The notes below the pieces were generated by a model. It did no database searches and was not told the origin of the DNA. It saw nothing but the letters and a program-made list of their open reading frames with translations. A stretch of 64,000 nucleotides of DNA, from the NCBI GenBank assembly GCA_964456445.1, contig CAYWBI010000001.1, positions 49,593 to 113,592 of the forward strand, in the 5' to 3' direction. This document shows positions 1 to 64,000 of this stretch, piece by piece. Made by a program: the position numbers and the translations under genes. Each line of letters opens with the position of its first letter. Position 1 is the stretch's first letter. Source of the DNA: an uncultured Calditrichaceae bacterium (GTDB lineage Bacteria > Calditrichota > Calditrichia > Calditrichales > J004).

Positions 1-173
1 TCCAGGTCATCCCCTTTTATCTGAAGCGCTGCATAAAATTTATCTACTGCCTGTTCGTATTTTTTGGCCTGCATCAATTTTTGTCCTTGTTGATATAACC
101 TGAACCATTCATTTCCGGCGCTGAGGGATGCAACAAAAAACAATATGATCATTAAGCTCATGCGGTGTTTCAT
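1..173 (-). CDS. Secreted TPR-like protein, N-terminal fragment (gene runs off left edge)
   Basis: Reverse-strand ATG at 173-171, preceded by a GGAGAT SD. Hand translation MKHRMSLMIILFFVASLSAGNEWFRLYQQGQKLMQAKKYEQAVDKFYAALQIKGDDL shows a signal-peptide-like hydrophobic stretch followed by a TPR-like helix. It is open-ended and therefore absent from the ORF track. Confidence 0.45.
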   Translation of the reverse strand, partial: MKHRMSLMIILFFVASLSAGNEWFRLYQQGQKLMQAKKYEQAVDKFYAALQIKGDDL

Positions 174-289
174 AATATCTCCAAATCAATAATTTACCGG
201 CCCCAACTTCGGCCTGTATATGATAAATGCGTATTCTTGGTTAAAATAGTCATGTAAAGAATTTAATTAAAACTACCTGATATCTTTTT

Positions 290-808
290 TTAGGAAAAGT
301 TTATAATAGACTCTATAGTGTACGATGTCAATTTATTACGCCCCAGCAAAAAATCAAGTTCGACAAGAAACAAATCCAGTACAACACTTGCGTTACAACG
401 TTCGATAAGCCGGTTTGCGGCAGCAACGGTGCCTCCGGTTGCCAAAAGGTCATCAATAATCACAACACGATCGTCTTTATTAAGGGCATCTTTATGGATT
501 TCGAGTGTATTCTTCCCATATTCCAGTTCATAGGATTCACTGTATGTATCGGCCGGTAACTTGCCCGGTTTGCGGATGGGAATAAATCCCTTGTTTAAAC
601 GGTCGGCCAATGCAGCTGCAAAAATAAATCCCCGTGATTCAATACCACATATATAATCAATTTCAAATGACACAATCTTGTCCTGAAGCAAATCCAGGGC
701 ACGGGAAAATAATTTCGTGTCTTTTAATATCGGGGTAATATCTTTAAAGATAATTCCTTTGGATGGAAAATCCGGCACGTCCCGTATAGCGTTAATAATA
801 TCCTGCAT
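290..808 (-). CDS. apt: Adenine phosphoribosyltransferase
   Basis: PRPP-binding motif VVIIDDLLATGGT, and N-terminus MQDIINAIRDVPDFPSKGIIFKDITPIL typical of APRT. The track ORF extends to 913 (TTG), but the extra 35 aa have no APRT counterpart, so I prefer the internal ATG at 808. Confidence 0.85.
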   Translation of the reverse strand: MQDIINAIRDVPDFPSKGIIFKDITPILKDTKLFSRALDLLQDKIVSFEIDYICGIESRGFIFAAALADRLNKGFIPIRKPGKLPADTYSESYELEYGKNTLEIHKDALNKDDRVVIIDDLLATGGTVAAANRLIERCNASVVLDLFLVELDFLLGRNKLTSYTIESIINFS

Positions 809-909
809 GGTATTCTTTCTTAAAAATTGGTAAAAACACAAACTGTTTCGATCGGTCGCTATTATAGCATCCGGCACAAAAAAATCAACAGATTTGTACA
901 TGGCCGGAG

Positions 910-1182
910 TCAACGGATACTAAAGCCGTTAATTTTGGACGGTAATTCATAGTCCACAATTTGGATGTCTAAAACCCTTGCAAAGGACGGTCCCTGGCGT
1001 AAACGCATTTCGAGATTTTCCAATTGTTCGGATGTACCCTTGGCTATAACTTCCACTCGTCCATCGGACAGGTTGCGAACATATCCCTGAAGCCCCAAAT
1101 TGTTTGCTTCGGTGTTTACAAACCAGCGATAGCCAACACCCTGTACCCTGCCGGATACCAAATATTTTTTTACATGGAACAT
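910..1182 (-). CDS. acyP: Acylphosphatase
   Basis: 90 aa with the signature VSGRVQGVGYRWFV; size is typical of the family. Confidence 0.85.
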   Translation of the reverse strand: MFHVKKYLVSGRVQGVGYRWFVNTEANNLGLQGYVRNLSDGRVEVIAKGTSEQLENLEMRLRQGPSFARVLDIQIVDYELPSKINGFSIR

Positions 1183-1186
1183 TTTA

Positions 1187-2482
1187 CTAAGGATTTAAAC
1201 GTGTCATGGTTCGCGGAAATGGAATTGTTTCGCGAATATGGGTTATGCCACAAATCCAGGCCACCGTACGCTCAATGCCCAGGCCAAAACCGGCATGTGG
1301 AACCGAGCCATAGCGTCGTAAATCTAAATACCAGGAAAAGGCGCTCTCCGGCAAATTATGTTCTTTTATACGGTTTAACAATGTTTCATAATCGTCTTCC
1401 CGCTGCGAACCGCCAATTATTTCTCCATAGCCTTCGGGGGCAAGCATATCCATAGCCAGGGCCGCATCCGGTTCCTTTGGATCACGCTTCATATAAAAGG
1501 CTTTTATGCTTGCCGGATAATTAAAAACAATAACTGGTTTATCAAATTGTTTTGAGATGATCGTTTCATCGGTAGCGCCGAAATCATCCCCGTCTTCAAA
1601 ATCAACGCCATTGTCTTTTAATATTTTAACGGCATCCTTATAATGGATTTTTGGAAAGGGCGCTTCAATAGCTTCAAGCGCGGAGATATCCCGTTCAAGT
1701 ACTTTTAGCTCCGGTATGCGGTTTTTTAAAACACTTTTTACGATATGAGTGATAAATTCCTCGGACACCTGCATATCATCCTGCAAATCACAATATGCCA
1801 TTTCGGGTTCAATCATCCAGAATTCTGTTAAATGCCGGCGGGTCTTGGATTTTTCCGCACGGAAAGTCGGGCCGAAAGTGTAAACATTGCCAAAGGCCAT
1901 GGCAGAGGCCTCTGCATATAACTGGCCGCTTTGTGTGAGATATGCTTTTTGGTCAAAATAGTCGGTTTCAAATAAGTTGGTTGTACCCTCGGCCGCGTTC
2001 GGCGTAAATATTGGGGAATCCACCAGCGTAAAGTCACGCTTATCAAAAAATTCCCGGGCCGCCCGGATAATTTCATGACGGATTCGCAAGATGGCATGTT
2101 GCCTGGACGAACGTAGCCAGAGATGACGGTGGTCCATCAAAAAATCCGTACCGTGTTCCTTCTTCGTAATCGGGTAGTCCACGGCAAGATGTATGATTTC
2201 TAAATTGCTAACCTGCAATTCAAAACCAATGGCCGAACGATCATCTTTTGAAACCGTACCGGTTACGATCAATGAACTTTCCTGGGTGCTTTGTGTTGCT
2301 AAATCAAATACTTCTTCGGATACAGCCCCTTTAAAAACAACACATTGGATAATAGCGCTGCCATCACGGACCAGCATAAAGCGCAGCTTTCCACTTGAAC
2401 GCTTGTTATATAACCATCCTTTTATTGTTACTTCTTTCCCCTCATACCGGGCAACATTTTGAATTTTTATAGTTTCGGCCAT
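1187..2482 (-). CDS. asnS: Asparagine--tRNA ligase (class II aaRS)
   Basis: 431 aa. It has an N-terminal OB anticodon-binding fold, motif 2-like [24 protein letters not shown] and motif 3 [12 protein letters not shown]. Length and motifs fit AsnRS rather than bacterial AspRS. Confidence 0.85.
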
Positions 2483-2613
2483 TATTTCCTTTCAACAAAG
2501 AATTATTCAAACACGTAATTTATTTATCCTGGTTTTCCCATTCAAGAAAAACAGGCCCATATTACGATAAAACTAAACATGTATGATTTTTATTATCCAT
2601 GCAATAAAGCATT

Positions 2614-3621
2614 TCAGGGCATTTCACCTTTAATAAACTTCTCTAACAATTGCACGTCATACTTTGAGCCAATATAAAGCGGCGTCCGCTGATGTAGCTC
2701 TTTGGGCGGGATTTCGAGAATCCTTCGGGTTCCATCACTGGCCTTTCCACCTGCCTGTTCACAAATGAAGGCCATCGGGTTGGCCTCATAGCCAAGCCGT
2801 AATTTTCCTTCCGGCGCTGTTTTGCTTGCCGGGTATAAAAAAATACCGCCATAAAGAAGGTTCCGATGAAAATCACTGACCATACTGCCGATATAACGTG
2901 AGTTTAACGGTCGTTTTGTGGCCGGGTCAATTTGCTTGACATAGTGTACATAGTTCTTGACCGTTTGGTCCCAATAATCAAAATTACTTTCATTGACACT
3001 ATAAATTTTTGCGCGTTCCGGGATTCTCAGATTGGGATGGGAAAGAACAAATTCACCATAGCTGGGATCCAGCGTAAAGCCATGTACACCAGAGCCCGTG
3101 GTGTAAACCAACATGGTGCTGGAGCCATAAATTACATAACCGGCACATATTTGCTTTATTCCCGGTTGTAGAAGGTCTTCAAGTTGGCCCGGTGTATTCT
3201 CCGGGGTTACACGGTGGTAAATTGCGAAAATAGTTCCTACACTTACATTTGCATCAATATTGCTTGAACCATCAAGTGGATCGAACAGGATAACATATTT
3301 CCCCACCGGAAATTCATCAGGAATAGGGATGGGAAGCTCTTCTTCTTCGGAACCCATAACGCATAGATGGCCACCATGATCAAGTGCGCGGTACATGGTT
3401 TCATGGGCATAAACATCTAATTTCTTCACATCCTCGCCCTGTATGTTTTTTTTCCCTGCTTCACCAAGCACGCCAAGTAAACCCGCTTTATTGGTCTGGT
3501 ATGAAATTAATTTTGCGGCAAAGGCGATATCGTTCATCAAATCGGTAAAATCACCGGTGGCTGTTGGGTGCTTGCGTTCCTCTTCAATAATATGCCGTGT
3601 GAGGGTTACAATTTTTTGCAT
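2614..3621 (-). CDS. fbp: Fructose-1,6-bisphosphatase class I
   Basis: 335 aa with the metal-binding motif DPLDGSSNID and YIGSMVSDFHRNLLYGGIFLYP typical of class I FBPase. Confidence 0.9.
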   Translation of the reverse strand: MQKIVTLTRHIIEEERKHPTATGDFTDLMNDIAFAAKLISYQTNKAGLLGVLGEAGKKNIQGEDVKKLDVYAHETMYRALDHGGHLCVMGSEEEELPIPIPDEFPVGKYVILFDPLDGSSNIDANVSVGTIFAIYHRVTPENTPGQLEDLLQPGIKQICAGYVIYGSSTMLVYTTGSGVHGFTLDPSYGEFVLSHPNLRIPERAKIYSVNESNFDYWDQTVKNYVHYVKQIDPATKRPLNSRYIGSMVSDFHRNLLYGGIFLYPASKTAPEGKLRLGYEANPMAFICEQAGGKASDGTRRILEIPPKELHQRTPLYIGSKYDVQLLEKFIKGEMP

Positions 3622-3955
3622 TTTTCCTCCGTAATCGGGATTTATTTAGATAAATCACAAATTTACAATTGGTTATCGGGCATATTTGTGATATGCTTCA
3701 AAAGTTGGAATTAAATTCTATAAATAAAAACAGATGAGCTTAATGTAAGCATTTTAAAATTGGAATGAAATATGATTGAAGGATTTTTTACAATGGGGAA
3801 TCTTAAAGCCATAGCGCTGTTCGCACAGCGGCACTACGGAAGATCGGGGACTAATTTACATCACCGGGATTCATCTAAAGGTGTTCCCGGGTAACGATGC
3901 CGAATACGTGGCAAATAGCAAAAGCCAACTCCTGTTTTCCCCACTTCCGTTCGCC

Positions 3956-5008
3956 TTACAACAAATGGTCAAGTATTAAGTTGACCGATTCCACAATGCG
4001 TTGATCGCGGGGGCGTAAATCCGGTTTAAAAGTTTTGCCCGTTAAAAGCTGAAGACCGGAAATATAGCGTACGGCAATTTGATTTACCTGACCTTCTGTA
4101 AATTGCATAGCCTTTTCTGTTACCATGCCCCGGGCAAATTCCTTTGAGAATGAAACCGGTTTACCGTCACGGACGATTATACGGCCATCCGTACCCATCT
4201 TCCAGAACCGGGATGAATCCATGGTGTAAACCTCATCGGCAACAACGATTTGACCGGCATGATTTACACCGTGTTCCGTCTTGGTATCCACGAGCACCAT
4301 ATTGCGTTCACGCAGGTATTGGCTGACCATGCCAAAGGCCATCAAACTTCCATTACGAATTTGACGGTATTCATCTTCAGTACAAATATTGTTTTCAGTC
4401 AGATAGGCCGGATTGATGGTACGGTCTGATTTGTCCTTGGTGGACGGTGTGTCCAACACGTATGGCAAACGACCGTTGGGGAGAAGCTCATTTGTTTTTA
4501 AACGATGGCCCGCAAATTCCAACCATTCGATATTGGATGCCCTGGCGCTTAACCAGTGCTGATAGAGGGACGTGGACGTGCTGCTCTCTGCCATATACAT
4601 ACGGATTACATTTTCCAGGGCAATCAATCGCAAATTTTCTGCTGGAATGACCGTGGATGACGCTTTCAATCCGGGGATATAAAATTGGGATGTGCCGAGA
4701 ACATCTCTTACTATGCCCAGCATCAGATCGTGGTTTTGTGCCAAAACCTGATCTTTAAAAGGGATGAGACCTCTATTGACATCATGAGTGGAAATTCGGT
4801 TGTTGCGGAACATAAGACGCAAAGGGACACCGTTTGCTGTTTTTAGCGCCGGACCAAAAACAGAATCAGAAACCTTTCCCTGTAAAACGGTACATTCTTT
4901 TAACCGTGGCAATTCATTGTCGGTAATTAATTGTTGGATCGTACGACCCTGATTAACCCTTGAACCATACTCGCTAACCAAATTTATGATTTCTTTTTCA
5001 CTTAGCAT
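3956..5008 (-). CDS. purC: Phosphoribosylaminoimidazole-succinocarboxamide (SAICAR) synthase, long form
   Basis: 350 aa. The segment LVDTKTEHGVNHAGQIVVADEVYTMDSSRFW resembles the PurC DTKFEFG...DE..TPDSSR.W core. purM lies nearby. Confidence 0.65.
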   Translation of the reverse strand: MLSEKEIINLVSEYGSRVNQGRTIQQLITDNELPRLKECTVLQGKVSDSVFGPALKTANGVPLRLMFRNNRISTHDVNRGLIPFKDQVLAQNHDLMLGIVRDVLGTSQFYIPGLKASSTVIPAENLRLIALENVIRMYMAESSTSTSLYQHWLSARASNIEWLEFAGHRLKTNELLPNGRLPYVLDTPSTKDKSDRTINPAYLTENNICTEDEYRQIRNGSLMAFGMVSQYLRERNMVLVDTKTEHGVNHAGQIVVADEVYTMDSSRFWKMGTDGRIIVRDGKPVSFSKEFARGMVTEKAMQFTEGQVNQIAVRYISGLQLLTGKTFKPDLRPRDQRIVESVNLILDHLL

Positions 5009-5224
5009 GATCTAAGCCTATGCTTTAAATATTTACAGTTCTGTTTATAGTGAAGGTCTTTGATTCAATGAAATATTCCGTGAATCACTATCCGTCTTTG
5101 TAACCCAGCTTTTTTTAATCTTCTTTGTTATAGTTCTATCTCGTTCAATTTTAGCGTTTCGTGTCATAGATAAAGGGTCTAAACTTATTTATCGAAGAAA
5201 CAAATTATAAATGGCAAAATATTA

Positions 5225-6229
5225 TCAACTCCAGTCTTCATGTTTGGATGCACGTGTCATCAGATCTACCATGGCCTGGTGCGGTGATTTACCATCAAAA
5301 AGCGTATGATAAATCTGTTTGGTAATCGGCATTTCCACATGGTGTTTTTGGGCCAGCTCATAGGCGGAAAGCGTCGTTTTGACCCCTTCGGCCACCATTA
5401 CCATTTCATCCAGGATATCCTGTAAATTCCGGCCTTTACCTATTTGCTCGCCTACATAGCGGTTCCGCGAATGCTGGCTCATACAGGTCACAATAAGATC
5501 GCCCATGCCGCTAAGACCCGCAAAGGTATCGCTATGCGCGCCAAGCTCTACTCCCATACGGTTGATCTCCACCAGACCACGGGTTATCAAAGCCGCCTTG
5601 GTGTTGTCGCCAAATCCGGCGCCATCGCAAATACCGGCCGCCAGGGCGATGATGTTTTTTAAGGCCCCTCCAAGCTCTACACCTATCACATCCCGATTGA
5701 CATAAACCCGAAAATATTTATTCATAAAAATATCCTGCACCACCCGGGCGGAGTCAATGTTTTGCGAGGCCGATACGATTGCGGTGGGGATTTTACGCGC
5801 AACTTCCTCGGCATGGCTTGGCCCGGACAGGACGACTATTTTCTCCGCTGAAATACCGCCTGCTTCCGCCAGCACTTCGGATATGCGCATATATGTTTTA
5901 TTTTCAATGCCTTTTGATACGGTTACAAAAATAGCATCCGGGTTGTCAAGATGTGGGCGGAGTTTTTTTATAACGTCACGTGTAACCTGGGAAGGCACGG
6001 CGGAAATGATTACTTGTGCCCCGCTGATGGAGGCCGTAAGGTCTGTTGTGAAGTTCAAACCATCCGGGATGGGTATTTTGGGCAGGTATTTTTCGTTTTC
6101 CTGTTTTGTTCTCACCGATTCAACGACAAAGGCGTCCCGGGTCCAACATGTTACCTTATGGCCATTTTCATTTAAAACCAATGCCAGCGCCGTACCCCAG
6201 CTTCCTGAACCGATCATTGCAATTTTCAT
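5225..6229 (-). CDS. gpsA: NAD(P)H-dependent glycerol-3-phosphate dehydrogenase
   Basis: N-terminal Rossmann motif MKIAMIGSGSWGTALA and the GALKNIIALAAG motif. It is adjacent to plsY, as in many bacteria. Confidence 0.9.
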   Translation of the reverse strand: MKIAMIGSGSWGTALALVLNENGHKVTCWTRDAFVVESVRTKQENEKYLPKIPIPDGLNFTTDLTASISGAQVIISAVPSQVTRDVIKKLRPHLDNPDAIFVTVSKGIENKTYMRISEVLAEAGGISAEKIVVLSGPSHAEEVARKIPTAIVSASQNIDSARVVQDIFMNKYFRVYVNRDVIGVELGGALKNIIALAAGICDGAGFGDNTKAALITRGLVEINRMGVELGAHSDTFAGLSGMGDLIVTCMSQHSRNRYVGEQIGKGRNLQDILDEMVMVAEGVKTTLSAYELAQKHHVEMPITKQIYHTLFDGKSPHQAMVDLMTRASKHEDWS

Positions 6230-6240
6230 AAAACAATCTC

Positions 6241-6876
6241 CTATTCGTTTTTACTTTTAAAACTGACTTTGCTTTCGTTACCGGCCAGCAGACGTTGGAT
6301 ATTGGCACGATGCGCAAACCAAATCAATGCGACCACCAGCCCGCTAACATAGAGCAGAACATCGGGAACAGGTATGTGCAACATATATTTTTGCACAATT
6401 TCGGTCAGGATAAAAATCAGTGCGGCCACTAGTGATCCAAGGGAGACATAACGTGTAAGAAAAACCACTATAATAAATCCCAGCAAGGCAATAAGCAGAG
6501 CTGCAGGGGCCAACCCCAAAAACACACCGGCGGCCGTACCAACGCCTTTCCCCCCGCGGAACCCGGCAAAGACCGTCCAAATATGACCGGCGATGGCTGC
6601 AAAAGCGGCCAGTATTTGAAAATAAATGACCATATCGCCCTGCCCTACGATAAAACCGGTGAGCCAAAACACGGGCACAAAACCCTTGAGCATATCAATC
6701 AACAATACGACTAATGCAGCTTTCCAGCCGAGAATACGCAGAACATTGGTGGCTCCGGCATTTCCGCTGCCATGGTCACGGATATCAATTTTTTTTAGAA
6801 TTTTTCCGGCTATGATCGCGGTTGGAAATGATCCGAAAAGATAAGCGACCAGTGCTACAATAAAAGCATGAACCAT
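6241..6876 (-). CDS. plsY: Glycerol-3-phosphate acyltransferase PlsY
   Basis: 211-aa polytopic membrane protein with HGSGNAGATNVLR and GFRGGKGVGTAAG motifs. Confidence 0.9.
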   Translation of the reverse strand: MVHAFIVALVAYLFGSFPTAIIAGKILKKIDIRDHGSGNAGATNVLRILGWKAALVVLLIDMLKGFVPVFWLTGFIVGQGDMVIYFQILAAFAAIAGHIWTVFAGFRGGKGVGTAAGVFLGLAPAALLIALLGFIIVVFLTRYVSLGSLVAALIFILTEIVQKYMLHIPVPDVLLYVSGLVVALIWFAHRANIQRLLAGNESKVSFKSKNE

Positions 6877-6928
6877 AATTCCCCTCTGTTTAACATAAAA
6901 TAAGCGTGTATCTCAGTCGGCCAGGTTT

Positions 6929-7921
6929 CTATTCCACCTGTCCGATAAGCCAGGAACGGTGCCCTTTTTCAAATATTTTAACCTGTGCATCATCAACTTT
7001 GGTTTTATCCATAATTGCTACCAGGCCTATACCAAGGTTAAAAGCCTGGCGGGCGTCCTCTTCCGGTACATTTCCCGTTTTTTGTATAAAATCAAAAATA
7101 GGCGGACGTTTCCAGGCATCCCATTGGATGCTCAATTGCTGCCCATCCTGCAGGATACGCCGTGTATTGCCGATGATTCCACCACCGGTAATGTGAGCAA
7201 AACCGTTGACGCCAAGCGGTAATAAGGCCTGAATGGTATCGAGGTAGCAGGTATGGGGTTTTAGCAGGATTTCGGCAAGCGTTCCGCCCAATTCGGCAAT
7301 GTAGCTTTCTGCCTTATATGGACCGAACAATACTTTGCGTGCCAGGGAATAACCATTTGTATGTAAGCCGTTGGACGCAATACCGATGAGTATATCGCCT
7401 GATCTTATATTTTCACCGCTAATGATCTCATCTTTTTCGATGATACCGACAATAGTCCCGCACAGATCGTAATCCCGGCCATGATAAATACCGGGCATTT
7501 CTGCCGTTTCCCCACCAATCAGGGCACAATTGCTTTCCTTACAACCACGGACAAAACCGGAAATGACATCGGCAAACACCGCTTTGTCCAATTGTGCCGT
7601 GCCGAAATAGTCCAGAAAATAAAGTGGTTTGGCACCCATCACGGCGATGTCGTTTACACAGTGATTGATCAGGTCCTCGCCAACAGTGTTGTGTTTACCG
7701 GCCATGACAGCCACCCGCAGTTTGGTTCCAACGCCATCGGTACTGGATACAAGCACCGGTTGTTTGTACCCGGACGGCAGTTCAAACAATCCGCCAAATC
7801 CTCCTACGCTACCCAATACCCCGGGAGTAAATGTGGAACTGATTTGTGTTTTTACCTTTTCCAGGGCCTCGGCCCCCCGTGCAATATCAACGCCGGAAGC
7901 GGCATATGTTGTCTTCTTCAT
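6929..7921 (-). CDS. purM: Phosphoribosylformylglycinamidine cyclo-ligase (AIR synthase)
   Basis: 330 aa with YAASGVDI, SSTDGVGTKLRVA and AHITGGG motifs. Confidence 0.9.
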   Translation of the reverse strand: MKKTTYAASGVDIARGAEALEKVKTQISSTFTPGVLGSVGGFGGLFELPSGYKQPVLVSSTDGVGTKLRVAVMAGKHNTVGEDLINHCVNDIAVMGAKPLYFLDYFGTAQLDKAVFADVISGFVRGCKESNCALIGGETAEMPGIYHGRDYDLCGTIVGIIEKDEIISGENIRSGDILIGIASNGLHTNGYSLARKVLFGPYKAESYIAELGGTLAEILLKPHTCYLDTIQALLPLGVNGFAHITGGGIIGNTRRILQDGQQLSIQWDAWKRPPIFDFIQKTGNVPEEDARQAFNLGIGLVAIMDKTKVDDAQVKIFEKGHRSWLIGQVE

Positions 7922-7960
7922 GAAATAAAAATCGACCTGTTATGGGTGTAGAACTGACAT

Positions 7961-7989
7961 AAAAAGGGCTGCCTTGAAAAAGACAGCCC
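7961..7989 (-). terminator. Rho-independent terminator downstream of the acyl-CoA ligase gene
   Basis: Minus-strand reading is GGGCTG-(12 nt loop)-CAGCCC followed by TTTTTAT. It lies 10 nt after the stop at 7999. Confidence 0.6.
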
Positions 7990-7998
7990 GGACAGCGG

Positions 7999-9795
7999 TT
8001 AATCTTTGTATATCGCCTCAATCTCAGCGGAATATTCCTGGACAACGACCTTTCTCTTCACCTTTAAAGAGGGCGTTAACTCACCGGTTTCGATACTGAA
8101 TGGCGCGGTTGCAACCACGATGTTCTTTATTTTCTCATAACGCGCCACATTGCCGGACAAGCGGTCTATCTCGGTCAAGAGCAATTCTTTTACGCCCGGT
8201 AATTTTACAAGCTCCTTATAATTGGCGTATTTTAAGCCCTTGGCGTCGGCCCACTTTTGCAGGGTTTCTTCCGTTGGGACAATGACTGCGCTGCAAAATT
8301 TCCTTTTGTCACCGATCATGGTACATTGTTCGATGTATTTACTGGTGATCATCATCCCTTCGATGGGCTGTGGTGCGATGTTTTTGCCACCGGCTGTTAC
8401 CAGGATGTTTTTCTTGCGATCGGTGATTTTCAGGAATCCATCTTCATCTAAATGGCCGATATCACCGGTGTGGAACCAACCGTCATCGTCAATCACCTCT
8501 TTTGTTTCCGCTTCCTTTTTATAATAACCAACCATGATATTTGGGCCCTTGGCGCAAATTTCACCATCCTCGGCAATCTTAACCTCCACGCCTGGTGCGG
8601 CGGGGCCAACAGTGCCAAAGCGGAATTTTTCCATTTTGTTCACCGTAATCAGCGGCGATGTTTCTGTAAGCCCATATCCTTCCAATATAATCAAACCGGC
8701 CGCGCCAAAAAATTCGGCTATCTCCGGTGACAAAGGCGCCCCACCGCTTACAAAGAAGCGGATTTTCCCGCCCACACGTTCACTCAGTTTACTAAAAACA
8801 AGTTTATAAGCCAGGTTGCGTTTTATTTGCAACACCGGGTTAATGGATTGTTTATTGCTGATTTTATTGACATATTTCCTGCCAACGCCAACGGCCCAAT
8901 GAAATATTTTTTGCTTGGCCCCCGAGCCCAACTCGACATTTTCCAACACACGGGCATACATCTTTTCATATAGACGCGGAACAGATATCATTATTGTTGG
9001 GTTTATTTCCCCCATGTTAACTGGGACAAGATCAATGCTTTCTGCATACGCGATAGTTGCACCGCTGTAATATGGCAAAAAATGTCCGGCCATCCGTTCA
9101 AATACATGGCTGAGGGGCAAAAAACTTAAAAAGGTATCATCCGGCCCTACCGACAAACATTCCAATCCTGCTTCCACATTAGACAGCATATTGCCATGGG
9201 TCAATATAGCACCTTTCGGCTCACCGGTTGTTCCGGATGTATAAATAATGGTTGCCCAATCATCGGCGGACACCGTGGCAATGGTATCGCTGACTATACC
9301 GGGCTCTTTCGTCAGACGTTCTGTGCCCTCTTCCATCAGGGTATCAAGACCCTTCCAATAATCCTTTGCTTCTGTATTTTTATAATCGATTATGTAAAAT
9401 GATTTTGCGGAAGTCAATCCTTCTTTCACATCATTGATCTTTTGAACCTGGGTTTGATCAAGGGCAAATATTGCAACGGCCTCCGAATCGTTCACGATAT
9501 ACTGAACCTGTTCCCTAAGCAGGGACGGATATACCGTAACGAGGACAGCGCCAAGCGAAAGAACGGCATAATCGATAATGGCCCACTCCAGTTGGTTGGA
9601 TGAAACTATTGCTACTTTATCACCGCGTTTTACCCCTTCGGCTAAAAGACCGGCGGCAATACGTTCGCCCATAGTCACTGCCCCATCATAGGTAACGGAC
9701 AGCCATTTGCCATCTTGTTTATATTTATAAGCGATTTTATGTGGCATGTCCGTGCGTTTGGCCATAAACATGGCCCCAAGGCTATTATATTTCAT
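7999..9795 (-). CDS. Long-chain fatty acid--CoA ligase (AMP-binding family)
   Basis: AMP-binding cores YTSGTTGEPKGA, GYGLTETS and TGDIGHLDEDGFLKITDRKK. I prefer the ATG at 9795 (MKYNSLGAMF...), which is preceded by a GGGGGAG SD; the track ORF start at 9870 adds an implausible 25 aa. Confidence 0.8.
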   Translation of the reverse strand: MKYNSLGAMFMAKRTDMPHKIAYKYKQDGKWLSVTYDGAVTMGERIAAGLLAEGVKRGDKVAIVSSNQLEWAIIDYAVLSLGAVLVTVYPSLLREQVQYIVNDSEAVAIFALDQTQVQKINDVKEGLTSAKSFYIIDYKNTEAKDYWKGLDTLMEEGTERLTKEPGIVSDTIATVSADDWATIIYTSGTTGEPKGAILTHGNMLSNVEAGLECLSVGPDDTFLSFLPLSHVFERMAGHFLPYYSGATIAYAESIDLVPVNMGEINPTIMISVPRLYEKMYARVLENVELGSGAKQKIFHWAVGVGRKYVNKISNKQSINPVLQIKRNLAYKLVFSKLSERVGGKIRFFVSGGAPLSPEIAEFFGAAGLIILEGYGLTETSPLITVNKMEKFRFGTVGPAAPGVEVKIAEDGEICAKGPNIMVGYYKKEAETKEVIDDDGWFHTGDIGHLDEDGFLKITDRKKNILVTAGGKNIAPQPIEGMMITSKYIEQCTMIGDKRKFCSAVIVPTEETLQKWADAKGLKYANYKELVKLPGVKELLLTEIDRLSGNVARYEKIKNIVVATAPFSIETGELTPSLKVKRKVVVQEYSAEIEAIYKD

Positions 9796-10006
9796 CTTGC
9801 TCCCCCAATGTAAGAATGTACTATAAAGAATTTGATGGTTAAAAAAGATAGGATAATACAAGTTAAGCAAAATTTAATTCTTTTCAAGTGCTGCTTTTGA
9901 AATTTATTGTTTGCTATATTTTAAATGGGTGGTAAGTTTCTTGCGGACGGGCACAATTATCACTTATTCAAAAATACCTTGCCCCGTGCCTTATCATTTC
10001 CTGTTT

Positions 10007-12757
10007 TTAACCATGTGCTTCCAGCCAATTGGCGCCGCTGCCGCTTTCTACAACCAACGGAACGCTTAATTGCATGGCATGGGACATAAGGTTTTCAATT
10101 TTATTGGCAAATTCGTCAACAATGGATTTTTCAACTTCAAAAACCAGTTCATCATGCACCTGTAACAACATGGCGGCTGCCGGTTCTTCTTCTATCATAA
10201 AATTATGGACGTTAAGCATGGCCTGCTTAATAAGATCGGCAGCAGAGCCTTGTATGGGGGTGTTGATGGCCGTGCGTTCGGCAAACTCACGGATATTCCG
10301 GTTTGTACTTTTGATTTCAGGCAGATAGCGGCGCCGGTTCATCATCGTTTCCACATAACCCTGTTCCTGGGCCTGGCGGATCGTTTCACGCATAAACATT
10401 TGAATATTGGGGTAGGTTGCAAAATAGTTATAGATAAATTCTTCCGCCTCGCTCGCGGAGATATTCAAACGATTGGCAAGCCCGTATTTGTTCATGCCAT
10501 ACATAATCCCAAAATTAATCGTCTTGGCTTTTCTTCTTTGATCGCCTGTTACCTGATGAATGTCCACATCGAAGATTGACGCTGCAGTCGCGGCGTGTAT
10601 ATCATCTCCCTGCATAAAACCATCGATCAGGACGGGATCGCCGGAGAGATGTGCCATAATCCTGAGTTCAACCTGGGAATAGTCTGCGCTCAGCAATACA
10701 TAATCGTCACGTGATGGAATAAAAGCGCGGCGCATTTCTTTGCCCAGCGATGTGCGGATGGGAATATTTTGAAGATTGGGGTTTGTTGATGACAAGCGTC
10801 CGGTAGCGGCGACGGCCTGCATATACGAGGTGTGCAATTTCCCGGTCAACGGGTTTACCAGTTCCGGGAAGGCGTCTATGTAAGTGTTTTTCAACTTGGT
10901 AAATTGACGATAGTCCAGGACTTTTTGAACAACCGGATGGGCGGCATAGCGCTCCAGTGTTTGCTCCGATGTGGAGATTTGCCCGCTTTTTGTTTTTTTG
11001 GGTTTGCGTTTACCAAGCTCTTCATGGATTTTCAAATCTTCAAATAAAATGTTTCCCAATTGCTGAGGCGAACTTATGTTAAATTCATGACCGGCAATTC
11101 TATGGATTTCATCAATCAATGTTTTCAACTGTCCATCCAGATCAATGGAGATACTTTTTAGTAAATCCAGATCAATACGGATACCATTTTCCTCCATCGT
11201 GCGCAAAACAGCAATCAGGGGCATTTCAAGGTTATAAAAAAGATTTTTCATTGCACTGTTATCTATTTGTGCTTCAAGTATTTTGCATATGCGCAGGGTG
11301 ATATCCGCATCTTCACAGGCATAGGCCGTGACCTCTGCCGCAGGGACCTCCGTCATCCTTTTTTGATTTTTTCCGCTACCGATTAAATCTTTTATAGGGA
11401 TCATCGTATAATCAAGGAGTTTCTCGGCCAGAGCGTCCAGGCCATGCTGCCGGTTGGACGGATTGAGAACATAGGATGCCAACATGGAATCAAAGTAAAC
11501 GTTTTGCACTTCTATGCCGTGATGAGCAAGAATAGCGGTATCAAATTTTAGATTTTGTCCATATTTACGGATTGTAACGTTTTCGAAGATTGGTTTAATT
11601 TTGTCGAGGGTTTCTTTATAAGAAAGACTTATATCCGGGTGGGAAAGCGGAATATAATAAGCTACACCTTCAACCCAACTCAGGGCAATTCCGGCTATTT
11701 TCGCCTGAAAGGGGTCCAGGTCACTGGTTTCCAAATCGAAGACAAACCCCCTTGTCCTTTTAAGTTTTTCAAGCAACCCGACTAACATTTTTATGGAGCC
11801 GATTAATTCGTATGTAACATCGGATGTGCTATGGGAACGGTTATTCGCGGTCAGCTCAGGTTCGACACTCTTCGCTTCCGGGAAAGCGCTTAATTTTAGC
11901 ATCCGGCCCAGCATTTGCGGAAATTCAAGTTCCTTCAAGACAGATGTTGCCGTTTCCTGGTCCCAGGGTTTGAATTCCTGGTCTTTTAAATCGATATCCA
12001 GAGGGGTATTTAATTCGATGGTTGCCAATTTTTGAGATAAATAGGCATCATCTTTATAAGTGATTAAATTTTCCTTTATTTTGCCCTTAACCTCGTCAAT
12101 ATGTGTGTAAATTCCATCGAGATTTTCATAAGCAGCCAGGAGTTTTTGAGCGGTTACCTTTCCGACCTTGGGGACGCCGGGGATATTGTCCGAGGCATCG
12201 CCCATCAATGCCAGCCAGTCGATTATTTGATCCGGACGAACACCAAACTTATCAATAACCCCATCCACATTTAGGATGTCCGCCGGTTTGGGGCCTTTTC
12301 CAACGGCATACATAAACGTATTGTTATTAACAAGCTGGGCCATATCCTTATCGCCGGAGACAATATAAACCTGCAAATTGGATGAAGCATACTTTTGGGC
12401 CAGGGTACCAATAATGTCATCTGCTTCAAAACGGTCTTTCTCGATAAGGCAAAAATTAAGCCCTTTTAAAGTCGAAAGCAGACGGGGATACTGGGCGCGC
12501 ATCTCTTCCGGCATACGTTCCCGGGTCGCCTTGTATTTGTCATACATTTCATGTCGGAACGTAGGCACACTGGTATCAAAAACGACTGTCAGGTAATGCG
12601 GCTGTTCAGTGCTTATCAACTTTAGAAGGGTATTTAAAAAACCAAAGGTAACCGAGGTGTCTTCACCGTTCGAGTTGATCAGCGGATTACGGATAAAGGC
12701 AAAATAACTCCGATAATACAAGGCCGATCCATCGATTAAAAACATCTTTTCCGTCAT
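10007..12757 (-). CDS. polA: DNA polymerase I
   Basis: 916 aa. It has an N-terminal 5'-3' exonuclease, a central 3'-5' exonuclease region, and pol motifs DYSQVELRIMAH and LQVHDELVFE. Confidence 0.95.
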   Translation of the reverse strand: MTEKMFLIDGSALYYRSYFAFIRNPLINSNGEDTSVTFGFLNTLLKLISTEQPHYLTVVFDTSVPTFRHEMYDKYKATRERMPEEMRAQYPRLLSTLKGLNFCLIEKDRFEADDIIGTLAQKYASSNLQVYIVSGDKDMAQLVNNNTFMYAVGKGPKPADILNVDGVIDKFGVRPDQIIDWLALMGDASDNIPGVPKVGKVTAQKLLAAYENLDGIYTHIDEVKGKIKENLITYKDDAYLSQKLATIELNTPLDIDLKDQEFKPWDQETATSVLKELEFPQMLGRMLKLSAFPEAKSVEPELTANNRSHSTSDVTYELIGSIKMLVGLLEKLKRTRGFVFDLETSDLDPFQAKIAGIALSWVEGVAYYIPLSHPDISLSYKETLDKIKPIFENVTIRKYGQNLKFDTAILAHHGIEVQNVYFDSMLASYVLNPSNRQHGLDALAEKLLDYTMIPIKDLIGSGKNQKRMTEVPAAEVTAYACEDADITLRICKILEAQIDNSAMKNLFYNLEMPLIAVLRTMEENGIRIDLDLLKSISIDLDGQLKTLIDEIHRIAGHEFNISSPQQLGNILFEDLKIHEELGKRKPKKTKSGQISTSEQTLERYAAHPVVQKVLDYRQFTKLKNTYIDAFPELVNPLTGKLHTSYMQAVAATGRLSSTNPNLQNIPIRTSLGKEMRRAFIPSRDDYVLLSADYSQVELRIMAHLSGDPVLIDGFMQGDDIHAATAASIFDVDIHQVTGDQRRKAKTINFGIMYGMNKYGLANRLNISASEAEEFIYNYFATYPNIQMFMRETIRQAQEQGYVETMMNRRRYLPEIKSTNRNIREFAERTAINTPIQGSAADLIKQAMLNVHNFMIEEEPAAAMLLQVHDELVFEVEKSIVDEFANKIENLMSHAMQLSVPLVVESGSGANWLEAHG

Positions 12758-12898
12758 GCAGCACCTCCGGGATAAAAGAATTACAGATTATGATAAAATT
12801 GCCGGTCAACAGGTCTTTTGTATTAGAAAAAGTTAAAATCCGGCATCTTTGCCAGGCATTGCAATTTTAGTTGCACTGTATAGAAGAACGCAAAAACT

Positions 12899-15271
12899 TT
12901 ACTGTTCACTGTTTTTTAAAATTCCAACGATTGTTACCCCTGTATCGCCCTCGCCATAGCGACCTGTACGGTAACTGAAGATGTTCTTTTTTTTACTTAA
13001 ATACAGTTGTACCGCTTTGCGCAGGGCGCCCGTGCCCTTACCGTGGACAATGGTAACTTCTTCCCAATTGTTATGTACAATTCTGTCTAAGTAAAATTCA
13101 AGTTCGGAAATTGCATCTTGTGTATCCAGACCGCGCAGGTCCAGCCGGTTCGGTAGATCAGCGGAAACAGATTCTGTGTTTATAAGATGTTCGGGTTGGG
13201 CATCAAGGGGATTCCCCTTTTTAGAAATCAGCTCCAAATCAGAAAGAGGCACGGTCATCCGCATTCCTTCACGTTCCAGCACGATCTCTTTCCTGGGAAT
13301 ATTGACCTTGGCGATGGTACCGCTAACATTGAAAGATATAGAACGCGCCCTTTGACCTTTAGATATTTTTGATATGGGAATAGATGTCTTAATTATTTCC
13401 GGTTCGAGTGATTCTTCATTTTGCGTTTTAAAATCTTCGAGCTTTTTACGCGCTTTTTTAACCGTGTTTTTTTCAGCGGCGGATTCTTTGATCTCCCGTA
13501 TTGCAGCCTCTATTCTGCTGTTTGCCGTAGCAACTATTTCCCTGGCCTTTTGACGGGCATCCCGTTCAATTTGTTTTTGATTTTGCCTGGATTCCGCCAT
13601 ACGCTGATCATATAAATGAGTGAGGGCATTGAGCTTACTTTCCTGAATACTGATCTCATCCAAACGTTGCTGAAAACCGGCGCTCTTTTGGGCAATTTCA
13701 TTTAAGAGAATTTCGATGTTATGTTGTTTGCTGCCTTCAATTTCACGTGCCCGTTTCAAAACACTCTCCGAAATACCATATCTGCGGCATATATCAAAAG
13801 TAAAACTGCTTCCAGGGATACCGGTTTCTAAAATAAAAAGTGGTTTTAGGTTTTGGATATCGTATTGCATTGCCGCGTTAAGGACGCCTTCATTTTCCGC
13901 TGCATAAACCTTTAGCTGTGTTTGATGGGTGGAAACGATGGTACATAATCCCGGTCGGTTCAGTTGTTCCAGTACTGCAATAGCAAGGGCAGCCCCGCCC
14001 GATGGCTCTGTTCCTATACCTATTTCATCGATAAGGACCAGGCCATTGGTTCTGCTTTCGTCCAAAATTGTTTGCAAGCCCTTTACATGCGAAGAAAAGG
14101 TGCTCAGGTCGTTTTCCAGTGATTGTTTATCGCCGATCAGCACAAAAATTTGTTCACAGTAGGGAAAGGAACTGCGTGCATCCACCGGAAGCGGTATTCC
14201 GCACTGCAGCATGAGTTGTAAAACACCAACTGTTTTTAAAGCCACTGTTTTGCCGCCGGCATTTGGCCCGGAGATGATTAGGACATGTTGTTTTTCCGAA
14301 AGGGAAAGATTTAAAGGAACGGTTTCCTTGCCTATTTTTTCAAGTAAAAGCGGGTGGCGTGCATCACGGATATCCCAGGAAAAATCATTGTTGATTACAG
14401 GAATGCTTGCGGAGTGGGACCGTCCATACAAAGCCCGTGCCTGCAATGCGTCCAGAAAAACAAGAGTTTTTAAGTTAGCGTTTAGCTCGTCCCGGTTTTC
14501 CTTTAGAAGTGATGTCAGGCGTTGAAGGATTTTTATAATTTCACGGCGTTCGGAGACAAAAAGACCCTGCAGATCATTGTTAATGCCGACAATGGCCATG
14601 GGTTCCACATATTTTGTGGCACCGCTGCCCGACTGACCATGCACGATCCCCGGAATTTTAGAAACCGAAAATTCACGTACGGGCAATACCAGGCGGCCAT
14701 CGCGCAGGGTGGTATATGTTTCTTGAAGATGCTCTTTATGCTTGCGGCTTAGCCGGTCCAAAACCGTATGGACGTCTTGTTGTAGCCGTGAAATATCTTT
14801 ACGGATAACTTTCAATTCCGGGCTTGCATTATCATATATATTCCCATCCGGATCAATGGTAAATTGTAGTTGATTCAGCAGGGGGTTTAAATCGGCCAAG
14901 CCATGACCTTCCTTTCGAAGATTTGAAAAACTACTGTCTAAATGGGTTAGATAGGAGCGGGTGGCTTCACTGATTTCAAGAAATGTGATAAACTGAAGAC
15001 ATTCCCTTGCCTCCAAAAAACTACCGATGGGTTCCGCCTGATTTAACAATGGACGGATATCCTCGAATGGGCCCAGGGGCAGGCGACCGGAAATTAGCAA
15101 TGTATCCAATTCGGATAATTTGGTAAAATACCGTTCCAGATCGCTATGCGAAATAAACGGTTCTGCAGAAAGGATGCTCTGTTTTCCCAATGCGCAACGG
15201 GCATTTTTTGAAACGATAGACAACACCGCCCCAAAATTTAAACTTTGGGAAGCTTGATTAAACCCATGCAT
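12899..15271 (-). CDS. mutS2: Endonuclease MutS2 (MutS ATPase + C-terminal Smr)
   Basis: 790 aa with Walker A ISGPNAGGKT, a long coiled-coil linker and a C-terminal Smr region LDLRGLD...VTIVHGKGTGALR. Confidence 0.9.
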   Translation of the reverse strand: MHGFNQASQSLNFGAVLSIVSKNARCALGKQSILSAEPFISHSDLERYFTKLSELDTLLISGRLPLGPFEDIRPLLNQAEPIGSFLEARECLQFITFLEISEATRSYLTHLDSSFSNLRKEGHGLADLNPLLNQLQFTIDPDGNIYDNASPELKVIRKDISRLQQDVHTVLDRLSRKHKEHLQETYTTLRDGRLVLPVREFSVSKIPGIVHGQSGSGATKYVEPMAIVGINNDLQGLFVSERREIIKILQRLTSLLKENRDELNANLKTLVFLDALQARALYGRSHSASIPVINNDFSWDIRDARHPLLLEKIGKETVPLNLSLSEKQHVLIISGPNAGGKTVALKTVGVLQLMLQCGIPLPVDARSSFPYCEQIFVLIGDKQSLENDLSTFSSHVKGLQTILDESRTNGLVLIDEIGIGTEPSGGAALAIAVLEQLNRPGLCTIVSTHQTQLKVYAAENEGVLNAAMQYDIQNLKPLFILETGIPGSSFTFDICRRYGISESVLKRAREIEGSKQHNIEILLNEIAQKSAGFQQRLDEISIQESKLNALTHLYDQRMAESRQNQKQIERDARQKAREIVATANSRIEAAIREIKESAAEKNTVKKARKKLEDFKTQNEESLEPEIIKTSIPISKISKGQRARSISFNVSGTIAKVNIPRKEIVLEREGMRMTVPLSDLELISKKGNPLDAQPEHLINTESVSADLPNRLDLRGLDTQDAISELEFYLDRIVHNNWEEVTIVHGKGTGALRKAVQLYLSKKKNIFSYRTGRYGEGDTGVTIVGILKNSEQ

Positions 15272-15272
15272 A

Positions 15273-15851
15273 CTATTTTAACAAATCCTTAAATGGAATT
15301 TTTGCAGCGGTTGAATCCGATATAATCTTATCAATTGAGAAAACATCTTTAAATGATTTGCCGGAATCGCTTTTAAAAAAAAAATTATAGATGACCGGGC
15401 CAAAACTTTTTAAAGGTGCATAAGTGATTGTACCCGCTTTTTTTATCGGGCCGGTGATCAGCGACGAACCGGGTATTATTTCAACAATAACGATGATAAC
15501 ACTCAACATTAAGGCGGTTTTGGTAAAGGAAAATACCGCACCAGCAATTTTATTTACAGGTTGCAAAAAGGTAAAAGTTGCTATTTTGTTCAGCACATTG
15601 CCCAATATCCTAAAAAAGATATTGACTAGCGCAAAGATAGTTATGTAGGCGGTTACTTTGGCGGCGGTATCGGAAAAGGATGGAAACAAATGAAGCAGTT
15701 TAACTTGTAGTAATGGGTGGAAATAGGTCGCCGCAGTGAATCCAAAAACCAGGGCGACCAATACCATTAATTCGGATATCAGCCCACGGAATAAGCCACG
15801 AACGGTAAAAAATATTAAAATGGCAAAAACAACAATATCAAAATAATGCAT
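15273..15851 (-). CDS. cvpA: CvpA-family membrane protein
   Basis: 192 aa with four hydrophobic segments. The N-terminus MHYFDIVVFAILIFFTVRGLFRGLISEL is typical of CvpA, and it sits directly upstream of mutS2, a common arrangement. Confidence 0.7.
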   Translation of the reverse strand: MHYFDIVVFAILIFFTVRGLFRGLISELMVLVALVFGFTAATYFHPLLQVKLLHLFPSFSDTAAKVTAYITIFALVNIFFRILGNVLNKIATFTFLQPVNKIAGAVFSFTKTALMLSVIIVIVEIIPGSSLITGPIKKAGTITYAPLKSFGPVIYNFFFKSDSGKSFKDVFSIDKIISDSTAAKIPFKDLLK

Positions 15852-16297
15852 TATGCGGAAAGTATCTCCCTGGCAAATTGCTGCACCAATTTACCATCTG
15901 CCTTACCTTTAAGACGGGTCATTGCATGCCCCATGACTTTGCCGATATCTTTAATGTCCACGGCGCCAACGGATTCTATAATAAGCTGAACCGCTTTTTT
16001 TATCTCTTCAGGTTCCATTTGTTGCGGCAAATAGCTTTGCAACAATTCCATTTCAAATGTTTCGGCATCGACTAAATCCTGGCGGTTTCCTTTTTTGTAT
16101 TGTTCAATGGAATCCTTACGGCTTTTTACAGCACGGGATATGACGGTTATTGTTTCATCATCGTTCAGTTCGTGCCGCAAACGGATACGTTCATCCTTAA
16201 TCTGCGCCAGGGTCATGCGCAGGGTTTGTACTTTATGTTTCTGACCTGTCTTCATCGCGGTTTTAATGTCTTCTTTTAATCGGTGTTCTAAACTCAT
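15851..16297 (-). CDS. yqeY: GatB/YqeY domain protein
   Basis: MSLEHRLKEDIKTAMKTGQKHKVQTLRMTLAQIKDERI matches the YqeY family N-terminus. I prefer the ATG at 16297 over the track start at 16315. Confidence 0.75.
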   Translation of the reverse strand: MSLEHRLKEDIKTAMKTGQKHKVQTLRMTLAQIKDERIRLRHELNDDETITVISRAVKSRKDSIEQYKKGNRQDLVDAETFEMELLQSYLPQQMEPEEIKKAVQLIIESVGAVDIKDIGKVMGHAMTRLKGKADGKLVQQFAREILSA

Positions 16298-16375
16298 GTC
16301 AGTCCCTGTTAACAAGCAACAATGGGAATTGTTCTTGTTTTAAATGATGTTTTATGTTTCGATTTGTTTCAAATA

Positions 16376-17254
16376 TTAACGGGAATATTTATCTGGATGT
16401 TTTAATAGCTCAATCTCATAGGCCGCGGACTTTTGCCATTCCTTGCTTTTTTCGGCTAATTTAAAATACTTGATCGCTCTATTTTTACTCTTTTTCATTT
16501 TATATACTTCACCAAGATAAAAATTACACCCGGAGCGAATCGTATTGTTTCGGGTTAGTTTGATGGCCTGCAATAACACGCTTTCGGCCTTCGCTAATTC
16601 CTTGGTTTTTACATAGGCCACACCGAGGCGATAGGAGTACTTGGCCCGTAAAAGTTTCTTTTTGGCATATTTTACGGCATTCGCAAAAGCAGCCGTTGCC
16701 TGTTTGTATTTTTTTTCGCCATTATATACCAAACCTAAAATATTATACGCACGATAATAATTCGGTTTAGCAGCTATTGCAGCTTTAAGGTATTTTTCAG
16801 ATTTCTTTAAGTCCTTTTGGGTATAGTAAATTTTACCAAGTCCATAATTTGCATCAGCTGAATTTGGATTAAATGCAAGAACTGCATTATTGGAGTTAAT
16901 GGCATCGGAGTTTTTATCCATGGAAGCCTGTAATTTGGCCAAGGCAATATAAGCTTTTTCAAATTTATCGTTTTTTCTGATGGCATTTTTATATTCAGCC
17001 AGGCTCTTATTATATTTACCGGTTTTTTGATAAGCGAAGGCCAGCATATAATGTGCTTCCGGGAAATTATTGTCCGCCTTTATCGCTTTAAGATATTTAT
17101 CGATAGCGGCAGAATAGTTTTTCTGTTTAATCAGGGTATTGCCTTCATTGTAAGCCTTCCCTGCTTCCGGCGTACGTTTTGTTTTATCCTGGGCAAATGT
17201 ATTTTGAGCTGCAAATGTAATTAATAAGATCAGAGTCAATCTTTTAAGCATCAA
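16376..17254 (-). CDS. Secreted tetratricopeptide-repeat protein
   Basis: Signal peptide MMLKRLTLILLITFAAQNTFA, followed by repeated A..Y..G..Y.....Y..A...Y..A TPR units. Confidence 0.75.
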   Translation of the reverse strand: MMLKRLTLILLITFAAQNTFAQDKTKRTPEAGKAYNEGNTLIKQKNYSAAIDKYLKAIKADNNFPEAHYMLAFAYQKTGKYNKSLAEYKNAIRKNDKFEKAYIALAKLQASMDKNSDAINSNNAVLAFNPNSADANYGLGKIYYTQKDLKKSEKYLKAAIAAKPNYYRAYNILGLVYNGEKKYKQATAAFANAVKYAKKKLLRAKYSYRLGVAYVKTKELAKAESVLLQAIKLTRNNTIRSGCNFYLGEVYKMKKSKNRAIKYFKLAEKSKEWQKSAAYEIELLKHPDKYSR

Positions 17255-17345
17255 GTGCCTCCTTATATATAAGATTTAAAAAGCCTGCAATATATATTTA
17301 TATTCTAATTATCGCAAGCATGTAAACGTTTGAAAAGAAAAAAAA

Positions 17346-18119
17346 TCAGTTTGAAACAGAATTTGGGCTGTTTTTGGCTTCCTCCAGCTCCTTCATTTTT
17401 TTCTTAATGCTGTCTTCAATTGCAAACATCGCATTGGGAATATCAACGTAGTTTGTAGTTTTAATTTCCATTTTATTTACAAAACCTTCAAGTTCTTCCA
17501 AAACATAAGTGATCTTTTGGGTTTCTTTTAAACTTACGGCGATAAGCTTTTCGGCTTTTTGTGAATCGCTGGGATGTTGTTGGGCAAGTTGGGCATATCC
17601 AGAAATCATCGTAGTTGAATTATTGATGTAGTGCGCTAAGGTCGTTAATATTTGACGTAGTGTTTCGACCTTCGTTTTTAAAACATCCTGTTCATGCGCT
17701 TTCGATGCAATTTCCCTGGAATGTTGATAGTTTGAATATACCTTTTTTACGATTTTAGGCAATAAAGTAATGGTATTTGGTGATTTCTCCAAAAAATCAT
17801 TTGCACCCTCCTTGAGCGTATCAATGGCAATTTTCATTTCTTTTTGAGCGGTGATAATAATTACCGGAATGTTTGTTTTTTCCCGGATCAGGCCTAATAT
17901 TTCCTGGCCATTTGTATCCGGTAGATTAAAGTCCAAAAGGACAATATCAATTTCAGATAATTCCACATCAAGAAATTCTGCTTTATTGGCAACCAGTGTA
18001 ATGATACAGTCAAGTTCATCAACCAATATATCGGACTCTAAAAATGCATGATCTTCATCGTCTTCAACAATAAGGATGCGTAAACCTGAAGGATTGTATG
18101 CAGCCGGAGTAATTTGCAT
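17346..18119 (-). CDS. Response regulator: receiver domain + C-terminal DHp/HisKA-like helix, no recognisable output or ATPase domain
   Basis: REC motifs ILIVEDDED, IVLLDFNLPDTNG and VIIITAQ. The C-terminal segment TLAHYINNSTTMISGYAQLA aligns by eye to the H-box pattern sHELrtPLtaIsGYaeLL. Confidence 0.75.
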   Translation of the reverse strand: MQITPAAYNPSGLRILIVEDDEDHAFLESDILVDELDCIITLVANKAEFLDVELSEIDIVLLDFNLPDTNGQEILGLIREKTNIPVIIITAQKEMKIAIDTLKEGANDFLEKSPNTITLLPKIVKKVYSNYQHSREIASKAHEQDVLKTKVETLRQILTTLAHYINNSTTMISGYAQLAQQHPSDSQKAEKLIAVSLKETQKITYVLEELEGFVNKMEIKTTNYVDIPNAMFAIEDSIKKKMKELEEAKNSPNSVSN

Positions 18120-18129
18120 ATATGAGTTC

Positions 18130-20163
18130 CTATGTTATTTCATGGGGCATCCGGATATAAAACTTAGCGCCCCTCCCTATTTTGCTCTCTACGTATATCG
18201 TTCCGCCCAATTTGTCCAACATGTTTTTTGCCATGGCCAACCCCAAACCCGTTCCTCTTTCATCATCCTTTACCTGCACGAACGATTTAAAAATATTTTC
18301 CAAATCTTGCTCCGGGATTCCAGGCCCGTTGTCCGCAACCATAAAGGTTTTACTTGTATCATTGGATTTGTATTCAATCTCAATCTTATTTCCGATCTGT
18401 TTTTCTGGTAAAAACTTGCATGCATTATCAATAAGGTTCTGAAAAATATGTTTTAAAATAGTTTCATGCGAATTTATAATTGGCAGATTTTCAGGAATTT
18501 CCAAAATTATATTCTTTCGTGCAAGGTTTATGCTAAAATCTTCCTTGATGGAATAAAGCAGTTCGTTCATGTCGATCGGACGCATTTCACCACGGATTTC
18601 CGTTGTTTTAAAGTGGGTCAAAATATTATCGATCAATGCCAGCTCTTTTTCAATGTTTTTATTTACACGGTCTAATCTATCGTAAATATCTTTGTTCAAC
18701 TCATCTTTATATTTTCGGTTGATTGAATCGATCAACCCGATAATATTACGAAGGGGCGCTTTCAAATCATGCGATACGGTTTTTACCATATCGTCTTTTT
18801 CCATATTTGACGTTTGCAACAGTTTGTTGGTGAGTTCAAGTTCAGATGTGCGCTGCTGGATCAATCTTTCGAGGTTGGATACCACATCGAGGTTTTCCAG
18901 GTGAAGGCCAACAGTATTGGCAAGCAGTATGAGTTTTTCAATGTCCTTGTGTTCCATTTGGGCGTTTTCACCCAAATCACCTACGAGCAGCAGACCATAT
19001 ATAGCATGTTGTGTACTGACGGGAATAAAGGCATATTTTCCTTGCAAATTATACTGCTTTACGATGCGTGCAAATGGCAACCGGTCATAGATATAAGGAT
19101 TATTTTTACGGATTTCCTTGAAAATAAAACTGTCTTCCGTAATGATATAACCTTTTAACGAACGATTCAGTTTTTTACCGAGAACAGCCAGGCCTTTTAG
19201 ATAAGATTGACTGTATTCAAGTTGGTGGTTTGTGTATTTAAAAAAAATACTTATGGGATACCGGAGCCTCTGGGTTATTTCCTTTACAAAATTCCGATAT
19301 ATTTTTGTTTCGTCCTTCTCCTGACGCAATTCAAGCAAATAGATTACAATATTTGAGAGCGCTTTTAATTCCCGGTCCAGACTTTTATGTTTTATTTCAT
19401 ATTGTCTTTTTAGCTGTTTATTGCTTATTGGGATTTTATGCAATTGTTCTTTTAGCGCCATATTCATTTTTGCTATGGAATTTAGATGGGCTAATATCTC
19501 ATTAAATTCTAATGCAAAATTGGATTTTTCCTCAAATGATTGTTGTCCGATAGATAATAAATGTGAATTATTGAGAATTCGTTTTAATGGAAAATAAAAG
19601 ATTGAATCGAAAAAATAGGTAAAGAGGTAAGTGAAAATTGCTGAAAACAATAAAAATGCCGCGGCCAAATAGCGTGCGGAACTTTCTGCACTAAGAACGC
19701 TGTCGGCAGAAACGCCGAGTATAACTTCTGCGCTACCCTTCTGGGGCAGGTTTTCCAGCTTTTCATGAACCGCCAGAATATAGGAGCTGTTGATATATTC
19801 AGCATCGTCCTGGGGAAGGGCTTCAATTATTTTGCGCGGGTAGGTGTCGGTAGGTCCGCCAAATGAATGAAAACTATTATATCCGTAGATAAACCTTATA
19901 TTAGGTAGCAGCTCCAATGTCGCAACCAAATCAGTTAAATAGGCATCGTTTGAGCTGTAGTTCTCATTTTTAAACTGTAAAACATTTCCGGTTGAGACAA
20001 GAATTTTTTCAGTTTCTTCATTTATGTATGCAATTCTGGTCAACCGGACATGTTGCGGATATAGCAGGAATACAACGATATTCAATACCGTTAATATGGC
20101 GGCTAAAAAAAGCACCAATTGGCTTCGAATAGAGAGCGATTTATATTTTTTTATGTAACTCAT
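18130..20163 (-). CDS. Sensor histidine kinase (2 TM segments, periplasmic loop, GAF-like region, HisKA, HATPase)
   Basis: H-box VSHDLKAPLRNI, N-box NLIDNACKF, G1 VADNGPGI and G2 GTGLGLAMAK. Hydrophobic segments occur near aa 15-35 and 165-185. Confidence 0.9.
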   Translation of the reverse strand: MSYIKKYKSLSIRSQLVLFLAAILTVLNIVVFLLYPQHVRLTRIAYINEETEKILVSTGNVLQFKNENYSSNDAYLTDLVATLELLPNIRFIYGYNSFHSFGGPTDTYPRKIIEALPQDDAEYINSSYILAVHEKLENLPQKGSAEVILGVSADSVLSAESSARYLAAAFLLFSAIFTYLFTYFFDSIFYFPLKRILNNSHLLSIGQQSFEEKSNFALEFNEILAHLNSIAKMNMALKEQLHKIPISNKQLKRQYEIKHKSLDRELKALSNIVIYLLELRQEKDETKIYRNFVKEITQRLRYPISIFFKYTNHQLEYSQSYLKGLAVLGKKLNRSLKGYIITEDSFIFKEIRKNNPYIYDRLPFARIVKQYNLQGKYAFIPVSTQHAIYGLLLVGDLGENAQMEHKDIEKLILLANTVGLHLENLDVVSNLERLIQQRTSELELTNKLLQTSNMEKDDMVKTVSHDLKAPLRNIIGLIDSINRKYKDELNKDIYDRLDRVNKNIEKELALIDNILTHFKTTEIRGEMRPIDMNELLYSIKEDFSINLARKNIILEIPENLPIINSHETILKHIFQNLIDNACKFLPEKQIGNKIEIEYKSNDTSKTFMVADNGPGIPEQDLENIFKSFVQVKDDERGTGLGLAMAKNMLDKLGGTIYVESKIGRGAKFYIRMPHEIT

Positions 20164-20230
20164 CTGATTTTGTATTTCATTAGGGACGCATCATGTCCGT
20201 CAATAACCAATAATCGATATGGAAACGATT

Positions 20231-20794
20231 TTATTTAGCCCTCTCGAGATATTTTCCATCACGTGTATCAATACGCAGCACCTGGCCTTCTTCGATAAAC
20301 TGGGGAACCTGAACTTTCAGCCCGGTTTCCATCAGGGCCGGTTTGTAGGAAGATGTGACGGTTGCGGTTTTTAAATTGGGCTGGGTTTCAACAACTTTAA
20401 GTTCCACTATTGATGGCAATTCCACACCAAGCGGGTTACCTTCATAAAAATTTATTTCACATTCTAAATTGGGTAACAGATAATAAATATCATCGCCCAT
20501 AAATTCCTTAGAAATAGGAATCTGGTCAAATGTTTCGTGGTCCATAAAATAATAATCTTCGCCATCTACATATAAAAATTCCATTTTCCGGGTTTCCAGA
20601 TTGGCCTTTTCCACGGTTTCATCCGAACGGAAACGGTTTTCTGCATTGGACCCGCTTTTAATGTTTTTCATTTTACATTGTACGCCTGCCTGACCTTTGC
20701 CTGGTGTAAAATGGCTCATGGCCGTAACCACATGCAGTTCATTATTATAAAGAATTATCATACCTTTACGTATTTGAGTTGCTTTTATCTTCAT
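20231..20794 (-). CDS. efp: Elongation factor P
   Basis: 187 aa with the loop HFTPGKGQAGVQ (conserved Lys at aa 33) and three-domain EF-P length. Confidence 0.9.
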   Translation of the reverse strand: MKIKATQIRKGMIILYNNELHVVTAMSHFTPGKGQAGVQCKMKNIKSGSNAENRFRSDETVEKANLETRKMEFLYVDGEDYYFMDHETFDQIPISKEFMGDDIYYLLPNLECEINFYEGNPLGVELPSIVELKVVETQPNLKTATVTSSYKPALMETGLKVQVPQFIEEGQVLRIDTRDGKYLERAK

Positions 20795-21764
20795 TTGTTA
20801 CCCTCCTTTTCCAATGGCTGTCTATTGAATAATTATAATTTTTCATTTCTTTTTTAACGATATTTTTATATTCCCTGCCCTTGTACAGCTGATCCAATGG
20901 CTTTACCAAGGGGAAAACCTGACATCCTTTGAACCATTCAAAAGGCATATTGGTTCTAAGGTCTATAAGCGCTTTATCCTCTATCGCCCAGGCAATATCG
21001 ATTAATTTAAATTTTTGGGTATCCCGTATAATAGCCAGCAATTTTGCCTGATCCACTGGGTTCTCGTAGTAGAATATCCTGGAATAAAAAAGCGCATTGT
21101 GAAAGTAATTTGGAATATTGATAATCCCATGCATGCCAAGGCGGCGACAGGCATATATCAACAACTCCAATGCTTCGGAGGCGATTCCTAACCCGGGATA
21201 TTGTTGCGAAGGCAGCCTGGGGCGCTTCTCCGAAAAGCGGCTTCGGGGGTTCTGCATCATAAGCCATTCGATGGCCAACATCCGGTATTGTTTTCCGTTT
21301 AACGGGTTTTTAAAGGGCATGGCCACTTTTAGATATTCCCGTTTGATGATCAACTCGATCAGGTTTTCATTTTTGCCGCCATGGCGATTGTTAAGCAGCA
21401 GGCGGTGCACATACGGGTCATCTGTGTTTATCACAAATTTAAGGTTTTTAAATCCCTTTTCCTGTAATTTTTCCTTCAAATGATATTTATCAAAAATTAA
21501 CGCCAGACCATGCACTGAAAAATAGCCTAAAAACAAATTGTCGCCACGTCTGCCGATATTTAAATCAAACAAATCAACCGAAGATAAATTGACGTCATCA
21601 AAATCCATGTCAAAATTAGGTACTAATAGTTTTTGCGCAATTTGCCAAAATTTTTCATTTATCCTGAATATGAGCTGACTGTTGAAAAGCTCGGGCGTCT
21701 GTTGAAAAAAACGACGAACAATGGGCTTGTAATCTTTTAACGATGTTTTATTCATTGTGTACAA
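20766..21764 (-). CDS. Hypothetical protein (possible GNAT-like Q-x-x-G-x-G/A motif QYPGLGIA)
   Basis: 332-aa ORF with no family I recognise. Its 3' end overlaps the efp start by 29 nt, and it starts 6 nt after the HDAC-family gene. Confidence 0.5.
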   Translation of the reverse strand: MYTMNKTSLKDYKPIVRRFFQQTPELFNSQLIFRINEKFWQIAQKLLVPNFDMDFDDVNLSSVDLFDLNIGRRGDNLFLGYFSVHGLALIFDKYHLKEKLQEKGFKNLKFVINTDDPYVHRLLLNNRHGGKNENLIELIIKREYLKVAMPFKNPLNGKQYRMLAIEWLMMQNPRSRFSEKRPRLPSQQYPGLGIASEALELLIYACRRLGMHGIINIPNYFHNALFYSRIFYYENPVDQAKLLAIIRDTQKFKLIDIAWAIEDKALIDLRTNMPFEWFKGCQVFPLVKPLDQLYKGREYKNIVKKEMKNYNYSIDSHWKRRVTNEDKSNSNT

Positions 21765-21769
21765 TCTTT

Positions 21770-22723
21770 TTATTTGAGTGCAGCAGCAATAAAATCATAA
21801 TAAATTTGCCAACTATCAGGGCCATACCCGCCACCGGCCAGTACAACAAGCGGCCATTTATGTTCCTCGCAAAGCTTTGCTATAAACATATTTCGTTTTA
21901 ATAATCCTGCCCGGCTGAGTTTCATGTCCCCCAGGGTATCCTTTTCATAAGGATCGCTACCCGCGATATATATAACAAATTCGGGCTCAAATTTATCAAG
22001 TATATTTTGTATGTCTTCCGCTACTGTTGCATTATAGTCTGTATCCGTTAAGTCAGAAGAAACCGTACGGTCCATATTGGCAATTGCCGGTTCATCATTC
22101 CATAGCGAGGCATGTACCGAATAAGTATAAACCGTAGGATCATCCCTGAAAATATAGCGTGTACCGTTTCCCTGGTGATAATCCAGATCTATAACCAGGA
22201 TACGTTGAACAGGCCGGGCCCCACGCAATGCCCTCACCGCAATGGCCGTATCATTAAGCAAACAAAATCCTTCTGCTTTTTCCGGGTAGGCATGATGGAA
22301 ACCGCCGCCAAGGTTAAATACAGGGACGCCGTATCGATAGGCAGCAAAAAAAGCCTTTATTGTTCCACCACAAACCGCCCTATAATATTCCAAAACAGAG
22401 TTATCGAAAATTGAATTTACTTGGATCTTTAATAATCGGTTCACAGAAAGCGGGTCCTTCAGTTTGGTAATATACCCCGCACTATGGATTTTACCTATTT
22501 GAGCGTATGTACAAGCTGTTGGTTGGAATATCTCTTTTGGCTTTAATAGTTTGTCTTCGATAAGTTTGTTACGAATCCGTTGATATTTATAAATATCAAA
22601 TGTCTGATGATCGCCATAGGTTGACAAGCCAAGTTGATAGTCGGAAGAAAAAACGATGATCGCCTTTTTCTTTTTTCTAAAAAGACGGATCAAGAGATAT
22701 TTCCCCGGCAATCGATCGTTCAA
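21770..22723 (-). CDS. Histone deacetylase-family (arginase-fold) deacetylase / acetylpolyamine amidohydrolase-like
   Basis: Motifs GGGFHHAYPEKAEGFCLLND and DLDYHQGNGT. The start is uncertain: the ATG at 22723 overlaps the upstream gene by 47 nt. Confidence 0.8.
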   Translation of the reverse strand: MNDRLPGKYLLIRLFRKKKKAIIVFSSDYQLGLSTYGDHQTFDIYKYQRIRNKLIEDKLLKPKEIFQPTACTYAQIGKIHSAGYITKLKDPLSVNRLLKIQVNSIFDNSVLEYYRAVCGGTIKAFFAAYRYGVPVFNLGGGFHHAYPEKAEGFCLLNDTAIAVRALRGARPVQRILVIDLDYHQGNGTRYIFRDDPTVYTYSVHASLWNDEPAIANMDRTVSSDLTDTDYNATVAEDIQNILDKFEPEFVIYIAGSDPYEKDTLGDMKLSRAGLLKRNMFIAKLCEEHKWPLVVLAGGGYGPDSWQIYYDFIAAALK

Positions 22724-23687
22724 AGTTTATTTTAAAATCATCAATAGGGTTATCCATGGCCAGAACCTTCATCATTTTAACAATTGTCGCTTCAATTGTC
22801 ATATCATAAGAGGGTATTGCACCGGCATTTAATGCCTTTTCTCCACCGGCATACAGGCTTAAATCCACCTTGCCATGAGCCGAACTGCTGCCGATAACCA
22901 CTGCTTTTCCGTTTTTTCGTGCATTGCCGATAAATGAAATCCACTCATCTTTAACAACCGGGATGTTCCCTGCCCCAAAGCCAATAAGTAAAAACCCTCG
23001 GATATCTTCCTGTAGGAGAAGGGCATTATAATATGCGGGTTTTGCACCTGGAAAAATATGAACGCTTAACAGACACGCGTCAAAGGCATCATCAAACCTA
23101 TAGTCCTGGTCGGTATGCCGGATCGCACCGTGGCTTATATCAAGATTTAGCTCAATCTTGCCTATTGATGGATAATTAGGCGAAATAAATGCATCGTAAT
23201 TTGAGATACTGACTTTTTTTGACCGGTTGCCACGCAACACATTTTGTCCGAAAACAATAAGTACTTCCCCGATGGGCTGAGTGGCAACCTCAATTGCATC
23301 TATTAAGTTGAGCCGGGCGTCGGTACGTAAACTGGCAAGAGGACGCTGGGCGCCGGTAAGGATTACCGGTTTTTTTAAGTTCTGCAGGGCAAAAGACAAA
23401 GCCGTGGCCGTATAGACCATGGTATCCGTTCCATGGATGATCACAAAACCATCGTAGTTGTCCATATTGGTATGTATCAGCCCGGCCAGTATTTGCCATT
23501 CTTTTATAGCAACATCGGAGCTATCCATATTAAAGGGGATAATTACATCAATTACCGCCAGTTCTTTAATTTCCGGCAAAAGCGTCAGAAGCGTATTTTG
23601 CAAGTTGGCCGGCGCCAGTGTCTGTCTGGGATGTAATGGTAGCATGCCAAAGGTACCGCCGGTATGGACTAATAATATTTTTTTCAT
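22677..23687 (-). CDS. ansA: L-asparaginase, type I (cytoplasmic) family
   Basis: 336 aa with N-terminal catalytic motif LLVHTGGTFGM and second motif IIHGTDTM. Confidence 0.8.
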   Translation of the reverse strand: MKKILLVHTGGTFGMLPLHPRQTLAPANLQNTLLTLLPEIKELAVIDVIIPFNMDSSDVAIKEWQILAGLIHTNMDNYDGFVIIHGTDTMVYTATALSFALQNLKKPVILTGAQRPLASLRTDARLNLIDAIEVATQPIGEVLIVFGQNVLRGNRSKKVSISNYDAFISPNYPSIGKIELNLDISHGAIRHTDQDYRFDDAFDACLLSVHIFPGAKPAYYNALLLQEDIRGFLLIGFGAGNIPVVKDEWISFIGNARKNGKAVVIGSSSAHGKVDLSLYAGGEKALNAGAIPSYDMTIEATIVKMMKVLAMDNPIDDFKINFERSIAGEISLDPSF

Positions 23688-23847
23688 TTTTATAAATTTA
23701 GACCAAGATCACATAATAAAAGTACATTCTGAATATATTAGATACATGTTTGTGAGACAAATTGAATACATCATCGTTAATTTAAATAAAAAAAAGAGGA
23801 AACTTCCATAATACCAGTAGGCCTAAAACGGGAGTTTCCTCAACGAT

Positions 23848-23873
23848 AAAAAAAGAGCCCGCACCGCGGGCCC
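23848..23873 (-). terminator. Rho-independent terminator of ppdK
   Basis: Minus-strand reading is GCCCGC-GGT-GCGGGC followed by TCTTTTTTT. It begins about 25 nt after the ppdK stop. Confidence 0.7.
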
Positions 23874-23897
23874 TTTGTATTTAGGGCATGTATCCGG

Positions 23898-26573
23898 TTA
23901 CTTATTAACAATTGCGGCCTGTGCGGCTGCGAGACGCGCAATGGGTACACGAAACGGCGAGCAACTTACATAGTTTAAACCGACACGGTGACAGAATTCA
24001 ATCGATTTTGGGTCGCCCCCATGTTCTCCGCAGATTCCTGTTTTAAGGTTTTCTTTTACAGAACGACCTTTCTTAACACCCATTTCCACAAGCTGGCCAA
24101 CGCCTTCCTGATCGAGCGATTGAAAGGGGTCTTCTTTTAAAATCCCCTTCTCCTGATATTCTTTTAAGAATTTTCCGGCGTCGTCACGGCTATAGCCAAA
24201 GGTCATTTGTGTTAAATCATTTGTTCCAAAGGAAAAGAAGTCCGCATCCTCAGCTATCTCATTTGCAGTTAATGCGGCGCGCGGTATTTCAATCATGGTA
24301 CCTATCAAGTAGTCAACTTTTTGTTTTTTTTCTCTGATAACAGCTTCAACGGTATTAAAAACAAGTTCTTTCTGGTTTTGGAGTTCTGCCCGTGTTCCTA
24401 CCAATGGAATCATGATTTCCGGCAAAACCTTGGTACCCTCCGACGAGAGCTGACATGCAGCCTCCATAATGGCGCGTGCCTGCATTTCCGTTATTTCCGG
24501 ATAGCTTATTCCTAAACGGCAACCACGATGCCCCAACATGGGGTTAAATTCATGTAGGGAATCAACTTTTTGTTTTACTTCATCCAGAGTGAGCCCCATT
24601 TCATTTGCCATTTCTTGCTGATTGGCGGTTTCGTGCGGCAAAAACTCATGCAAGGGCGGGTCCAATGTGCGTATTGTAACCGGAAGGTCATGCATGGCCT
24701 TAAAGATGCCATAAAAATCATCCCGCTGATAAGGGAGCAATTTTTGCAGCGCGTTCCGTCTGCCTGCCTCATCTTCGGCTAAGATCATTTCCCGCACGGC
24801 TTTAATACGGTCCCCTTCAAAGAACATATGCTCGGTACGGCACAAACCAATTCCTTCGGCGCCAAAGCCACGTGCCACTTCGGAATCGTGAGGGGTATCG
24901 GCATTGGTGCGGATATTCAACAAGCGGTATTCATCTGCCCATTCCATCAAGGTACCGAAATTGCCTGAAAGTTTTGGCTCTATCGTCGGTACTTTGCCTT
25001 CAATTACCTGGCCGGTTGAACCATTTAAAGATATCCAATCACCTTCATTATAAACCGTACCATCAACGGTCATAGTCTTTTGTTTATAATCTATTTTTAA
25101 TTCACCACAACCGGCCACACAGCAAGTCCCCATTCCACGGGCAACTACAGCGGCGTGGGAGGTCATGCCTCCACGGGCGGTTAAAATACCCCTGGCCACA
25201 TGCATACCGCCGATATCTTCCGGCGAAGTTTCGATCCGTACCAGGATAATATCTTCACCTCTTTCCGCCCAGGCTTCGGCGTCATCCGCATGAAAAACTA
25301 TTTTACCCGTAGCCGCTCCGGGGGACGCCGGCAAGGCGACGGCTATCACTTTTTTCTTGGCGTCCGGGTCAAACATAGGGTGTAAAAGCTGGTTCAGTTG
25401 TTCAGGATCTACACGCATTATCGCGGTCTCTTTGTCAATAAGTTTTTCAGCAACCATCGCAACGGCAATCCTTACAGCTGCAGCGGCGGTACGCTTGCCT
25501 GTACGGGTTTGCAACATCCATAGTTTGCCTTTTTGTATTGTGAACTCAATGTCCTGCATGTCACGGTAGTGCAATTCCAGTTTTTTATAGATTTTTTCAA
25601 GATCGGAGTAAGCGTCGGGCATAACTTCCTGAAGTGTGTTTTGGGTTTTGTCCCTGCGCGTGGACGCATTTACCGGTTGAGGCGTCCGTACCCCGGCCAC
25701 AACGTCTTCACCCTGTGCGTTTATAAGATATTCTCCGAAAAATATACGCTCGCCTGTAGCAGGGTCGCGTGTAAATGCCACCCCTGTTGCACAATCATCG
25801 CCCATATTGCCATAAACCATTGACTGAACATTTACCGCTGTTCCCCAATCGGCGGGAATCTTGTTGATTTGACGGTACCTGATGGCACGTTCATTGTTCC
25901 ATGATCCAAAAACGGCACTAATGGCGCCCCACAGTTGTTGCCACGGGTCGGTAGGGAAATCCATCCCCGTACGTTTTTTTATTTCCGATTTAAAAAGCTG
26001 GACCATTTCCTTTAATTCATCCGCTGTAAGGTCTGTGTCCTGCTCAATACCGCGCCGTTTCTTTACGGATTCGATGATAATTTCAAAAGGGTCCTCTTCT
26101 TCCTTTGACGCCGGTTTCATATCTAAAACAACATCGCCATACATTTGAACAAAACGTCTATATGAATCCCAACCAAACCGTTCATTTTGCGATTTTTCAA
26201 TGACACCAAGAACCGTTTCATCATTTAAACCCAGGTTCAGCACCGTATCCATCATACCGGGCATAGACGCGGGAGCGCCGGAGCGGACGGAAACGAGCAA
26301 AGGATTATGCAGATCGCCGAATTTTGCCCCCATAATTTTTTCTATATGCTTTACTCCGGCAGATACTTCTGCTTTAACGTCATCGTTATAGATTCCATTA
26401 TTTTTATAATATTCAGTACAAATTTCAGTAGAAATTGTAAACCCGGCAGGCACCGGCATCCCTAAGTTGGACATCTCCGCCAGGTTAGCCCCTTTCCCGC
26501 CTAAAAGCAGCTTCATTTCGCTACGTCCCTCGGCTGTACCATCTCCAAATTTATATACATACTTATGCGACAT
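23898..26573 (-). CDS. ppdK: Pyruvate, phosphate dikinase
   Basis: Phospho-His loop [15 protein letters not shown], plus CRTEHMF and [10 protein letters not shown] motifs. I prefer the ATG at 26573 ([10 protein letters not shown]) because GGAGGA lies 7 nt upstream; the track start at 26588 sits inside that SD. Confidence 0.95.
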
Positions 26574-27072
26574 TCGTTGATCCTCCATTATGATTAAAAG
26601 CAGGCAAAAATTTAAATCGATGTCTGCTTCTATACAAATAATAATTTTGATTGATAAAACCGTTGGAATAAAAAAATGGGAAAAAAGCTTTTGAATGAGT
26701 AACAGGTCTTTTTACCGGGGACAAAATATTTAAATAGCCGGTTCATTATAAATTATTTTCAAACTTGTCCGAGAAATAAATGAATGAATTTATATTATAA
26801 ATGTGTTAAATTAACCTTTTTGCAATAAAATACTTAAATAATATTGCCGATTAAAAACATATCAATTAAGACGGTGACTTATATCACAATGAGTAGAAGG
26901 GATAAAATCGAACTTTGTACCAATGTAAAAATTGGATGATGACCATTCTTAGATAATGTTAAATAATATGAATAAAGTTTGTTCAATTTTATTCGTATGA
27001 GACTTTGGTTTTCAGGCCAATAAATCATTTCGTTTTAAATTATTTTAAGAGAAAGTTATCGTTGTCAATTTC

Positions 27073-27080
27073 AAGGAGGA
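27073..27080 (+). promoter_or_regulatory. Shine-Dalgarno site for the AraC-type regulator
   Basis: AAGGAGGA ends 3 nt before the TTG start at 27084. Confidence 0.6.
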
Positions 27081-27083
27081 AAC

Positions 27084-27845
27084 TTGCCAGCATTAGCTAT
27101 TATTTATGAGCATGAGGATGTGCTCGAAGATTTAAATCTTGTGTTTAGGGAATTATCCGGATGGGATATTTATTGTTTTAATTCGTTAATCGGGGGGATA
27201 AGCGATTTCAATATCAGCGCACGTGAGTATGAGATAAGTTTTATAATAGTCACTACGTTGTTGGGAAACGGGATTTCAAACTCTCTTTCCCAAATCCATT
27301 CAAAATTTCCATATATTAAAATACTTTATTATGCCCATTCCCTGCAAAGCGGGGTATTTGAGCAATTTGAGTCATGTTCCATCAGGCATTGCGCTGTTGG
27401 TCAAAACAGACATGATTCATTGATAAAGCTGCTTGCGGAATTAGATGCAAATCATTGGAGAAGGATCCCATATGATTTATTTGGAATTAAATCTGATTTT
27501 TTACCGCCGAGGGCGAAACGTATTTTAAGATATCTTGAGAATATGCCGATACGCAAATGTTCCGTCGAAGAAATATCCGGGTTAATACGGATATCACAAA
27601 GTCATTTTCGTAAGGAATTTAGGACTTATTTTGGAATGAATTTTCGTCATTTTAAACAATTGCTAATAGGCCACTATGAGGAGCGGCTTTTGTTTGATGA
27701 AAATCTTCGTCCCGGACAAATTTTCGCTTTGCTCGACTATAAAAATTTATCCGCGTTCAGCCGATCGTTTCATCACCGTCATGGGAAAACCTGGCAGGAA
27801 TTAAATAGGGCCAATATGAATAAAAAGGATAGGGTCACATTGTAG
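27084..27845 (+). CDS. AraC-family transcriptional regulator with an N-terminal receiver-like (probably pseudo-receiver) domain
   Basis: The C-terminal double HTH (ISGLIRISQSHFRKEFRTYFGMNFRHFKQ...LLDYKNLSAFSRSFHHRHGKTWQE) fits AraC/XylS. The N-terminal ~120 aa has a beta-alpha pattern, but the acidic pocket positions read YEHED and IIVTTLL. TTG start. Confidence 0.8.
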   Translation: MPALAIIYEHEDVLEDLNLVFRELSGWDIYCFNSLIGGISDFNISAREYEISFIIVTTLLGNGISNSLSQIHSKFPYIKILYYAHSLQSGVFEQFESCSIRHCAVGQNRHDSLIKLLAELDANHWRRIPYDLFGIKSDFLPPRAKRILRYLENMPIRKCSVEEISGLIRISQSHFRKEFRTYFGMNFRHFKQLLIGHYEERLLFDENLRPGQIFALLDYKNLSAFSRSFHHRHGKTWQELNRANMNKKDRVTL

Positions 27846-27929
27846 TTTTAAGATAATTATTTTTTCGGCGCTCTTTTTTATGGCTTTACCGGTAGTAACC
27901 TAAGGCCAAAACAAATAACAAGGATTGAT

Positions 27930-30115
27930 ATGTCCCCTAAGAATTATCAGGATCCGCGCTTTCGCCCAACAACGCTTGTAGAACTTTTAAGATGGCGTGC
28001 TGAAACACGCCCAAATACCCGTGCCTTTACTTTTTTAGTCGATGGCAGAAAAAAAGAAGTTCAGCTTACTTACGCTGAATTAGATAAAAAAGTACGTGCT
28101 TTCGCGACCCTCTTACAAAAAAAGGGTCTTAAAGGTGAACGTGCCTTACTGCTTTTTCCACCGGGAATCGACTATATTATCGCTTTTTTTGGCTGTTTGT
28201 ACGCCGGTGTAATTGCTGTGCCCGCCTACCCACCGGACCCGAACCGGCTCAACAGGACGTTGCCCCGTTTGCAGGCCATTGTACATGACGCCCAGGCATC
28301 CATGGCCCTGACCAATGATTCCATCATGTACATGATTAAAATCCTGCGTCTTGGGAATAAATTTACCGATACAATGGAGCGGATGCCCCTGCTGCGAAAA
28401 TTCCGGACTACCATGAACTATTTTACGGCTCAAAAAACCGGTCTTGCCAATGCGCGTGAGCTTGGCGAACTGCAGTGGATTTCTTCTGACGATGTGCTGG
28501 ATAGTCTGGCCGATTCATGGCATGAGCCTGATATTAATGAAAGTACAATAGCCTTTCTTCAATATACATCCGGTTCAACCGGTACGCCAAAAGGCGTTAT
28601 GCTGACGCATGGCAATCTTCTGGCAAATTCCGCGGATATTTATACTGCTTTTGGATATCGGGAAGGTACAGAAGGTGTAATCTGGTTACCCATATATCAC
28701 GACATGGGCCTTATTGGCGGCGTGATGCAACCCATTTATGGCGGAATGTCCACAACCTTGCTTTCGCCGATCCACTTTTTACAAAAACCCATGCGCTGGC
28801 TGGAAACGATAAGCAGGATCAAAAGCGTAAATGTGGTCAGCGGCGGACCGAACTTTGCTTATGACCTCTGTGTAAAAAAAGTTACTCAAAAACATCTTGA
28901 AACACTTGATCTTAGCAATTGGTCCGTTGCCTTTAGCGGAGCCGAACCCGTGCGCTACGAGACGGTTGAACGGTTTTATAATACTTTTAAAGATAATGGG
29001 TTTAAAAAAGAGGCATTTTTATCCTGTTATGGTTTGGCGGAAGCATCGCTCTATGTGACCGGCGTTGACTATAAAGAAATCCCACCCTCCATGCACTTTG
29101 ATAAACTGGAACTTGGAAAATCAAAACTTATTTCTGTCTCGGGTAGCCATCCCAATGCACAGCACATGATTAGTTGCGGTCATCCTCCTTTGGATCAACG
29201 GGTTGAGATTGTAAACCCTCAAACATTTAAAATCGCAGAGCCGGATGAGACGGGTGAGATTTGGGTCCAGGGGCCGAATATTTCCCAGGGCTACTGGAAT
29301 CGAAAACAAGCTACGGAAGAAACCTTTGGTGCACGTATAAGCGGCAGCAATGACGGCCCTTTTTTGCGGACCGGCGATTTGGGCGCCATGGTTGACGGTG
29401 AATTATATATTACCGGACGCGTTAAAGACCTTATCATTATCAGGGGCCGGAACTATTATCCCCAGGACCTGGAATTTGTAGTGGAAAATGTTCACCAGGC
29501 CATTCGTCCGGGATGTAGCGCCGCATTTTCAATCGAAGAAGATGAACAGGAAAAATTGGTCATAGTTGCCGAAGTGCGCCAGCAAAAGAACTTACCTTTA
29601 GAAGAAATCACTGCGATGATCCGGGCTGCCGTGTCCGAAACAAACGATATCCGTGTACAAACCATTGTTTTAATAAAGGCACGTACCATTTCAAAAACAT
29701 CCAGCGGAAAAATACAGCGTCATGCGGTTAAAAATGAGTTTTTTGAAGATAAGTTAAAAATTATCCATCGCTGGGATGGGAGCAAATCAATTTCCGAAGC
29801 GGCCATCATCGATGAAATGGATGCGCGGCAACAACCTATGGAAGAGAAGGCATCGCCTTCCACAGAAATCAGCCCGGTTACCAAAAAGGGGGATTTAACC
29901 CTTGAAATCGAAGCATGGCTTGTAATGCATCTTGCCGAAACCCTCGAAGTTGACAGCGATGAAATTGACGTTAACAAACAATTTGTAACTTACGGAATGG
30001 ATTCTGCACAAGCCATTGGGCTTGTAGGCGATCTTGAAGATTATGTTCAACGGCCGCTTTCCCCAACCATAATATGGGATTATCCCAACATAAGCGCCCT
30101 GGCCGAGTATATCGG
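27930..30115 (+). other. Loading module: fatty acyl-AMP ligase (FAAL) + ACP
   Basis: See the motifs listed for the parent CDS. Borders are approximate. Confidence 0.85.
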
Positions 30116-33100
30116 CAGTGACGGTGGTGAAGCACCGGTTTTACTCAGAAAAAAACAAAGTACCCATGAAGACGAACCCATCGCGATTATCGGCTATAGC
30201 CTGCGGATGCCCAAGGCAAAAACGGCCGATGAATTTTGGGACAATTTGCGAAACGGTGTTGATTGTATCTCTGAAGTACCGGAAACGCGCTGGGATATAG
30301 ACAAGTTTTACTCGGCAGAACCGGGAACGCCGGCAAAGATGATTACACGATATGGCGGCTTCCTGGACGATGTTGATCAGTTTGACCCACAATTCTTTGG
30401 GATTTCCCCACGTGAAGCACCACATATGGACCCTCAACAACGTCTTTTGCTGGAAGTTTCTTATGAAGCCTTCGAAAATGCGGGCTACAATTTACAAACA
30501 CTCTCGGGTACGGAAACCGGCGTATATATCGGTATAAGTGGCGCGGATTACCTGCGCCTACAGGTAGGAGACTTCGAAAGGCTTAATGCTTACTCTGGCA
30601 CGGGCAATGCTTTTTGTATTGCCGCAAACCGTATTTCCTATGCTTATAACCTTAAGGGGCCGTCATTTAGCATGGATACTGCGTGTTCGTCATCGTTGGT
30701 CGCAATACATAATGCCGTTACAAGTTTGCGAAAAGGTGAATGCGAAATGGCTTGCGCCGGTGGGGTGAACCTTGTTTTGGCCCCGGATGTCACGATAACT
30801 TTTTCGCAGGCACGCATGATGTCGCCGGACGGACGGTGCCGTACTTTTGACGCAGGTGCCAACGGATACGTACGTGGTGATGGTGTAGGGGTTATAATTT
30901 TAAAAAGGCTTGAAGACGCTTTAAAAGATGGCGATCCGGTCCGCGCGATCATTCGCGGGTCAGCCGTCAACCAGGATGGTAAAAGCAATGGTATTACTGC
31001 CCCCAATGGTATCGCTCAACAACAATGTATTCGTGAAGCATTGTCCGATGCCCATGTAAAAGCTTCCGACGTAAGTTATGTGGAAACTCATGGTACCGGA
31101 ACACCGCTGGGTGACCCCATTGAGACCGAGGCCATGAAGGCGGCGATGATGGAAGGACGTTCGGATGAAGATGACTTATTTATCGGTTCCGTTAAAACAA
31201 ATATCGGTCACCTGGAATCCGCCGCCGGTATTTCCGGTATATTAAAAACCGTCCTTGCGCTGGAGCATGAAACAATCCCTAAGCATCTGCATTTTACCAA
31301 ACTGAATCCACATATTCATCTTGAAAACACACCGATAAAGATTGCCAGTGAGACCATGCATTGGTCACGAAACGGCAAGCCGAGGATCGCCGGGGTTAGT
31401 GCTTACGGTTTTGGGGGAACAAATGCCCATGTGATACTGCAGGAATCAATGGATTCGCTTGATAATCAGGTTGAAAGGGACTATTCAAATATCAACGGTC
31501 CGTATGCCCTGGCCCTTTCCGCCCACACGGAAAAAGCCGTTGCGGATATGGCCCGCTCTTATGCAAAAGCCCTTTCTGCCAAAAAATATCAGGTAAAAGA
31601 AAACTTTATTGATTTTATCTATTCCGCAAATGTTCACCGGGGCCAATTTGATCATAGTTCCGTTGTAATAGCTACAGACCGGGACGATTTACTGAAAAAG
31701 CTAAATAATTTTGAAACAACGGAAACAGTACCCGGGATAATAAAAGGCAGCTCACAAATAAACGCCCAAAATAAAACACTGTTTGTCTATTCCGGCCAGG
31801 GGCCTCAATGGTTTGCGATGGGAAGACAATTGTTGGAGAAAGAACCCGTTTTTAAACGCGCCATCCAGCAAATCAACGATCTGCTCTCAGAATATGCCGG
31901 GTGGTCCCTTATTGAAGAGCTCTCCCGTGATGAAGAAAACACACGCGTAGGCGAAACTGAAATTGCCCAACCGGCAATTTTTGCCATACAGGTAGCATTG
32001 ACCCGACTATGGGCGTCCTGGGGAGTTAAACCTGCAGCGGTTGTTGGTCATAGTGTTGGTGAAGTAGCGGCAGCTTATGTTTCCGGGACACTCAGCCTAA
32101 AAGATGCCGTTAAGGTCATCTATCACCGTGGCCGGCTGATGCAACGCGCTACGGGGTTTGGAAAAATGGCATCGGTTGATCTCTCTATCGAGAAGGCCCG
32201 TGAAGCAATCAAGGGCTACGAAGGCAAGTTAGGGGTAGGAGCTCATAACAGCCCGCAAAACACTGTATTGTCAGGTGACGCCAACGCTCTTCGTGAAGTG
32301 CTGGATAAACTCGATAAGCAAGGTATATATACGAAAATGCTGCGTGTAAACTATGCTTTTCATAGCCCGAATATGGATGCCTATAAACAGGAATTAATCG
32401 ATTCCCTGCAAGGTATTCAGATACACAGCGCGGTCATTCCGATTTATTCAACATTAAGTGGTAAACGAAGCGTGGAAACCGAATATGACCCAATTTACTG
32501 GAGCAACAATATCCGTGAAAAGGTAAGCTTCTCTGAGGCAATGGACAGTGTGTTAAAGGATGGTTATTCCATTTTTGTGGAAATAGCGCCCCACCCCGTG
32601 CTAGGAGGCTCCATCCGGCAATGTGCCGGACAGGTTAAAAAAGAAGCCACAATCGTTGCCAGTTTAAAACGGAATGCCGATGAACATGAAACTATTTACG
32701 CTGCACTAAGCGCGTTATATTGTAATGGAATACCGATAAACTGGAAAGCATTGTTCCCAGCCAACGCCCACTTTACGCCTCTGCCCAACTATCCATGGCA
32801 ACATGAACGCTACTGGTTTGAGCTAAAAGGCAATGATCCGAACAATGCGCCCATTTTTAAAAATCCGGCATCCGCTTTCAGCGGCGGGCACCCCTTATTG
32901 GGCAAGGAACGTAAAGAGCCCCTTGCCCCGGCAAAAACAGTGTTTTCCACTACCATTGACCTCGATCGTCTGAATTATCTAAAAGATCATGTGGTTCAGG
33001 ATTCCGTTGTTTTTCCGGCAGCGGCCTATATCGAAATGGCCATGTCCTCGATACATGCTTCCGATGATGAGATGGTTAAGATAGCGGATATCAACTTTTT

Positions 33101-36100
33101 CAAGGCACTCTTCCTGAACAGTGACAAAGATATGCCCATTGAACTGATCCGAACGGCATACACTTCCGTCGCTTCAAGTCTTCAGATTTTCAGCCTGGAG
33201 ACAGATCAGGGACAAGGCCAACGTTGGGTCATGAATGCCATGGGTAGCGCGGTAAAAGAAAAAACCCAAACCCCTGTGCTGGATATGGAGGCTTTGAGAA
33301 AATCATGCTCAACGCAAATTGAAACAGGTGAATTTTATAATCAGCTCCATGAGAAAGGGTTGCAATACGGGCCTAACTTTCAGGGCGTCCATGAAATTTA
33401 CCAGGGCGATCATCAGGCTTTTTCGCGTTTGGAAATCGATAAAAATTTGTTAAAACAATCATCAGAATATCGTATTCACCCTGCATTACTCGATGCGGCG
33501 TTACAAACTTTGTCGGCCACATTTTCAACAAAAGAGCTTGATTCGGATAATGCAACCTTTTTGCCGGTCGGTATTGGAAATATCTGGAGTTATAAAAAGG
33601 CCACATCTTCGGCCATGTGCCATGTACGGCTTACATCGGAAATCGGTCCGGCCGCCCGGTACATAACCGGTGACCTTGCCCTGTTTGATGATGAAGGAGC
33701 GCTTCTTGCCCGGATTGAAGGCCTGAAACTACAAAAACTTGGATATCAGGAAGAAGAAGACCTTAGCGATTGGTATTATACCGTTGAATGGCCGCAACAA
33801 GCGCTTGAAGACGTTGAAGAGCATCCCCAGCTCGAAGCAGCAGATTACTGGTTGGTATTTGCCGACAAACACAGCAGTGGCGCAAAAATTGGCGAAGGTT
33901 TTAACATGGCCGGTGGCACAGTGTTTTATGCCCGCCCCGCGGATAACTTTACCAGGATTGATGAATATATTTATGGGATTAATCCCGAGAACAAAGCAGA
34001 TTTTAAGGCCTTGTTCGATCAGATAGGGCAAGTAAACAACGGAAATTTAAAAGGCGTCATTTATCTTTGGGCCCTTGAGGCGGTAGAAAACAATCAACTT
34101 GAAGCAAATAATATATATAATGCCACACAGAAGATATTGACCCCTGCCCTTTACTTGATGCAGGCGCTTGTGGAAAATGTTTTTAAACATCGTCCTAAAG
34201 TTGCTTTTATTACACGTTATGGCCGTACCTGTCTAAAGTCTGACCCGGAACTTTCCGCCATCCAAAGCGCACTTTGGGGCCTTGCCCGTGTATATTCGAC
34301 GGAAAACCCGGCCTGGCATATTTTAAAAATTGATTTTGATTCTTTTGATTCTGCTCCCTCGCTTCTGATTCAGGAATTGACCGCCAATCATGGCGAAGAG
34401 CAAATCTGTTACCGTGATGAAGTACGCCATGTGGCACGTATCGAACGTGCCCGTGAAGACTATACCTTAAAAGACAGCGAGGCTGAAGTTTCAGATGGCG
34501 GGCTTCAGATACCCGACGGGCCTTTCAATTTACAGATCACATCACCGGGGGTTTTATCTGCGCTCTCTTATCAGGCGGCCCAACGGATTGAACCCGGAAA
34601 GGGACAAATTGAAATTGATGTAAACGCCACCGGCTTAAACTTTCGTGATGTTCTGATGGCCCTTGGGCTTTACCCCGGGGCGCCAATACCACTTGGGTCG
34701 GAGTGTTCGGGAACGGTAAGCAAGGTAGGTGAAGGTGTAACGGATTTTAAACCCGGTGACGCGGTATTGGCCATAGCGCCTAATACTTTTGGGAAATACG
34801 CGGTTACCCTGTCCGATCTTGCGGCACATAAACCGGAAAATATCACTTTTGAAGAAGCGGCCACCTTGCCTATTACCTATCTTACCGCCTACTACGCGAT
34901 GGTTTACCTTGGTCGGCTTCAACCGGGCGAACGCATACTGATCCATGCCGGCGCAGGTGGTGTTGGACAGGCCGCCATTCGTATTGCACAGATGATTGGC
35001 GCTGATATTTATACAACCGCCGGCAGCGAACATAAACATCAGTTTTTACGTGATATGGGTGTGAAGCATATCATGAGTTCCCGTAATTTGGATTTTGCCG
35101 ATCAGATTATGCAGGAAACCCAGGGCGAAGGCGTGGACATGGTGCTAAACTCCCTGGCCGGTGAATTTATCCCAAGAAGTATAACGCTGTTAAAACCTTA
35201 TGGACGTTTTTTGGAAATCGGGAAAACAGATATTTTTCAAAATAGCCAAATTGATATGTACCCCTTCCGTAACAACCTGTCGTTCCATGCCATCGATTTG
35301 GATATGGTTTCCCGTGACAGGCCACAGATTATTCACGAGCTGTTTCGCCAATTGATGCAGTTATTTTCAGAGGGAAAACTCCAGGCCCTGCCAAAAACAA
35401 CTTTTGAAGCATCGGATACGGTAAAGGCCTTCCGTTATATGGCACAAAGAAAAAATATTGGAAAGATTGTTGTCAAGATAAAACCGGACGGTACGGAAAG
35501 TGATACAGGAAGCAGGCTCTTTAATGAAGAAGGCGTTTATCTGATTACCGGCGGGCTTGGTTCAATAGGCATCCGGTTGGCGTCCTGGATGGCGGCAAAA
35601 GGCGCCGGGCATCTTGTCCTGCTTGGCCGCAGCGCCCCAAACGACTTTGCCCTCAAAATCATTGACGATTTAAAAAAGAAAAACATCAAAGTGGATATCC
35701 ACGCCACGGATGTTGCCGACTACGATGCCTTAAAAAGGGTAATTAAACAATATCCAAAATTGAAGGGCGTTGTACATGCGGCCGGGGTTTTGAAAGATAT
35801 GCCAACCATCAAGCTGGAGTCCGATAGCCTGATGCAGCCACTGGCGCCAAAGGCGATAGGCGTCTATAATCTGCATAAATTAACAGAAAAACTCGATATC
35901 GACCTATTCCTTACTTTTTCCTCGGTCGCGGCTACGATTGGTAATCCCGGCCAGGGCAACTACGCCGCCGCGAATATTTTTATGGATGCCCTGATGGCGA
36001 TCCGGTATAAACGCGGATTACCGGCAACCAATATTAACTGGGGGTTTTGGGATACCGATGGTATGGCAAAGAGCAGCCAGGCAATCTCAATTCCTGGTGT

Positions 36101-39100
36101 TGGGTTTATTGATATTCAGAAAGGGTTTTTCATCCTTGAACGGATACTGCTCAATAAATCGCCCCATATGTTGATAACCTCGGTCAAATGGCCTGACTAT
36201 TTGGAACCGTATCCTGAAAATAAAATACCGCCCATTTATTGGAGTTTTGCGGATCAAAAACGGAAAGCCACCGGCAATGCCACTTCTGCGGGTGGAGCGA
36301 TTACGGCAGAAGCCCTGCTGGCATTGCCCCCGGATGAGCAGATGGAAAAAATGAACCGTTATCTGCAGGTGAAAATTGCCAAGGTGCTTGGTGTTCGCGT
36401 GGCAAAGTTAGACGTCGATAAACCGCTTAACAGCATGGGGCTGGATTCGCTGATGGCCATCGAACTTAAAAACAGCGTTGAAACCGGCCTGGGGACCAAC
36501 CTTGCCATTTCGGTACTTTTAAAGGGGCCATCCATCCTGGATTTATCACAGGAAATGATCTCCCAAATATTGGATGATGTTGATTCGGTTGAAGAAGACA
36601 ATGTTGAAATCGATGAAAGTGAATTTCCTGTAACCCATGGGCAACGTGCCATGTGGTTCCAACATCTGCTCTCCCCTTCCAGTATTTACAATCAGGTATA
36701 TGCCGTTAAGCTGAAAAAACCAATAAATGTTGATTTATTGCGGCGCTCCTTATATGCCCTAAGCATGCGGCACCAGGCCTTGCGGACAAACTTTATGGCT
36801 GTCGAATCTAAACCACAGCAAATCGTGCATGATGAACCGCGGCAACTCCTTCACGAAATTGACACGCGCGACCTTTCCGATGCCCAATTTAAAACGATTT
36901 TGAACCGTGAGATCAAACGGCCTTTTGACCTGGAGAACGACACGTTAACCAGGGTTATACTCTTCGACCGCCCGGACGACAGCCAGGTGTTCCTTTATAT
37001 TGGGCACCATATTACATCGGACATGTGGTCATTGGCGATATTTATGGATGAGCTGAATAAAATTTATTTAGCTGATGGCGTTGATAATCTTGACCCGATT
37101 CCCATGACTTTCGCCGAGTATGCCCGCGCAGCCAATCAAATGTTGGCAGGCAGGCAGGGCCGGCGTCATCTTGAATACTGGAAAAATGTGCTCAGCGGTG
37201 AACTGCCCATCCTGAATTTACAGACGGATAAACCCCGTCCGGCAATTCAAACCTACAATGGGCTCACCATTACCGATAATATAGATCCCAAAACAACAGC
37301 ACGGTTGACAGAAATTGCCAAGAAACACGGTACCACCCTGTATGCCCTGCTCATTGCCATTTATAAGATGATGCTGTATCATTATACCGGGCAGGAGGAT
37401 ATAATCATTGGTACCCCCACCACTGGACGGACAAAACCGGAATATGCCCCTTTAATCGGATATTTTGTAAACCCCGTAGCCATTCGCAGCCAGGTAAATG
37501 GTATGGAACGCTTTGATCAATTTCTTGAAAAAATGCGGGATATTGTGCTCGACGCCCTTGAACATCAGGATTATCCATTTAATCTTCTTGTGGAGAAACT
37601 GCATCCCAAACGCGACCCAAGCCGCACACCTGTGTTTCAAAATATGTTCGTTTATCAAAAAGCCTATTTGCTTCACGAATCGGGCATGTCCGGTCTTGCC
37701 GTTGCCGAAGATGGTGGTAAAATGACACTTGGAGAAGTTGAACTGGAGTCCATTGCCATTGAAGACCGTATCGTACCTTTTGACGTAACCATGCTCATGG
37801 CGGAAGTGGGCGATGGTTTGGGGATTTCCCTGCAATACAACACCAATCTTTTTGAAGATGCAACGGCCAAAAAGATGATCCGCAGTTTTAAAAATCTTAT
37901 AATCGCAGTATCCGGCGATCCGCTACGTAAAATTGCCGATTATTCCCTCCTGGAGAAAGACGAACGTAAAAACTTATTGCATAATTGGAACGCCACCGAT
38001 AGGATATATCATTCAATCGTTCCCGTTCATCGTCTCTTCGAACAGCAAGTGATAAAAGCGGAAGATAAAACAGCGCTTATATTGAACGACACTTCACTTA
38101 GCTATGGGCAGCTCAACGAACAGGCTAATTGTGTGGCCAATACACTTATTAATGCCGGTATTGGAGCAGATGATATAGTTGGCATTATGGCCGACCGCTC
38201 CTTTGAAATGATCGTAGCAATATTCGGGATTTTAAAGACCGGGGCCGCTTACCTGCCACTGGACTCGGGCTATCCTTCCGCGCGTCTGGATTTTATGCTC
38301 ACCGACGCCGGGGTTAAAACCTTGCTTACACAAAAGGGGCTGGAGGGAAAACTCTCGCAAAACAACATTCCGGTTCATTATATCGATGAAATGATTTCAG
38401 AAGGCAACTCCAAACAACCGGCAGTGAAAATTGACAAATCCAATCTCGCTTATATTATTTATACATCCGGTTCGACCGGGCGCCCTAAAGGCGTTATGAT
38501 AAGTCATGGTAATTTATTTAATCTGATACACGCACAAATAAAGTTGTTTGGCATTAAGCCCGAAACACGGTTGCTGCAATTTGCTTCGGTTAGTTTCGAC
38601 GCTGCAGCTTCCGAAATATTTACCACGCTATCCAGCGCCGCCACACTTTGTCTTGTTGATAAAGAAACCCTTCTTGACGGTTCAAAATTGGTTGACTATA
38701 TCCGTACCCAGGATATAAGCACCAGTACCATCCCACCTTCGGTATTACGGGTGATCATGCCTGAAAACCTAAATAAGCTAACCACCGTTATTTCCGCCGG
38801 GGAGGCCGTAAGGCCGGAAATTGTAAATATCTGGCAGGAATCTAACCCGAAACGAAAGATGATCAATGCCTACGGACCGACGGAAGCCACCATTTGCGCC
38901 AGTGCCTATACGATGACGGGCATACCTGAAGGTGATCAAATACCTATTGGAAAAGCCATTGACAACGTTCGTATTTATGTCCTGGATAAATACATGAACC
39001 CGGTAGCCATCGGAGTTCCCGGTGAATTGCATATTGGCGGTCAGGGCGTGGCCCGGGGTTATCTTAACCGTCCCGGTTTAACGGCCGAAAAATTTGTGCC

Positions 39101-39836
39101 CGATCCTTTCTCCGGTCATGCCGGTGAACGTTTGTACCGCAGCGGTGATCTGGTTGTGTACCGCAAGGATGGAAATCTTGTCTTTTTAGACCGTATTGAT
39201 TCCCAGGTTAAAATCCGTGGATTCCGAATTGAGTTGGGTGAGATTGAAAATAAAATCAAGGAAAACACGCAGATCCGCGATTGTCATGTAGCCGCATTTG
39301 GAAAAACAGATAAAAAGCTTGCCGCTTATATTATTGGCGAGGACGGCCTGGATATGGATGGGTTAAAATTCAATTTACATAAATCCCTGCCGGATTATAT
39401 GGTACCCTCTGTAATTATTGTACTGGATGAGTTGCCCTTGACGGCAAACGGCAAAATTGATACAGCTGCCTTGCCTTCGCCGGAAGGAACACGCGCTAAA
39501 TTCGTTAAGGCCCAATCTGAAATCGAAATTAAACTTACTGAAATCTGGGAAGAAATTCTCGGTGCCGATCCGATCGGCATTAATGATAACTTTTTTGATT
39601 TGGGCGGACATTCACTGAACATTGTACAAGCCCAGGGTAAAATAAAGGATATACTCGGTGTAGAACTAAACGTGGTGGACATGTTCCGTTATCCAACCAT
39701 CAGTTCTTTTGCCCTTTTTATTGAAAATGGGGACAACGGTGAAGAACGCTCGCGTAAATCCGAAGAGCGCGCCACAAAGGCCCGTGAAGCTACACGCGTG
39801 ACACAACAGCGACTAAAAAGCCGCCGCCGCCGATAG
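27930..39836 (+). CDS. Hybrid PKS-NRPS megasynthase: FAAL-ACP / KS-AT-DH-ER-KR-ACP / C-A-PCP
   Basis: 3968 aa. FAAL: N-terminal LTYAELDKKVRAFA...LLFPPGIDYIIAFFGCLYAGVIAVPAYPP, YTSGSTGTPKGV and GGPNFAYDLC. ACP Ser codon at 30003-30005 (GMDSAQ). KS Cys at 30684-30686 (DTACSSSL), plus HGTGT and GHLESAAG. AT GHSVGE (Ser at 32052-32054) and YAFHS. DH HPLLG plus DHVVQDSVVFP. ER LIHAGAGGVGQAAI. KR YLITGGLGSIG...GNYAAAN. ACP Ser at 36447-36449 (GLDSLM). C HHITSD at 37005. A YTSGSTGRPKGV. PCP Ser at 39612-39614 (GGHSL). Confidence 0.95.
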   Translation: MSPKNYQDPRFRPTTLVELLRWRAETRPNTRAFTFLVDGRKKEVQLTYAELDKKVRAFATLLQKKGLKGERALLLFPPGIDYIIAFFGCLYAGVIAVPAYPPDPNRLNRTLPRLQAIVHDAQASMALTNDSIMYMIKILRLGNKFTDTMERMPLLRKFRTTMNYFTAQKTGLANARELGELQWISSDDVLDSLADSWHEPDINESTIAFLQYTSGSTGTPKGVMLTHGNLLANSADIYTAFGYREGTEGVIWLPIYHDMGLIGGVMQPIYGGMSTTLLSPIHFLQKPMRWLETISRIKSVNVVSGGPNFAYDLCVKKVTQKHLETLDLSNWSVAFSGAEPVRYETVERFYNTFKDNGFKKEAFLSCYGLAEASLYVTGVDYKEIPPSMHFDKLELGKSKLISVSGSHPNAQHMISCGHPPLDQRVEIVNPQTFKIAEPDETGEIWVQGPNISQGYWNRKQATEETFGARISGSNDGPFLRTGDLGAMVDGELYITGRVKDLIIIRGRNYYPQDLEFVVENVHQAIRPGCSAAFSIEEDEQEKLVIVAEVRQQKNLPLEEITAMIRAAVSETNDIRVQTIVLIKARTISKTSSGKIQRHAVKNEFFEDKLKIIHRWDGSKSISEAAIIDEMDARQQPMEEKASPSTEISPVTKKGDLTLEIEAWLVMHLAETLEVDSDEIDVNKQFVTYGMDSAQAIGLVGDLEDYVQRPLSPTIIWDYPNISALAEYIGSDGGEAPVLLRKKQSTHEDEPIAIIGYSLRMPKAKTADEFWDNLRNGVDCISEVPETRWDIDKFYSAEPGTPAKMITRYGGFLDDVDQFDPQFFGISPREAPHMDPQQRLLLEVSYEAFENAGYNLQTLSGTETGVYIGISGADYLRLQVGDFERLNAYSGTGNAFCIAANRISYAYNLKGPSFSMDTACSSSLVAIHNAVTSLRKGECEMACAGGVNLVLAPDVTITFSQARMMSPDGRCRTFDAGANGYVRGDGVGVIILKRLEDALKDGDPVRAIIRGSAVNQDGKSNGITAPNGIAQQQCIREALSDAHVKASDVSYVETHGTGTPLGDPIETEAMKAAMMEGRSDEDDLFIGSVKTNIGHLESAAGISGILKTVLALEHETIPKHLHFTKLNPHIHLENTPIKIASETMHWSRNGKPRIAGVSAYGFGGTNAHVILQESMDSLDNQVERDYSNINGPYALALSAHTEKAVADMARSYAKALSAKKYQVKENFIDFIYSANVHRGQFDHSSVVIATDRDDLLKKLNNFETTETVPGIIKGSSQINAQNKTLFVYSGQGPQWFAMGRQLLEKEPVFKRAIQQINDLLSEYAGWSLIEELSRDEENTRVGETEIAQPAIFAIQVALTRLWASWGVKPAAVVGHSVGEVAAAYVSGTLSLKDAVKVIYHRGRLMQRATGFGKMASVDLSIEKAREAIKGYEGKLGVGAHNSPQNTVLSGDANALREVLDKLDKQGIYTKMLRVNYAFHSPNMDAYKQELIDSLQGIQIHSAVIPIYSTLSGKRSVETEYDPIYWSNNIREKVSFSEAMDSVLKDGYSIFVEIAPHPVLGGSIRQCAGQVKKEATIVASLKRNADEHETIYAALSALYCNGIPINWKALFPANAHFTPLPNYPWQHERYWFELKGNDPNNAPIFKNPASAFSGGHPLLGKERKEPLAPAKTVFSTTIDLDRLNYLKDHVVQDSVVFPAAAYIEMAMSSIHASDDEMVKIADINFFKALFLNSDKDMPIELIRTAYTSVASSLQIFSLETDQGQGQRWVMNAMGSAVKEKTQTPVLDMEALRKSCSTQIETGEFYNQLHEKGLQYGPNFQGVHEIYQGDHQAFSRLEIDKNLLKQSSEYRIHPALLDAALQTLSATFSTKELDSDNATFLPVGIGNIWSYKKATSSAMCHVRLTSEIGPAARYITGDLALFDDEGALLARIEGLKLQKLGYQEEEDLSDWYYTVEWPQQALEDVEEHPQLEAADYWLVFADKHSSGAKIGEGFNMAGGTVFYARPADNFTRIDEYIYGINPENKADFKALFDQIGQVNNGNLKGVIYLWALEAVENNQLEANNIYNATQKILTPALYLMQALVENVFKHRPKVAFITRYGRTCLKSDPELSAIQSALWGLARVYSTENPAWHILKIDFDSFDSAPSLLIQELTANHGEEQICYRDEVRHVARIERAREDYTLKDSEAEVSDGGLQIPDGPFNLQITSPGVLSALSYQAAQRIEPGKGQIEIDVNATGLNFRDVLMALGLYPGAPIPLGSECSGTVSKVGEGVTDFKPGDAVLAIAPNTFGKYAVTLSDLAAHKPENITFEEAATLPITYLTAYYAMVYLGRLQPGERILIHAGAGGVGQAAIRIAQMIGADIYTTAGSEHKHQFLRDMGVKHIMSSRNLDFADQIMQETQGEGVDMVLNSLAGEFIPRSITLLKPYGRFLEIGKTDIFQNSQIDMYPFRNNLSFHAIDLDMVSRDRPQIIHELFRQLMQLFSEGKLQALPKTTFEASDTVKAFRYMAQRKNIGKIVVKIKPDGTESDTGSRLFNEEGVYLITGGLGSIGIRLASWMAAKGAGHLVLLGRSAPNDFALKIIDDLKKKNIKVDIHATDVADYDALKRVIKQYPKLKGVVHAAGVLKDMPTIKLESDSLMQPLAPKAIGVYNLHKLTEKLDIDLFLTFSSVAATIGNPGQGNYAAANIFMDALMAIRYKRGLPATNINWGFWDTDGMAKSSQAISIPGVGFIDIQKGFFILERILLNKSPHMLITSVKWPDYLEPYPENKIPPIYWSFADQKRKATGNATSAGGAITAEALLALPPDEQMEKMNRYLQVKIAKVLGVRVAKLDVDKPLNSMGLDSLMAIELKNSVETGLGTNLAISVLLKGPSILDLSQEMISQILDDVDSVEEDNVEIDESEFPVTHGQRAMWFQHLLSPSSIYNQVYAVKLKKPINVDLLRRSLYALSMRHQALRTNFMAVESKPQQIVHDEPRQLLHEIDTRDLSDAQFKTILNREIKRPFDLENDTLTRVILFDRPDDSQVFLYIGHHITSDMWSLAIFMDELNKIYLADGVDNLDPIPMTFAEYARAANQMLAGRQGRRHLEYWKNVLSGELPILNLQTDKPRPAIQTYNGLTITDNIDPKTTARLTEIAKKHGTTLYALLIAIYKMMLYHYTGQEDIIIGTPTTGRTKPEYAPLIGYFVNPVAIRSQVNGMERFDQFLEKMRDIVLDALEHQDYPFNLLVEKLHPKRDPSRTPVFQNMFVYQKAYLLHESGMSGLAVAEDGGKMTLGEVELESIAIEDRIVPFDVTMLMAEVGDGLGISLQYNTNLFEDATAKKMIRSFKNLIIAVSGDPLRKIADYSLLEKDERKNLLHNWNATDRIYHSIVPVHRLFEQQVIKAEDKTALILNDTSLSYGQLNEQANCVANTLINAGIGADDIVGIMADRSFEMIVAIFGILKTGAAYLPLDSGYPSARLDFMLTDAGVKTLLTQKGLEGKLSQNNIPVHYIDEMISEGNSKQPAVKIDKSNLAYIIYTSGSTGRPKGVMISHGNLFNLIHAQIKLFGIKPETRLLQFASVSFDAAASEIFTTLSSAATLCLVDKETLLDGSKLVDYIRTQDISTSTIPPSVLRVIMPENLNKLTTVISAGEAVRPEIVNIWQESNPKRKMINAYGPTEATICASAYTMTGIPEGDQIPIGKAIDNVRIYVLDKYMNPVAIGVPGELHIGGQGVARGYLNRPGLTAEKFVPDPFSGHAGERLYRSGDLVVYRKDGNLVFLDRIDSQVKIRGFRIELGEIENKIKENTQIRDCHVAAFGKTDKKLAAYIIGEDGLDMDGLKFNLHKSLPDYMVPSVIIVLDELPLTANGKIDTAALPSPEGTRAKFVKAQSEIEIKLTEIWEEILGADPIGINDNFFDLGGHSLNIVQAQGKIKDILGVELNVVDMFRYPTISSFALFIENGDNGEERSRKSEERATKAREATRVTQQRLKSRRRR
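30172..36560 (+). other. Fully reducing PKS module KS-AT-DH-(psiKR)-ER-KR-ACP
   Basis: Motif order is as listed for the parent CDS. The psiKR entry motif DWYYTVEW follows the DH. Borders are approximate. Confidence 0.85.
36620..39720 (+). other. NRPS module C-A-PCP, A-domain code DASTIAAICK (aromatic, Tyr-like)
   Basis: The code was read by eye against GrsA numbering from FDAAASE / STSTIPP / VISAGE / INAYGPTEATIC. It is closest to the published Tyr code DASTVAAVCK and the Phe code DAWTIAAVCK. Confidence 0.6.
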
Positions 39837-39940
39837 AAATGGCCAGAACCATGCGAAGGATTTTACAAAGATGAAAAGAGATATGTAATAACGCTGAAGA
39901 GCGGTACATTATAACTACAGAGAGTGTAAATTGAATTCTT

Positions 39941-39963
39941 AAGGGCTTGGCTACCGGGCCCTT
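39941..39963 (+). terminator. Weak hairpin (terminator/attenuator-like) between megasynthase genes 1 and 2
   Basis: AAGGGC-(11 nt)-GCCCTT followed by TTACGCGTTTTATT. The U-tract is interrupted. Confidence 0.25.
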
Positions 39964-39998
39964 TTACGCGTTTTATTAACAGGATTAATTTTAGAAAA

Positions 39999-42900
39999 AT
40001 GTCTGAAATCAACGAAGAACTGGATATTGCGGTAATCGGTATGGCCGGACGTTTTCCCGGTGCTGATGATATAAATGAATTTTGGGAAAAATTAAAAGCA
40101 GGTGTGGAACTGATCAGGCACTTCAGCGGTGAAGAACTTATCGAAGCAGGTGTTGACCCAAAATTAGTGCAAAATCCAAGATATGTAAAAGCCCGTGGTA
40201 TCATAAACGATGCGGATGGTTTTGATGCTTATTTTTTCGATTACTCGCCTCATGAGGCGGAGATCATTGATCCGCAACATCGTCTGTTTCTTGAAAAATG
40301 CTGGGAGGCCATGGAACATGCCGGTTACAATGCGGAAGACTATGATGGGCTGATCGGGCTTTTTGGCGGTGTCAGTATGAACACGAATTTGTATGGCTAC
40401 CTTGCCGATCGTGGCAAACCGCTGGATGCGGCGGAAGGCTATCAGTTGGCCATTGGCAATGACAAAGATTTTTTAACTACCCGGGTTTCCTATAAAATGA
40501 ACCTGCGCGGGCCCAGTCTGGATGTCCAGACCGCCTGTTCCACCTCGATGGTGGCCATCACCGTTGCCTGTCAGAACCTGTTAAATTATAGTTGCGACAT
40601 GGCCCTGGCCGGTGGCGTATCGATTTCGATGCCACAAGAACAGGGTTATTTGTATCAGGAAGGAATGATCCTCTCGCCTGACGGACATTGCCGTGCCTTC
40701 GATGCTAAGGCCCGCGGAACGGTAAGCGGCAACGGCGCCGGTGTCGTGCTGTTAAAACGCATCTCCGATGCTCTGACAGCTGGGGATACCATTCATGCGA
40801 TTATAAAGGGCACTTCTTTTAACAACGATGGCGCCCGGCGTGTGGGATATACCGCACCGGGTGTTGACGGCCAGGCAGATGTCATTGACGCCGCACAGTT
40901 CATGGCCGAAATCGATCCACGAACCATTTCTTATGTGGAAACCCACGGTACGGGTACGGAAATGGGAGACCCCATCGAGGTAAGCGCCCTTAAGCAGGTA
41001 TTTTCCCAGGCTACCCAGGACAAACAATTTTGCGCGCTTGGATCTGTAAAAAGCAATATCGGGCATCTTGACGCCGCTTCCGGCGTGGCCGGTTTTATAA
41101 AAACTGTCCTGGCATTGGAAAACAAACAAATCCCGCCCAGTCTGCATTATGAGAAACCCAATCCACAAATTGATTTTGAGAATTCACCTTTTTATGTGAA
41201 CGATAAACTACGAAACTGGAGTTCTGACGGTCCCCGCCGGGCCGGGGTAAGCTCTTTTGGCATTGGCGGTACAAACGTCCATGTGGTTTTGCAGGAGGCG
41301 CCAAAGTTAGAAAAAACAAATCATATTCCTTGCCCGAATTTGTTTGTGCTTTCCGCTAAAACGCCGAGCGCTTTGGATACAGCCAGCCATAATTTAGCCG
41401 ATCATTTTAAAAATCATGACGGTATAGATCCCGCGGATGCTGCCTTTACGCTTTTTAACGGCCGTAAGCATTTTAGTCAGCGTCGTTTTGTTGTGGCTTC
41501 TTCCATCAGCGATGCGCAAACAGTGTTGGAAGGTAAGGAACCCAAACGACTGTTGGGTATGGGACATAAAAAAAATCCATCGCAGCCCAATGTAGTTTTT
41601 CTTTTTTCCGGTCAGGGGGCGCAATATGTGAACATGGGCAAGGGGCTTTATGAAAACGAAACGGTTTTTAAAAAGGTGATCGACAATTGTTCGAAAATTC
41701 TGGAACCCCATTTGGGACAAAAACTAACCGACATTTTATATCCGTCTCCTGGCGCGGAAGAGACGGCTACGCGCATACTAACAGAAACACGCTTTACCCA
41801 GCCCGCCCTGTTTGTAATTGAGCTGGCCATTGCCAGGCTTTGGGAACATTACGGTATCAAAGCCACTGCTATGGCGGGTCATTCCATCGGCGAATATGTG
41901 GCCGCACATCTTGCGGGCGTTTTTAGCTTAGACAGCGTCTTAAAAGTAGTCGCGGAACGTGGTCGAATGATGCAATCCATGCCCGGGGGCCGTATGCTCA
42001 GCATCGATATTGACGCCCATGAAATCGATTCCTGGTTAATACCGGGGATATCCCTTGCAACTGTAAATACAAAGGGCGCCTGTGTGCTCTCCGGCCCGGA
42101 AGATAAAATTACCGAACTGGAACACAAGGTTATGGAAAAAGGCATCGGCTGTCGTCGATTGCACACTTCCCATGCTTTCCATTCTGAAATGATGGGGCCC
42201 ATACTTGAGGCTTTTAAGCACGTGGTGGAAAGTGAAACGCTTTCCAAGCCCACACATGATTATTTATCCAATGTGAGCGGTGACTGGATCAGCGAAGAAG
42301 AAGCCACAAGCCCGAATTATTATGCACGTCATCTGCGTGGTACGGTGCGGTTTGCAGATAACCTGGATCACCTTTTGGAAGATCCACAAGTCATATTGCT
42401 GGAAGTCGGCCCCGGTAAAACGCTGGCTTCCCTGGCTAAAAGGCATAGCCGCTATGGCCTCACACACACAGCCCTGGCCTCTTTGCGCCATCCGCAAGAC
42501 CCCATCGAGGACCGCATACAGTTCCTTACAACTGCCGGTCGTTTATGGCTGGCCGGAGCGAAGTTAAAGGCATCAGCCCTGTTCCCTGACGAAAAATATC
42601 ATCGTTTGCCTTTACCAACCTATCCTTTTGAACGCAAGCGTTACTGGCTGCATAAAACATCTGGCGGGAACACAAAACCAGCCCCGGCCGACGACAAACA
42701 AAATATGGTTACCGATTGGTTTTATACACCTGTCTGGAAAAAAACTTTTGCCTCTCTGCCGAAGCGTCAGGAAGCAGATAAAACACTTTTTGTTTTTTAC
42801 ACTGGAACCCACGAACCTGCATTTACCAAAAAATTGCCATCTGCCAATTATGTTGGCACCGGAAAGGAATTCCGGCAGGAGAACGATAATCACATATTGA

Positions 42901-44498
42901 TAAACCCTCAAAACGAATCGGATTATCGACGTCTTTTGAAGCCGTTAGCTGCCGCAGATATAATTTTCGTTGCCAGTAAAAACGAGAGCGTTACGGAATT
43001 GTTCAACCGCCTGACAACATTAGGAAAAGCGCTTATCCTTCATCCGCAACATGATAAAATGCATTTGACCGTTGTGAGCCACTCTCAATTTAAGTTGATC
43101 GGAACGGAACGTGCCCATTTGGAACATGGCCTTCTGAATGGATTGCTAAAAACATTGATCATAGAATGCCCGGGTTTAATGGCGCGCCTTTTAGACTTAC
43201 CGCAAACGCTGATTGAGGGAGAAATCGGTCACCTGCAAAAAATGCTTTTATCGCCGGATTGGAAAGGGACATACGCCCTGCGTCATGGGCGTTTTTGGCA
43301 GGAAGATTATCAAAAAATTCAACCTGTTGTTACGGCTGCCTTAACTGAGAAGCGGACATCGGTACTTATAACCGGTGGTAGCGGGAACTTAGGTGCTTTA
43401 TTCGTTGAACATCTCGCATCAAAAGGTACAATGGATTTTACACTTGTCTCGCGGTCTTCTTTTCCCAGGCAGGATCAGTGGAATGATCTCAGCGGGCCCT
43501 TGGCGGAAAAGGCGGCAATCTTTGCAACGGCCATGGCAAATGGCTCAACCATTACATTTGAACAGGCCGATGTATCTTCTGAACCGGAAATGCATAAGGT
43601 ATTCGAGACCGTCAATAACCGCCTGGGTAAGATCGATATTGTCATCCATGCTGCGGGTTTAATAGGCGAAGCGGCCTTCCGGCCCATACCGGAAATAGAT
43701 GCGGAGTCCGTAAATGCACAATTTAAAGCAAAGGTGGAAGGTTTTCTGGTTTTGCAGCGCCTGGCCCGAAAATTTAAACCAAAGCTTTGCCTTGCTCAGT
43801 CATCCCTGGCAGCTGTTCTTGGCGGTCTGGGATTTGGGGCTTATGCGGCGGCAAATGCCTTTTTGTCCAATGCCTGCACGGGACTGGAAGAAGACATTCC
43901 ATGGCGTGTTATCGATTGGGATGGTTTAAATTTTAGTACGGATTCAAAACAAAGTAGCTCGCAAAAATACATTTTAAACCGCACGGAAGCGCTGAGCTGC
44001 ATGGATTATATCTTTTCCGATAGCATGCCGGAACGGATCATTATTTCCAGTGGGAACCTGAAAAATCGCCTGGATGCAGTTGAAAATAACCGACAGGCGG
44101 AAACGCCCAACCCAAAATCAAACGAAGAATTATATGACCGGCCCAATTTGCCGACGCCTTATGTGGCAGCGGAAAGCGATCTGCAAAAAGAAATATTAGA
44201 AGTATGGCAAAAATTGTTGGGCATCGGTAAAATCGGTATCCATGACGACTTTTTTGATCTTGGCGGTAATTCCCTGATGGGCACACAGCTTATCTCACGC
44301 ATGCGTGATCGTTTTAAGGTGGACGTGCCCGTGAAGACCCTGTTTGAAAACCCGACCATCGCCGGTGTGGCCGAACAAATCGACCAGGCCCGCTCAAGCG
44401 CGGGAAAACAGGAAGATATGCTGGAGGACATGCTGAATAAAGTAGAAAACATGAGCGCAGAGGAGATTGCCCGGCTTTTAAATAAAACGAAAGAGTGA
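39999..44498 (+). CDS. Type I PKS: KS-AT-(psiKR)-KR-ACP
   Basis: 1499 aa. KS: DIAVIGMAGRFPGA, QTACSTSMV, HGTGTEMGD and GHLDAASG. AT: GHSIGEYVAAH plus HTSHAFHS (the HAFH motif is usually malonyl-CoA). psiKR entry DWFYTPVW, with no HxxxGxxxxP DH motif. KR: VLITGGSGNLG...GAYAAANAF. Carrier: FFDLGGNSLMGTQ. Confidence 0.95.
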   Translation: MSEINEELDIAVIGMAGRFPGADDINEFWEKLKAGVELIRHFSGEELIEAGVDPKLVQNPRYVKARGIINDADGFDAYFFDYSPHEAEIIDPQHRLFLEKCWEAMEHAGYNAEDYDGLIGLFGGVSMNTNLYGYLADRGKPLDAAEGYQLAIGNDKDFLTTRVSYKMNLRGPSLDVQTACSTSMVAITVACQNLLNYSCDMALAGGVSISMPQEQGYLYQEGMILSPDGHCRAFDAKARGTVSGNGAGVVLLKRISDALTAGDTIHAIIKGTSFNNDGARRVGYTAPGVDGQADVIDAAQFMAEIDPRTISYVETHGTGTEMGDPIEVSALKQVFSQATQDKQFCALGSVKSNIGHLDAASGVAGFIKTVLALENKQIPPSLHYEKPNPQIDFENSPFYVNDKLRNWSSDGPRRAGVSSFGIGGTNVHVVLQEAPKLEKTNHIPCPNLFVLSAKTPSALDTASHNLADHFKNHDGIDPADAAFTLFNGRKHFSQRRFVVASSISDAQTVLEGKEPKRLLGMGHKKNPSQPNVVFLFSGQGAQYVNMGKGLYENETVFKKVIDNCSKILEPHLGQKLTDILYPSPGAEETATRILTETRFTQPALFVIELAIARLWEHYGIKATAMAGHSIGEYVAAHLAGVFSLDSVLKVVAERGRMMQSMPGGRMLSIDIDAHEIDSWLIPGISLATVNTKGACVLSGPEDKITELEHKVMEKGIGCRRLHTSHAFHSEMMGPILEAFKHVVESETLSKPTHDYLSNVSGDWISEEEATSPNYYARHLRGTVRFADNLDHLLEDPQVILLEVGPGKTLASLAKRHSRYGLTHTALASLRHPQDPIEDRIQFLTTAGRLWLAGAKLKASALFPDEKYHRLPLPTYPFERKRYWLHKTSGGNTKPAPADDKQNMVTDWFYTPVWKKTFASLPKRQEADKTLFVFYTGTHEPAFTKKLPSANYVGTGKEFRQENDNHILINPQNESDYRRLLKPLAAADIIFVASKNESVTELFNRLTTLGKALILHPQHDKMHLTVVSHSQFKLIGTERAHLEHGLLNGLLKTLIIECPGLMARLLDLPQTLIEGEIGHLQKMLLSPDWKGTYALRHGRFWQEDYQKIQPVVTAALTEKRTSVLITGGSGNLGALFVEHLASKGTMDFTLVSRSSFPRQDQWNDLSGPLAEKAAIFATAMANGSTITFEQADVSSEPEMHKVFETVNNRLGKIDIVIHAAGLIGEAAFRPIPEIDAESVNAQFKAKVEGFLVLQRLARKFKPKLCLAQSSLAAVLGGLGFGAYAAANAFLSNACTGLEEDIPWRVIDWDGLNFSTDSKQSSSQKYILNRTEALSCMDYIFSDSMPERIIISSGNLKNRLDAVENNRQAETPNPKSNEELYDRPNLPTPYVAAESDLQKEILEVWQKLLGIGKIGIHDDFFDLGGNSLMGTQLISRMRDRFKVDVPVKTLFENPTIAGVAEQIDQARSSAGKQEDMLEDMLNKVENMSAEEIARLLNKTKE

Positions 44499-44501
44499 TA
44501 C

Positions 44502-44543
44502 TAATTAACAATTAACAATTAATAATTAACAATTAATAATTAA
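44502..44543. repeat. Left arm: six tandem heptamers YAATTAA (TAATTAA CAATTAA CAATTAA TAATTAA CAATTAA TAATTAA)
   Basis: Read directly. It begins 4 nt after the PKS stop (44496-44498). Positions 44502-44527 are the perfect reverse complement of 44916-44941. Confidence 0.9.
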
Positions 44544-44564
44544 AAAAATCGGTGTATAGGAACC

Positions 44565-44924
44565 TTGGAAGTGAAAGAAAATATTATTCTAGATAAAAGT
44601 TTTAGCTTTGCGGTCCGGATTGTAAAACTATCGCAGTTTCTTACCACCGAAAAGAGAGAGTTTAGTATTTCTCAACAAATATTAAAGTCAGGTACTTCAA
44701 TTGGTGCAAATATTGAAGAAGCAATCGGTGGACAAAGTACAAAGGATTTCATATCTAAATTTTCTATCGCATATAAGGAAGCACGTGAAACGCATTACTG
44801 GTTAAGATTATTACATGAAACTGGTTTTATAGATTCAAAGCTGTTCAATTCTATTTTTGATGATTGTGTCGAAATAATAAAACTACTTACTTCGATTCTG
44901 AAAACAACAAAAAACAATTATTAA
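44565..44924 (+). CDS. Four-helix-bundle protein (23S rRNA intervening-sequence protein / Avd-like family)
   Basis: 119 aa. The segments LDKSFSFAVRIVKL, ILKSGTSIGANIEEA, SKFSIAYKEARETHYWLRLL match my memory of the family consensus (R.SIGANI.EG....S..DF...L.IA.GS..E....L). The start is TTG 44565 or GTG 44571. Confidence 0.8.
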   Translation: MEVKENIILDKSFSFAVRIVKLSQFLTTEKREFSISQQILKSGTSIGANIEEAIGGQSTKDFISKFSIAYKEARETHYWLRLLHETGFIDSKLFNSIFDDCVEIIKLLTSILKTTKNNY

Positions 44925-44948
44925 TTGTTAATTGTTAATTATTAATTT
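44916..44948. repeat. Right arm: inverted copy of the heptamer array (TTAATTR units)
   Basis: AATTATTAATTGTTAATTGTTAATTATTAATTT. It contains the stop codon of the four-helix-bundle gene and ends 16 nt before the next NRPS start codon. Confidence 0.9.
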
Positions 44949-44964
44949 ATGCATCTGAGGTTCA

Positions 44965-47900
44965 ATGAGTTCCGTCTATCAACAAATTGCCAGCTTGCCG
45001 CCCGACAAACGGGCCGTGCTGGAACTGATGTTAAAAAAACAGGGTGTGGATTTAACTCAAATGCCTATCTTGCCCGAAGCGGGCCCGCGGGACAGCTTTC
45101 CCCTTTCCTTCGCCCAGCAACGCATGTGGTTTTTGGACCAACTGGAACCGGGCAATCCATTGTATAACATTTGCTCGCCGGTACACATTCGCGGCAAGCT
45201 GAATGAAGATGCCTTTCGACGTACCTTTGAACTGATTGTGGAAAAACATGAAACGCTGCGTACGACCTTTTTTAAAGAGGGCGCTGAAGCACGGCAAAAA
45301 ATCCATCCGCATACGGAATTGGACTTTGAAACGATTGAGCTGGATAGCGAAACTGATTTACAACAAAAAATAGTCAGTGAAGCAAATATTTCCTTTAATC
45401 TGCAAAAACGTCTGCCAATGCGCATCCGTCTTTTTAAACTCGGAGCGGAGGAACATGTCGCCGTCCTGACCCTGCATCATATTGTTTCCGACAACTGGTC
45501 AACCGGTGTACTTATTCGTGAGTTTATGAATTTTTATCCCGTCCTCGCTCAAGGCGGAGAGGTAACGATCCAACCGCTGCGCGTACAATACGCGGATTTT
45601 GCTGCCTGGCAGCGTAAATGGCTTTCCGGCAAAACATTGGAAAAACAGCTTCTTTATTGGGAAGAAAAACTGAGCGGTTTACCCGCGGCGCTAGACCTGC
45701 CAACGGATTTCCCCCGTCCGGCCTATCAAACCCACAATGGCGATTTTTTGACTTTTGAGCTGGGCATGACATTGAGCAATTCTTTAAAAAAGTTAGCCGC
45801 ACAATACGATGTTACCCTGTTCATGGCGTTGATGGCCGCTTTTCAAATCCTGATGCTGCATTACAGCCGCCAGGAAGATTTTGCGGTGGGTACGCCCATC
45901 GCCAACCGTAACCGGGCAGAAATCGAGCCATTGATCGGCTTTTTTATCAACACACTGGTTATCCGTTCCGATACCATTGACAATCCCACTGTAAGCACCC
46001 TGCTGAAAAAAATTAAAGAAACCATGATCGGCGCCTACGCCCATCAGGACCTGCCCTTCGAAATGCTGGTGGAAAAGCTGGACCCGGAACGCGATATGAG
46101 CCAATCGCCGCTGTTTCAAACCATGTTGGTTTTTAACAATGCGCCTGTCGATAAACTTGAGCTGCCGAATGCTCAATTAGAGCTCATCGGGTTTGAAAAC
46201 AAGACCAGTAAATTTGATCTGATATTCAATTTTATGGAAAGCGAAAGCGGGCTTGAAGGAAAAGTGGAATTTAATACCGATCTGTTCAAACCCGGGACCG
46301 TCCGTGCAATGATACGCCATTTTACCCGCGTTGTTGAAGCAATGAGCAGCGGACCGGATAAGGCGATTGGAGATATTGCCTTACTCAACACTGATGAGAA
46401 GGAACATATTCTAAAAACCCTAAGGGCCCAGTTCAGGGAAGTTAAGGCATCCAAATTATTACTGCCCTTGATTTTGGAGCAATGTCGATCGGGTGCGGAC
46501 AAAATTGCCCTGAGCAATACCGACGGGGACATGACTTATGCCGATTTAAAATCACATATCAGTGTGGTTCAAAAAGTTTTACAGGATAAAAAAATTCAAC
46601 CCGGCGAAGTGGTTGCAGTGGTAGCCCGCCGCACACCTGCCGCCGTTGCAATCCTACTGGGGGTGATGGCCCACGGAGCGGTTTATCTGCCCATCGATCC
46701 CGCATATCCCGGTGAGCGTCTGGAATTTATGTTAAAGGACAGTGGCGCCCGCTGTGTATTGATGGAGGCCGGATGGAAGCCATCTGCAGCGGAGTTTCTT
46801 GTAAGCAGCCGGTTACCGGTGTATGCGGTAGATGGCGCGCCGGACAGACTACAGAACATGGAAGTTTATCAAAATGAAGATGCTCCGGCCTATCTTATCT
46901 ACACCTCCGGTTCCAGTGGCAAGCCCAAGGGAGTATTGGTCAGTCACCGCGCCATTGCCGACCATACCGTTGATATGTGCGCTTATTTCGGCCTTACGGA
47001 AAACGACCGGTCTTTGCAGTTTGCCGCGATGAACTTTGACGCGGCCCTGGAACAAATCCTCTCTCCTTTATGCGCCGGGGCAACAATCGTTTTGCGCGAT
47101 GAAGATATTTGGCCGGTTGAAAAATTCGCCGATAAAATAAACGACATGGGTTTAACCGTGGTAAATCCGACCACGGCTTATTGGAATCAGTGGTGTGCCC
47201 ATCTTGCCGAAAACGGGTCCACAAACTGCCCCACCCTGCGTCTTGTAATTTCCGGTGGAGACGCTATGACGCCAACCGCCCTAAAGCACTGGAGGCAATC
47301 CGCACTAAAAGGGGTTCGTTTGATAAATGCTTACGGGCCGACGGAAACGGTTATAACATCCACTTGTTTCGATGTGCCGGACGAAAGCCTTGTTTTGGAA
47401 CATAACCGATCGCTCCCCATTGGATTACCCAACGCCAACCGCACGGCTTATGTTTTGGACGAAAGGCAACGGCTCTTGCCTTTCGGATTGCCCGGCGAAC
47501 TTTGTATTGCTGGAAAAAATCTGGCGTCGGGTTATCACAATCGTCCGCAGGAGGAAGCACTGGCCTTTGTAGATGATCCTTTTACGCCGGGTCAAAAAAT
47601 GTACCGCACAGGCGATAAGGTCCGTTTACATGAAAATGGTATCATTGAATTTTTGGGCCGCATCGATGCCCAGGTAAAAATACGCGGGTTTCGCATTGAA
47701 CCGGGCGAGGTGGAAAATATTTTGTCGCAACATCCGGATTTGGAAACCGCATTGATCGCCATTAAAACCGATGTGATGGGCGAGAAACAAGTGGTGGCCT
47801 ATTTCCGGCCCAAGGCCGGAGCGGTGGTTTCGATTCCGGCTTTACGGACTTTTATGAAAAATCAATTACCGCCCTATATGCTGCCCGCGGCATTTATCCA

Positions 47901-48321
47901 GTTAGAGACAGTGCCAATGTTGCCGGGCGGAAAAGTAAACCGTCGTGCCCTGCCCGTTCCCGAGGATTTGCGCGGACAACTAAGCGCCGAATATGTGGCG
48001 CCACGTACGGAAACTGAAGAAAAGCTTGCCGCCATTGTGGCCCAGGTATTGCGTATCGAAAAGGTGGGCGTGTTTGATAATTTTTTTGAACTGGGCGGTC
48101 ACTCCATGCTTGGCACCCAGGTCATGAGTATGATCCGGGAACAATTTGGGGTGGAAGTACCTTTACGTGCTCTTTTTGAAAGTCCCACAGTTGATGGGAT
48201 TGCAGCCAGTCTTATGGAAGAATTGACCGGGGCCATTGACGAAAAAGAACTATCCAACTTACTCGATGATATGGATGATCTTTCCGGGGATGAATTGGAT
48301 GCCCTGCTTAACGATGATTAG
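44965..48321 (+). CDS. NRPS: C(LCL-like)-A-PCP with acidic C-terminal docking tail
   Basis: 1118 aa. C: FPLSFAQQRMWFLDQLEPGN and HHIVSDNWS. A: AYLIYTSGSSGKPKGV, NAYGPTE, GELCIAG and YRTGD. PCP: FFELGGHSMLG. Tail: DDMDDLSGDELDALLNDD. The A code read by eye is DAENIGAITK (unassigned). Confidence 0.95.
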   Translation: MSSVYQQIASLPPDKRAVLELMLKKQGVDLTQMPILPEAGPRDSFPLSFAQQRMWFLDQLEPGNPLYNICSPVHIRGKLNEDAFRRTFELIVEKHETLRTTFFKEGAEARQKIHPHTELDFETIELDSETDLQQKIVSEANISFNLQKRLPMRIRLFKLGAEEHVAVLTLHHIVSDNWSTGVLIREFMNFYPVLAQGGEVTIQPLRVQYADFAAWQRKWLSGKTLEKQLLYWEEKLSGLPAALDLPTDFPRPAYQTHNGDFLTFELGMTLSNSLKKLAAQYDVTLFMALMAAFQILMLHYSRQEDFAVGTPIANRNRAEIEPLIGFFINTLVIRSDTIDNPTVSTLLKKIKETMIGAYAHQDLPFEMLVEKLDPERDMSQSPLFQTMLVFNNAPVDKLELPNAQLELIGFENKTSKFDLIFNFMESESGLEGKVEFNTDLFKPGTVRAMIRHFTRVVEAMSSGPDKAIGDIALLNTDEKEHILKTLRAQFREVKASKLLLPLILEQCRSGADKIALSNTDGDMTYADLKSHISVVQKVLQDKKIQPGEVVAVVARRTPAAVAILLGVMAHGAVYLPIDPAYPGERLEFMLKDSGARCVLMEAGWKPSAAEFLVSSRLPVYAVDGAPDRLQNMEVYQNEDAPAYLIYTSGSSGKPKGVLVSHRAIADHTVDMCAYFGLTENDRSLQFAAMNFDAALEQILSPLCAGATIVLRDEDIWPVEKFADKINDMGLTVVNPTTAYWNQWCAHLAENGSTNCPTLRLVISGGDAMTPTALKHWRQSALKGVRLINAYGPTETVITSTCFDVPDESLVLEHNRSLPIGLPNANRTAYVLDERQRLLPFGLPGELCIAGKNLASGYHNRPQEEALAFVDDPFTPGQKMYRTGDKVRLHENGIIEFLGRIDAQVKIRGFRIEPGEVENILSQHPDLETALIAIKTDVMGEKQVVAYFRPKAGAVVSIPALRTFMKNQLPPYMLPAAFIQLETVPMLPGGKVNRRALPVPEDLRGQLSAEYVAPRTETEEKLAAIVAQVLRIEKVGVFDNFFELGGHSMLGTQVMSMIREQFGVEVPLRALFESPTVDGIAASLMEELTGAIDEKELSNLLDDMDDLSGDELDALLNDD

Positions 48322-48344
48322 AATACAGGAATTGTAAATAAAAT

Positions 48345-51300
48345 ATGAGTGATATCTCCGCAAAACTAAAGAACCTAAGCCCTGAACAGCGCGAGCTTCT
48401 TTTAAAGAAATTACAGGCGCGTAAAAAAACCGCTGGCGACGGGCAGGATACAATCGCACCCCGCCCCGATCCTGACCGGTTCCCGGTTTCTTATGCCCAG
48501 GAACGGTTGTGGTTTTTCGATCAACTTGCACCGGGCAGTTCGCTCTATAATATCAGCGCGGCAGTAAAATTTAAAGGACCGCTTGAAACCGATCTGCTTG
48601 AACAAAGCATCAACGCCGTTGTTCAGCGTCATGAGATACTCCAGGTTTATTTCGAAACGGAAAAAGGGGCTCCGTTACAAAAAAAGGCCGGACAGGCCTC
48701 CATTGGCCTGTCTGTTGAAGATATTGGCGATTTGCCGCTGGGGGAACTGGCCGCCATCGAAGCCCAGACGCCTTTTGATCTGTCCCGGGCGCCCTTGCTG
48801 CGCGCGCGTTTGATAAAAGTGGACGAACAGGCCCATGCCCTGCTGCTAACCATCCATCATATTGTGGCCGACGGTTGGTCTATGGGGGTTTTTATAAACG
48901 AAACCGCGCGCTATTACCGTGCACTTCAAGGCGACGGCCAAAAACCGGCCCCGTTGAAAATTCAGTATTTTGATTATGCCTGGTGGCAAAAGAACAAGTC
49001 CGACAAGGCGAAAATGGCCCGTCAGCTTGATTTCTGGGCCGATGAGTTAAAAGGCATGCCCACCTTGCTGGAACTACCTTTTGACCGCAGTCGTGAGGGC
49101 GTTCAGAGTTTTAGGGGACGTCATCATATTTTTCAGATCAGCCCTAAAACAACTGCTGCCCTGCGTGCGCTGTCCCGAAAATCCGGTGTTACCACCTTTA
49201 TTACCCTGTTGGCCGCATTTCAAACCCTGCTGTACCGCTATTCCAACCAGAATGATTTTGGCCTTGGTATCCCCATCGCCAACCGCAATAAAAAGGAGTT
49301 GGAAGCGCTGATCGGTTTTTTTGTAAACACGCTGGTCATCCGCGCAGAGATAGACGGTTCACTGTCCTTTAGCGATTTTCTGAAACAGGTAAAAACCAGG
49401 GCCTTTAAGGCGTATGACAATCAGGATGTGCCCTTTGAGCAGGTGGTGGAAAAAGTACAGCCACAACGCAACAACCAGATCGCACCACTGTTCCAGGTGA
49501 TGTTCGAGTTGCAGGGCGACGCGCTCTCCGGTCTCAACTTTGGCGATCTTGAACTAAAGACAATCGATTTTGAAACCGGTACCGCCAAGTTTGATTTGCT
49601 TTTGATCATGGAAGAGGGCCGTGAAACCCTCAAAGGCGTTCTGGAGTACAACGCGGATTTATTCACAGCGGAAACCGTGGAACGCATGATGCGCCATTTT
49701 GCGTACCTGCTGGATCAAATTGCCCAGGCGCCGGATACGCATCTTGATAAGATTGGCTTATTGCCGCCTGAAGAGGAACAAAACATTTTGCTGCGCTGGA
49801 ACCAGACCGCCGCCGATTATCCCAAGAGCCCGTTTATCCATCAATATACCGCGCAATTTGCCCTAAGTAATCCCGATCATCCGGCGCTTTTGAGCGCGCA
49901 AGGCACCTTTACTTACCGCCAATTTGAAGAACGCGGTAATCAGTTGGCCCATTACCTGGTTTCCCATGGGATCGGGCGGGACGACCGCGTGGGGGTGTGC
50001 ATGGACCGTTCGGCGGAAATGGTTATCGCCCTGCACGGCATTTTAAAGGCCGGGGCCGCATATGTGCCTTTTGACCCGCGCCACCCGGCGGAACGACGCC
50101 GTTTTATGTTGGATGATTCCGGGGCAAGGCTGATCCTGACCCAGGCACATTTGCTGGATTTATTTAAAGGAAGTTCCATACACGCCGTCGTACTGGACGC
50201 CTCTTTTGCCTTAATTGAATCGCTTCCCGTCACGCCCCCTGTGGTGGACATCGACGGTGACCAGTTGGCCTACATGATCTACACCTCCGGTTCCACCGGT
50301 AAACCCAAGGGAACGTTCCTGGCACATAAAAGTATTCTTAACCGATTGATCTGGATGCAGGAAAGCTACGGCCTGACCATGAAGGACGTTGTACTGCAAA
50401 AAACGCCCTTCAGTTTTGATGTGTCGGTCTGGGAGTTTTTCTGGCCTTTTATGCAAGGCGCCACGCTAGCCATCGCCCGCGAAGAAGGCCATAAGGACAG
50501 TGCCTACCTCACCGAGACAGTCCGGCAATACGGTGTGACCACCCTACATTTTGTTCCGCCCATGCTCAAGGTTTTTCTCGAAGACCGTGACAGCAAGAAA
50601 TGCATCTCTTTAAAACGGGTCGTCTGTTCCGGCGAGGCCTTGCCCTACGCGCTGAGCGAGCAATTTTATAAAACGCTTCCCAACGCGGTATTGTACAATT
50701 TATACGGTCCAACGGAAGCCGCCGTCGATGTTACGGCCTATACCTGTCCCAGAGATCGAGACGATAAAAAGCTGCCCATCGGTTCCCCCATCGCCAATAC
50801 CCAAATATATATTCTGGACCCGGCTTTAAATCCCGTACCCGTTGGCGTTGGCGGAGAGCTGTATATCGCCGGGGTTCAGTTGGCACGCGGCTATGCCAAC
50901 AGGCCGGGGCTGACGGCGGAAAAGTTTATCGCCGATCCCTATGCAAAATCCCCCGGCAGCCGTATGTATAAAACGGGCGACCTTTGCCGCTACCTGCCCG
51001 GCGGGGAAATTGAATATCTTGGACGCATCGACCACCAGGTGAAGCTACGCGGTTTTCGAATCGAACTCGGGGAAATTGAAGCAGTTTTACGCGGGCATCC
51101 TGCAATAAAGGATTGCATTGTGCTGGTTCGTGGCACCGATATGGAAAAGGCTATCATAGCCTGGTATATCCCGGAAGAAGGCCAATCTCCTGTCCCGGAG
51201 GATCTGCGCCAATATATCATCCGCCATATGCCGGAATATATGGCCCCCAATTTTTTTATCCCGCTGGATGCTTTTCCGCTTACTTCAAATGGCAAACTTG

Positions 51301-54300
51301 ACCGTCGCGGGCTGCCGGATGTAAACCTGAAAAAGGACAGACCAAAAACACGGTTTGTTTCGCCACGGAACCGGTTGGAAGCCCATCTGGCAGAACTTTG
51401 GCGGGAAATACTTGGCGTAAAGACCCTTAGTATGTACGATAACTTTTTTGATATCGGTGGCAACTCGTTAAAAGCCGCAGTACTTATAAACCGCCTGCAG
51501 GAGGAAGTGGATAAAAAGCTGCATGTAGGTATGGTTTTCCAGGCCCCGCGCATTGCCGAGTTTGCCATGTTTGCCCAGGAATATTTTACCGAAGAAGTAC
51601 TTAAAAATTTTGGGGATTCAGCAGTTGGAGCGGTTGACGACTCTTTTAAGGTCATGGCTATCTCAGCTGAGTCCAAAATTAAAAATGCGGATATTCAGGC
51701 CTTCCGTCAAATTGTGTTTCCGTTGCAAAAACGCAAAAAGGAACCAACGCATCTAACAAAAAACAAACCGGCAATCTTTATTCTTTCTCCCCCGCGTTCA
51801 GGGTCAACGTTATTGCGGATTATGCTGGCCGGTAACCCCGTCCTTTTTTCTCCTCCGGAATTGGATTTGCTCTCATTTAACACCATAGGCGAACGTCGCC
51901 GTTTTTTTGAAGAACAGGGATTGCCTCTCTGGTTGGAAGCTACGACCCATGCCATCAAGGAAATCCAGCACACTTCCCTTGCTGAAGCCGAACGGATCAT
52001 GCGGGATATTGAGGACAAGGATATCACGGTTAAGGATTTTTACCACCTTCTGCAGAATGGATTAAAACAAAAAATACTAGTGGACAAAACACCATCCTAT
52101 GCGATTGATCCGGCAGCCCTACAGCGTGCCGAGGAAGATTTTGAGCAACCTCTTTATGTGCACCTTGCACGTCATCCCTATGCCATGATTTATTCTTTTA
52201 TCGAAGCCAAGCTCGATAAGAATTTTTTTAAATTCCCGCACAAATTTACCCGGCAGCAATTGGCCGAATTGATTTGGCTGAACAGTCATCAAAATATTTT
52301 GGATTTTCTAAAAGACATCCCCGATGAACGCCATGTGTTTTTACGTTTTGAGGACCTGCTTTTTAAACCTGAAGCGGAAATACGGCGACTCACTGAATTT
52401 CTGGGCGTCCCTTTTACTGCCGATATGCTTAAACCCTACCAGGGTAGAAAAATGACGGAGGGGTTAAAGCAGGGTTCACAGATGGTGGGCGATTTTAAAT
52501 TTTATCTGCACCAGAACATCAATAATAAAGTGGCCGGGAAATGGCGCGGCTTTCATAAACATGATTTCCTGTGTGAACAATCGGAAATTTTGGCCGGAAA
52601 TTTTGGATACGAAACCCATACCCGGAGTAAAGCGATTGCAGAAAACACCGACATTCAAAAGATAGAACAGGCTCCGCGGCAAACCTATATGCCGCTCTCC
52701 TTTGCCCAGCAACGGCTCTGGTTTATTGATCAACTGGAACCTGGCAGCACCCAATACAATGTTCCAGGGGCTATCTATATAAACGGCAATGTTGACGCCC
52801 GCTTATTGGAAAAAAGTATTGCCCTTCTCGTAGAGCGCCATGAAATCCTTCGAACGACCTTTCATACCATCGAAGGAAAAGGCATGCAAAAAATACATGC
52901 GGAATATCAACCTGTATTGATTCAGCATGATTTAAGAACGCTTCCTACGGAGCAAAAGGATGTTGCCGCACAGGGTTTAATCGATACTTTGTCCAAAACG
53001 GTTTTTAAACTAAACGAATTACCGATCCTCAAAATAATGCTGGTCCGATTGAAGGAGAACGAATATATTTTTGCCCTTGTTGCACACCACATTATAACTG
53101 ACGGTTGGTCAAACGGGATTATTATCCGTGAAGCGAGCCATTATTATGATCTGTTAATTGAAGAAAAATCCGTCGTAACGCCCGCTCTTGCACTTCAATA
53201 TGTGGATATTGCCGTGTGGCAACGGGAATGGATCAACGGCAACCAGGCAGGGCAACAATTGAATTTCTGGAAAAAAGAGTTGAAAGGGGCGCCGCCTTTG
53301 TTGGACATTCCCACGGATTTTCCGAGAAAAGCGAACAATGCCCCTGTCGGTAAACGACTTTATTTTGAACTTGGCGAAGCCATATCCCAAAAAGTACGTA
53401 CCTGTTGTAACCGGCAAGGTACCACATCCTTTGTAGTACTGATGGCCGCCTTTCAAACCTTAATGCACCATTATGCCGCCCAGCAGGAGGTGTTGATCGG
53501 CACGCCTGTCGCCGGTCGGACCCAACAAGCGATGGAAGGCCTGATCGGTTTTTTTGTTAACACAATTGTACAAAGGACCCAATTTAAACCGGGCGCCACC
53601 TTCAGGGATATCCTGGACCAGGTACGGGACAAGGCCGCGAGAATATTAAACCATCAGGATTACCCCTTTGAAAAATTGCTTGAGGCCCTGAATGTGCAGC
53701 GCAGCCTGGAACATGCCCCGCTGTTTCAGGTGATGTTTTCTATGCAGGAGGATGATATATGTGCCTTTAGTAAAAACTTTGCAACCAGGCCCTACCGTAC
53801 GGATAGCGGAACAGCTAAATTTGATCTGTTGCTGGAATTATTTGACAGTAACTCGATCCGTGGTGCATTTGAATACAATACTTCTTTATTCCGTGCAGAG
53901 ACAATCAAACGACTTAAAGATCATTTTGAACGCTTGCTAATAATTTTAACTACTCAAATGGACATACCGATTGCAGAGATCAATTTTATCGGACCCCATG
54001 AAGAAGAGCTACTGACACACAAGTGGAACGATACGGCCCTTGATTTTCCCAATGGTCAAACCGTTCCTCAGCAGATCATGGAACAAGCGCGCAAAAGGCC
54101 CGGGGCGCCCGCACTGACCTTTGAGGGGCATACGTTCTTGTACGCGGAATTTAATCAAAAGGTTAACCAATGGGCGCATCTGCTTGTGGAGAACGGCGTG
54201 CAACGCGAGCAGCGGGTGGCGGTTTGTCTGGAACGCTCGGATAACATGGTACTGGCCCTAAATGCCGTCATGCGCTGTGGTGGCGTTTATGTGCCCCTGG

Positions 54301-57239
54301 ACCCCGGTCATCCTGTGGACCGTACAACCTTTATGCTTCAGGATTCCGGTGCGCGGACAGTGATAACCACCACCAATCTTGCAGATAAATTTGAAAACCA
54401 GGAGATAAGAATCATTTTCATGGATAGCGCAGATGTTGATAAACAACCATCCAGCGACCCGACGATTGACTTTGACCTTGATCAACTGGCCTATATGATC
54501 TACACCTCCGGTTCTACCGGCAAGCCCAAAGGGACCCTGCTTACACACCGCGGTTTCTTAAATCGCCTGCAATGGATGCAACAGGCCTACCCTCTGGGGC
54601 CGGGCGAAACGGTCCTGCAGAAAACACCTTTTAGTTTTGATGTTTCTGTTTGGGAATTCTTTTGGCCTTTTATGTTTGGGGCACGTTTGGTGGTTGCCCG
54701 CGACGGCGGACACAAGGATACAGCCTATCTCACGGACTTGATCCGACGGGAAAATGTTACGACCATGCATTTTGTACCGCCCATGTTAAAGGTTTTTCTG
54801 GAAGAGCGTAATGCCGGGGCATGTACAAGCCTGAAAAATGTGGTCTGTTCCGGTGAAGCCCTTCCCTATGCCCTGAGCCGGGAATTTTATAAAACCCTGC
54901 CCACCGCCCGTTTGCATAACCTTTACGGCCCTACGGAAGCTTCTGTTGATGTGAGTCATTATACCTGTCCTGTTGAACGGGAAGACGGTAAATTACCCAT
55001 TGGACGGCCAATTGCCAATACTCTGTTGTATGTTTTGAATCCTGCTTTAAAACCGGTGCCTGTTGGTGTAAGGGGGGAATTGCATATTGGAGGCGTGCAA
55101 CTGGCGCGCGGCTATGCCAACCGCCCGGATCTTACCGCGGAAAAATTTATTCCCGATCCCTTTGGGAAGGTACCCGGCGCCCGGTTATATAAAACCGGCG
55201 ATGTGTGCCGCTTTCTTCCAACTGGTGAAATCGAGTATATAGGACGTATGGACCATCAGGTGAAAGTGCGTGGCTTCCGCATTGAATTGGGTGAAATTGA
55301 ATCCGCTCTGCGTAAAGGTCCAGGCGTAGAAGATTGTACCGTACAGGTTCGTCCTTTCGGAAGTCAAGAAAAGGCATTGGTTGCATATGTCGTAAGCAAG
55401 GAACAGCAGCCATCCCAGGCAACCCTAAAAGATGCGTTAAAGAAAAACCTCCCGGATTATATGGTACCTTCTGCCTGGCTTTTTATAGATAAAATTCCAC
55501 TCACGGCAAATGGAAAAATTGATCGGGAATCCTTGCCAAATCCTGCCGACCTTGGACGGAACCAATTGGAAAATGCCTATCTTGCACCCCGCAATGATCG
55601 GGAAAAGCAGCTGTCCGATTTGTGGATGAAAGTGTTGAAGCTGGATAAAGTGGGCGTTAGGGACAACTTTTTTGAATTGGGTGGTGATTCCATTGTGGGG
55701 ATTCAACTTATTTCCGCCTCGGCCAGGGATGGACTCACTTTTACACCCCGGGAACTATTTGAGAATCCGACCATCGAAGGGCTGGCGACTATTGCCCGTG
55801 AAGGGGTGGCGATCCATGCCGAGCAGCAACCAATCACAGGGGAAGTAGAATTAACCCCGATTCTGCTCTGGTTTAAACAACTCGATCTGCCGCAACGCGC
55901 ACACTGGAACCAATCCATAATGCTTAAAAGCCAAGCCGCCCTCAAGCCGGATATTCTCCAAGGAGTGGCCAACACGTTATATGCCCATCACGATATGCTG
56001 CGCTTATATTGGGATGATGGAAGCCCCATGATAGCAACACAGACGACGGAGGCACCCCTTTTTGAATATCAGGATTTGCGCCGCTTAAACCTGGATGAGC
56101 AGAAATCCAGCATGAAAAAAATTGTTGAAAAAACCCAAAGCGGACATGATCTGCAAAGGGGGCCCTTGTTTAAAATCCTTTATTTCTCCCTGGACAGTGC
56201 TATTGGTGACCGTTTATTTATTAGCATCCATCATACCGTTATTGATGCGGTTTCGTGGCGGGTGCTGCTGGAGGATTTGCAACTGGCTTATGCACGGTTT
56301 AGCGAAGAAAAACCGCTAACTTTACCGGCCAAGACCACTTCCTTTGCTTACTATGCGAAACGTTTAAAGGAATATGCCCGCACCACGGATTGGGGAAAGG
56401 AAATGAAATTTTGGCAAAATTTTATCGGGCAAGAGGCAGCTTCGTTAAAGATGTTGAAAACGGGTAAAAATTTGCAAAAAGACCGCATACATATTGACAT
56501 TAAATTGAATATAGAACAAACAGCCAACCTACAACGCGTGGTACCGGAAACCTATAATACCAGAGTTGTCGAAAATTTATTGACAGCGTTATTCATCGCC
56601 TGGAAAAACCTTAAGGGCACAAACAGCTTACTGATCGATATGGAAGGGCATGGACGCGAAGCTTTATTTGAAGAAGTTGACCTGGCCCGCACCGTGGGAT
56701 GGTTTACATCGCTTTTTCCCGTACATTTGCATACATCAGAGTCGGACTTGGGTGAAGTGATCAAGTCCCTTAAAGAAGAAATACGTGCTATTCCTGAGAA
56801 TGGGATCAATTATGGATTGTTGAGGTTTTTGGCGCCAGAGACCGTCCGTAAGGAGATAGAAAAATTGCCCAGCGCCGGGATATTGTTTAATTACCTGGGA
56901 CAGTTTGAACAAGATGAAGCCATGAAAAGCCGCTTTGAAATGAAACCGGGGGAAACCGGCGCCGACATTGGTGCTGAAAACAGAAACAGCCATCTGCTTG
57001 AAATTACATCCAGTATTGTTAATGGTGTTTTTAACATAACCTTTAATTTTTGTCCCGATAGCGTGAGTGAAAGTTTTATTGTTCAATTTGCCGATAAAAC
57101 CGTCCAGGCTTTAGATCAAATAATCGAGCACAGCTTAAGCGGCGAAAGCGGAGGATATACACCTTCTGACTTTTCAGCGATGGAGGTTGACCAGGAAGAG
57201 TTAGATGATATTTTATCCGAATTGGATGATTTGGAATGA
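48345..57239 (+). CDS. NRPS: C-A(Ser)-PCP-ST-C-A(Ser)-PCP-E
   Basis: 2964 aa. C1 HHIVADGWS. A1 AYMIYTSGSTGKPKGT, code DVWHVSLVDK. PCP1 FFDIGGNSL (Ser codon 51465-51467). Sulfotransferase region (see separate feature). C2 HHIITDGWS (53085). A2 code DVWHVSLVDK. PCP2 FFELGGDSIVG (the GGDSI form typical before E domains). E domain HHTVIDAVSWRVL (56229). Confidence 0.95.
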   Translation: MSDISAKLKNLSPEQRELLLKKLQARKKTAGDGQDTIAPRPDPDRFPVSYAQERLWFFDQLAPGSSLYNISAAVKFKGPLETDLLEQSINAVVQRHEILQVYFETEKGAPLQKKAGQASIGLSVEDIGDLPLGELAAIEAQTPFDLSRAPLLRARLIKVDEQAHALLLTIHHIVADGWSMGVFINETARYYRALQGDGQKPAPLKIQYFDYAWWQKNKSDKAKMARQLDFWADELKGMPTLLELPFDRSREGVQSFRGRHHIFQISPKTTAALRALSRKSGVTTFITLLAAFQTLLYRYSNQNDFGLGIPIANRNKKELEALIGFFVNTLVIRAEIDGSLSFSDFLKQVKTRAFKAYDNQDVPFEQVVEKVQPQRNNQIAPLFQVMFELQGDALSGLNFGDLELKTIDFETGTAKFDLLLIMEEGRETLKGVLEYNADLFTAETVERMMRHFAYLLDQIAQAPDTHLDKIGLLPPEEEQNILLRWNQTAADYPKSPFIHQYTAQFALSNPDHPALLSAQGTFTYRQFEERGNQLAHYLVSHGIGRDDRVGVCMDRSAEMVIALHGILKAGAAYVPFDPRHPAERRRFMLDDSGARLILTQAHLLDLFKGSSIHAVVLDASFALIESLPVTPPVVDIDGDQLAYMIYTSGSTGKPKGTFLAHKSILNRLIWMQESYGLTMKDVVLQKTPFSFDVSVWEFFWPFMQGATLAIAREEGHKDSAYLTETVRQYGVTTLHFVPPMLKVFLEDRDSKKCISLKRVVCSGEALPYALSEQFYKTLPNAVLYNLYGPTEAAVDVTAYTCPRDRDDKKLPIGSPIANTQIYILDPALNPVPVGVGGELYIAGVQLARGYANRPGLTAEKFIADPYAKSPGSRMYKTGDLCRYLPGGEIEYLGRIDHQVKLRGFRIELGEIEAVLRGHPAIKDCIVLVRGTDMEKAIIAWYIPEEGQSPVPEDLRQYIIRHMPEYMAPNFFIPLDAFPLTSNGKLDRRGLPDVNLKKDRPKTRFVSPRNRLEAHLAELWREILGVKTLSMYDNFFDIGGNSLKAAVLINRLQEEVDKKLHVGMVFQAPRIAEFAMFAQEYFTEEVLKNFGDSAVGAVDDSFKVMAISAESKIKNADIQAFRQIVFPLQKRKKEPTHLTKNKPAIFILSPPRSGSTLLRIMLAGNPVLFSPPELDLLSFNTIGERRRFFEEQGLPLWLEATTHAIKEIQHTSLAEAERIMRDIEDKDITVKDFYHLLQNGLKQKILVDKTPSYAIDPAALQRAEEDFEQPLYVHLARHPYAMIYSFIEAKLDKNFFKFPHKFTRQQLAELIWLNSHQNILDFLKDIPDERHVFLRFEDLLFKPEAEIRRLTEFLGVPFTADMLKPYQGRKMTEGLKQGSQMVGDFKFYLHQNINNKVAGKWRGFHKHDFLCEQSEILAGNFGYETHTRSKAIAENTDIQKIEQAPRQTYMPLSFAQQRLWFIDQLEPGSTQYNVPGAIYINGNVDARLLEKSIALLVERHEILRTTFHTIEGKGMQKIHAEYQPVLIQHDLRTLPTEQKDVAAQGLIDTLSKTVFKLNELPILKIMLVRLKENEYIFALVAHHIITDGWSNGIIIREASHYYDLLIEEKSVVTPALALQYVDIAVWQREWINGNQAGQQLNFWKKELKGAPPLLDIPTDFPRKANNAPVGKRLYFELGEAISQKVRTCCNRQGTTSFVVLMAAFQTLMHHYAAQQEVLIGTPVAGRTQQAMEGLIGFFVNTIVQRTQFKPGATFRDILDQVRDKAARILNHQDYPFEKLLEALNVQRSLEHAPLFQVMFSMQEDDICAFSKNFATRPYRTDSGTAKFDLLLELFDSNSIRGAFEYNTSLFRAETIKRLKDHFERLLIILTTQMDIPIAEINFIGPHEEELLTHKWNDTALDFPNGQTVPQQIMEQARKRPGAPALTFEGHTFLYAEFNQKVNQWAHLLVENGVQREQRVAVCLERSDNMVLALNAVMRCGGVYVPLDPGHPVDRTTFMLQDSGARTVITTTNLADKFENQEIRIIFMDSADVDKQPSSDPTIDFDLDQLAYMIYTSGSTGKPKGTLLTHRGFLNRLQWMQQAYPLGPGETVLQKTPFSFDVSVWEFFWPFMFGARLVVARDGGHKDTAYLTDLIRRENVTTMHFVPPMLKVFLEERNAGACTSLKNVVCSGEALPYALSREFYKTLPTARLHNLYGPTEASVDVSHYTCPVEREDGKLPIGRPIANTLLYVLNPALKPVPVGVRGELHIGGVQLARGYANRPDLTAEKFIPDPFGKVPGARLYKTGDVCRFLPTGEIEYIGRMDHQVKVRGFRIELGEIESALRKGPGVEDCTVQVRPFGSQEKALVAYVVSKEQQPSQATLKDALKKNLPDYMVPSAWLFIDKIPLTANGKIDRESLPNPADLGRNQLENAYLAPRNDREKQLSDLWMKVLKLDKVGVRDNFFELGGDSIVGIQLISASARDGLTFTPRELFENPTIEGLATIAREGVAIHAEQQPITGEVELTPILLWFKQLDLPQRAHWNQSIMLKSQAALKPDILQGVANTLYAHHDMLRLYWDDGSPMIATQTTEAPLFEYQDLRRLNLDEQKSSMKKIVEKTQSGHDLQRGPLFKILYFSLDSAIGDRLFISIHHTVIDAVSWRVLLEDLQLAYARFSEEKPLTLPAKTTSFAYYAKRLKEYARTTDWGKEMKFWQNFIGQEAASLKMLKTGKNLQKDRIHIDIKLNIEQTANLQRVVPETYNTRVVENLLTALFIAWKNLKGTNSLLIDMEGHGREALFEEVDLARTVGWFTSLFPVHLHTSESDLGEVIKSLKEEIRAIPENGINYGLLRFLAPETVRKEIEKLPSAGILFNYLGQFEQDEAMKSRFEMKPGETGADIGAENRNSHLLEITSSIVNGVFNITFNFCPDSVSESFIVQFADKTVQALDQIIEHSLSGESGGYTPSDFSAMEVDQEELDDILSELDDLE
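51740..52620 (+). other. Embedded sulfotransferase domain (CurM/Ols 'activating ST'-like) between PCP1 and C2
   Basis: KPAIFILSPPRSGSTLLRIMLAGNPVLFSPPELDLLSFNT (PAPS 5'-phosphosulfate-binding loop PRSGST at 51789-51809), LVDKTPSYA, YVHLARHPYAMIYSF and GDFKFYLHQNINNKVAGKWR. These four blocks parallel the CurM ST domain blocks as I remember them. Borders are approximate. Confidence 0.8.
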
Positions 57240-58186
57240 AAACAGGAAAAAATATGGCAAGACCGGTTTTAATTTCAGGATTGCAACGCTCAGGTACAAC
57301 CTGGACGGCCCGCATGTTAACCCTTTCGGATGAGATGTTCTATGTTTTGGAACCTTTTAATATCCTGCGTGACCCCATTCATCTGATTGGAGCGGGCACC
57401 AACTTCCCCTATTTCCAGGAGGTTGATTCGGAACGATATGTCAAAATAAGAAGCGGACTCGGCTTGAGTTTCACAAAGGATGAATTAAGGGTTTTTATGA
57501 AACAATCCCCTTCTCCCAAGTACCATCTGTACCATATAGTACGCTACCTTAGCTTAAACAGGCGTTTGAATAAAGGGATGAAACCGGTGATACAGGACCC
57601 TTTCGCTGTTTTTATGGCACCCTGGCTCAGTCATAATTTGGGAATTTTACCCCTGTTTCTGTTCCGCCACCCCGCTGCCTATATCAACAGCATGAAACGT
57701 ATGAAGTGGGGTTTTAATTTTGCCTGGCTTGCCGATCAGGAAGAATTGATGGATGAATACTTATCTGATTTTAGCGATGATATACGTAAATGGGCCGGGG
57801 AAGAATTCATTCCTTTTTCTATTGAAACACAATGTCTGGTCTGGAATATATTTACCAGCGTTATTTTACGTTACTCCAAGGAACACAGCAACTGGCTTTT
57901 TTATCGACATGAAGATTTATCGATGAATCCCATGACGTTGTTTTATAAAATATATGCAGAAATTGGAATTGACATGAATCAAACAATTATGCGGAAAATT
58001 GAAAAATTTACTGGCAGCGGCAATCCTGCCACGGCACGCGATGGTAAAATGCACAGTTTAAAACGCAATAGCAGGGAAAATATAAAAAATTGGCAAAAGC
58101 AATTAAGCGTTGATGAAATCAATCAAATACATCATTTAACCGCAGCTTTTTCCAATCCACTTTACTCCGAGGACGAGTGGCATTAA
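57236..58186 (+). CDS. Stand-alone sulfotransferase
   Basis: 316 aa with PSB-loop-like ISGLQRSGTTWTARML, a mid-protein FRHPAAYINS block and a C-terminal KRNSRENIKNWQKQLS block (cf. RKG..GDWK..F of PAPS-dependent STs). The ATG overlaps the upstream TGA (ATGA, 57236-57239). Confidence 0.75.
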   Translation: MKTGKNMARPVLISGLQRSGTTWTARMLTLSDEMFYVLEPFNILRDPIHLIGAGTNFPYFQEVDSERYVKIRSGLGLSFTKDELRVFMKQSPSPKYHLYHIVRYLSLNRRLNKGMKPVIQDPFAVFMAPWLSHNLGILPLFLFRHPAAYINSMKRMKWGFNFAWLADQEELMDEYLSDFSDDIRKWAGEEFIPFSIETQCLVWNIFTSVILRYSKEHSNWLFYRHEDLSMNPMTLFYKIYAEIGIDMNQTIMRKIEKFTGSGNPATARDGKMHSLKRNSRENIKNWQKQLSVDEINQIHHLTAAFSNPLYSEDEWH

Positions 58187-58238
58187 ATATTTAGGATAAG
58201 CGCCGTAAAATTAAAGGAAAATTTGCAAAATTTAAATT

Positions 58239-61200
58239 ATGAGTAAAAAACCAACGCAACATAAAAACATTGAAGACATATATCCCTTATCACCTATGCA
58301 ACAGGGGATGTTATTTCATAAGCTGCTGGAACCGGAAAGCCCGACCTATAACGAGCTCATGTACTTTAAGCTGCGAGGGCCTATTGAACCGCAGGTTTTT
58401 AGAAACGCCCTGCGCGCGCTCGTACGGCGCCATTCGGTTCTGCGGACCGCTTTTATTTATAAAAAAAGTGAAAAGCTCTTACAGGTCGTCCACAAAGAAG
58501 TGGAGTTGCCAGTGCTCATGGATGATTGGCGCGATAAAACATCAGAAGAACAATCCATTGGCTTTAAAATACTGTTGGATAAAGATCGAAAAAAAGGTTT
58601 TAATTTATCCAAAGCGCCCTTATTGCGCCTGCATCTTCTTAGATTAGAAGATGATTTATGGCAGGTGCTTTGGAGTAATCATCATCTGATCCTTGACGGT
58701 TGGTCGAATCCCATTCTGCTAAAAGAATTGTTCATCTTATATGAAACCGGGCTAAAAGGGCTGGAAGCACCCTTACCGCCCGCCCGTCCCTTCAAGGAAT
58801 ATATTTTATGGTTACAAAAGCAGGATAAAGAAAAGGCCAATGTTTTTTGGAAAGATTTTTTGCAAGAGTTTTCCGTTCCAACTCCTTTTAATGTGGATAA
58901 ACTGCCAAATCAGCGAAAATCAATGGATCGTTATGGAAAACAGCAGTTCCGTTTAAATCGTACTGAAACGGCACGTATAAAAGCCACAGCAAGGAAAGAG
59001 AACCTAACCGTCAACAGCATGGTGCAGGGTGCCTGGGCCCTTTTGCTGCATCATTACAGTCGCGAAAATCAAATCGTTTTTGGCGCAACGGTTTCTGGAA
59101 GACCCGCTGAAATAACCGATATTCAAAATATGGTTGGGTTATTTATAAACACCTTGCCGCTTTGTGTAAATATTGATCCACAAAAATCGACAAACACCTG
59201 GTTAAAAGAAGTGCAGCGGATGGCCGTGCTGTTACGGGATTTTGAATACAGCGCGCTGGCCGATGTGCAAAAACAAAGCGCAATTGATTCCGGCCCCCTG
59301 TTTGAAAGCATTCTGGTATTTGAAAATTATCCGGTTGAAGAAGAAATGGGCCGTCAAAAAACAAGTCTTACCCTTTCGGATTTTGGCGTTTATGAACAAA
59401 CCAATTTTCCGCTTACACTTCTTGTTGCCGCCGATGAGGAAATCATTATCGATGCCTCCTATCAGCCGACCCGTTTTACAGAACCGGTTATTACCGATAT
59501 GTTGGGACATCTGCGCAATCTTCTTTTGTCCATGGCCCGCAACCCCGATCTTCCTTTAGGGCAACATAAAATTTTAAATCAGGAACAGGAAGAGTCCCTG
59601 CTAAAAATCAGTAAAGGCCCCCAACAGAATTATGATTCCACGGCTTTTATCCCTATTCAGTTTGAGCGCCAGGTGCGGGCGACACCTACACAAACAGTGC
59701 TGATTTTTGATGACCGGAAATGGAGCTATGACGCCCTGAACCGGGCGGTCAACCGGCTTGCCCGGGAGTTGATTCATGCTGGGATTAAAGCAGACCGGCG
59801 CGTGGCAGTCTATATGGAACGCTCGGCGGAAATGGTGCTTGCCCTTTATGCCATCATTAAAGCAGGCGCGGCATATGTGCCCATCGACCCTACCAATCCA
59901 ACGGACCGCATCCGCTTTATGTTGGAAGACAGCAAACCGGCATTGATCTTAACCCAGAAAAAATTTATCCAGGATATCAGGCAATCGGGGCACAAACATT
60001 TAATTGTCGATGTGGACAACCTGCCGGAACGCAGCGAAGATAACCCCAAACTGGATATTGCGCCCGATCAGGCGGCCTATATGATCTACACATCCGGTTC
60101 CACCGGTCGGCCCAAGGGCGCCATCTTGCCCCATAAGGCCATCCGCAACCGGCTGCAATGGATGCAGAATACCTACAAACTGGATGCAACAGATCGAATC
60201 CTGCAAAAAACGCCCTACACTTTTGATGTCTCGCTATGGGAATTCTTTTGGCCTCTGATGTACGGCGCCACCCTGGTGATGGCCCGCCCGGAGGGTCATA
60301 AGGATACCGCATATCTCGTGCAAACCATTCACGATCAGAAAATCACCACTTTGCATTTTGTACCACCCATGCTTCAGGTTTTTCTGGAAGCGCCGGGCGT
60401 TGGGACATGTGATTCCCTTAAACGGGTTATATGCAGCGGCGAGGCCCTGCCCGTTGATCTAAAGGAACGCTTTTATAAAAAACTGCACGCGGACTTCCAC
60501 AATTTATATGGCCCCACCGAGGCAGCGGTGGATGTTACAGCCTATGCCTGCACGCAAACGTTACAGAATAAGTTGTTGCCTATAGGAAAACCGATCGCCA
60601 ATACAAATATTTATGTCTTGGATGAACAGCTCCGCCCTGTGCCTGTAGGTGTGCCGGGAGAATTGTTTATTGGCGGAATTCAATTGGCGCGCGGCTATCA
60701 TTTGCGACCGGATCTGACCGCCGAAAAATTTATCCCCGATCCCTTTTCAAAAATACCCGGCGCGCGTATGTACCGCAGCGGCGACCTTGTAAGGCGGCTG
60801 CCCGGCGGCGACATCGATTATCTTTCACGTCTGGATTTTCAACTAAAAATCCGCGGTTTCCGCATCGAACTCGGTGAGATAGAGGCGAACCTTACAGCCC
60901 TTTCGGAAATACGCGAAGCGCTGGTCACCGTGTACGAACCGCAACCGGGCAACAAGCAATTGACGGCATATATAACCCCTGCAAACAGCGGGACGGTAAT
61001 TGATGCAGATAATATCCGCGCCGCCCTTTCCGCCAGTCTGCCGGATTATATGATCCCGGTGCATTTTATTACGCTGGAAAGCTTCCCGCTTACGCCCAAT
61101 GGGAAAATAGACCGCAAGGCGCTGCCCGCCCCCGAAGGCCCGGCGCCGGACACAGAAAGCTATGTGGCCCCCGGCACGGCCCTGGAAAAAGAAATACAAA

Positions 61201-64000
61201 CCATTTGGCAGGACATCCTCGCCGTGGAACCCATCGGCATACACCGTAATTTTTTTCAATTAGGCGGCCACTCGATTCTTGCCACACGCCTGGTTACACG
61301 CTTCCGTCAGGCTTTTAAAGTGGAAATCCCATTAAGCGCCGTTTTTGATTCGCCCACCATCGCCCGCCAGGCTTTGTTGGTTGAAATGGAACAGGCCAGC
61401 GGTCAACGTCCGGATCTGCCCGAATTGGTCCCCGTGGCCCGTTCCGGGCTACTGCCCGTTTCACTGCCCCAACAACGTTTGTGGTTCATCGATCAGTTTA
61501 ACCCGGGCACCACCGCCTACAACATCAACCTGGCCCTGATGATAAACGGAAAACTGGATATTGAGTTATTGGAAAAAAGTATCCGGGCGGTAATCGACCG
61601 GCACGAAATTCTAAGGACCAGTTTTGTCAACAAAGACGGAGCGCCCTATTTGCATATTCATTCCGATTTTGACTTCCATTTGGAATATGCCGAAAACAAA
61701 GATGGAATACCGGAAGAAGAAACGGTCCGCAGCGAGTCCGCCGCCATGGCCGCAACCGTTTTTAACCTGGAAGAACTACCGCTATTGCGTATGAGGGTAG
61801 TCGGTTTTAATGATACCCGCTTTTTGTTGACGGGCGTCATCCATCATATTATCAGCGACGGGCAGTCGATGCAGGTTTTTATCAATGAGGTATTGGCCTT
61901 TTACCGCGCCCTTAGCACAAAGAACGAAGTAGATATGGCCCCCCTTCCCTTCCAGTACGCCGATTATGCCTCTTGGCAGCGTCAATGGTTAAGCGGTGAT
62001 ATCCTGGAAAAACATATCCGGTACTGGAAGGAAAAAATCGGTCCACAACCCGACGTTTTGGAACTGCCCACGGATTTTCCACGTCCGGCGGTACAATCCT
62101 TTAACGGACGGCAAATCGATTTTGAACTGGAAGAAAGCCAAACGGCCCGTTTAAAAATTTTTACGCAACAAAACGGCGTCACCCTGTTTATGGCCCTGAT
62201 GACCGCTTACCAAATCCTGTTGCACCGCTATAGCCGTCAAACGAATATTTTGATCGGTTCACCGGTTACCGGGCGGCTGTTGGAAGAATCCAATAATCTG
62301 ATTGGTTTTTTTGTAAACACCCTGGTATTAAAAGGCTCGTTTGAGGCAAGCACCACCGTTGCACAGACCTTACAAAATATCCGGCAGAATGTCCTCGAAG
62401 CCCATGCCCATCAATCCCTGCCCTTCGAGCAACTGGTGGAACTGCTTCAGCCGGAACGTGACCTGGCCCATCCTCCGCTTTTTCAGGCGGCGTTTATTTT
62501 ACAGAATGCACAAAGCCTGGCTATGGATACGGCCGGTCTGCAATTTGAAGAAGTCGTTCCGGAATCCGTTGTGGCCAAGGTAGATTTAAGTCTTTATGCA
62601 ATCGAAAACGCAGATAACATCAGTTTGAGATTGGAATATAACAGTGACCTGTTCCGCGCGGAAACCATCGAACGCATGGGGCGTCATTTGATGCGGGTTT
62701 TAACCGGGATGCTGGAAAATCCGGCGCGGAAAATTGCACAGATCCCGCTGATGGGACGCAGGGAACAAGATCAACTTCTTCAACAACTGTCCGCCCGTGC
62801 CGCGGATAAATTAAAAATGAATAATGTCGTGGCGGCCTTTCGTGCCCGGGTTGTTGAAAACCATTCGCAGACCGCCCTGTCCACAAACGGAAGTGAAATA
62901 TCGTATGCCGAGCTGGACAGGCTTTCGGATAAGGCAGCAGGCCGTCTGTTGGAGACCGGGATTAAAACAGAAGATATCCTGGGTATTTGCATGGACCGCG
63001 GCCCATTGACGGTAATTGCCATGCTGGCCATTCTAAAGGCCGGAGCGGCATATCTGCCGCTTGATCCAGCCTATCCAGGGGAACGGTTGCGCTATATGGC
63101 GCAGGATGCGGGCGCCTCCTTCATTTTAACAAACGATAGTACATTGGAACATGCCCAGTCTGTTTTTCCGCCGGATATCCAACTAATAACCATGGAATCC
63201 CTGTTGCAGGAAGGCAAAACTGACAACACGCTAACCCTGCCGGAAATCGGTCCGCTTCAACTGGCCTATGTGATTTACACCTCCGGCTCTACGGGAAAGC
63301 CCAAGGGAACGTTGTTGGCGCACCGGGGATTGGTGAACCTTGCCCATGAACAGCGCAAGGCTTTTAAAATAGATTCCACCAGCCGGATTTTACAGTTTGC
63401 CTCGCTGAGTTTTGACGCGGCTACCTGGGAAATATTTATGGCCCTGTTGAACGGTGCGGCACTGCACCTGATCGAAACAGAAACCCAGGCCGATATCGGC
63501 CTGTTACAGGAGCGGATGGTAGCGGAAAAAATCAGCACAATTACCTTGCCGCCTTCTGTGCTGGCCTTGTTTGACACTCGGCCCATGCCCGATTTAAAAA
63601 CAATCATCACGGCGGGTGAAAAGTGTCCGCAACCACTGGTAAAACGTTTCCAGCCCGGTCGTCAGATGGTGAACGCCTATGGTCCCACGGAAACCACCGT
63701 GTGCGCCTGTTATTATGAAACCAATGCAAGTGAAACCCTAAATCCGCCCATTGGTTTTCCACTTGGCGGCTTTGACCTGCATGTTCTGGATTCAAACCTG
63801 CAATTGTTACCGGTGGGCGTACCCGGCGAATTGTGTATCGGTGGCATAGGGTTGGCGCGCGGCTACCTCAACCGGCCGGACCTGACCAATGAAAAATTTA
63901 TTGCGCATCCTTATGGCCCGCCGGGCGCGCGTTTGTACCGTAGCGGTGACCTGGTTAAACGCCGTGACGACGGTGCCATGGAATTTTTGGGCCGCATCGA
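58239..64000 (+). CDS. NRPS (3' partial, runs off window): C(DCL-like)-A(Ser)-PCP-C(LCL-like)-A(Phe)...
   Basis: Hand translation from ATG 58239: MSKKPTQHKNIEDIYPLSPMQQGMLFH... I saw no stop codon in the stretches I translated by hand (58239 to about 60560 and 63351-63720), and checkpoints at the PCP, C2 and A2 motifs stay in this frame (codon starts divisible by 3) to near 64000. It is not in the ORF track, presumably because it is open-ended. C1 HHLILDGWS (58680). A1 AYMIYTSGSTGRPKGA, code DVWHISLVDK. PCP FFQLGGHSIL (Ser codon 61272-61274). C2 HHIISDGQS (61842). A2 AYVIYTSGSTGKPKGT (63264), code DAWTIAAVCK. Confidence 0.9.
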   Translation, partial: MSKKPTQHKNIEDIYPLSPMQQGMLFHKLLEPESPTYNELMYFKLRGPIEPQVFRNALRALVRRHSVLRTAFIYKKSEKLLQVVHKEVELPVLMDDWRDKTSEEQSIGFKILLDKDRKKGFNLSKAPLLRLHLLRLEDDLWQVLWSNHHLILDGWSNPILLKELFILYETGLKGLEAPLPPARPFKEYILWLQKQDKEKANVFWKDFLQEFSVPTPFNVDKLPNQRKSMDRYGKQQFRLNRTETARIKATARKENLTVNSMVQGAWALLLHHYSRENQIVFGATVSGRPAEITDIQNMVGLFINTLPLCVNIDPQKSTNTWLKEVQRMAVLLRDFEYSALADVQKQSAIDSGPLFESILVFENYPVEEEMGRQKTSLTLSDFGVYEQTNFPLTLLVAADEEIIIDASYQPTRFTEPVITDMLGHLRNLLLSMARNPDLPLGQHKILNQEQEESLLKISKGPQQNYDSTAFIPIQFERQVRATPTQTVLIFDDRKWSYDALNRAVNRLARELIHAGIKADRRVAVYMERSAEMVLALYAIIKAGAAYVPIDPTNPTDRIRFMLEDSKPALILTQKKFIQDIRQSGHKHLIVDVDNLPERSEDNPKLDIAPDQAAYMIYTSGSTGRPKGAILPHKAIRNRLQWMQNTYKLDATDRILQKTPYTFDVSLWEFFWPLMYGATLVMARPEGHKDTAYLVQTIHDQKITTLHFVPPMLQVFLEAPGVGTCDSLKRVICSGEALPVDLKERFYKKLHADFHNLYGPTEAAVDVTAYACTQTLQNKLLPIGKPIANTNIYVLDEQLRPVPVGVPGELFIGGIQLARGYHLRPDLTAEKFIPDPFSKIPGARMYRSGDLVRRLPGGDIDYLSRLDFQLKIRGFRIELGEIEANLTALSEIREALVTVYEPQPGNKQLTAYITPANSGTVIDADNIRAALSASLPDYMIPVHFITLESFPLTPNGKIDRKALPAPEGPAPDTESYVAPGTALEKEIQTIWQDILAVEPIGIHRNFFQLGGHSILATRLVTRFRQAFKVEIPLSAVFDSPTIARQALLVEMEQASGQRPDLPELVPVARSGLLPVSLPQQRLWFIDQFNPGTTAYNINLALMINGKLDIELLEKSIRAVIDRHEILRTSFVNKDGAPYLHIHSDFDFHLEYAENKDGIPEEETVRSESAAMAATVFNLEELPLLRMRVVGFNDTRFLLTGVIHHIISDGQSMQVFINEVLAFYRALSTKNEVDMAPLPFQYADYASWQRQWLSGDILEKHIRYWKEKIGPQPDVLELPTDFPRPAVQSFNGRQIDFELEESQTARLKIFTQQNGVTLFMALMTAYQILLHRYSRQTNILIGSPVTGRLLEESNNLIGFFVNTLVLKGSFEASTTVAQTLQNIRQNVLEAHAHQSLPFEQLVELLQPERDLAHPPLFQAAFILQNAQSLAMDTAGLQFEEVVPESVVAKVDLSLYAIENADNISLRLEYNSDLFRAETIERMGRHLMRVLTGMLENPARKIAQIPLMGRREQDQLLQQLSARAADKLKMNNVVAAFRARVVENHSQTALSTNGSEISYAELDRLSDKAAGRLLETGIKTEDILGICMDRGPLTVIAMLAILKAGAAYLPLDPAYPGERLRYMAQDAGASFILTNDSTLEHAQSVFPPDIQLITMESLLQEGKTDNTLTLPEIGPLQLAYVIYTSGSTGKPKGTLLAHRGLVNLAHEQRKAFKIDSTSRILQFASLSFDAATWEIFMALLNGAALHLIETETQADIGLLQERMVAEKISTITLPPSVLALFDTRPMPDLKTIITAGEKCPQPLVKRFQPGRQMVNAYGPTETTVCACYYETNASETLNPPIGFPLGGFDLHVLDSNLQLLPVGVPGELCIGGIGLARGYLNRPDLTNEKFIAHPYGPPGARLYRSGDLVKRRDDGAMEFLGRI

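What the first reader, a model, noticed from the sequence alone, without database searches (positions are those of the whole stretch)
27930..64000. Large FAAL-primed hybrid PKS/NRPS lipopeptide cluster, incomplete in the window
Six co-directional ORFs with 23-162 nt gaps or a 4-nt overlap encode a loading module plus 8 extension modules in at least 36 kb. No TE/R release domain, PPTase, MbtH-like gene or transporter has appeared by position 64000, so the cluster continues to the right. The combination is not one I can match to a known compound family. It includes FAAL-ACP loading, one fully reducing PKS module, an aromatic amino acid, a KS-AT-KR module, then a Ser-rich peptide (Ser, D-Ser, Ser) and Phe, together with two sulfotransferases. 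Predicted chain so far: (Cn+2 acyl)-Tyr-like -> C2-extended beta-hydroxy unit -> X -> Ser(sulfo or Dha?) -> D-Ser -> Ser -> Phe...
Basis: partly seen in the sequence, partly recalled or inferred. Interest (0 to 1): 0.7.

Follow-up and report, generated by a model that had tools for sequence, protein, structure and literature searches.

The report
Lipopeptide assembly line with built-in sulfotransferase
This is the first 36 kb of a real, previously undescribed fatty-acid-primed PKS/NRPS lipopeptide gene cluster from an uncultured Calditrichota bacterium; its unusual feature is a CurM-type sulfotransferase domain wedged between a serine-carrying carrier domain and the next condensation domain, a layout that recurs in many uncultured bacteria and for which I found no biochemical study.

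Summary
Window 27930-64000 holds six co-directional intact ORFs:
- P1: FAAL-ACP-KS-AT-DH-ER-KR-ACP-C-A(Tyr)-T
- P2: KS-AT-KR-ACP
- P3: C-A(cationic-type?)-T
- P4: C-A(Ser)-T-ST-C-A(Ser)-T-E
- P5: free-standing sulfotransferase
- P6: C(DCL)-A(Ser)-T-C-A(Phe), open at the window end

All catalytic motifs are intact. The P2-P3 gap is 466 nt, not 23-162 nt, and holds a small inverted-repeat-flanked cassette.

The host is a Calditrichota bacterium. An independent assembly (92% nt identity) confirms the left junction. A Calditrichales MAG (67% aa identity) keeps the P4-P5-P6 order and continues with at least three more NRPS modules. No genome from a cultured organism exceeds about 40% identity, so this is not a known cluster.

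The embedded ST is a CurM/OLS homologue (E 2.5e-62) but sits T-ST-C, not ACP-ST-TE. Among 102 ST-bearing NRPS modules from a 1.84-billion-protein library, residues with a side-chain nucleophile (Ser, Thr, Tyr, Dap, basic) are strongly enriched (odds ratio 6.9, p 4e-13). This points to on-line side-chain sulfonation, here of Ser5. The window's closest ST relatives often sit in Val/Ile modules, so the acceptor, and whether sulfate is kept or eliminated to Dha, remains open.

Verdict: new variant of a known kind; interest about 0.55.

The parts
27084..27845 (+). AraC-type HTH regulator (253 aa), probable cluster regulator and left edge of the cluster
   Evidence: PF12833 HTH_18. It is kept next to the P1 homologue in three independent contigs, L080, L081 and L082. 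Everything upstream is housekeeping on the minus strand.
27930..39836 (+). P1, 3968 aa: FAAL-ACP loading, fully reducing PKS module 1 (KS-AT-DH-ER-KR-ACP), NRPS module 2 (C-A(Tyr)-T)
   Evidence: Pfam and domain map. FAAL NCBIfam families rank first. Motifs are intact: KS DTACSS/HGTGT/NIGH, AT GHSVG/YAFH, DH HPLL+HVVQDSVVFP+YGP+LLDAALQ, ER HAGAGGVG, KR S/Y/N. A-domain code DASTIAAICK.
27930..29789 (+). FAAL domain (P1 residues 1-620)
   Evidence: PF00501 plus PF23024 DIP2-like C-terminal domain. The best NCBIfam hits are fatty-acid--AMP ligase families, below their equivalog cut-offs.
39999..44498 (+). P2, 1499 aa: PKS module 3, KS-AT-KR-ACP; extends the Tyr carboxyl by C2 and reduces it to a beta-hydroxyl (statine-type unit)
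   Evidence: Pfam. KS TACSTS/HGTGT/NIGH; AT GHSIG/HAFH (malonyl type); KR with NADPH site and S/Y/N, no LDD motif; ACP GGNSL.
44965..48321 (+). P3, 1118 aa: NRPS module 4, C-A-T; A-domain code DAENIGAITK, unassigned (acidic residue at position 239 suggests a cationic amino acid)
   Evidence: Acidic C-terminal docking tail.
48345..57239 (+). P4, 2964 aa: module 5 C-A(Ser)-T-ST and module 6 C-A(Ser)-T-E
51357..51581 (+). T5 carrier domain (P4 residues 1005-1079, GGNSL) that precedes the ST
51768..52469 (+). In-line sulfotransferase domain (P4 residues 1142-1375), CurM/OLS family
   Evidence: PF13469. Matches PDB 4gbm CurM ST at E 2.5e-62 and 4gox OLS ST at E 3.5e-57. PRSGST, PPE, DKTP and RHP..S motifs are conserved.
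52683..54017 (+). C domain directly downstream of the ST (P4 residues 1447-1891), HHIITDGWS
   Evidence: Forms a small group of its own with the L001 orthologue in C-domain clustering.
55851..57236 (+). E domain (P4 residues 2503-2964)
   Evidence: HHTVIDAVSW, EGHGRE, FNYLGQ.
57236..58186 (+). P5, 316 aa: free-standing PAPS-type sulfotransferase; 4-nt overlap with P4
   Evidence: PF00685 at 30.2 bits against a cut-off of 22. Motifs QRSGTTW and RHPAAYINS. 68% identical orthologue at the same position in L001.
58239..64000 (+). P6 (partial, 1920 aa in the window): module 7 DCL-C-A(Ser)-T and module 8 C-A(Phe)...; runs off the window
   Evidence: The L001 orthologue is 2154 aa, C-A-T-C-A-T.

Best explanation
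The region is the upstream ~36 kb of a colinear, FAAL-primed hybrid PKS/NRPS assembly line in a Calditrichota bacterium. It builds a long lipopeptide.

Shown from sequence:
- FAAL activates a fatty acid and loads it on an ACP.
- Module 1 adds one fully reduced C2 unit.
- Module 2 N-acylates Tyr.
- Module 3 (KS-AT-KR-ACP) extends the Tyr carboxyl by malonate and reduces it to a gamma-amino-beta-hydroxy (statine-type) unit.
- Modules 4-8 add X (probably cationic), Ser, D-Ser, Ser and Phe.
- The line continues beyond the window. In the 67%-identical relative the next residues are Ser, D-Gln and more.

Inferred: the CurM-family ST domain fused after T5 uses PAPS to sulfonate the intermediate while it hangs on that carrier domain. 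The most likely acceptor is the side-chain hydroxyl of Ser5, which lies beta to the thioester just as in the CurM substrate, and the sulfate ester is most likely kept in the product. The free-standing ST P5 adds a second sulfate to an unidentified hydroxyl (Tyr phenol, statine OH or another Ser). The product would then be an anionic, sulfated lipopeptide.

I hold the architecture part at about 0.95. The stated confidence of 0.45 refers to the specific ST reading (Ser5 O-sulfonation, sulfate retained).
For: - Domain content and order. Intact catalytic motifs. Stachelhaus codes Tyr / ? / Ser / Ser / Ser / Phe.
- P6 C1 clusters with post-E (DCL) C domains. Docking tails support the order P3->P4->P6.
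- The ST is homologous to CurM/OLS ST (E 2.5e-62), with the PRSGST loop, the RHP..S motif and the PPE glutamate (which I take from memory to be the PAPS-binding motifs and catalytic base of CurM ST) all conserved.
- Family survey: 111 of the 150 best representative proteins carry the ST inside NRPSs. Of 102 A-T-ST modules, 26 are Ser, 20 Thr, 14 Tyr-like, 6 Dap/Dab and 10 basic. That is 76/102, against 53/179 for the other modules of the same proteins (Fisher odds ratio 6.9, p 4e-13; Ser alone odds ratio 5.2, p 1e-5).
- The next module shows no such enrichment: Ser+Thr 15/77.
- Tyr-, Dap- and Lys-type ST modules cannot lose sulfate by beta-elimination, so the domain family includes decorating members.
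- Retained sulfate from in-line ST domains is documented for OciA and DysB (PMC2533009, PMC6520454).
- Orthologous P4-P5-P6 with Ser-ST in L001.
Against: - The window ST's nearest relatives are mostly in modules with hydrophobic codes: P0429 Val at 67% identity, P0436 Ile-like at 61%, then P0478, P0410, P0441, P0431. Their ST motifs are fully conserved. In this subclade the acceptor therefore cannot generally be the module's own unmodified side chain.
The fragment's numbering was self-consistent, but it was not checked against a database.
- The representatives are related proteins, not independent samples.
- No PAPS-synthesis genes lie in the window.
- No chemistry is available.
Confidence: 0.45

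Rival explanations
1. Activation-elimination. The ST sulfonates a carrier-bound Ser hydroxyl only to make a leaving group. Loss of sulfate is either spontaneous at the thioester stage or triggered by alpha-deprotonation, for example by the E domain of module 6 if the acceptor is Ser6. The result is dehydroalanine. ST plus E/C would then be an NRPS dehydratase equivalent, and the product would carry Dha instead of sulfo-Ser.
For: The only biochemically studied homologues, CurM and OLS ST, are 'activating' STs whose sulfate is eliminated (PMC3903477). The Ser hydroxyl is beta to the thioester, as in their substrate. Ser and Thr together make up 46/102 ST modules. In the five closest ST relatives the module after the ST is always Ser/Thr with an E domain. 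The post-ST C domains of the window and L001 form a separate small group.
Against: Tyr-like (14), Dap/Dab (6) and basic (10) ST modules cannot use this chemistry. The NRPS STs form a clade apart from CurM/OLS at about 39% identity, and they replace the His of PPELH by Asp/Glu/Gln. In CurM the beta-sulfated thioester does not eliminate until TE hydrolysis (established knowledge). Across the family the n+1 module shows no Ser/Thr enrichment. The literature searches I ran found no report of such a mechanism.
Confidence: 0.2
2. Different acceptor. The in-line ST sulfonates a hydroxyl elsewhere on the tethered chain rather than Ser5. Candidates are the statine-type beta-OH made by module 3, the Tyr phenol, or Ser6. 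Its position after T5 would only set the timing.
For: In the window's own ST subclade the ST-bearing module often activates Val or Ile, with intact ST motifs. That implies either an acceptor outside the module's own side chain or prior hydroxylation in trans. The chain on T5 already carries a KR-made beta-hydroxyl and a phenol.
Against: There is strong family-wide enrichment of nucleophile-bearing residues in the ST-bearing module itself and none in the next module. CurM-type STs act on the hydroxyl beta to the thioester of the adjacent carrier domain (established knowledge). The free-standing P5 is available for remote hydroxyls.
Confidence: 0.25
3. The ST domain is a catalytically dead structural relic, and only P5 sulfates the product.
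For: The His of the CurM/OLS PPELH motif is Asp in the window.
Against: The same substitution (Asp/Glu/Gln) is the rule in all NRPS-embedded STs. The PRSGST, PPE, DKTP and RHP..S motifs are invariant or nearly so across more than 100 representatives at <=50% identity, which indicates purifying selection.
Confidence: 0.04
4. The locus is a chimeric assembly, or a close copy of an already characterised cluster.
For: The P2-P3 junction with its low-GC cassette is not covered by any independent assembly I could retrieve.
Against: L082 matches window 13898-36574 at 91.8% nt identity. L080 and L081 keep the housekeeping-AraC-P1 order. L001 keeps P4-P5-P6. All ORFs are intact and carry matched docking tails. 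The best cultured-organism hits to P6 are 35-40% identical.
Confidence: 0.03

Closest known systems
CurM (curacin A) and OLS olefin-synthase 'activating' sulfotransferase domains (PDB 4gbm, 4gox)
   Same: Clear sequence homologues of the embedded ST (E 2.5e-62 and 3.5e-57; about 39% identity). Same PF13469 family. The PRSGST loop, the PPE glutamate and the RHP..S motif are shared. The domain is fused directly after a carrier domain and faces a hydroxyl beta to the thioester.
   Different: CurM/OLS sit as ACP-ST-TE at the end of a PKS, after a KR-containing module, and the sulfate is eliminated during decarboxylative release. Here the ST follows an NRPS Ser module and is followed by a C domain in mid-line. 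The His of PPELH is Asp. NRPS STs cluster apart from CurM/OLS.
In-line ST domains of glyceric-acid starter modules: OciA (cyanopeptolin/oscillapeptin, Planktothrix) and DysB (dysinosins)
   Same: A sulfotransferase domain built into an NRPS protein that sulfates a carrier-bound unit. The sulfate is retained in the product (PMC2533009, PMC6520454).
   Different: Those domains sit in the loading region together with an FkbH/glyceric-acid loading domain. Here the ST is in an elongation module (C-A(Ser)-T-ST-C), and no FkbH domain was reported. I could not test sequence relatedness to the window ST because I had no Oci/Dys sequences.
SulN in sulfazecin biosynthesis
   Same: PAPS-dependent sulfonation of a peptide while it is bound to an NRPS carrier domain (PMC11298585).
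   Different: SulN is free-standing. It N-sulfonates Dap (A-domain code DVWEMNADDK) and primes beta-lactam formation by a special TE. The window module is Ser-specific, and the ST is fused in cis.
NRPS-to-PKS statine-type units (gamma-amino-beta-hydroxy acids, as in didemnin, spiruchostatin/FK228-type and Ahppa-containing cyanobacterial peptides; from memory)
   Same: An A-T module followed by KS-AT-KR-ACP predicts a Tyr-derived 4-amino-3-hydroxy-5-arylpentanoate unit.
   Different: None of those clusters combines this unit with FAAL priming, a Ser-rich peptide and two sulfotransferases. No sequence-level match was found.
Uncharacterised orthologous cluster in the Calditrichales MAG S144_8_esom (WGCN01000029.1; locus L001)
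   Same: P4-like C-A(Ser)-T-ST-C-A(Ser)-T-E, a P5-like ST (68% identity) and a P6-like C-A(Ser)-T-C-A(Phe)-T (67% identity), in the same order.
   Different: It comes from a different, more GC-rich organism. Only the P4-onward part is visible. It shows the continuation that the window lacks: C-A(Ser)-T-C-A(Gln)-T-E, then C-A...

Membership tests
FAAL-primed modular hybrid type I PKS/NRPS lipopeptide assembly line | Fatty acyl-AMP ligase fused to or followed by an ACP as the loading module | tested here: met
   PF00501 plus PF23024. FAAL NCBIfam families rank above acyl-CoA ligase families, though below their equivalog cut-offs. ACP with GMDS.
FAAL-primed modular hybrid type I PKS/NRPS lipopeptide assembly line | KS-AT-(reductive loop)-ACP modules with catalytic residues | tested here: met
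   Both KS domains have the Cys-His-His residues. Both AT domains have GHSxG. DH, ER and KR motifs are present.
FAAL-primed modular hybrid type I PKS/NRPS lipopeptide assembly line | C-A-T modules, colinear and co-directional | tested here: met
   Six C domains with HHxxxD, six A domains, five T domains with the phosphopantetheine-attachment serine (GG[HDN]S motif); the sixth NRPS module is cut off by the window end.
FAAL-primed modular hybrid type I PKS/NRPS lipopeptide assembly line | Chain-release domain (TE, R or terminal C) | not testable with these tools
   None lies within the window. The line runs off at 64000. The relative L001 still has no release domain 10 kb further on. Attempts to extend failed.
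CurM/OLS activating sulfotransferase (ACP-ST-TE off-loading) | ST domain homologous to CurM ST with PAPS-binding motifs | tested here: met
   4gbm E 2.5e-62; PRSGST, PPE, RHP..S.
CurM/OLS activating sulfotransferase (ACP-ST-TE off-loading) | Preceded by a KR-containing PKS module that makes a beta-hydroxyacyl-ACP | tested here: not met
   It is preceded by C-A(Ser)-T.
CurM/OLS activating sulfotransferase (ACP-ST-TE off-loading) | Followed by a TE that hydrolyses, decarboxylates and eliminates sulfate | tested here: not met
   It is followed by a C domain and a further module.
CurM/OLS activating sulfotransferase (ACP-ST-TE off-loading) | PPELH active-site segment (His next to the Glu) | tested here: not met
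   The window has PPELD. NRPS-embedded STs have D/E/Q/A at this position.
FkbH/glyceric-acid starter module with in-line ST (OciA, DysB) | FkbH-like glyceryl-loading domain adjacent to the ST, at the start of the line | tested here: not met
   No FkbH family is among the Pfam hits. The ST is in elongation module 5.
Sulfazecin-type monobactam NRPS | Dap-specific terminal A domain (DVWEMNADDK-like) plus sulfonation of the carrier-bound Dap | tested here: not met
   The ST module code is DVWHVSLVDK (Ser), against the published Dap codes.
NRPS elongation modules with in-line ST (T-ST-C; uncharacterised family defined here) | A-T-ST(-C) order inside an NRPS protein, with ST motifs conserved | tested here: met
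   Window P4; the loci L001, L002 (twice), L005, L010, L012 and L029; and 111 representative proteins.
NRPS elongation modules with in-line ST (T-ST-C; uncharacterised family defined here) | The ST-bearing module activates a residue with a side-chain nucleophile | tested here: met
   The window module is Ser. Family-wide the figure is 76/102 against 53/179, p 4e-13. The window's nearest ST relatives often do not meet this feature.

The most novel reading that the evidence does not exclude
The T-ST-C-A(Ser)-T-E cassette is a new NRPS dehydration device. The in-line CurM-type ST installs sulfate on a carrier-bound Ser as a leaving group. Alpha-deprotonation, by the thioester's own acidity or by the neighbouring E domain, then expels it to give dehydroalanine. 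In relatives with Val/Ile modules the same would yield dehydro-Val or dehydro-Ile after hydroxylation in trans. This would extend the curacin 'activating sulfation' logic from PKS off-loading to mid-chain peptide editing. It would also make the product a Dha-containing, statine-bearing lipopeptide from a phylum for which I found no characterised natural product.
Probability: 0.18. Interest if true: 0.8.

Novelty: new variant of a known kind. Interest (0 to 1): 0.55.

Why it matters
Calditrichota is a phylum for which I found no characterised natural product. This cluster predicts a large lipopeptide (at least 11 building blocks, judging from the relative) that combines a fatty acyl tail, a Tyr-derived statine-type unit (a classical protease-inhibitor pharmacophore) and one or two sulfate groups.

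More generally, the survey shows that CurM-family ST domains fused between a carrier and a condensation domain are widespread: at least 111 cluster representatives at 50% identity, in Calditrichota, Zhuqueibacterota, Chloroflexota, Acidobacteriota and Melioribacteraceae (Bacteroidota/Ignavibacteria lineage). They are strongly associated with Ser, Thr, Tyr and Dap modules. I found no biochemical study of this domain position. Settling whether it decorates (sulfo-Ser, sulfo-Thr, sulfo-Tyr, sulfamates) or activates (dehydro-amino acids) would add a rule to NRPS structure prediction. The window offers a clean Ser-specific test case.

Tried and rejected
- An exact look-up of P5 in the assembly index found nothing.
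- An exact 60-nt scan of metagenome contigs with the window's right end, and a protein-based metagenome scan with the last 851 aa of P6, both found nothing. The window therefore could not be extended.
- I tried to extend the L001 contig by finding its downstream protein in the 5.8-billion-protein index. The index returned only proteins of about 1150 aa or shorter, with a best identity of 48%.
- The contigs of the 98%- and 89%-PPDK relatives end inside or just after the P1 homologue.
- A single-sequence AlphaFold model of P5 was unusable (pLDDT 34), so I ran no fold search.
- P5 has no significant PDB match alone. A two-sequence profile gave only weak cytosolic SULT hits, E about 0.008.
- The CurM ST structure paper (PMC3528841) is not held. 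The role of the His in PPELH comes from memory only.
- I considered that the ST acts on the next module's residue and rejected it as a family-wide rule: the n+1 Ser/Thr frequency (15/77) equals background.
- I considered that the Lys-like codes in L002 and L012 are really Dap. I rejected this because the published Dap codes differ.
- I considered that the upstream AMP-binding gene (7999-9870) belongs to the cluster. I rejected this because it sits among housekeeping genes 18 kb away.
Full report
**Observation.** The window has 23 minus-strand ORFs up to 26.6 kb. A run of plus-strand ORFs follows:
- 27084-27845 (AraC-type HTH)
- P1 27930-39836 (3968 aa)
- P2 39999-44498 (1499 aa)
- P3 44965-48321 (1118 aa)
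- P4 48345-57239 (2964 aa)
- P5 57236-58186 (316 aa)
- P6 from 58239, still open at 64000

The spacers are 162, 466, 23, -4 and 52 nt. That spacer holds a 119-aa ORF.

The upstream 27 kb encodes housekeeping proteins. They include an Asp/Asn/Lys-type class II tRNA synthetase, FBPase, GpsA, PlsY, Pol I, MutS2, EF-P, a histidine kinase/response regulator pair, asparaginase and PPDK. The cluster's left border is therefore at the AraC gene or at P1.

**Anatomy.** Pfam plus profiles built from the window's own domains give:
- P1 = FAAL(1-620)-ACP-KS-AT-DH-ER-KR-ACP-C-A-T
- P2 = KS-AT-KR-ACP
- P3 = C-A-T
- P4 = C-A-T(1005-1079)-ST(1142-1375)-C(1447-1891)-A-T-E(2503-2964)
- P5 = sulfotransferase
- P6 = C-A-T-C-A(truncated)

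Active-site motifs are intact throughout:
- Both KS domains have Cys/His/His.
- The AT domains have GHSxG with YAFH (AT1) and HAFH (AT2, malonyl type).
- DH has HPLL, HVVQDSVVFP, YGP and LLDAALQ.
- ER has HAGAGGVG.
- Both KR domains have the NADPH loop and S/Y/N.
- All C domains have HHxxxD.
- All carrier domains have the serine.
- The E domain has HHTVIDAVSW, EGHGRE and FNYLGQ.
- P3 and P4 end in acidic helices, and P4 starts with a basic one, which is typical of docking pairs.

The FAAL region hits fatty-acid--AMP ligase NCBIfam models ahead of acyl-CoA ligases.

No TE, R, PPTase, MbtH or transporter family appears among the Pfam families reported for these ORFs.

**Substrates.** The resulting codes are:

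| Module | Code | Assignment |
|---|---|---|
| M2 | DASTIAAICK | Tyr-type |
| M4 | DAENIGAITK | unassigned; Glu239 suggests a cationic substrate |
| M5 | DVWHVSLVDK | Ser |
| M6 | DVWHVSLVDK | Ser |
| M7 | DVWHISLVDK | Ser |
| M8 | DAWTIAAVC- | Phe |

The first C domain of P6 clusters with C domains that follow E domains in six related loci, which supports D-Ser at M6.

The predicted chain is therefore: (Cn+2 acyl)-Tyr, C2-extended to a gamma-amino-beta-hydroxy unit, then X-Ser-D-Ser-Ser-Phe and onward.

**Source and authenticity.** PPDK from the window is 98% and 89% identical to proteins from two ENA metagenome assemblies. It is about 80% identical to Caldithrix and Calditrichota proteins. 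Both of those contigs keep the order housekeeping - AraC - P1 homologue. One of them (L082) is 91.8% identical at nucleotide level to window 13898-36574. Both end inside or just after the P1 homologue, so they say nothing about the right side.

A scan of 185,579 species genomes with P6 gave one good relative: a Calditrichales MAG (L001, 67% aa identity). Everything else was <=45%, and cultured organisms (Myxococcus, Nostoc, Paenibacillus, Pseudomonas and others) were 35-40%. That is generic NRPS similarity, so no characterised cluster matches.

L001 carries the following, in order:
- a P4 orthologue with the same C-A(Ser)-T-ST-C-A(Ser)-T-E layout;
- a P5 orthologue (68% identity);
- a complete P6 orthologue (2154 aa, C-A(Ser)-T-C-A(Phe)-T);
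- then C-A(Ser)-T-C-A(Gln)-T-E;
- then another C-A...

The window's cluster therefore almost certainly continues for at least three more modules.

**The embedded sulfotransferase.** The ST domain matches the crystal-structure sequences of CurM ST (4gbm, E 2.5e-62) and the Synechococcus olefin-synthase ST (4gox, E 3.5e-57) over their full length. It keeps the PRSGST loop, the PPE glutamate, DKTP and RHP..S. The context is different, however: T-ST-C in mid-line instead of ACP-ST-TE at the end.

Protein-database hits to the domain are at most 57% identical. They include ACP-ST didomain proteins, ST-TE proteins and many fragments with A-T-ST or T-ST-C order.

The same [C-A-T-ST-C-A-T-E][C-A-T-C-A(Phe)-T] cassette occurs in MAGs of Calditrichia (twice in one locus), Zhuqueibacterota, Chloroflexia and Melioribacteraceae. 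A T-ST-C module also occurs in Thermoanaerobaculia.

**What does the ST act on?** I built a T-ST-C profile (A1) and searched 1.84 billion representative proteins. Of the best 150, 111 carry the ST inside multimodular NRPS proteins, giving 118 ST domains.

Code classes for 102 A-T-ST modules, compared with the 179 other modules of the same proteins:

| Class | ST-bearing modules | Other modules |
|---|---|---|
| Ser | 26 | 11 |
| Thr | 20 | 19 |
| Tyr-like | 14 | 6 |
| Dap/Dab | 6 | 1 |
| basic | 10 | 16 |
| other | 26 | 126 |

- Residues with a side-chain nucleophile make up 76/102 against 53/179 (odds ratio 6.9, p 4e-13).
- The module after the ST shows no enrichment: Ser+Thr is 15/77.
- This supports a general rule that the in-line ST sulfonates the side chain of the residue on its own carrier domain.
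- Tyr, Dap and Lys cannot undergo beta-elimination, so at least part of the family must leave the sulfate or sulfamate in place.
- That agrees with the two documented in-line NRPS STs, both in glyceric-acid starter modules: OciA and DysB. It also agrees with trans sulfonation of PCP-bound Dap by SulN.
- NRPS STs form a group apart from CurM/OLS at about 39% identity. They replace the His of PPELH by Asp, Glu or Gln.

**Caveat specific to this window.** By identity, the nearest relatives of the window's ST are:

| Relative | ST identity | Own-module residue |
|---|---|---|
| L001 | 79% | Ser |
| P0429 | 67% | Val-coded |
| P0436 | 61% | Ile-like |
| P0444 | 61% | Ser |

Below these come mostly hydrophobic-coded modules. 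Their ST motifs are as well conserved as in Ser modules, so they are not relics. In this subclade either the residues are hydroxylated in trans before sulfonation, or the acceptor lies elsewhere on the chain.

In the five closest members the following module is always Ser or Thr with an E domain. That may be simple inheritance, or it may hint at an ST-plus-E elimination route. I therefore split my belief about the ST's role as follows:
- 0.45: Ser5 O-sulfonation with retained sulfate
- 0.20: sulfonation followed by elimination to Dha
- 0.25: another acceptor
- 0.04: inactive domain

**P5.** The free-standing ST has a 5'-PSB-like QRSGTTW and a 3'-PB-like RHPAAYINS. It passes the PF00685 threshold weakly. 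It has no useful PDB relative and an unusable single-sequence model. Its conservation next to P4 in L001 argues that it belongs to the pathway. Its acceptor is unknown.

**Comparison and novelty.**
- As a whole, this is a new member of a well-known kind: a FAAL-primed hybrid PKS/NRPS lipopeptide cluster with an NRPS-to-PKS statine-type unit.
- The T-ST-C elongation module is a variant for which I found no description in five full-text literature searches. Many subscription-journal papers are not searchable, so this absence is not proof.
- It fails three of the four defining features of the CurM/OLS off-loading system: the upstream KR module, the downstream TE and the PPELH motif. It also lacks the FkbH context of OciA and DysB. 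It works like these systems in principle (carrier-directed PAPS sulfotransfer), but it is not a member of either.

**In passing.** The P2-P3 spacer is a 450-bp low-GC cassette (28-35% GC against about 48% in the flanks). It is bounded by 32-nt AT-rich inverted repeats (94% complementary) that pair in the predicted RNA fold. It encodes a TIGR02436 four-helix-bundle protein (112.6 bits), which from memory is the family first found inside 23S rRNA intervening sequences.

**What failed.** All attempts to extend the window to the right failed, so the release mechanism and the remaining tailoring genes are unknown.

Noticed in passing
window 44499-44947: A low-GC (28-35%) cassette of about 450 bp sits exactly between the P2 stop and the P3 start. 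It carries ORF 44565-44924 (119 aa, TIGR02436 four-helix-bundle protein, 112.6 bits). It is flanked by 32-nt AT-rich inverted repeats made of TTAACAA/TTAATAA heptamers, which pair as a 26-bp stem in the RNA fold. It looks like an IVS-like or mobile mini-insertion inside the PKS/NRPS operon. The stem could be an RNase III site or an attenuator.
   Followed up: partly
L002 881-25357; L005 107-16456; L010 2666-16405; L012 1023-16378: The two-protein cassette [C-A-T-ST-C-A-T-E][C-A-T-C-A(Phe)-T] is conserved across Calditrichia (twice in L002), Zhuqueibacterota, Chloroflexia and Melioribacteraceae. The Phe module is constant, while the residue in the ST module varies. This suggests a widely shared or horizontally spread lipopeptide family in uncultured phyla.
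   Followed up: partly
alignment A1; representative proteins P0361-P0510: NRPS-embedded ST domains have PPEL[D/E/Q/A]LL where CurM and OLS have PPELHLL. Two sub-signatures exist: ELELL/MLGDVKF/GMIRSF, mostly in Ser/Thr/Tyr modules, and ELDLL/MVGDFKF/AMIYSF, mostly in hydrophobic-coded modules. The window ST has the second signature.
   Followed up: partly
P0403, P0445, P0432, P0421, P0435, P0446: Several ST-bearing modules carry Dap-type codes (DIWE[IL]TADDK, like the published sulfazecin-family codes). Two of them have the ST as the last detected domain of the protein. These are candidates for cis-acting N-sulfonation and possibly monobactam-like chemistry.
   Followed up: no
one search hit list (e.g. 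P0034 Anabaena sp. PCC 7108, P0058, P0086 Thiothrix nivea): Free-standing ACP-ST didomain proteins of about 430 aa, 42-47% identical to the window ST, are common in cyanobacteria and some proteobacteria. I do not know their role.
   Followed up: no
window 20766-21764 (-): A 332-aa ORF has no Pfam or NCBIfam match. It is conserved in synteny between the histone-deacetylase-like gene and efp in L080 and L082.
   Followed up: no
window 27084-27845 (+): An AraC-type regulator is kept immediately upstream of the P1 homologue in three independent contigs (L080, L081, L082). It is a likely pathway regulator.
   Followed up: partly
The search for homologous proteins outputs: The 5.8-billion-protein word-indexed collection returned only proteins of about 1150 aa or shorter for NRPS queries. 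The 1.84-billion representative library returned proteins up to 7800 aa. Very long megasynthases seem to be missing from, or not retrievable in, the former.
   Followed up: no

Follow-up and report, generated by a model that had tools for sequence, protein, structure and literature searches.

A probable IVS-type cassette, a four-helix-bundle gene between inverted heptamer arrays, in a PKS-NRPS spacer and its counterparts in operon spacers of many phyla

What is a gene for a small four-helix-bundle (4HB) protein doing between inverted repeats, in the spacer that separates a type I PKS gene from an NRPS gene in an uncultured Calditrichaceae bacterium? The window, by which we mean the whole 64 kb stretch of DNA analysed here, contains one copy of this arrangement. 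An earlier sequence-only reading had pointed to the short junctions elsewhere in the cluster, and indeed there are 23 nt at 48321/48345 and -4 at 57239/57236; the junction at 39836/39999 has 162 nt. It had proposed that a cassette resembling the intervening sequences (IVS) of 23S rRNA has landed in the biosynthetic operon. The junction is composed of the following features.

39999..44498, + strand: upstream host gene, type I PKS, 1499 aa (ORF list; TGA stop at 44496-44498)
44502..44947, + strand: entire inserted cassette, arms plus ORF, 446 bp (from the empty orthologous junctions, GC content and the ends of homology)
44502..44543, + strand: left arm, tandem array of ~5.9 heptamers (AATTAAY) (inverted-repeat and tandem-repeat searches)
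44558..44561, + strand: Shine-Dalgarno-like AGGA, 9 nt 5' of the cassette GTG (direct reading; putative role)
44571..44924, + strand: 4HB protein gene, 117 aa from GTG, PF05635/TIGR02436 (ORF list, profiles and the PDB 2RLD match)
44916..44947, + strand: right arm, ~4.6 heptamers (RTTAATT), inverted copy of the left arm (tandem-repeat search)
44957..44960, + strand: Shine-Dalgarno-like GAGG of the NRPS gene, kept, 4 nt 5' of its ATG (direct reading; putative role)
44965..48321, + strand: downstream host gene, NRPS module, 1118 aa, C-A-T domains (ORF list)

The inverted repeat is exact over 26 nt, as had been claimed, positions 44502-44527 (TAATTAACAATTAACAATTAATAATT) being the reverse complement of 44916-44941. 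The match extends to 29 nt at 97% (44499-44527 / 44916-44944, one mismatch) and, in shifted registers, to 32 nt at 91-94%. The arms had been described as AT-only, which does not strictly hold: the 26-mer has two C and its partner two G. They had also been taken for a plain inverted repeat, of which the inversion stands and the plainness does not. Tandem Repeats Finder resolves both arms into arrays of period 7, namely (AATTAAY)x5.9 at 44503-44543 and (RTTAATT)x4.6 at 44916-44947, and it is this heptamer repetition within the arms that makes pairing in shifted registers possible. The left arm is separated by 3 nt from the PKS TGA stop and has stop codons in all six frames. The final three codons of the ORF, among them its TAA stop (44922-44924), are part of the right arm. 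Shuffling of the flanks gave a maximum inverted-repeat score of 9 in 30 trials, against 26 for the window sequence; the arm motif has seven matches in the window, all in the two arms, where 0.08 were expected and none of 100 shuffles reached 7. No local inverted repeat of at least 24 nt was found elsewhere in the 64 kb window, nor any further period-7 array of the cassette-arm kind, and from the lack of other such arrays it can be argued that gene and arms arrived together.

The ORF between the arms had been read as 119 aa. The ORF itself is sound, although the TTG start at 44565 that gives this length is less likely than the GTG at 44571, which yields 117 aa, is the start used in the database gene call (P0001) and fits the homologues, whose N-termini read MKEN.... 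The protein exceeds the curated cut-offs of PF05635 (E 4e-29, 101.3 bits vs 33.8) and TIGR02436 (E 1e-32, 112.6 bits vs 24). Its closest solved relative is PDB 2RLD (E = 1.9e-36 with the single sequence, 1.2e-45 with a profile), PDB 2GSC matches at 1.1e-3, and the invariant blocks SGTSIGANIEEA and AYKEARETHYW are both present. Similarity to these solved structures, together with the conserved motifs, points to a four-helix bundle, and the profile and PDB matches bear out the placement in the family related to 23S-IVS and Avd proteins. The Pfam bAvd-like model matched weakly in 7 of 23 homologues, and the cassette protein has no membership in PADLOC or PHROGs. PDB entries 2RLD and 2GSC have five chains each, and the protein in the latter, Xcc0516, has been described as a pentamer (PMC4990558).

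Relatives of the NRPS protein with 61-68% identity sit in clusters of the same gene order, consisting of a ~3960-aa hybrid synthase, a ~1460-aa PKS, a ~1116-aa NRPS and a ~2967-aa NRPS with a sulfotransferase domain. The PKS orthologues in three of these (L087, L089 and L091) carry ketoacyl-synt, Acyl_transf_1, KR and PP-binding domains, and an identical copy of the NRPS protein, on contig L001, is recorded with Condensation, AMP-binding and PP-binding domains. A Calditrichaeota MAG encodes a relative of the window NRPS with 50% identity.

The cassette is an insertion, a conclusion that rests on empty orthologous junctions and foreign composition. Insertion is what the sequence-only reading had suspected, naming orthologous clusters as the place to look, and four such clusters (L087-L090, NRPS 67-68% identical) lack it: the PKS-NRPS spacers measure 46, 46, 38 and 23 nt, and neither a 4HB gene nor heptamers were found in them. 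At a fifth orthologous locus (L091) the spacer is 241 nt and is filled by a different hairpin repeat. What lies outside the arms in the window, 3 nt on the left and 17 nt on the right including the GAGG, is of native type and approximates the size of an empty site. The GC content of the spacer is 28%, compared to 48-49% for the flanking genes, and the GC3 of the 4HB ORF is 0.23, compared to 0.48 for the PKS gene and 0.52 for the NRPS gene.

Taken alone, the insertion is of modest interest, and more is to be learned from the pattern behind it. Each of the first three homologues examined sits tightly between two operon genes of its own direction (lysine aminomutase alpha/beta, SWIM/DUF5691 and lactamase_B/Rieske) and is bracketed by inverted heptamer arrays with a different unit. 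A one-genome-per-species scan provided a homologue set of 80 loci with 55-67% identity from Bacteroidota, Ignavibacteria, Lentisphaerota, Gammaproteobacteria, Patescibacteria, Chloroflexota, Desulfobacterota, Gemmatimonadota, Acidobacteriota, Latescibacterota and Calditrichota. A flanking inverted repeat better than all 30 shuffles was present at 74 of 87 homologous genes. An inverted-repeat score of at least 15 was reached by 76% of 83 4HB genes, from more than 10 phyla, and by 0.8% of 356 other ORFs of the same loci, which served as controls (Fisher p = 2e-54). Period 7 accounts for 142 of the tandem arrays in the 4HB loci, with 1-20 for each of the periods 5, 6 and 8-11. The arrays have a median length of 4.6 units in both arms, with a right-arm mode of 5, and the consensus unit in the homologues is A-A-T-T-A-N-K. 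Arms pair with their own partners better than with arms of other loci, both by pairing score (mean 19 vs 11) and by duplex energy (p = 8e-15). In 39 of 74 genes a stop codon lies within the right array.

In 78 of 81 cases the gene upstream runs in the direction of the 4HB gene (background same-strand adjacency is 80%), and the gap to it, with a median of 51 nt, is mostly filled by the arm, which leaves the cassette no space for its own promoter. A promoter-like match in the left arm of the window cassette (TTAACA-17-AATAAT) was set aside, such matches being expected in AT-rich repeats.

More distant members, with 45-50% identity, have unrelated units but preserve both the period of 7 nt and the inverted symmetry. 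A Nostoc plasmid member has CGTAATT/AATTACG units of flipped polarity, an Anabaena member located between cas2 and cas1 has the unit AGTAAAA, and a Treponema member has a run of ~37 GAAAGNG units. Viral carriers are few: two matches in 2.9 million viral contigs, both with arms, and two weak matches among phage records. The build of the class comprises an (AATTANN)n array of ~32 nt, a short leader, an ORF of ~117-122 aa and an inverted (NNTAATT)n array that often provides the stop codon. The counts given here establish this architecture family-wide, as well as the dependence on an upstream co-directional gene. Neither the period-7 nature of the arms nor the build shared across phyla was part of the sequence-only reading. 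A literature search of incomplete coverage turned up no account in which inverted heptamer arrays characterise this family, or in which 4HB genes are treated as operon-spacer cassettes, and the cassette class across phyla has apparently not yet been described.

The cassette also behaves as a unit. Proteins that are 91-93% identical occur in different contexts and taxa: at two Flavobacterium sites (L061 and L086), in a Flavobacterium and a Lentimicrobium (L056 and L071), and in Latescibacterota and Gemmatimonadota (L065 and L068). The nucleotide-level evidence for the boundaries consists of two aligned pairs, L061/L086 and L056/L071, and in these the similarity is bounded by the outer edges of the left and right arrays. 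Among them, one right arm is identical at 33 of 33 positions while the ORF is only ~87% identical. Array length is quick to change, with at least 17 units in L021 and ~5 in a relative with 91% identity. With near-identical copies in differing contexts and homology that stops at the arm ends, the idea of an IVS-like cassette moving as a unit gains substance, and the window element is very probably an inserted, horizontally acquired cassette of the IVS type.

How such a cassette might work can be set out as a series of steps. It would be transcribed by read-through from the host operon, in this case from the PKS gene, as part of one transcript. Within that transcript the arms would pair into a mostly A·U duplex of 26-32 bp, looping out the ORF, and RNase III would cut the duplex as it does in the homologous rRNA elements. 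Cleavage would free a monocistronic 4HB message and part the PKS transcript from that of the NRPS, which would retain its own ribosome-binding site. Taken as a whole, a promoter-less, horizontally acquired IVS-type cassette in the PKS-NRPS spacer, with processing by RNase III, is the account we lean towards with some confidence; for the RNase III step by itself, which is argued from the rRNA elements, the chances are close to even or slightly below.

RNA folding is consistent with the pairing step. The earlier suggestion that the arms could pair around the ORF agrees with prediction, in that the minimum-energy structure and the centroid structure alike show them paired; the duplex of the arms alone is predicted at -27 kcal/mol, and the fold of the whole 496 nt has a z-score of only -1.5. 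Among mismatches between arms, G·U pairs, which selection on an RNA stem could have favoured, did not outnumber A·C pairs (65 vs 75, p = 0.45), in a low-power comparison that does not separate an RNA-level from a DNA-level function; the complementarity could therefore equally be kept at the DNA level. The position of the stop codon inside the right arm means that a terminating ribosome would melt the stem, such that pairing and translation would compete.

The DNA level is where the best-surviving alternative lies. The arms could act as terminal inverted repeats or hairpins for mobility, perhaps by way of a single-stranded hairpin intermediate, served by an enzyme in trans or by the 4HB protein itself. 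This would resemble REPIN/RAYT systems, in which a gene is flanked by the repeats that it spreads, and the RNA stem would be incidental. The unbiased arm mismatches fit this alternative, as do the exact break of homology at the outer arm ends of related cassettes and the many invariant polar residues of the 4HB protein. Inverted heptamer pairs with no ORF, with loops of 11-136 nt, occur at operon junctions neighbouring some cassettes, and in four loci (L058, L080, L077 and L070) they share the unit, sometimes an unusual one, of the local cassette. Around the cassette of L014 the end of the upstream gene is duplicated over 33 nt, the sole long duplication seen. Against this, no target-site duplication was found at the window locus and only 3 of 62 loci exceeded their shuffles, in a search that duplications of 2-4 nt would escape, so that of the features of MITEs and insertion sequences the window cassette has the terminal inverted repeats and lacks the duplication. 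No transposase or recombinase was found near the cassette among the scanned ORFs of the window, and to our knowledge no nuclease or recombinase activity is associated with the four-helix-bundle fold. The arm sequences vary greatly among lineages, which is a poor fit with a shared enzyme acting in trans. The local arm type is matched by only 11 of 42 other arrays in the 4HB loci; a genome-specific pairing of protein and repeat is therefore at best partial. We regard the DNA-level alternative as rather unlikely.

A more speculative extension, which we hold to be improbable, is that the heptamer arrays make up a self-contained system with the 4HB protein, which as a pentameric ring would read about five 7-nt units. 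There is a parallel in TRAP, a ring that reads spaced GAG triplets. If this were true, it would explain why the 7-nt period and ~4.6 units are conserved from phylum to phylum despite a drifting unit sequence, and why hairpins of the same unit with no ORF accumulate at nearby operon junctions. By binding the arrays, the protein might then control the pairing, RNase III cleavage and translation of its own message, or spread hairpins in the manner of REPIN/RAYT, and the cassettes would represent an unrecognised class of selfish elements in operon spacers and rRNA genes.

Another alternative is that the arms are host intergenic arrays of the STRR kind, serving transcript stability or translation coupling, next to a 4HB gene that is resident and not mobile. 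Hairpin-forming 7-bp repeats between operon genes are known from cyanobacteria (PMC2670836), and many different heptamer arrays are found in the 4HB loci. A metagenome scan for (AATTAAY)x3.5 returned at least 120 loci, of which 3 of 120 had a 4HB gene, and only ~12 of 133 arrays had an inverted partner. The solo (AATTAAY)n arrays are common and all intergenic, ~11 nt past the upstream stop codon, in either orientation. Since most arrays stand alone, period-7 arrays are also a generic intergenic feature, and since most lack the gene, the arm motif alone is no marker of the element. The expectation of the sequence-only reading that a mobile element would have its arms repeated elsewhere is thus answered in two parts: the unit is common in metagenomes, but mostly as solo arrays, so that repetition of the arms alone is not evidence of mobility. 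Several observations are difficult to reconcile with a resident gene among host arrays, namely the lack of another such array in the 64 kb window, the empty orthologous junctions, the GC3 of 0.23 beside neighbours at ~0.5, and the near-identical cassettes in differing contexts and phyla. In addition, it is the 4HB genes specifically that have the inverted pairing (76% vs 0.8%). We find this alternative quite unlikely.

It is very improbable that the 4HB protein is a working part of the PKS-NRPS pathway, such as a docking, chaperone or regulatory subunit. The gene does lie within the operon, co-oriented with the cluster genes, but it is missing from four orthologous clusters of the same order; its closest relatives reside in the unrelated operons named above (lysine aminomutase alpha/beta, SWIM/DUF5691, lactamase_B/Rieske), and others in cas operons (PMC3936711; L212). 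Finally, an assembly artefact, in the form of a chimeric join at a low-complexity repeat, was ruled out for practical purposes: the Logan contig L001, otherwise identical to the window, starts inside the left array, but a JGI metagenome contig of independent origin (L215) agrees with the window over the full junction, on both sides, and the three assemblies thus give one and the same sequence.

For about 30 years the IVS of rRNA that carry an ORF have been regarded as a curiosity, of obscure origin and with an ORF of obscure function. Should the pattern hold across the family, these IVS would be the few that reside in rRNA out of a much larger class, spread over many phyla, that mostly colonises spacers within protein-coding operons. 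Genes annotated as 'four helix bundle protein' have been listed with CRISPR-Cas and other defence loci (PMC3936711, PMC10053308), and those wedged in cas operons were earlier read as cas-associated (PMC3936711); many of these associations may be mere hitch-hiking insertions. At the present locus, the insertion may split the PKS-NRPS transcript and alter the stoichiometry of the subunits, which would be relevant to heterologous expression. RNase III processing, binding of the arrays by a pentamer and the origin of the period 7 are all testable in cultured hosts of such cassettes, among them Flavobacterium maritimum SYSU M80005 (L056), Fodinibius salsisoli (L029), Sphingobacterium sp. SGG-5 (L031), Tenacibaculum sp. 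IB213877 (L035), Nostoc flagelliforme CCNUN1 (L213) and Anabaena cylindrica PCC 7122 (L212).

Among known systems, REPIN/RAYT elements and MITEs resemble the cassette in that a gene lies between inverted copies of a short repeat, with intergenic hairpins that lack the ORF in the same genome. They differ from it in that the cassette has no HUH or other transposase, its units are tandem heptamers that vary with lineage, and the locus has no target-site duplication.

The Avd protein of diversity-generating retroelements (DGR) has a distantly related four-helix-bundle fold (PMC10053308). The cassette gene, in contrast, is alone in an unrelated operon. No reverse transcriptase was found among the 20 window ORFs of at least 150 aa that were scanned against Pfam, a set that leaves out 27084-27845 and 57236-58186; the other long ORFs of the window were assigned as PKS or NRPS from orthologues and internal repeats. 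A template/variable repeat pair was likewise not found in the 64 kb window, where direct repeats of at least 24 nt correspond to NRPS/PKS domain motifs. The sequence-only reading, which saw neither a reverse transcriptase nor DGR repeats nearby, is in accord with both the ORF scan and the repeat search.

The STRR and long heptamer repeats known from cyanobacteria (PMC2670836) and other bacteria, among them those of Beggiatoaceae with the unit TAACTGA (PMC4679880), share with the cassette arms the tandem period-7 array in an operon-intergenic position (5.9 and 4.6 copies in the window), the capacity to form hairpins and a variable copy number. These repeats have been described as host repeats with no gene, whereas the cassette consists of two strictly inverted arrays around a member of one gene family, with which they travel.

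The closest comparison is with the 23S rRNA IVS of Leptospira, Coxiella burnetii, Brucella and Xanthomonas. The differences lie mainly in the setting. The cassette is hosted not by helix 9, 25 or 45 of 23S rRNA but by a protein-coding operon spacer, between the PKS stop and the NRPS start; an Rfam search of 44300-45200 returned no rRNA and one match at chance level. The cassette arms are a longer and regular AATTANN array, and the cassette would split an mRNA, whereas an IVS fragments rRNA. Cleavage by RNase III is known for IVS and would be expected of the cassette by analogy. The likenesses concern the parts themselves: a 4HB ORF of PF05635; terminal inverted repeats that enclose the element and loop out the ORF, here 26 bp exact and up to 32 bp imperfect; tandem heptamers in the region of the 5' arm; and no promoter of its own, the element being read through from the host transcript. 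The sporadic distribution of IVS has been taken to suggest horizontal transfer (PMC4990558). The 23S rRNA IVS of Coxiella burnetii codes for a homologous protein, 'S23p', and has a 28-bp terminal stem; its 5' region has three to four tandem heptamers (GACAGAT), the number depending on the strain, and recombinant RNase III cuts it in vitro in mid-stem, at the first heptamer (PMC4990558). The Coxiella element thus has the same parts as the cassette, down to the heptamers of the stem region, and as an analogy the description of the locus as IVS-like was right.

Solo (AATTAAY)n arrays, built of the heptamer that forms the left arm of the window cassette, were widespread among the metagenome loci matched (at least 120, L092-L211). 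They lay about 11 nt 3' of the upstream gene's stop codon, in either array orientation, and among the matches listed none was located inside an ORF. A possible trace of the insertion process was seen at one locus, L014, where a 33-nt direct duplication flanks the cassette carrying the four-helix-bundle (4HB) gene:

L014 1890-1922 and 2352-2384, direct duplication, one mismatch

The duplicated segment is the upstream gene's 3' end, with its stop codon. Such a long target duplication was found only here among 62 loci.

Hairpin elements that lack an ORF were seen in two Thiodiazotropha genomes, represented by L058 and L080:

L058 2206-2325, 3638-3744, 7262-7390, ORF-less hairpin elements
L080 2237-2366, 3658-3768, 7963-8077, ORF-less hairpin elements

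These hairpins occupy successive operon junctions, and both genomes share a design in which inverted heptamer arrays (AGTTTTG or AATTTTG) lie outside and a conserved GC-rich palindrome, GTGCGCTTTGCGCAC ... GTGAGCGAAGCGAACAC, lies inside. The PKS-NRPS junction itself seems to be an attractor of hairpin repeats; the orthologous cluster L091 carries another insert there. It is listed here with a spacer from a different junction of the window's cluster:

L091 5760-5990, repeat unlike the window cassette
window 39837-39998, 162-nt spacer separating the PKS gene from the first megasynthase gene

The L091 insert consists of about three copies of an imperfect palindrome of about 66 nt, composed of short tandem units (ACACNAAG-like, period ~8) and their inverse. 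Where the window has its 162-nt spacer before the PKS gene, orthologous clusters L087, L089 and L091 have only 5-6 nt; no heptamer arrays, 4HB gene or consensus terminator were found in the window spacer. By eye, a GC hairpin (AAGGGC...GCCCTT) can be made out in this spacer, with a T-rich stretch after it.

It has been proposed that the cassette hitch-hikes, that is, that it has no promoter of its own and is read through from a co-directional upstream host gene. Two sets of features are relevant to its transcription:

window 44512-44540 (+) and 44945-44917 (-), inward-facing sigma-70-like match, one per arm
L052 about 2590-2660 and L067 about 4330-4396, terminator-like hairpin after the left arm, ahead of the 4HB start codon

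The sigma-70-like matches (for example, TTAACA-17-AATAAT, 10/12 positions) probably arise incidentally from the AT-rich repeat; alternatively, they could drive the 4HB gene or an antisense RNA. In the related cassettes L052 and L067, the conserved hairpin, GGCATTTACTA...TAGTAAATGCC, is followed by TTTTTT and would stop read-through, in conflict with simple hitch-hiking.

Three other 4HB arrangements were seen:

L080 4938-6144, three tandem 4HB copies
L214 2150-2480 and 2850-2950, 4HB gene with heptamers, Treponema saccharophilum replicon
L212 2489-2836, 4HB gene with AGTAAAA arrays, Anabaena cylindrica plasmid pANACY.01

At L080, in a Candidatus Thiodiazotropha MAG, one pair of inverted heptamer arrays encloses all three copies, whose matched protein sequence is identical; this triplication could be a real amplification or an assembly effect. 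The L214 arrays are an extreme, GC-richer version of the cassette arms, with ~37 tandem heptamers (GAAAGNG) and then their inverse 5' of the 4HB gene, and more inverse units 3' of it. On the Anabaena plasmid, cas2 and cas1 flank the 4HB gene, which is on the opposite strand; the locus illustrates how 4HB insertions could be taken for genes associated with cas.

What the first reader, a model, noticed from the sequence alone, without database searches (positions are those of the whole stretch)
51340..52700. CurM/Ols-type sulfotransferase domain fused in cis inside an NRPS, directly after a Ser-loading A-PCP
Seen in sequence: within the 2964-aa NRPS, the order is C-A-PCP(Ser codon 51465)-[~290 aa sulfotransferase]-C-A-PCP-E. 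The inserted region carries the PAPS-binding loop PPRSGSTLLRIMLAG plus three further blocks (LVDKTPSYA, YVHLARHPYAMIYSF, GDFKF..KWR). These parallel the ST domain of CurM and olefin synthases rather than cytosolic-type STs. The preceding A domain reads DVWHVSLVDK, 9/10 identical to the EntF Ser code DVWHFSLVDK.

Established knowledge: in CurM/Ols the ST sulfonates the beta-hydroxyl of an ACP-bound beta-hydroxyacyl thioester, turning it into a leaving group for the adjacent TE.

Inference: a (peptidyl-)seryl-S-PCP presents a hydroxyl at the same C3 position relative to the thioester. This module therefore probably makes O-sulfoseryl-S-PCP on-line. The sulfate is then either retained (a sulfated lipopeptide) or eliminated to dehydroalanine before or during the next condensation. 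I am not aware of a described C-A-T-ST-C elongation architecture, but I cannot search.
Basis: partly seen in the sequence, partly recalled or inferred. Interest (0 to 1): 0.9.

Follow-up and report, generated by a model that had tools for sequence, protein, structure and literature searches.

The report
Sulfotransferase domain inside a peptide synthetase

Summary
ORF 48345..57239 (2964 aa) reads C-A(Ser)-PCP-ST-C-A(Ser)-PCP-E. The ST (aa 1142-1430) matches CurM ST (E 2e-62) and keeps the PAPS loops and catalytic Arg/Glu/Lys. CurM His62 is replaced by Asp.

The architecture is not unique. A genome scan found 489 relatives, and the 80 fetched all carry the PCP-ST-C junction. Described precedents are AerB, DysB and OciA, where the ST follows an FkbH-loaded glycerate and the sulfate is retained.

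NRPS-embedded STs fall into two clades.
- Clade B, which contains this window: a syntenic lipopeptide cluster family in Calditrichota, KSB1, Chloroflexota and others. The module before the ST loads Val/Ile/Leu in most members, and Ser/Thr in only 5 of 32. The ST is the best-conserved domain there. Extra STs appear only when that residue is Ser, Thr or a diamino acid.

The ST most likely sulfonates the PCP1-bound peptide. The acceptor is more probably a conserved upstream group (Lys-like residue or KR-made hydroxyl) than Ser. The adjacent stand-alone ST is the better candidate for Ser. This is a new variant of a known kind, and no biochemistry exists.

The parts
48345..57239 (+). NRPS ORF4, 2964 aa: C-A(Ser)-PCP-ST-C-A(Ser)-PCP-E
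48480..49790 (+). C1 condensation domain (HHIVADGWS at aa 171)
   Evidence: Pfam Condensation aa 46-482; motif
49860..51299 (+). A1 adenylation domain, code DVWHVSLVDK (Ser)
   Evidence: Pfam AMP-binding aa 506-850; code
51372..51584 (+). PCP1; phosphopantetheine Ser1041 at 51465-51467 (approximate domain limits)
   Evidence: GGNSL at aa 1038; PP-binding x2
51768..52634 (+). CurM-type sulfotransferase domain (aa 1142-1430). Carries the 5'-PSB loop PPRSGST, catalytic Glu in PPEL, Asp in place of CurM His62, Lys in LVDKTP, and the 3'-PB motif RHPYAMIYS.
52692..54029 (+). C2 condensation domain, canonical (LSFAQQRLWF..., HHIITDGWS); orthologous to the C2 of clusters with Val/Ile before the ST
54081..55520 (+). 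A2 adenylation domain, code DVWHVSLVDK (Ser)
55608..55790 (+). PCP2
   Evidence: Pfam PP-binding aa 2422-2482
55827..57224 (+). E (epimerisation) domain (approximate limits)
   Evidence: TIGR01720 E 8e-38; HHTVIDAVS
57236..58186 (+). Stand-alone sulfotransferase, 316 aa. Its start overlaps the NRPS stop (ATGA). It is unrelated in sequence to the in-cis ST.
   Evidence: Pfam Sulfotransfer_1 E 3.7e-7; ortholog only in L002
44965..48321 (+). NRPS ORF3 C-A-PCP, code DAENIGAITK (Lys/diamino-acid-like). This is the conserved residue at position -1 relative to the ST module in all syntenic clusters.
39999..44498 (+). PKS ORF2 KS-AT-KR-ACP (KR motifs intact, no DH). It makes a gamma-amino-beta-hydroxy (statine-type) unit from the preceding Tyr.
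27930..39836 (+). ORF1 FAAL-ACP-KS-AT-DH-ER-KR-ACP-C-A(DASTIAAICK, Tyr-like)-PCP: lipid starter plus first residue
58239..64000 (+). ORF6, an NRPS running off the window: C(DCL-like start)-A(Ser, DVWHISLVDK)-PCP-C-A(Phe-like)...
27084..27845 (+). AraC-type HTH regulator at the upstream edge of the cluster; housekeeping genes lie upstream of it

Best explanation
The insert is a functional PAPS-dependent CurM-family sulfotransferase tailoring domain. It acts on-line on the intermediate tethered to PCP1 of a hybrid PKS-NRPS lipopeptide assembly line.

Predicted chain: acyl-Tyr-(C2, beta-OH)-Lys-like-Ser-D-Ser-Ser-Phe...

The sulfate is most likely retained, giving a sulfated lipopeptide. The acceptor is more probably a group shared by all orthologous clusters than the Ser hydroxyl. 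The candidates are the side chain of the Lys/diamino-acid-like residue one position upstream (N-sulfonation) and the KR-derived beta-hydroxyl two positions upstream. The translationally coupled stand-alone ST is the better candidate for Ser O-sulfation.

Shown: domain identity, conserved catalytic set, architecture, and distribution. Inferred: activity, on-line timing, acceptor, and fate of the sulfate.
For: - ST fold and family: E 2.4e-62 to CurM ST.
- Arg39, Glu60 and Lys133 equivalents and both PAPS motifs are invariant across NRPS-embedded STs.
- Clade-B STs sit in a conserved synteny: AT-KR-ACP; C-A[D(A/Q/P)ENIGAITK]-PCP; C-A[X]-PCP-ST-C-A[Y]-PCP-E.
- X is Val/Ile/Leu-like in about 34 loci, Ser in 4, Thr in 1, Asn in 1 and diamino-like in 3.
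- There is no enrichment of hydroxy residues before the ST in clade B (5/32 against 10/59, p = 1.0).
- The ST is the best-conserved domain of the bimodule (51-67% identity, against 35-42% for C/A/E).
- L003 has swapped C1-A1 to Val but kept PCP1-ST.
- Extra STs at this position occur only when X is Thr (L018), diamino-like (L022, L032, L094) or Ser (window and L002, as the stand-alone ST). The extra copies belong to other lineages.
- STs directly follow diamino-type modules elsewhere: L039 with a Dab code; L008, L076, L013 and L095; and Agrobacterium vitis A[DAEVVGAVAK]-PCP-ST-TE next to ectB and cysDN.
- N-sulfonation of a PCP-bound peptide has a precedent in SulN (PMC11298585).
- Sulfate is retained in the described NRPS-ST products, where AerB sulfates methylglycerate (PMC10143770).
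Against: - Every characterised or well-correlated relative modifies the unit attached directly to the upstream carrier protein. Examples are CurM/Ols, AerB/DysB/OciA on glycerate, and clade A on Ser/Thr/Tyr. By that rule the Ser on PCP1 is the acceptor.
- The aliphatic residues in orthologs could be beta-hydroxylated in trans. I could not see whole clusters, because the flanks are all megasynthase. Only one downstream edge (L087) and one upstream edge (the window) were visible, and neither has a hydroxylase.
- L011 and L087 lack the statine module within two positions, and L011 lacks the Lys-like residue at -1.
- The trees are NJ without support values.
- Substrate codes are predictions.
- No biochemistry exists.
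Confidence: 0.45

Rival explanations
1. One reading: the in-cis ST O-sulfonates the beta-hydroxyl of (peptidyl-)seryl-S-PCP1, and the O-sulfoserine is kept in the final lipopeptide.
For: - The upstream A code is Ser.
- The Ser beta-OH has the same position relative to the thioester as the CurM substrate, and as the C3-OH of glycerate in AerB-type modules (regiochemistry from memory).
- Clade A shows a 40/42 association of the ST with Ser/Thr/Tyr modules, and ST subclades track the residue.
- In-cis tailoring domains normally act on the unit just loaded.
Against: - The window's own clade shows no such association.
- Orthologs 57-67% identical in the ST have Val/Ile at this position.
- There is no Ser-specific signature in the ST.
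- An additional ST gene appears exactly in the Ser-type clusters.
Confidence: 0.3
2. One reading: O-sulfoseryl-S-PCP1 loses sulfate to give dehydroalanine before or during condensation by C2. This would be a PAPS-driven dehydration.
For: - CurM ST installs sulfate as a leaving group (established knowledge).
- An O-sulfoseryl thioester is chemically prone to beta-elimination (inference).
Against: - C2 has canonical motifs. It is as similar to the C2 of the Val-type ortholog L003 (56%) as to the Ser-type L002 (56%), so it shows no specialisation.
- In the same family, STs follow Tyr modules, where elimination is impossible.
- STs also follow glycerate modules, where the sulfate is retained in the product.
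- All the objections to Ser as acceptor apply here too.
Confidence: 0.07
3. All clade-B STs act on a beta-hydroxyl of their own module's residue. Val/Ile/Leu/Asn in orthologs are beta-hydroxylated in trans on the PCP, and Ser in this window supplies the hydroxyl directly.
For: - This keeps the family rule of a beta-OH on the adjacent carrier protein.
- L087 has Asn before the ST, and beta-OH-Asn is common in NRPs (general knowledge).
- Cluster ends were mostly not visible.
Against: - No hydroxylase was found at the two cluster edges seen.
- The X module is swapped among at least six substrate types while the ST stays conserved. That would require a matching change of a substrate-specific hydroxylase each time (inference).
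- L018 (X = Thr) still carries two STs.
Confidence: 0.1

Closest known systems
AerB (varlaxin, suomilide), DysB (dysinosin) and OciA (cyanopeptolin/oscillapeptin): NRPS-embedded ST domains
   Same: - A CurM-like ST is fused between a PCP and the next C domain of an NRPS, followed by C-A-PCP-E.
- ST identity to the window is about 50% (L040 and other Nostoc loci).
- The sulfate is retained in the products (PMC10143770, PMC6520454, PMC2533009).
   Different: - There the PCP is loaded with glycerate by an FkbH (plus O-MT) starter module. Here it is loaded by an A domain in an elongation module.
- Those STs fall in clade A (Glu at CurM His62), whereas the window falls in clade B (Asp).
- The function of those domains is itself inferred from product structures.
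CurM and olefin synthase (Ols) ST domains (PDB 4gbm, 4gox)
   Same: - Same fold and family (E 1e-62 and 1e-57; about 38% identity).
- Same PAPS loops and Arg/Glu/Lys catalytic set.
- Both act next to a carrier protein.
   Different: - CurM/Ols: ACP-ST-TE at the end of a PKS, where the sulfate is a leaving group for decarboxylative chain release.
- Here: PCP-ST-C in mid-assembly line, with no TE.
- His62 is replaced by Asp.
SulN of sulfazecin biosynthesis
   Same: PAPS-dependent sulfonation of a PCP-bound peptidyl thioester during NRPS assembly. The acceptor is the amine of a diamino acid (PMC11298585). This is a model for the N-sulfonation reading.
   Different: SulN is a stand-alone enzyme acting in trans on the terminal Dap before beta-lactam formation. 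Sequence relatedness to the window's ST was not tested.
Uncharacterised clade-A A(Ser/Thr/Tyr)-PCP-ST-C modules (Thermoanaerobaculia, Acidobacteriota, Delftia, Thalassomonas, Propionivibrio)
   Same: Same A-PCP-ST-C elongation architecture, with 47-52% ST identity.
   Different: It is a different ST clade. There the ST tracks the hydroxy amino acid of its own module. No product is known.

Membership tests
CurM/Ols-type sulfotransferase domain (sequence family) | Significant full-length similarity to the solved CurM/Ols ST domains | tested here: met
   E 2.4e-62 and 3.3e-57 over about 290 aa; 38% identity; Pfam Sulfotransfer_3
CurM/Ols-type sulfotransferase domain (sequence family) | PAPS-binding 5'-PSB loop (PRSGST) and 3'-PB motif (RHPxxxxxS) | tested here: met
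   PPRSGST and RHPYAMIYS align to CurM PRSGST and RHPYSVIES; invariant in NRPS-type STs
CurM/Ols-type sulfotransferase domain (sequence family) | Active-site Arg39, Glu60, His62 and Lys133 (residue roles from memory of McCarthy et al. 2012; the paper was not available) | tested here: inconclusive
   Arg, Glu and Lys are kept, but His62 is Asp (ELDLL). Clade B has Asp, clade A has Glu, and ACP-ST and CurM/Ols have His.
CurM/Ols activating ST (functional system) | Context KS-AT-KR-ACP-ST-TE, with sulfate used as a leaving group in decarboxylative release | tested here: not met
   The context is A-PCP-ST-C-A-PCP-E, with no TE in the ORF
NRPS-embedded tailoring ST (AerB/DysB/OciA type) | ST fused between a PCP and the following C domain of an NRPS | tested here: met
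   Nostoc AerB-like loci align over the whole PCP-ST-C junction
NRPS-embedded tailoring ST (AerB/DysB/OciA type) | Upstream PCP loaded with glycerate by an FkbH domain | tested here: not met
   The upstream domain is an A domain with a Ser code. FkbH/O-MT sequence is seen only in the Nostoc/Symploca loci.
NRPS-embedded tailoring ST (AerB/DysB/OciA type) | Sulfate ester retained in the final product | not testable with these tools
   No product is known for this cluster
Clade-A side-chain STs (ST after a Ser/Thr/Tyr module) | ST lineage with Glu at CurM His62, co-varying with the own-module hydroxy amino acid | tested here: not met
   The window ST has Asp and groups with clade B. Clade B shows no association with hydroxy residues.
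Clade-B syntenic lipopeptide cluster family (Calditrichota/KSB1/Chloroflexota etc.) | AT-KR-ACP ; C-A[DxENIGAITK]-PCP ; C-A[X]-PCP-ST-C-A[Y]-PCP-E gene order | tested here: met
   The window has exactly this order. It is shared by L001-L003, L005, L007-L010, L013-L015, L020-L026, L049 and L081-L090.

The most novel reading that the evidence does not exclude
The ST works as a leaving-group installer inside an NRPS line. It sulfonates either the Ser hydroxyl or the KR-derived beta-hydroxyl of the Tyr-statine unit (ORF2 has a KR but no DH). Elimination then yields dehydroalanine or a vinylogous-tyrosine Michael acceptor. This would be a PAPS-driven, DH-independent dehydration in mid-assembly.
Probability: 0.1. 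Interest if true: 0.85.

Novelty: new variant of a known kind. Interest (0 to 1): 0.6.

Why it matters
Sulfated nonribosomal peptides are rare among characterised compounds. The only described in-cis NRPS sulfotransferases modify a glycerate starter unit.

This work shows that ST domains in elongation modules are common across many, mostly uncultured, phyla. They fall into two lineages with different logic. One tracks Ser/Thr/Tyr on its own module. The other, which includes this window, is indifferent to its own module's residue.

If the second lineage acts on an upstream residue or on an amine, it would be an unusual remote-acting or N-sulfonating in-cis tailoring domain. It would also affect product prediction: placing the sulfate on the adjacent residue would mis-predict these products. 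The family points to an untapped class of polysulfated lipopeptides.

Tried and rejected
- Exact-protein look-up of the stand-alone ST to identify the source contig found nothing on record. The window's genome is also absent from the genome collection. The best relative is 70% identical and is a Calditrichia MAG.
- The CurM ST structure paper (PMC3528841) is not held. The residue roles of Arg39, Glu60, His62 and Lys133 therefore rest on memory. Only the numbering was checked, against the 4gbm chain.
- Literature searches found only the glycerate-type domains and SulN. The topics covered were an A-PCP-ST-C module, Ser O-sulfation in NRPS, and ST-driven Dha/Dhb formation.
- A search for the A-domain codes DAENIGAITK and related codes gave no paper.
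- I looked for trans-hydroxylases near clade-B STs. All flanks are megasynthase. The only non-NRPS flanks hold an ST, MFS and TEII (L087), and a DAHP synthase and RND pump (L086).
- I could not compare C2 with reference dehydrating (modAA) C domains, because no reference sequences were available. I used ortholog comparison instead.
- An early code extraction was off by one at positions 330/331 and was corrected.
- Structure prediction was not run. The match to solved structures at E 1e-62 made it redundant.
Full report
**1. What is in the window**

ORF 48345..57239 (+) is one uninterrupted 2964-aa frame. Pfam finds three Condensation, two AMP-binding and two PP-binding domains, plus Sulfotransfer_3 at aa 1142-1358 (E 1.5e-24). 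The C-terminal C-like domain is an epimerase (TIGR01720, E 8e-38).

The PCP1 serine (GGNSL, aa 1041) lies at nt 51465, exactly as reported. Translated window 51645-52724 matches the solved CurM ST (4gbm, E 2.4e-62) and the olefin-synthase ST (4gox, E 3.3e-57). The next best solved proteins, tyrosylprotein STs, reach only E ~1e-3. Identity is 38% over about 290 aa.

The 5'-phosphosulfate loop (PPRSGST), the 3'-phosphate motif (RHPYAMIYS), the Glu of PPEL and the Lys of LVDKTP align with CurM Arg39, Glu60 and Lys133. Those residue roles come from my memory of McCarthy et al. 2012, which was not retrievable. CurM His62 is Asp here. Both A domains of the ORF read DVWHVSLVDK, a Ser code. The extraction method reproduces canonical Thr, Gly, Phe, Tyr, Asn, Gln and Dab codes in other loci, which validates the positions used.

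**2. The surrounding cluster**

Genes upstream of 27 kb are housekeeping. The cluster contains the following genes:

| Coordinates | Content |
|---|---|
| 27084..27845 | AraC-type regulator |
| 27930..39836 | ORF1: FAAL-ACP-KS-AT-DH-ER-KR-ACP-C-A(DASTIAAICK, Tyr-like)-PCP |
| 39999..44498 | ORF2: KS-AT-KR-ACP (KR motifs intact, no DH) |
| 44565..44924 | Small PF05635 gene |
| 44965..48321 | ORF3: C-A(DAENIGAITK)-PCP |
| 48345..57239 | ORF4: the finding |
| 57236..58186 | Stand-alone 316-aa ST whose ATG overlaps the ORF4 stop |
| 58239..>64000 | ORF6: C-A(Ser)-PCP-C-A(Phe-like)..., running off the window |

The predicted chain is acyl-Tyr-(C2 unit with beta-OH)-Lys-like-Ser-D-Ser-Ser-Phe-... 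It offers several possible sulfate acceptors and is served by two STs.

**3. The architecture is widespread, and partly known**

A protein search with the ST returned many metagenomic fragments carrying AMP-binding_C, PP-binding, ST and Condensation domains. None has a characterised name. A scan of species-representative genomes with the PCP-ST-C junction found 489 relatives. All of the best 80 match the whole junction.

The nearest relatives are Calditrichia/Calditrichota MAGs (62-70% identity). The window's own genome is not in the collection. A metagenome scan added 19 more loci.

Nostoc and Symploca loci are O-MT-FkbH-PCP-ST-C-A(Ile/Val)-PCP-E. This is AerB of varlaxin/suomilide and DysB of dysinosin, where the ST is held to sulfate the methylglycerate starter and the sulfate is retained (PMC10143770; PMC6520454). 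OciA is a further example (PMC2533009).

I found no paper describing an ST after an A-PCP elongation module.

**4. Two lineages with different logic**

NJ trees of about 100 ST domains separate two clades. The residue at CurM His62 gives the same split.

- Clade A has Glu at that position. It includes Acidobacteriota, Thermoanaerobaculia, Proteobacteria, the FkbH type and some ST-TE proteins.
- Clade B has Asp at that position. It includes Calditrichota, KSB1, Bacteroidota, Ignavibacteriota, Chloroflexota and the window.

In clade A, 40 of 42 modules followed by an ST have Ser, Thr or Tyr codes, against 6 of 70 modules without an ST (Fisher p = 1.7e-21, not corrected for relatedness). Assembly lines with several STs place each one after Ser, Thr or Tyr. 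ST subclades follow the residue type even within a single protein (L025, L036, L071).

**5. The window's own clade does not follow that rule**

Clade B is a syntenic cluster family: AT-KR-ACP; C-A[D(A/Q/P)ENIGAITK]-PCP; C-A[X]-PCP-ST-C-A[Y]-PCP-E.... The residue X before the ST varies as follows:

| X | Loci |
|---|---|
| Ser | window, L001, L002, L005 |
| Thr | L018 |
| Asn | L087 |
| Diamino-like | L022, L032, L094 |
| Val/Ile/Leu-like | about 34 loci |

Ser/Thr precede the ST in 5 of 32 cases, against 10 of 59 modules without an ST (p = 1.0).

The ST is the best-conserved domain of the bimodule, at 51-67% identity against 35-42% for C1, A1, C2, A2 and E. Relative to the window, L003 has exchanged C1-A1 (39-40% identity, Val code) but kept PCP1 (78%), ST (67%), C2 (56%), A2 (67%) and PCP2 (75%). 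No ST alignment column separates Ser-associated from aliphatic-associated members.

Extra STs at this position appear only when X is not aliphatic. They take the form of tandem ST-ST in L018 (Thr) and in L022, L032 and L094 (diamino-like). In those tandems the PCP-proximal copy comes from a different lineage. In the window and L002 (Ser) the extra ST is the stand-alone gene.

The simplest reading is that the conserved clade-B ST serves an acceptor common to all these clusters, and that the extra STs serve X.

**6. Candidate acceptors**

Two groups are conserved upstream. One is the KR-made hydroxyl at position -2. The other is the residue at -1, coded DAENIGAITK.

The -1 code has Glu239, which suggests a cationic side chain. 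ORF3's best full-length NCBIfam equivalog is the Lys-activating MxcG, though below its cutoff.

STs directly follow diamino-type modules in several other places:
- L039, with a canonical Dab code.
- L008, L076, L013 and L095, with DAE[HD]xG.. codes.
- An Agrobacterium vitis plasmid gene, A[DAEVVGAVAK]-PCP-ST-TE, flanked by ectB (Dab synthesis) and cysDN.

N-sulfonation of a PCP-bound peptide has a biochemical precedent in SulN (PMC11298585). L087 lacks a PKS module at -2 but keeps a diamino-like residue at -1. L011 has neither. I therefore rank the -1 residue slightly above the statine hydroxyl, but neither is shown.

**7.

The general rule of the family is that the ST acts on the unit carried by the adjacent carrier protein. 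That rule favours Ser.

I could not exclude that aliphatic X residues in orthologs are beta-hydroxylated in trans, because nearly all fetched flanks are megasynthase. The two cluster edges I could see carry no hydroxylase. Repeated swapping of X among at least six substrate types also makes a matched hydroxylase unlikely; this last point is inference.

The Dha version has no specific support:
- C2 is canonical and equally similar to the C2 of Val-type and Ser-type orthologs.
- Related STs follow Tyr and glycerate, where the sulfate cannot leave or demonstrably stays.

**8. Verdict**

The domain assignment and the Ser code are correct. The claim of an unprecedented architecture is weakened. The proposed acceptor is plausible but is not the best-supported option.

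My estimates are:

| Reading | Probability |
|---|---|
| Conserved upstream acceptor, sulfate retained | about 0.45 |
| O-sulfoserine retained | about 0.30 |
| Own-residue beta-OH rule across clade B with trans hydroxylation | about 0.10 |
| Dha formation | about 0.07 |
| Other, or inactive | remainder |

It is a new variant of a known kind, namely an NRPS-embedded CurM-like ST. It belongs to a large uncharacterised family that merits biochemical work.

Noticed in passing
window 57236..58186 (+): Stand-alone 316-aa sulfotransferase (Sulfotransfer_1, PAPS loop SGLQRSGTTW). Its ATG overlaps the TGA of the NRPS (ATGA). It is unrelated in sequence to the in-cis ST. An ortholog is seen only in L002, the other cluster with Ser-D-Ser-Ser.
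   Followed up: partly
window 44565..44924 (+): A 119-aa gene of the 23S rRNA-intervening-sequence protein family (PF05635, E 4e-29) sits between the PKS gene and the next NRPS gene of the cluster.
   Followed up: no
window 39999..44498 with 38025..39836: A Tyr-like A domain (DASTIAAICK) is followed by KS-AT-KR-ACP without a DH. This predicts a Tyr-derived gamma-amino-beta-hydroxy (statine-type) unit in the lipopeptide.
   Followed up: partly
L025, L047, L064, L071, L073 (whole loci): Thermoanaerobaculia/Acidobacteriota assembly lines carry two or three in-cis STs, each after a Ser, Thr or Tyr module. This implies polysulfated peptides.
   Followed up: partly
L018 4854-7058; L022 8924-11111; L032 8987-11189; L094 8996-11196: Tandem ST-ST didomains follow a single PCP. 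The two copies belong to different ST lineages.
   Followed up: partly
L100 18123-21770 (Agrobacterium vitis plasmid NZ_AP023281.1): A stand-alone A[DAEVVGAVAK]-PCP-ST-TE protein lies next to ectB (diaminobutyrate transaminase) and cysD/cysN. It may make an N-sulfonated diamino-acid product, reminiscent of sulfazecin logic.
   Followed up: partly
L039 around 10271: An ST directly follows a module with the canonical Dab code DIWEITADDK. No hydroxyl is available, which suggests N-sulfonation.
   Followed up: no
proteins P0009, P0036, P0053, P0060, P0061 and others: ACP-ST didomain proteins of about 430 aa are common in cyanobacteria (for example Anabaena sp. PCC 7108). They keep His at the CurM His62 position and form their own clade.
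   Followed up: no
L096 and L097 (FAAL at about 1500-2500, ST about 2 kb downstream): A more distant ST (37% identity) lies downstream of a FAAL-type domain, which is a different architecture.
   Followed up: no
L087 16614-20124: The NRPS ends in an E domain. It is followed by a stand-alone Sulfotransfer_3 gene, an MFS transporter and a type II thioesterase. The in-cis ST there follows an Asn-coded module.
   Followed up: partly
window 20766..21764 (-): A 332-aa ORF among housekeeping genes has no Pfam match.
   Followed up: no
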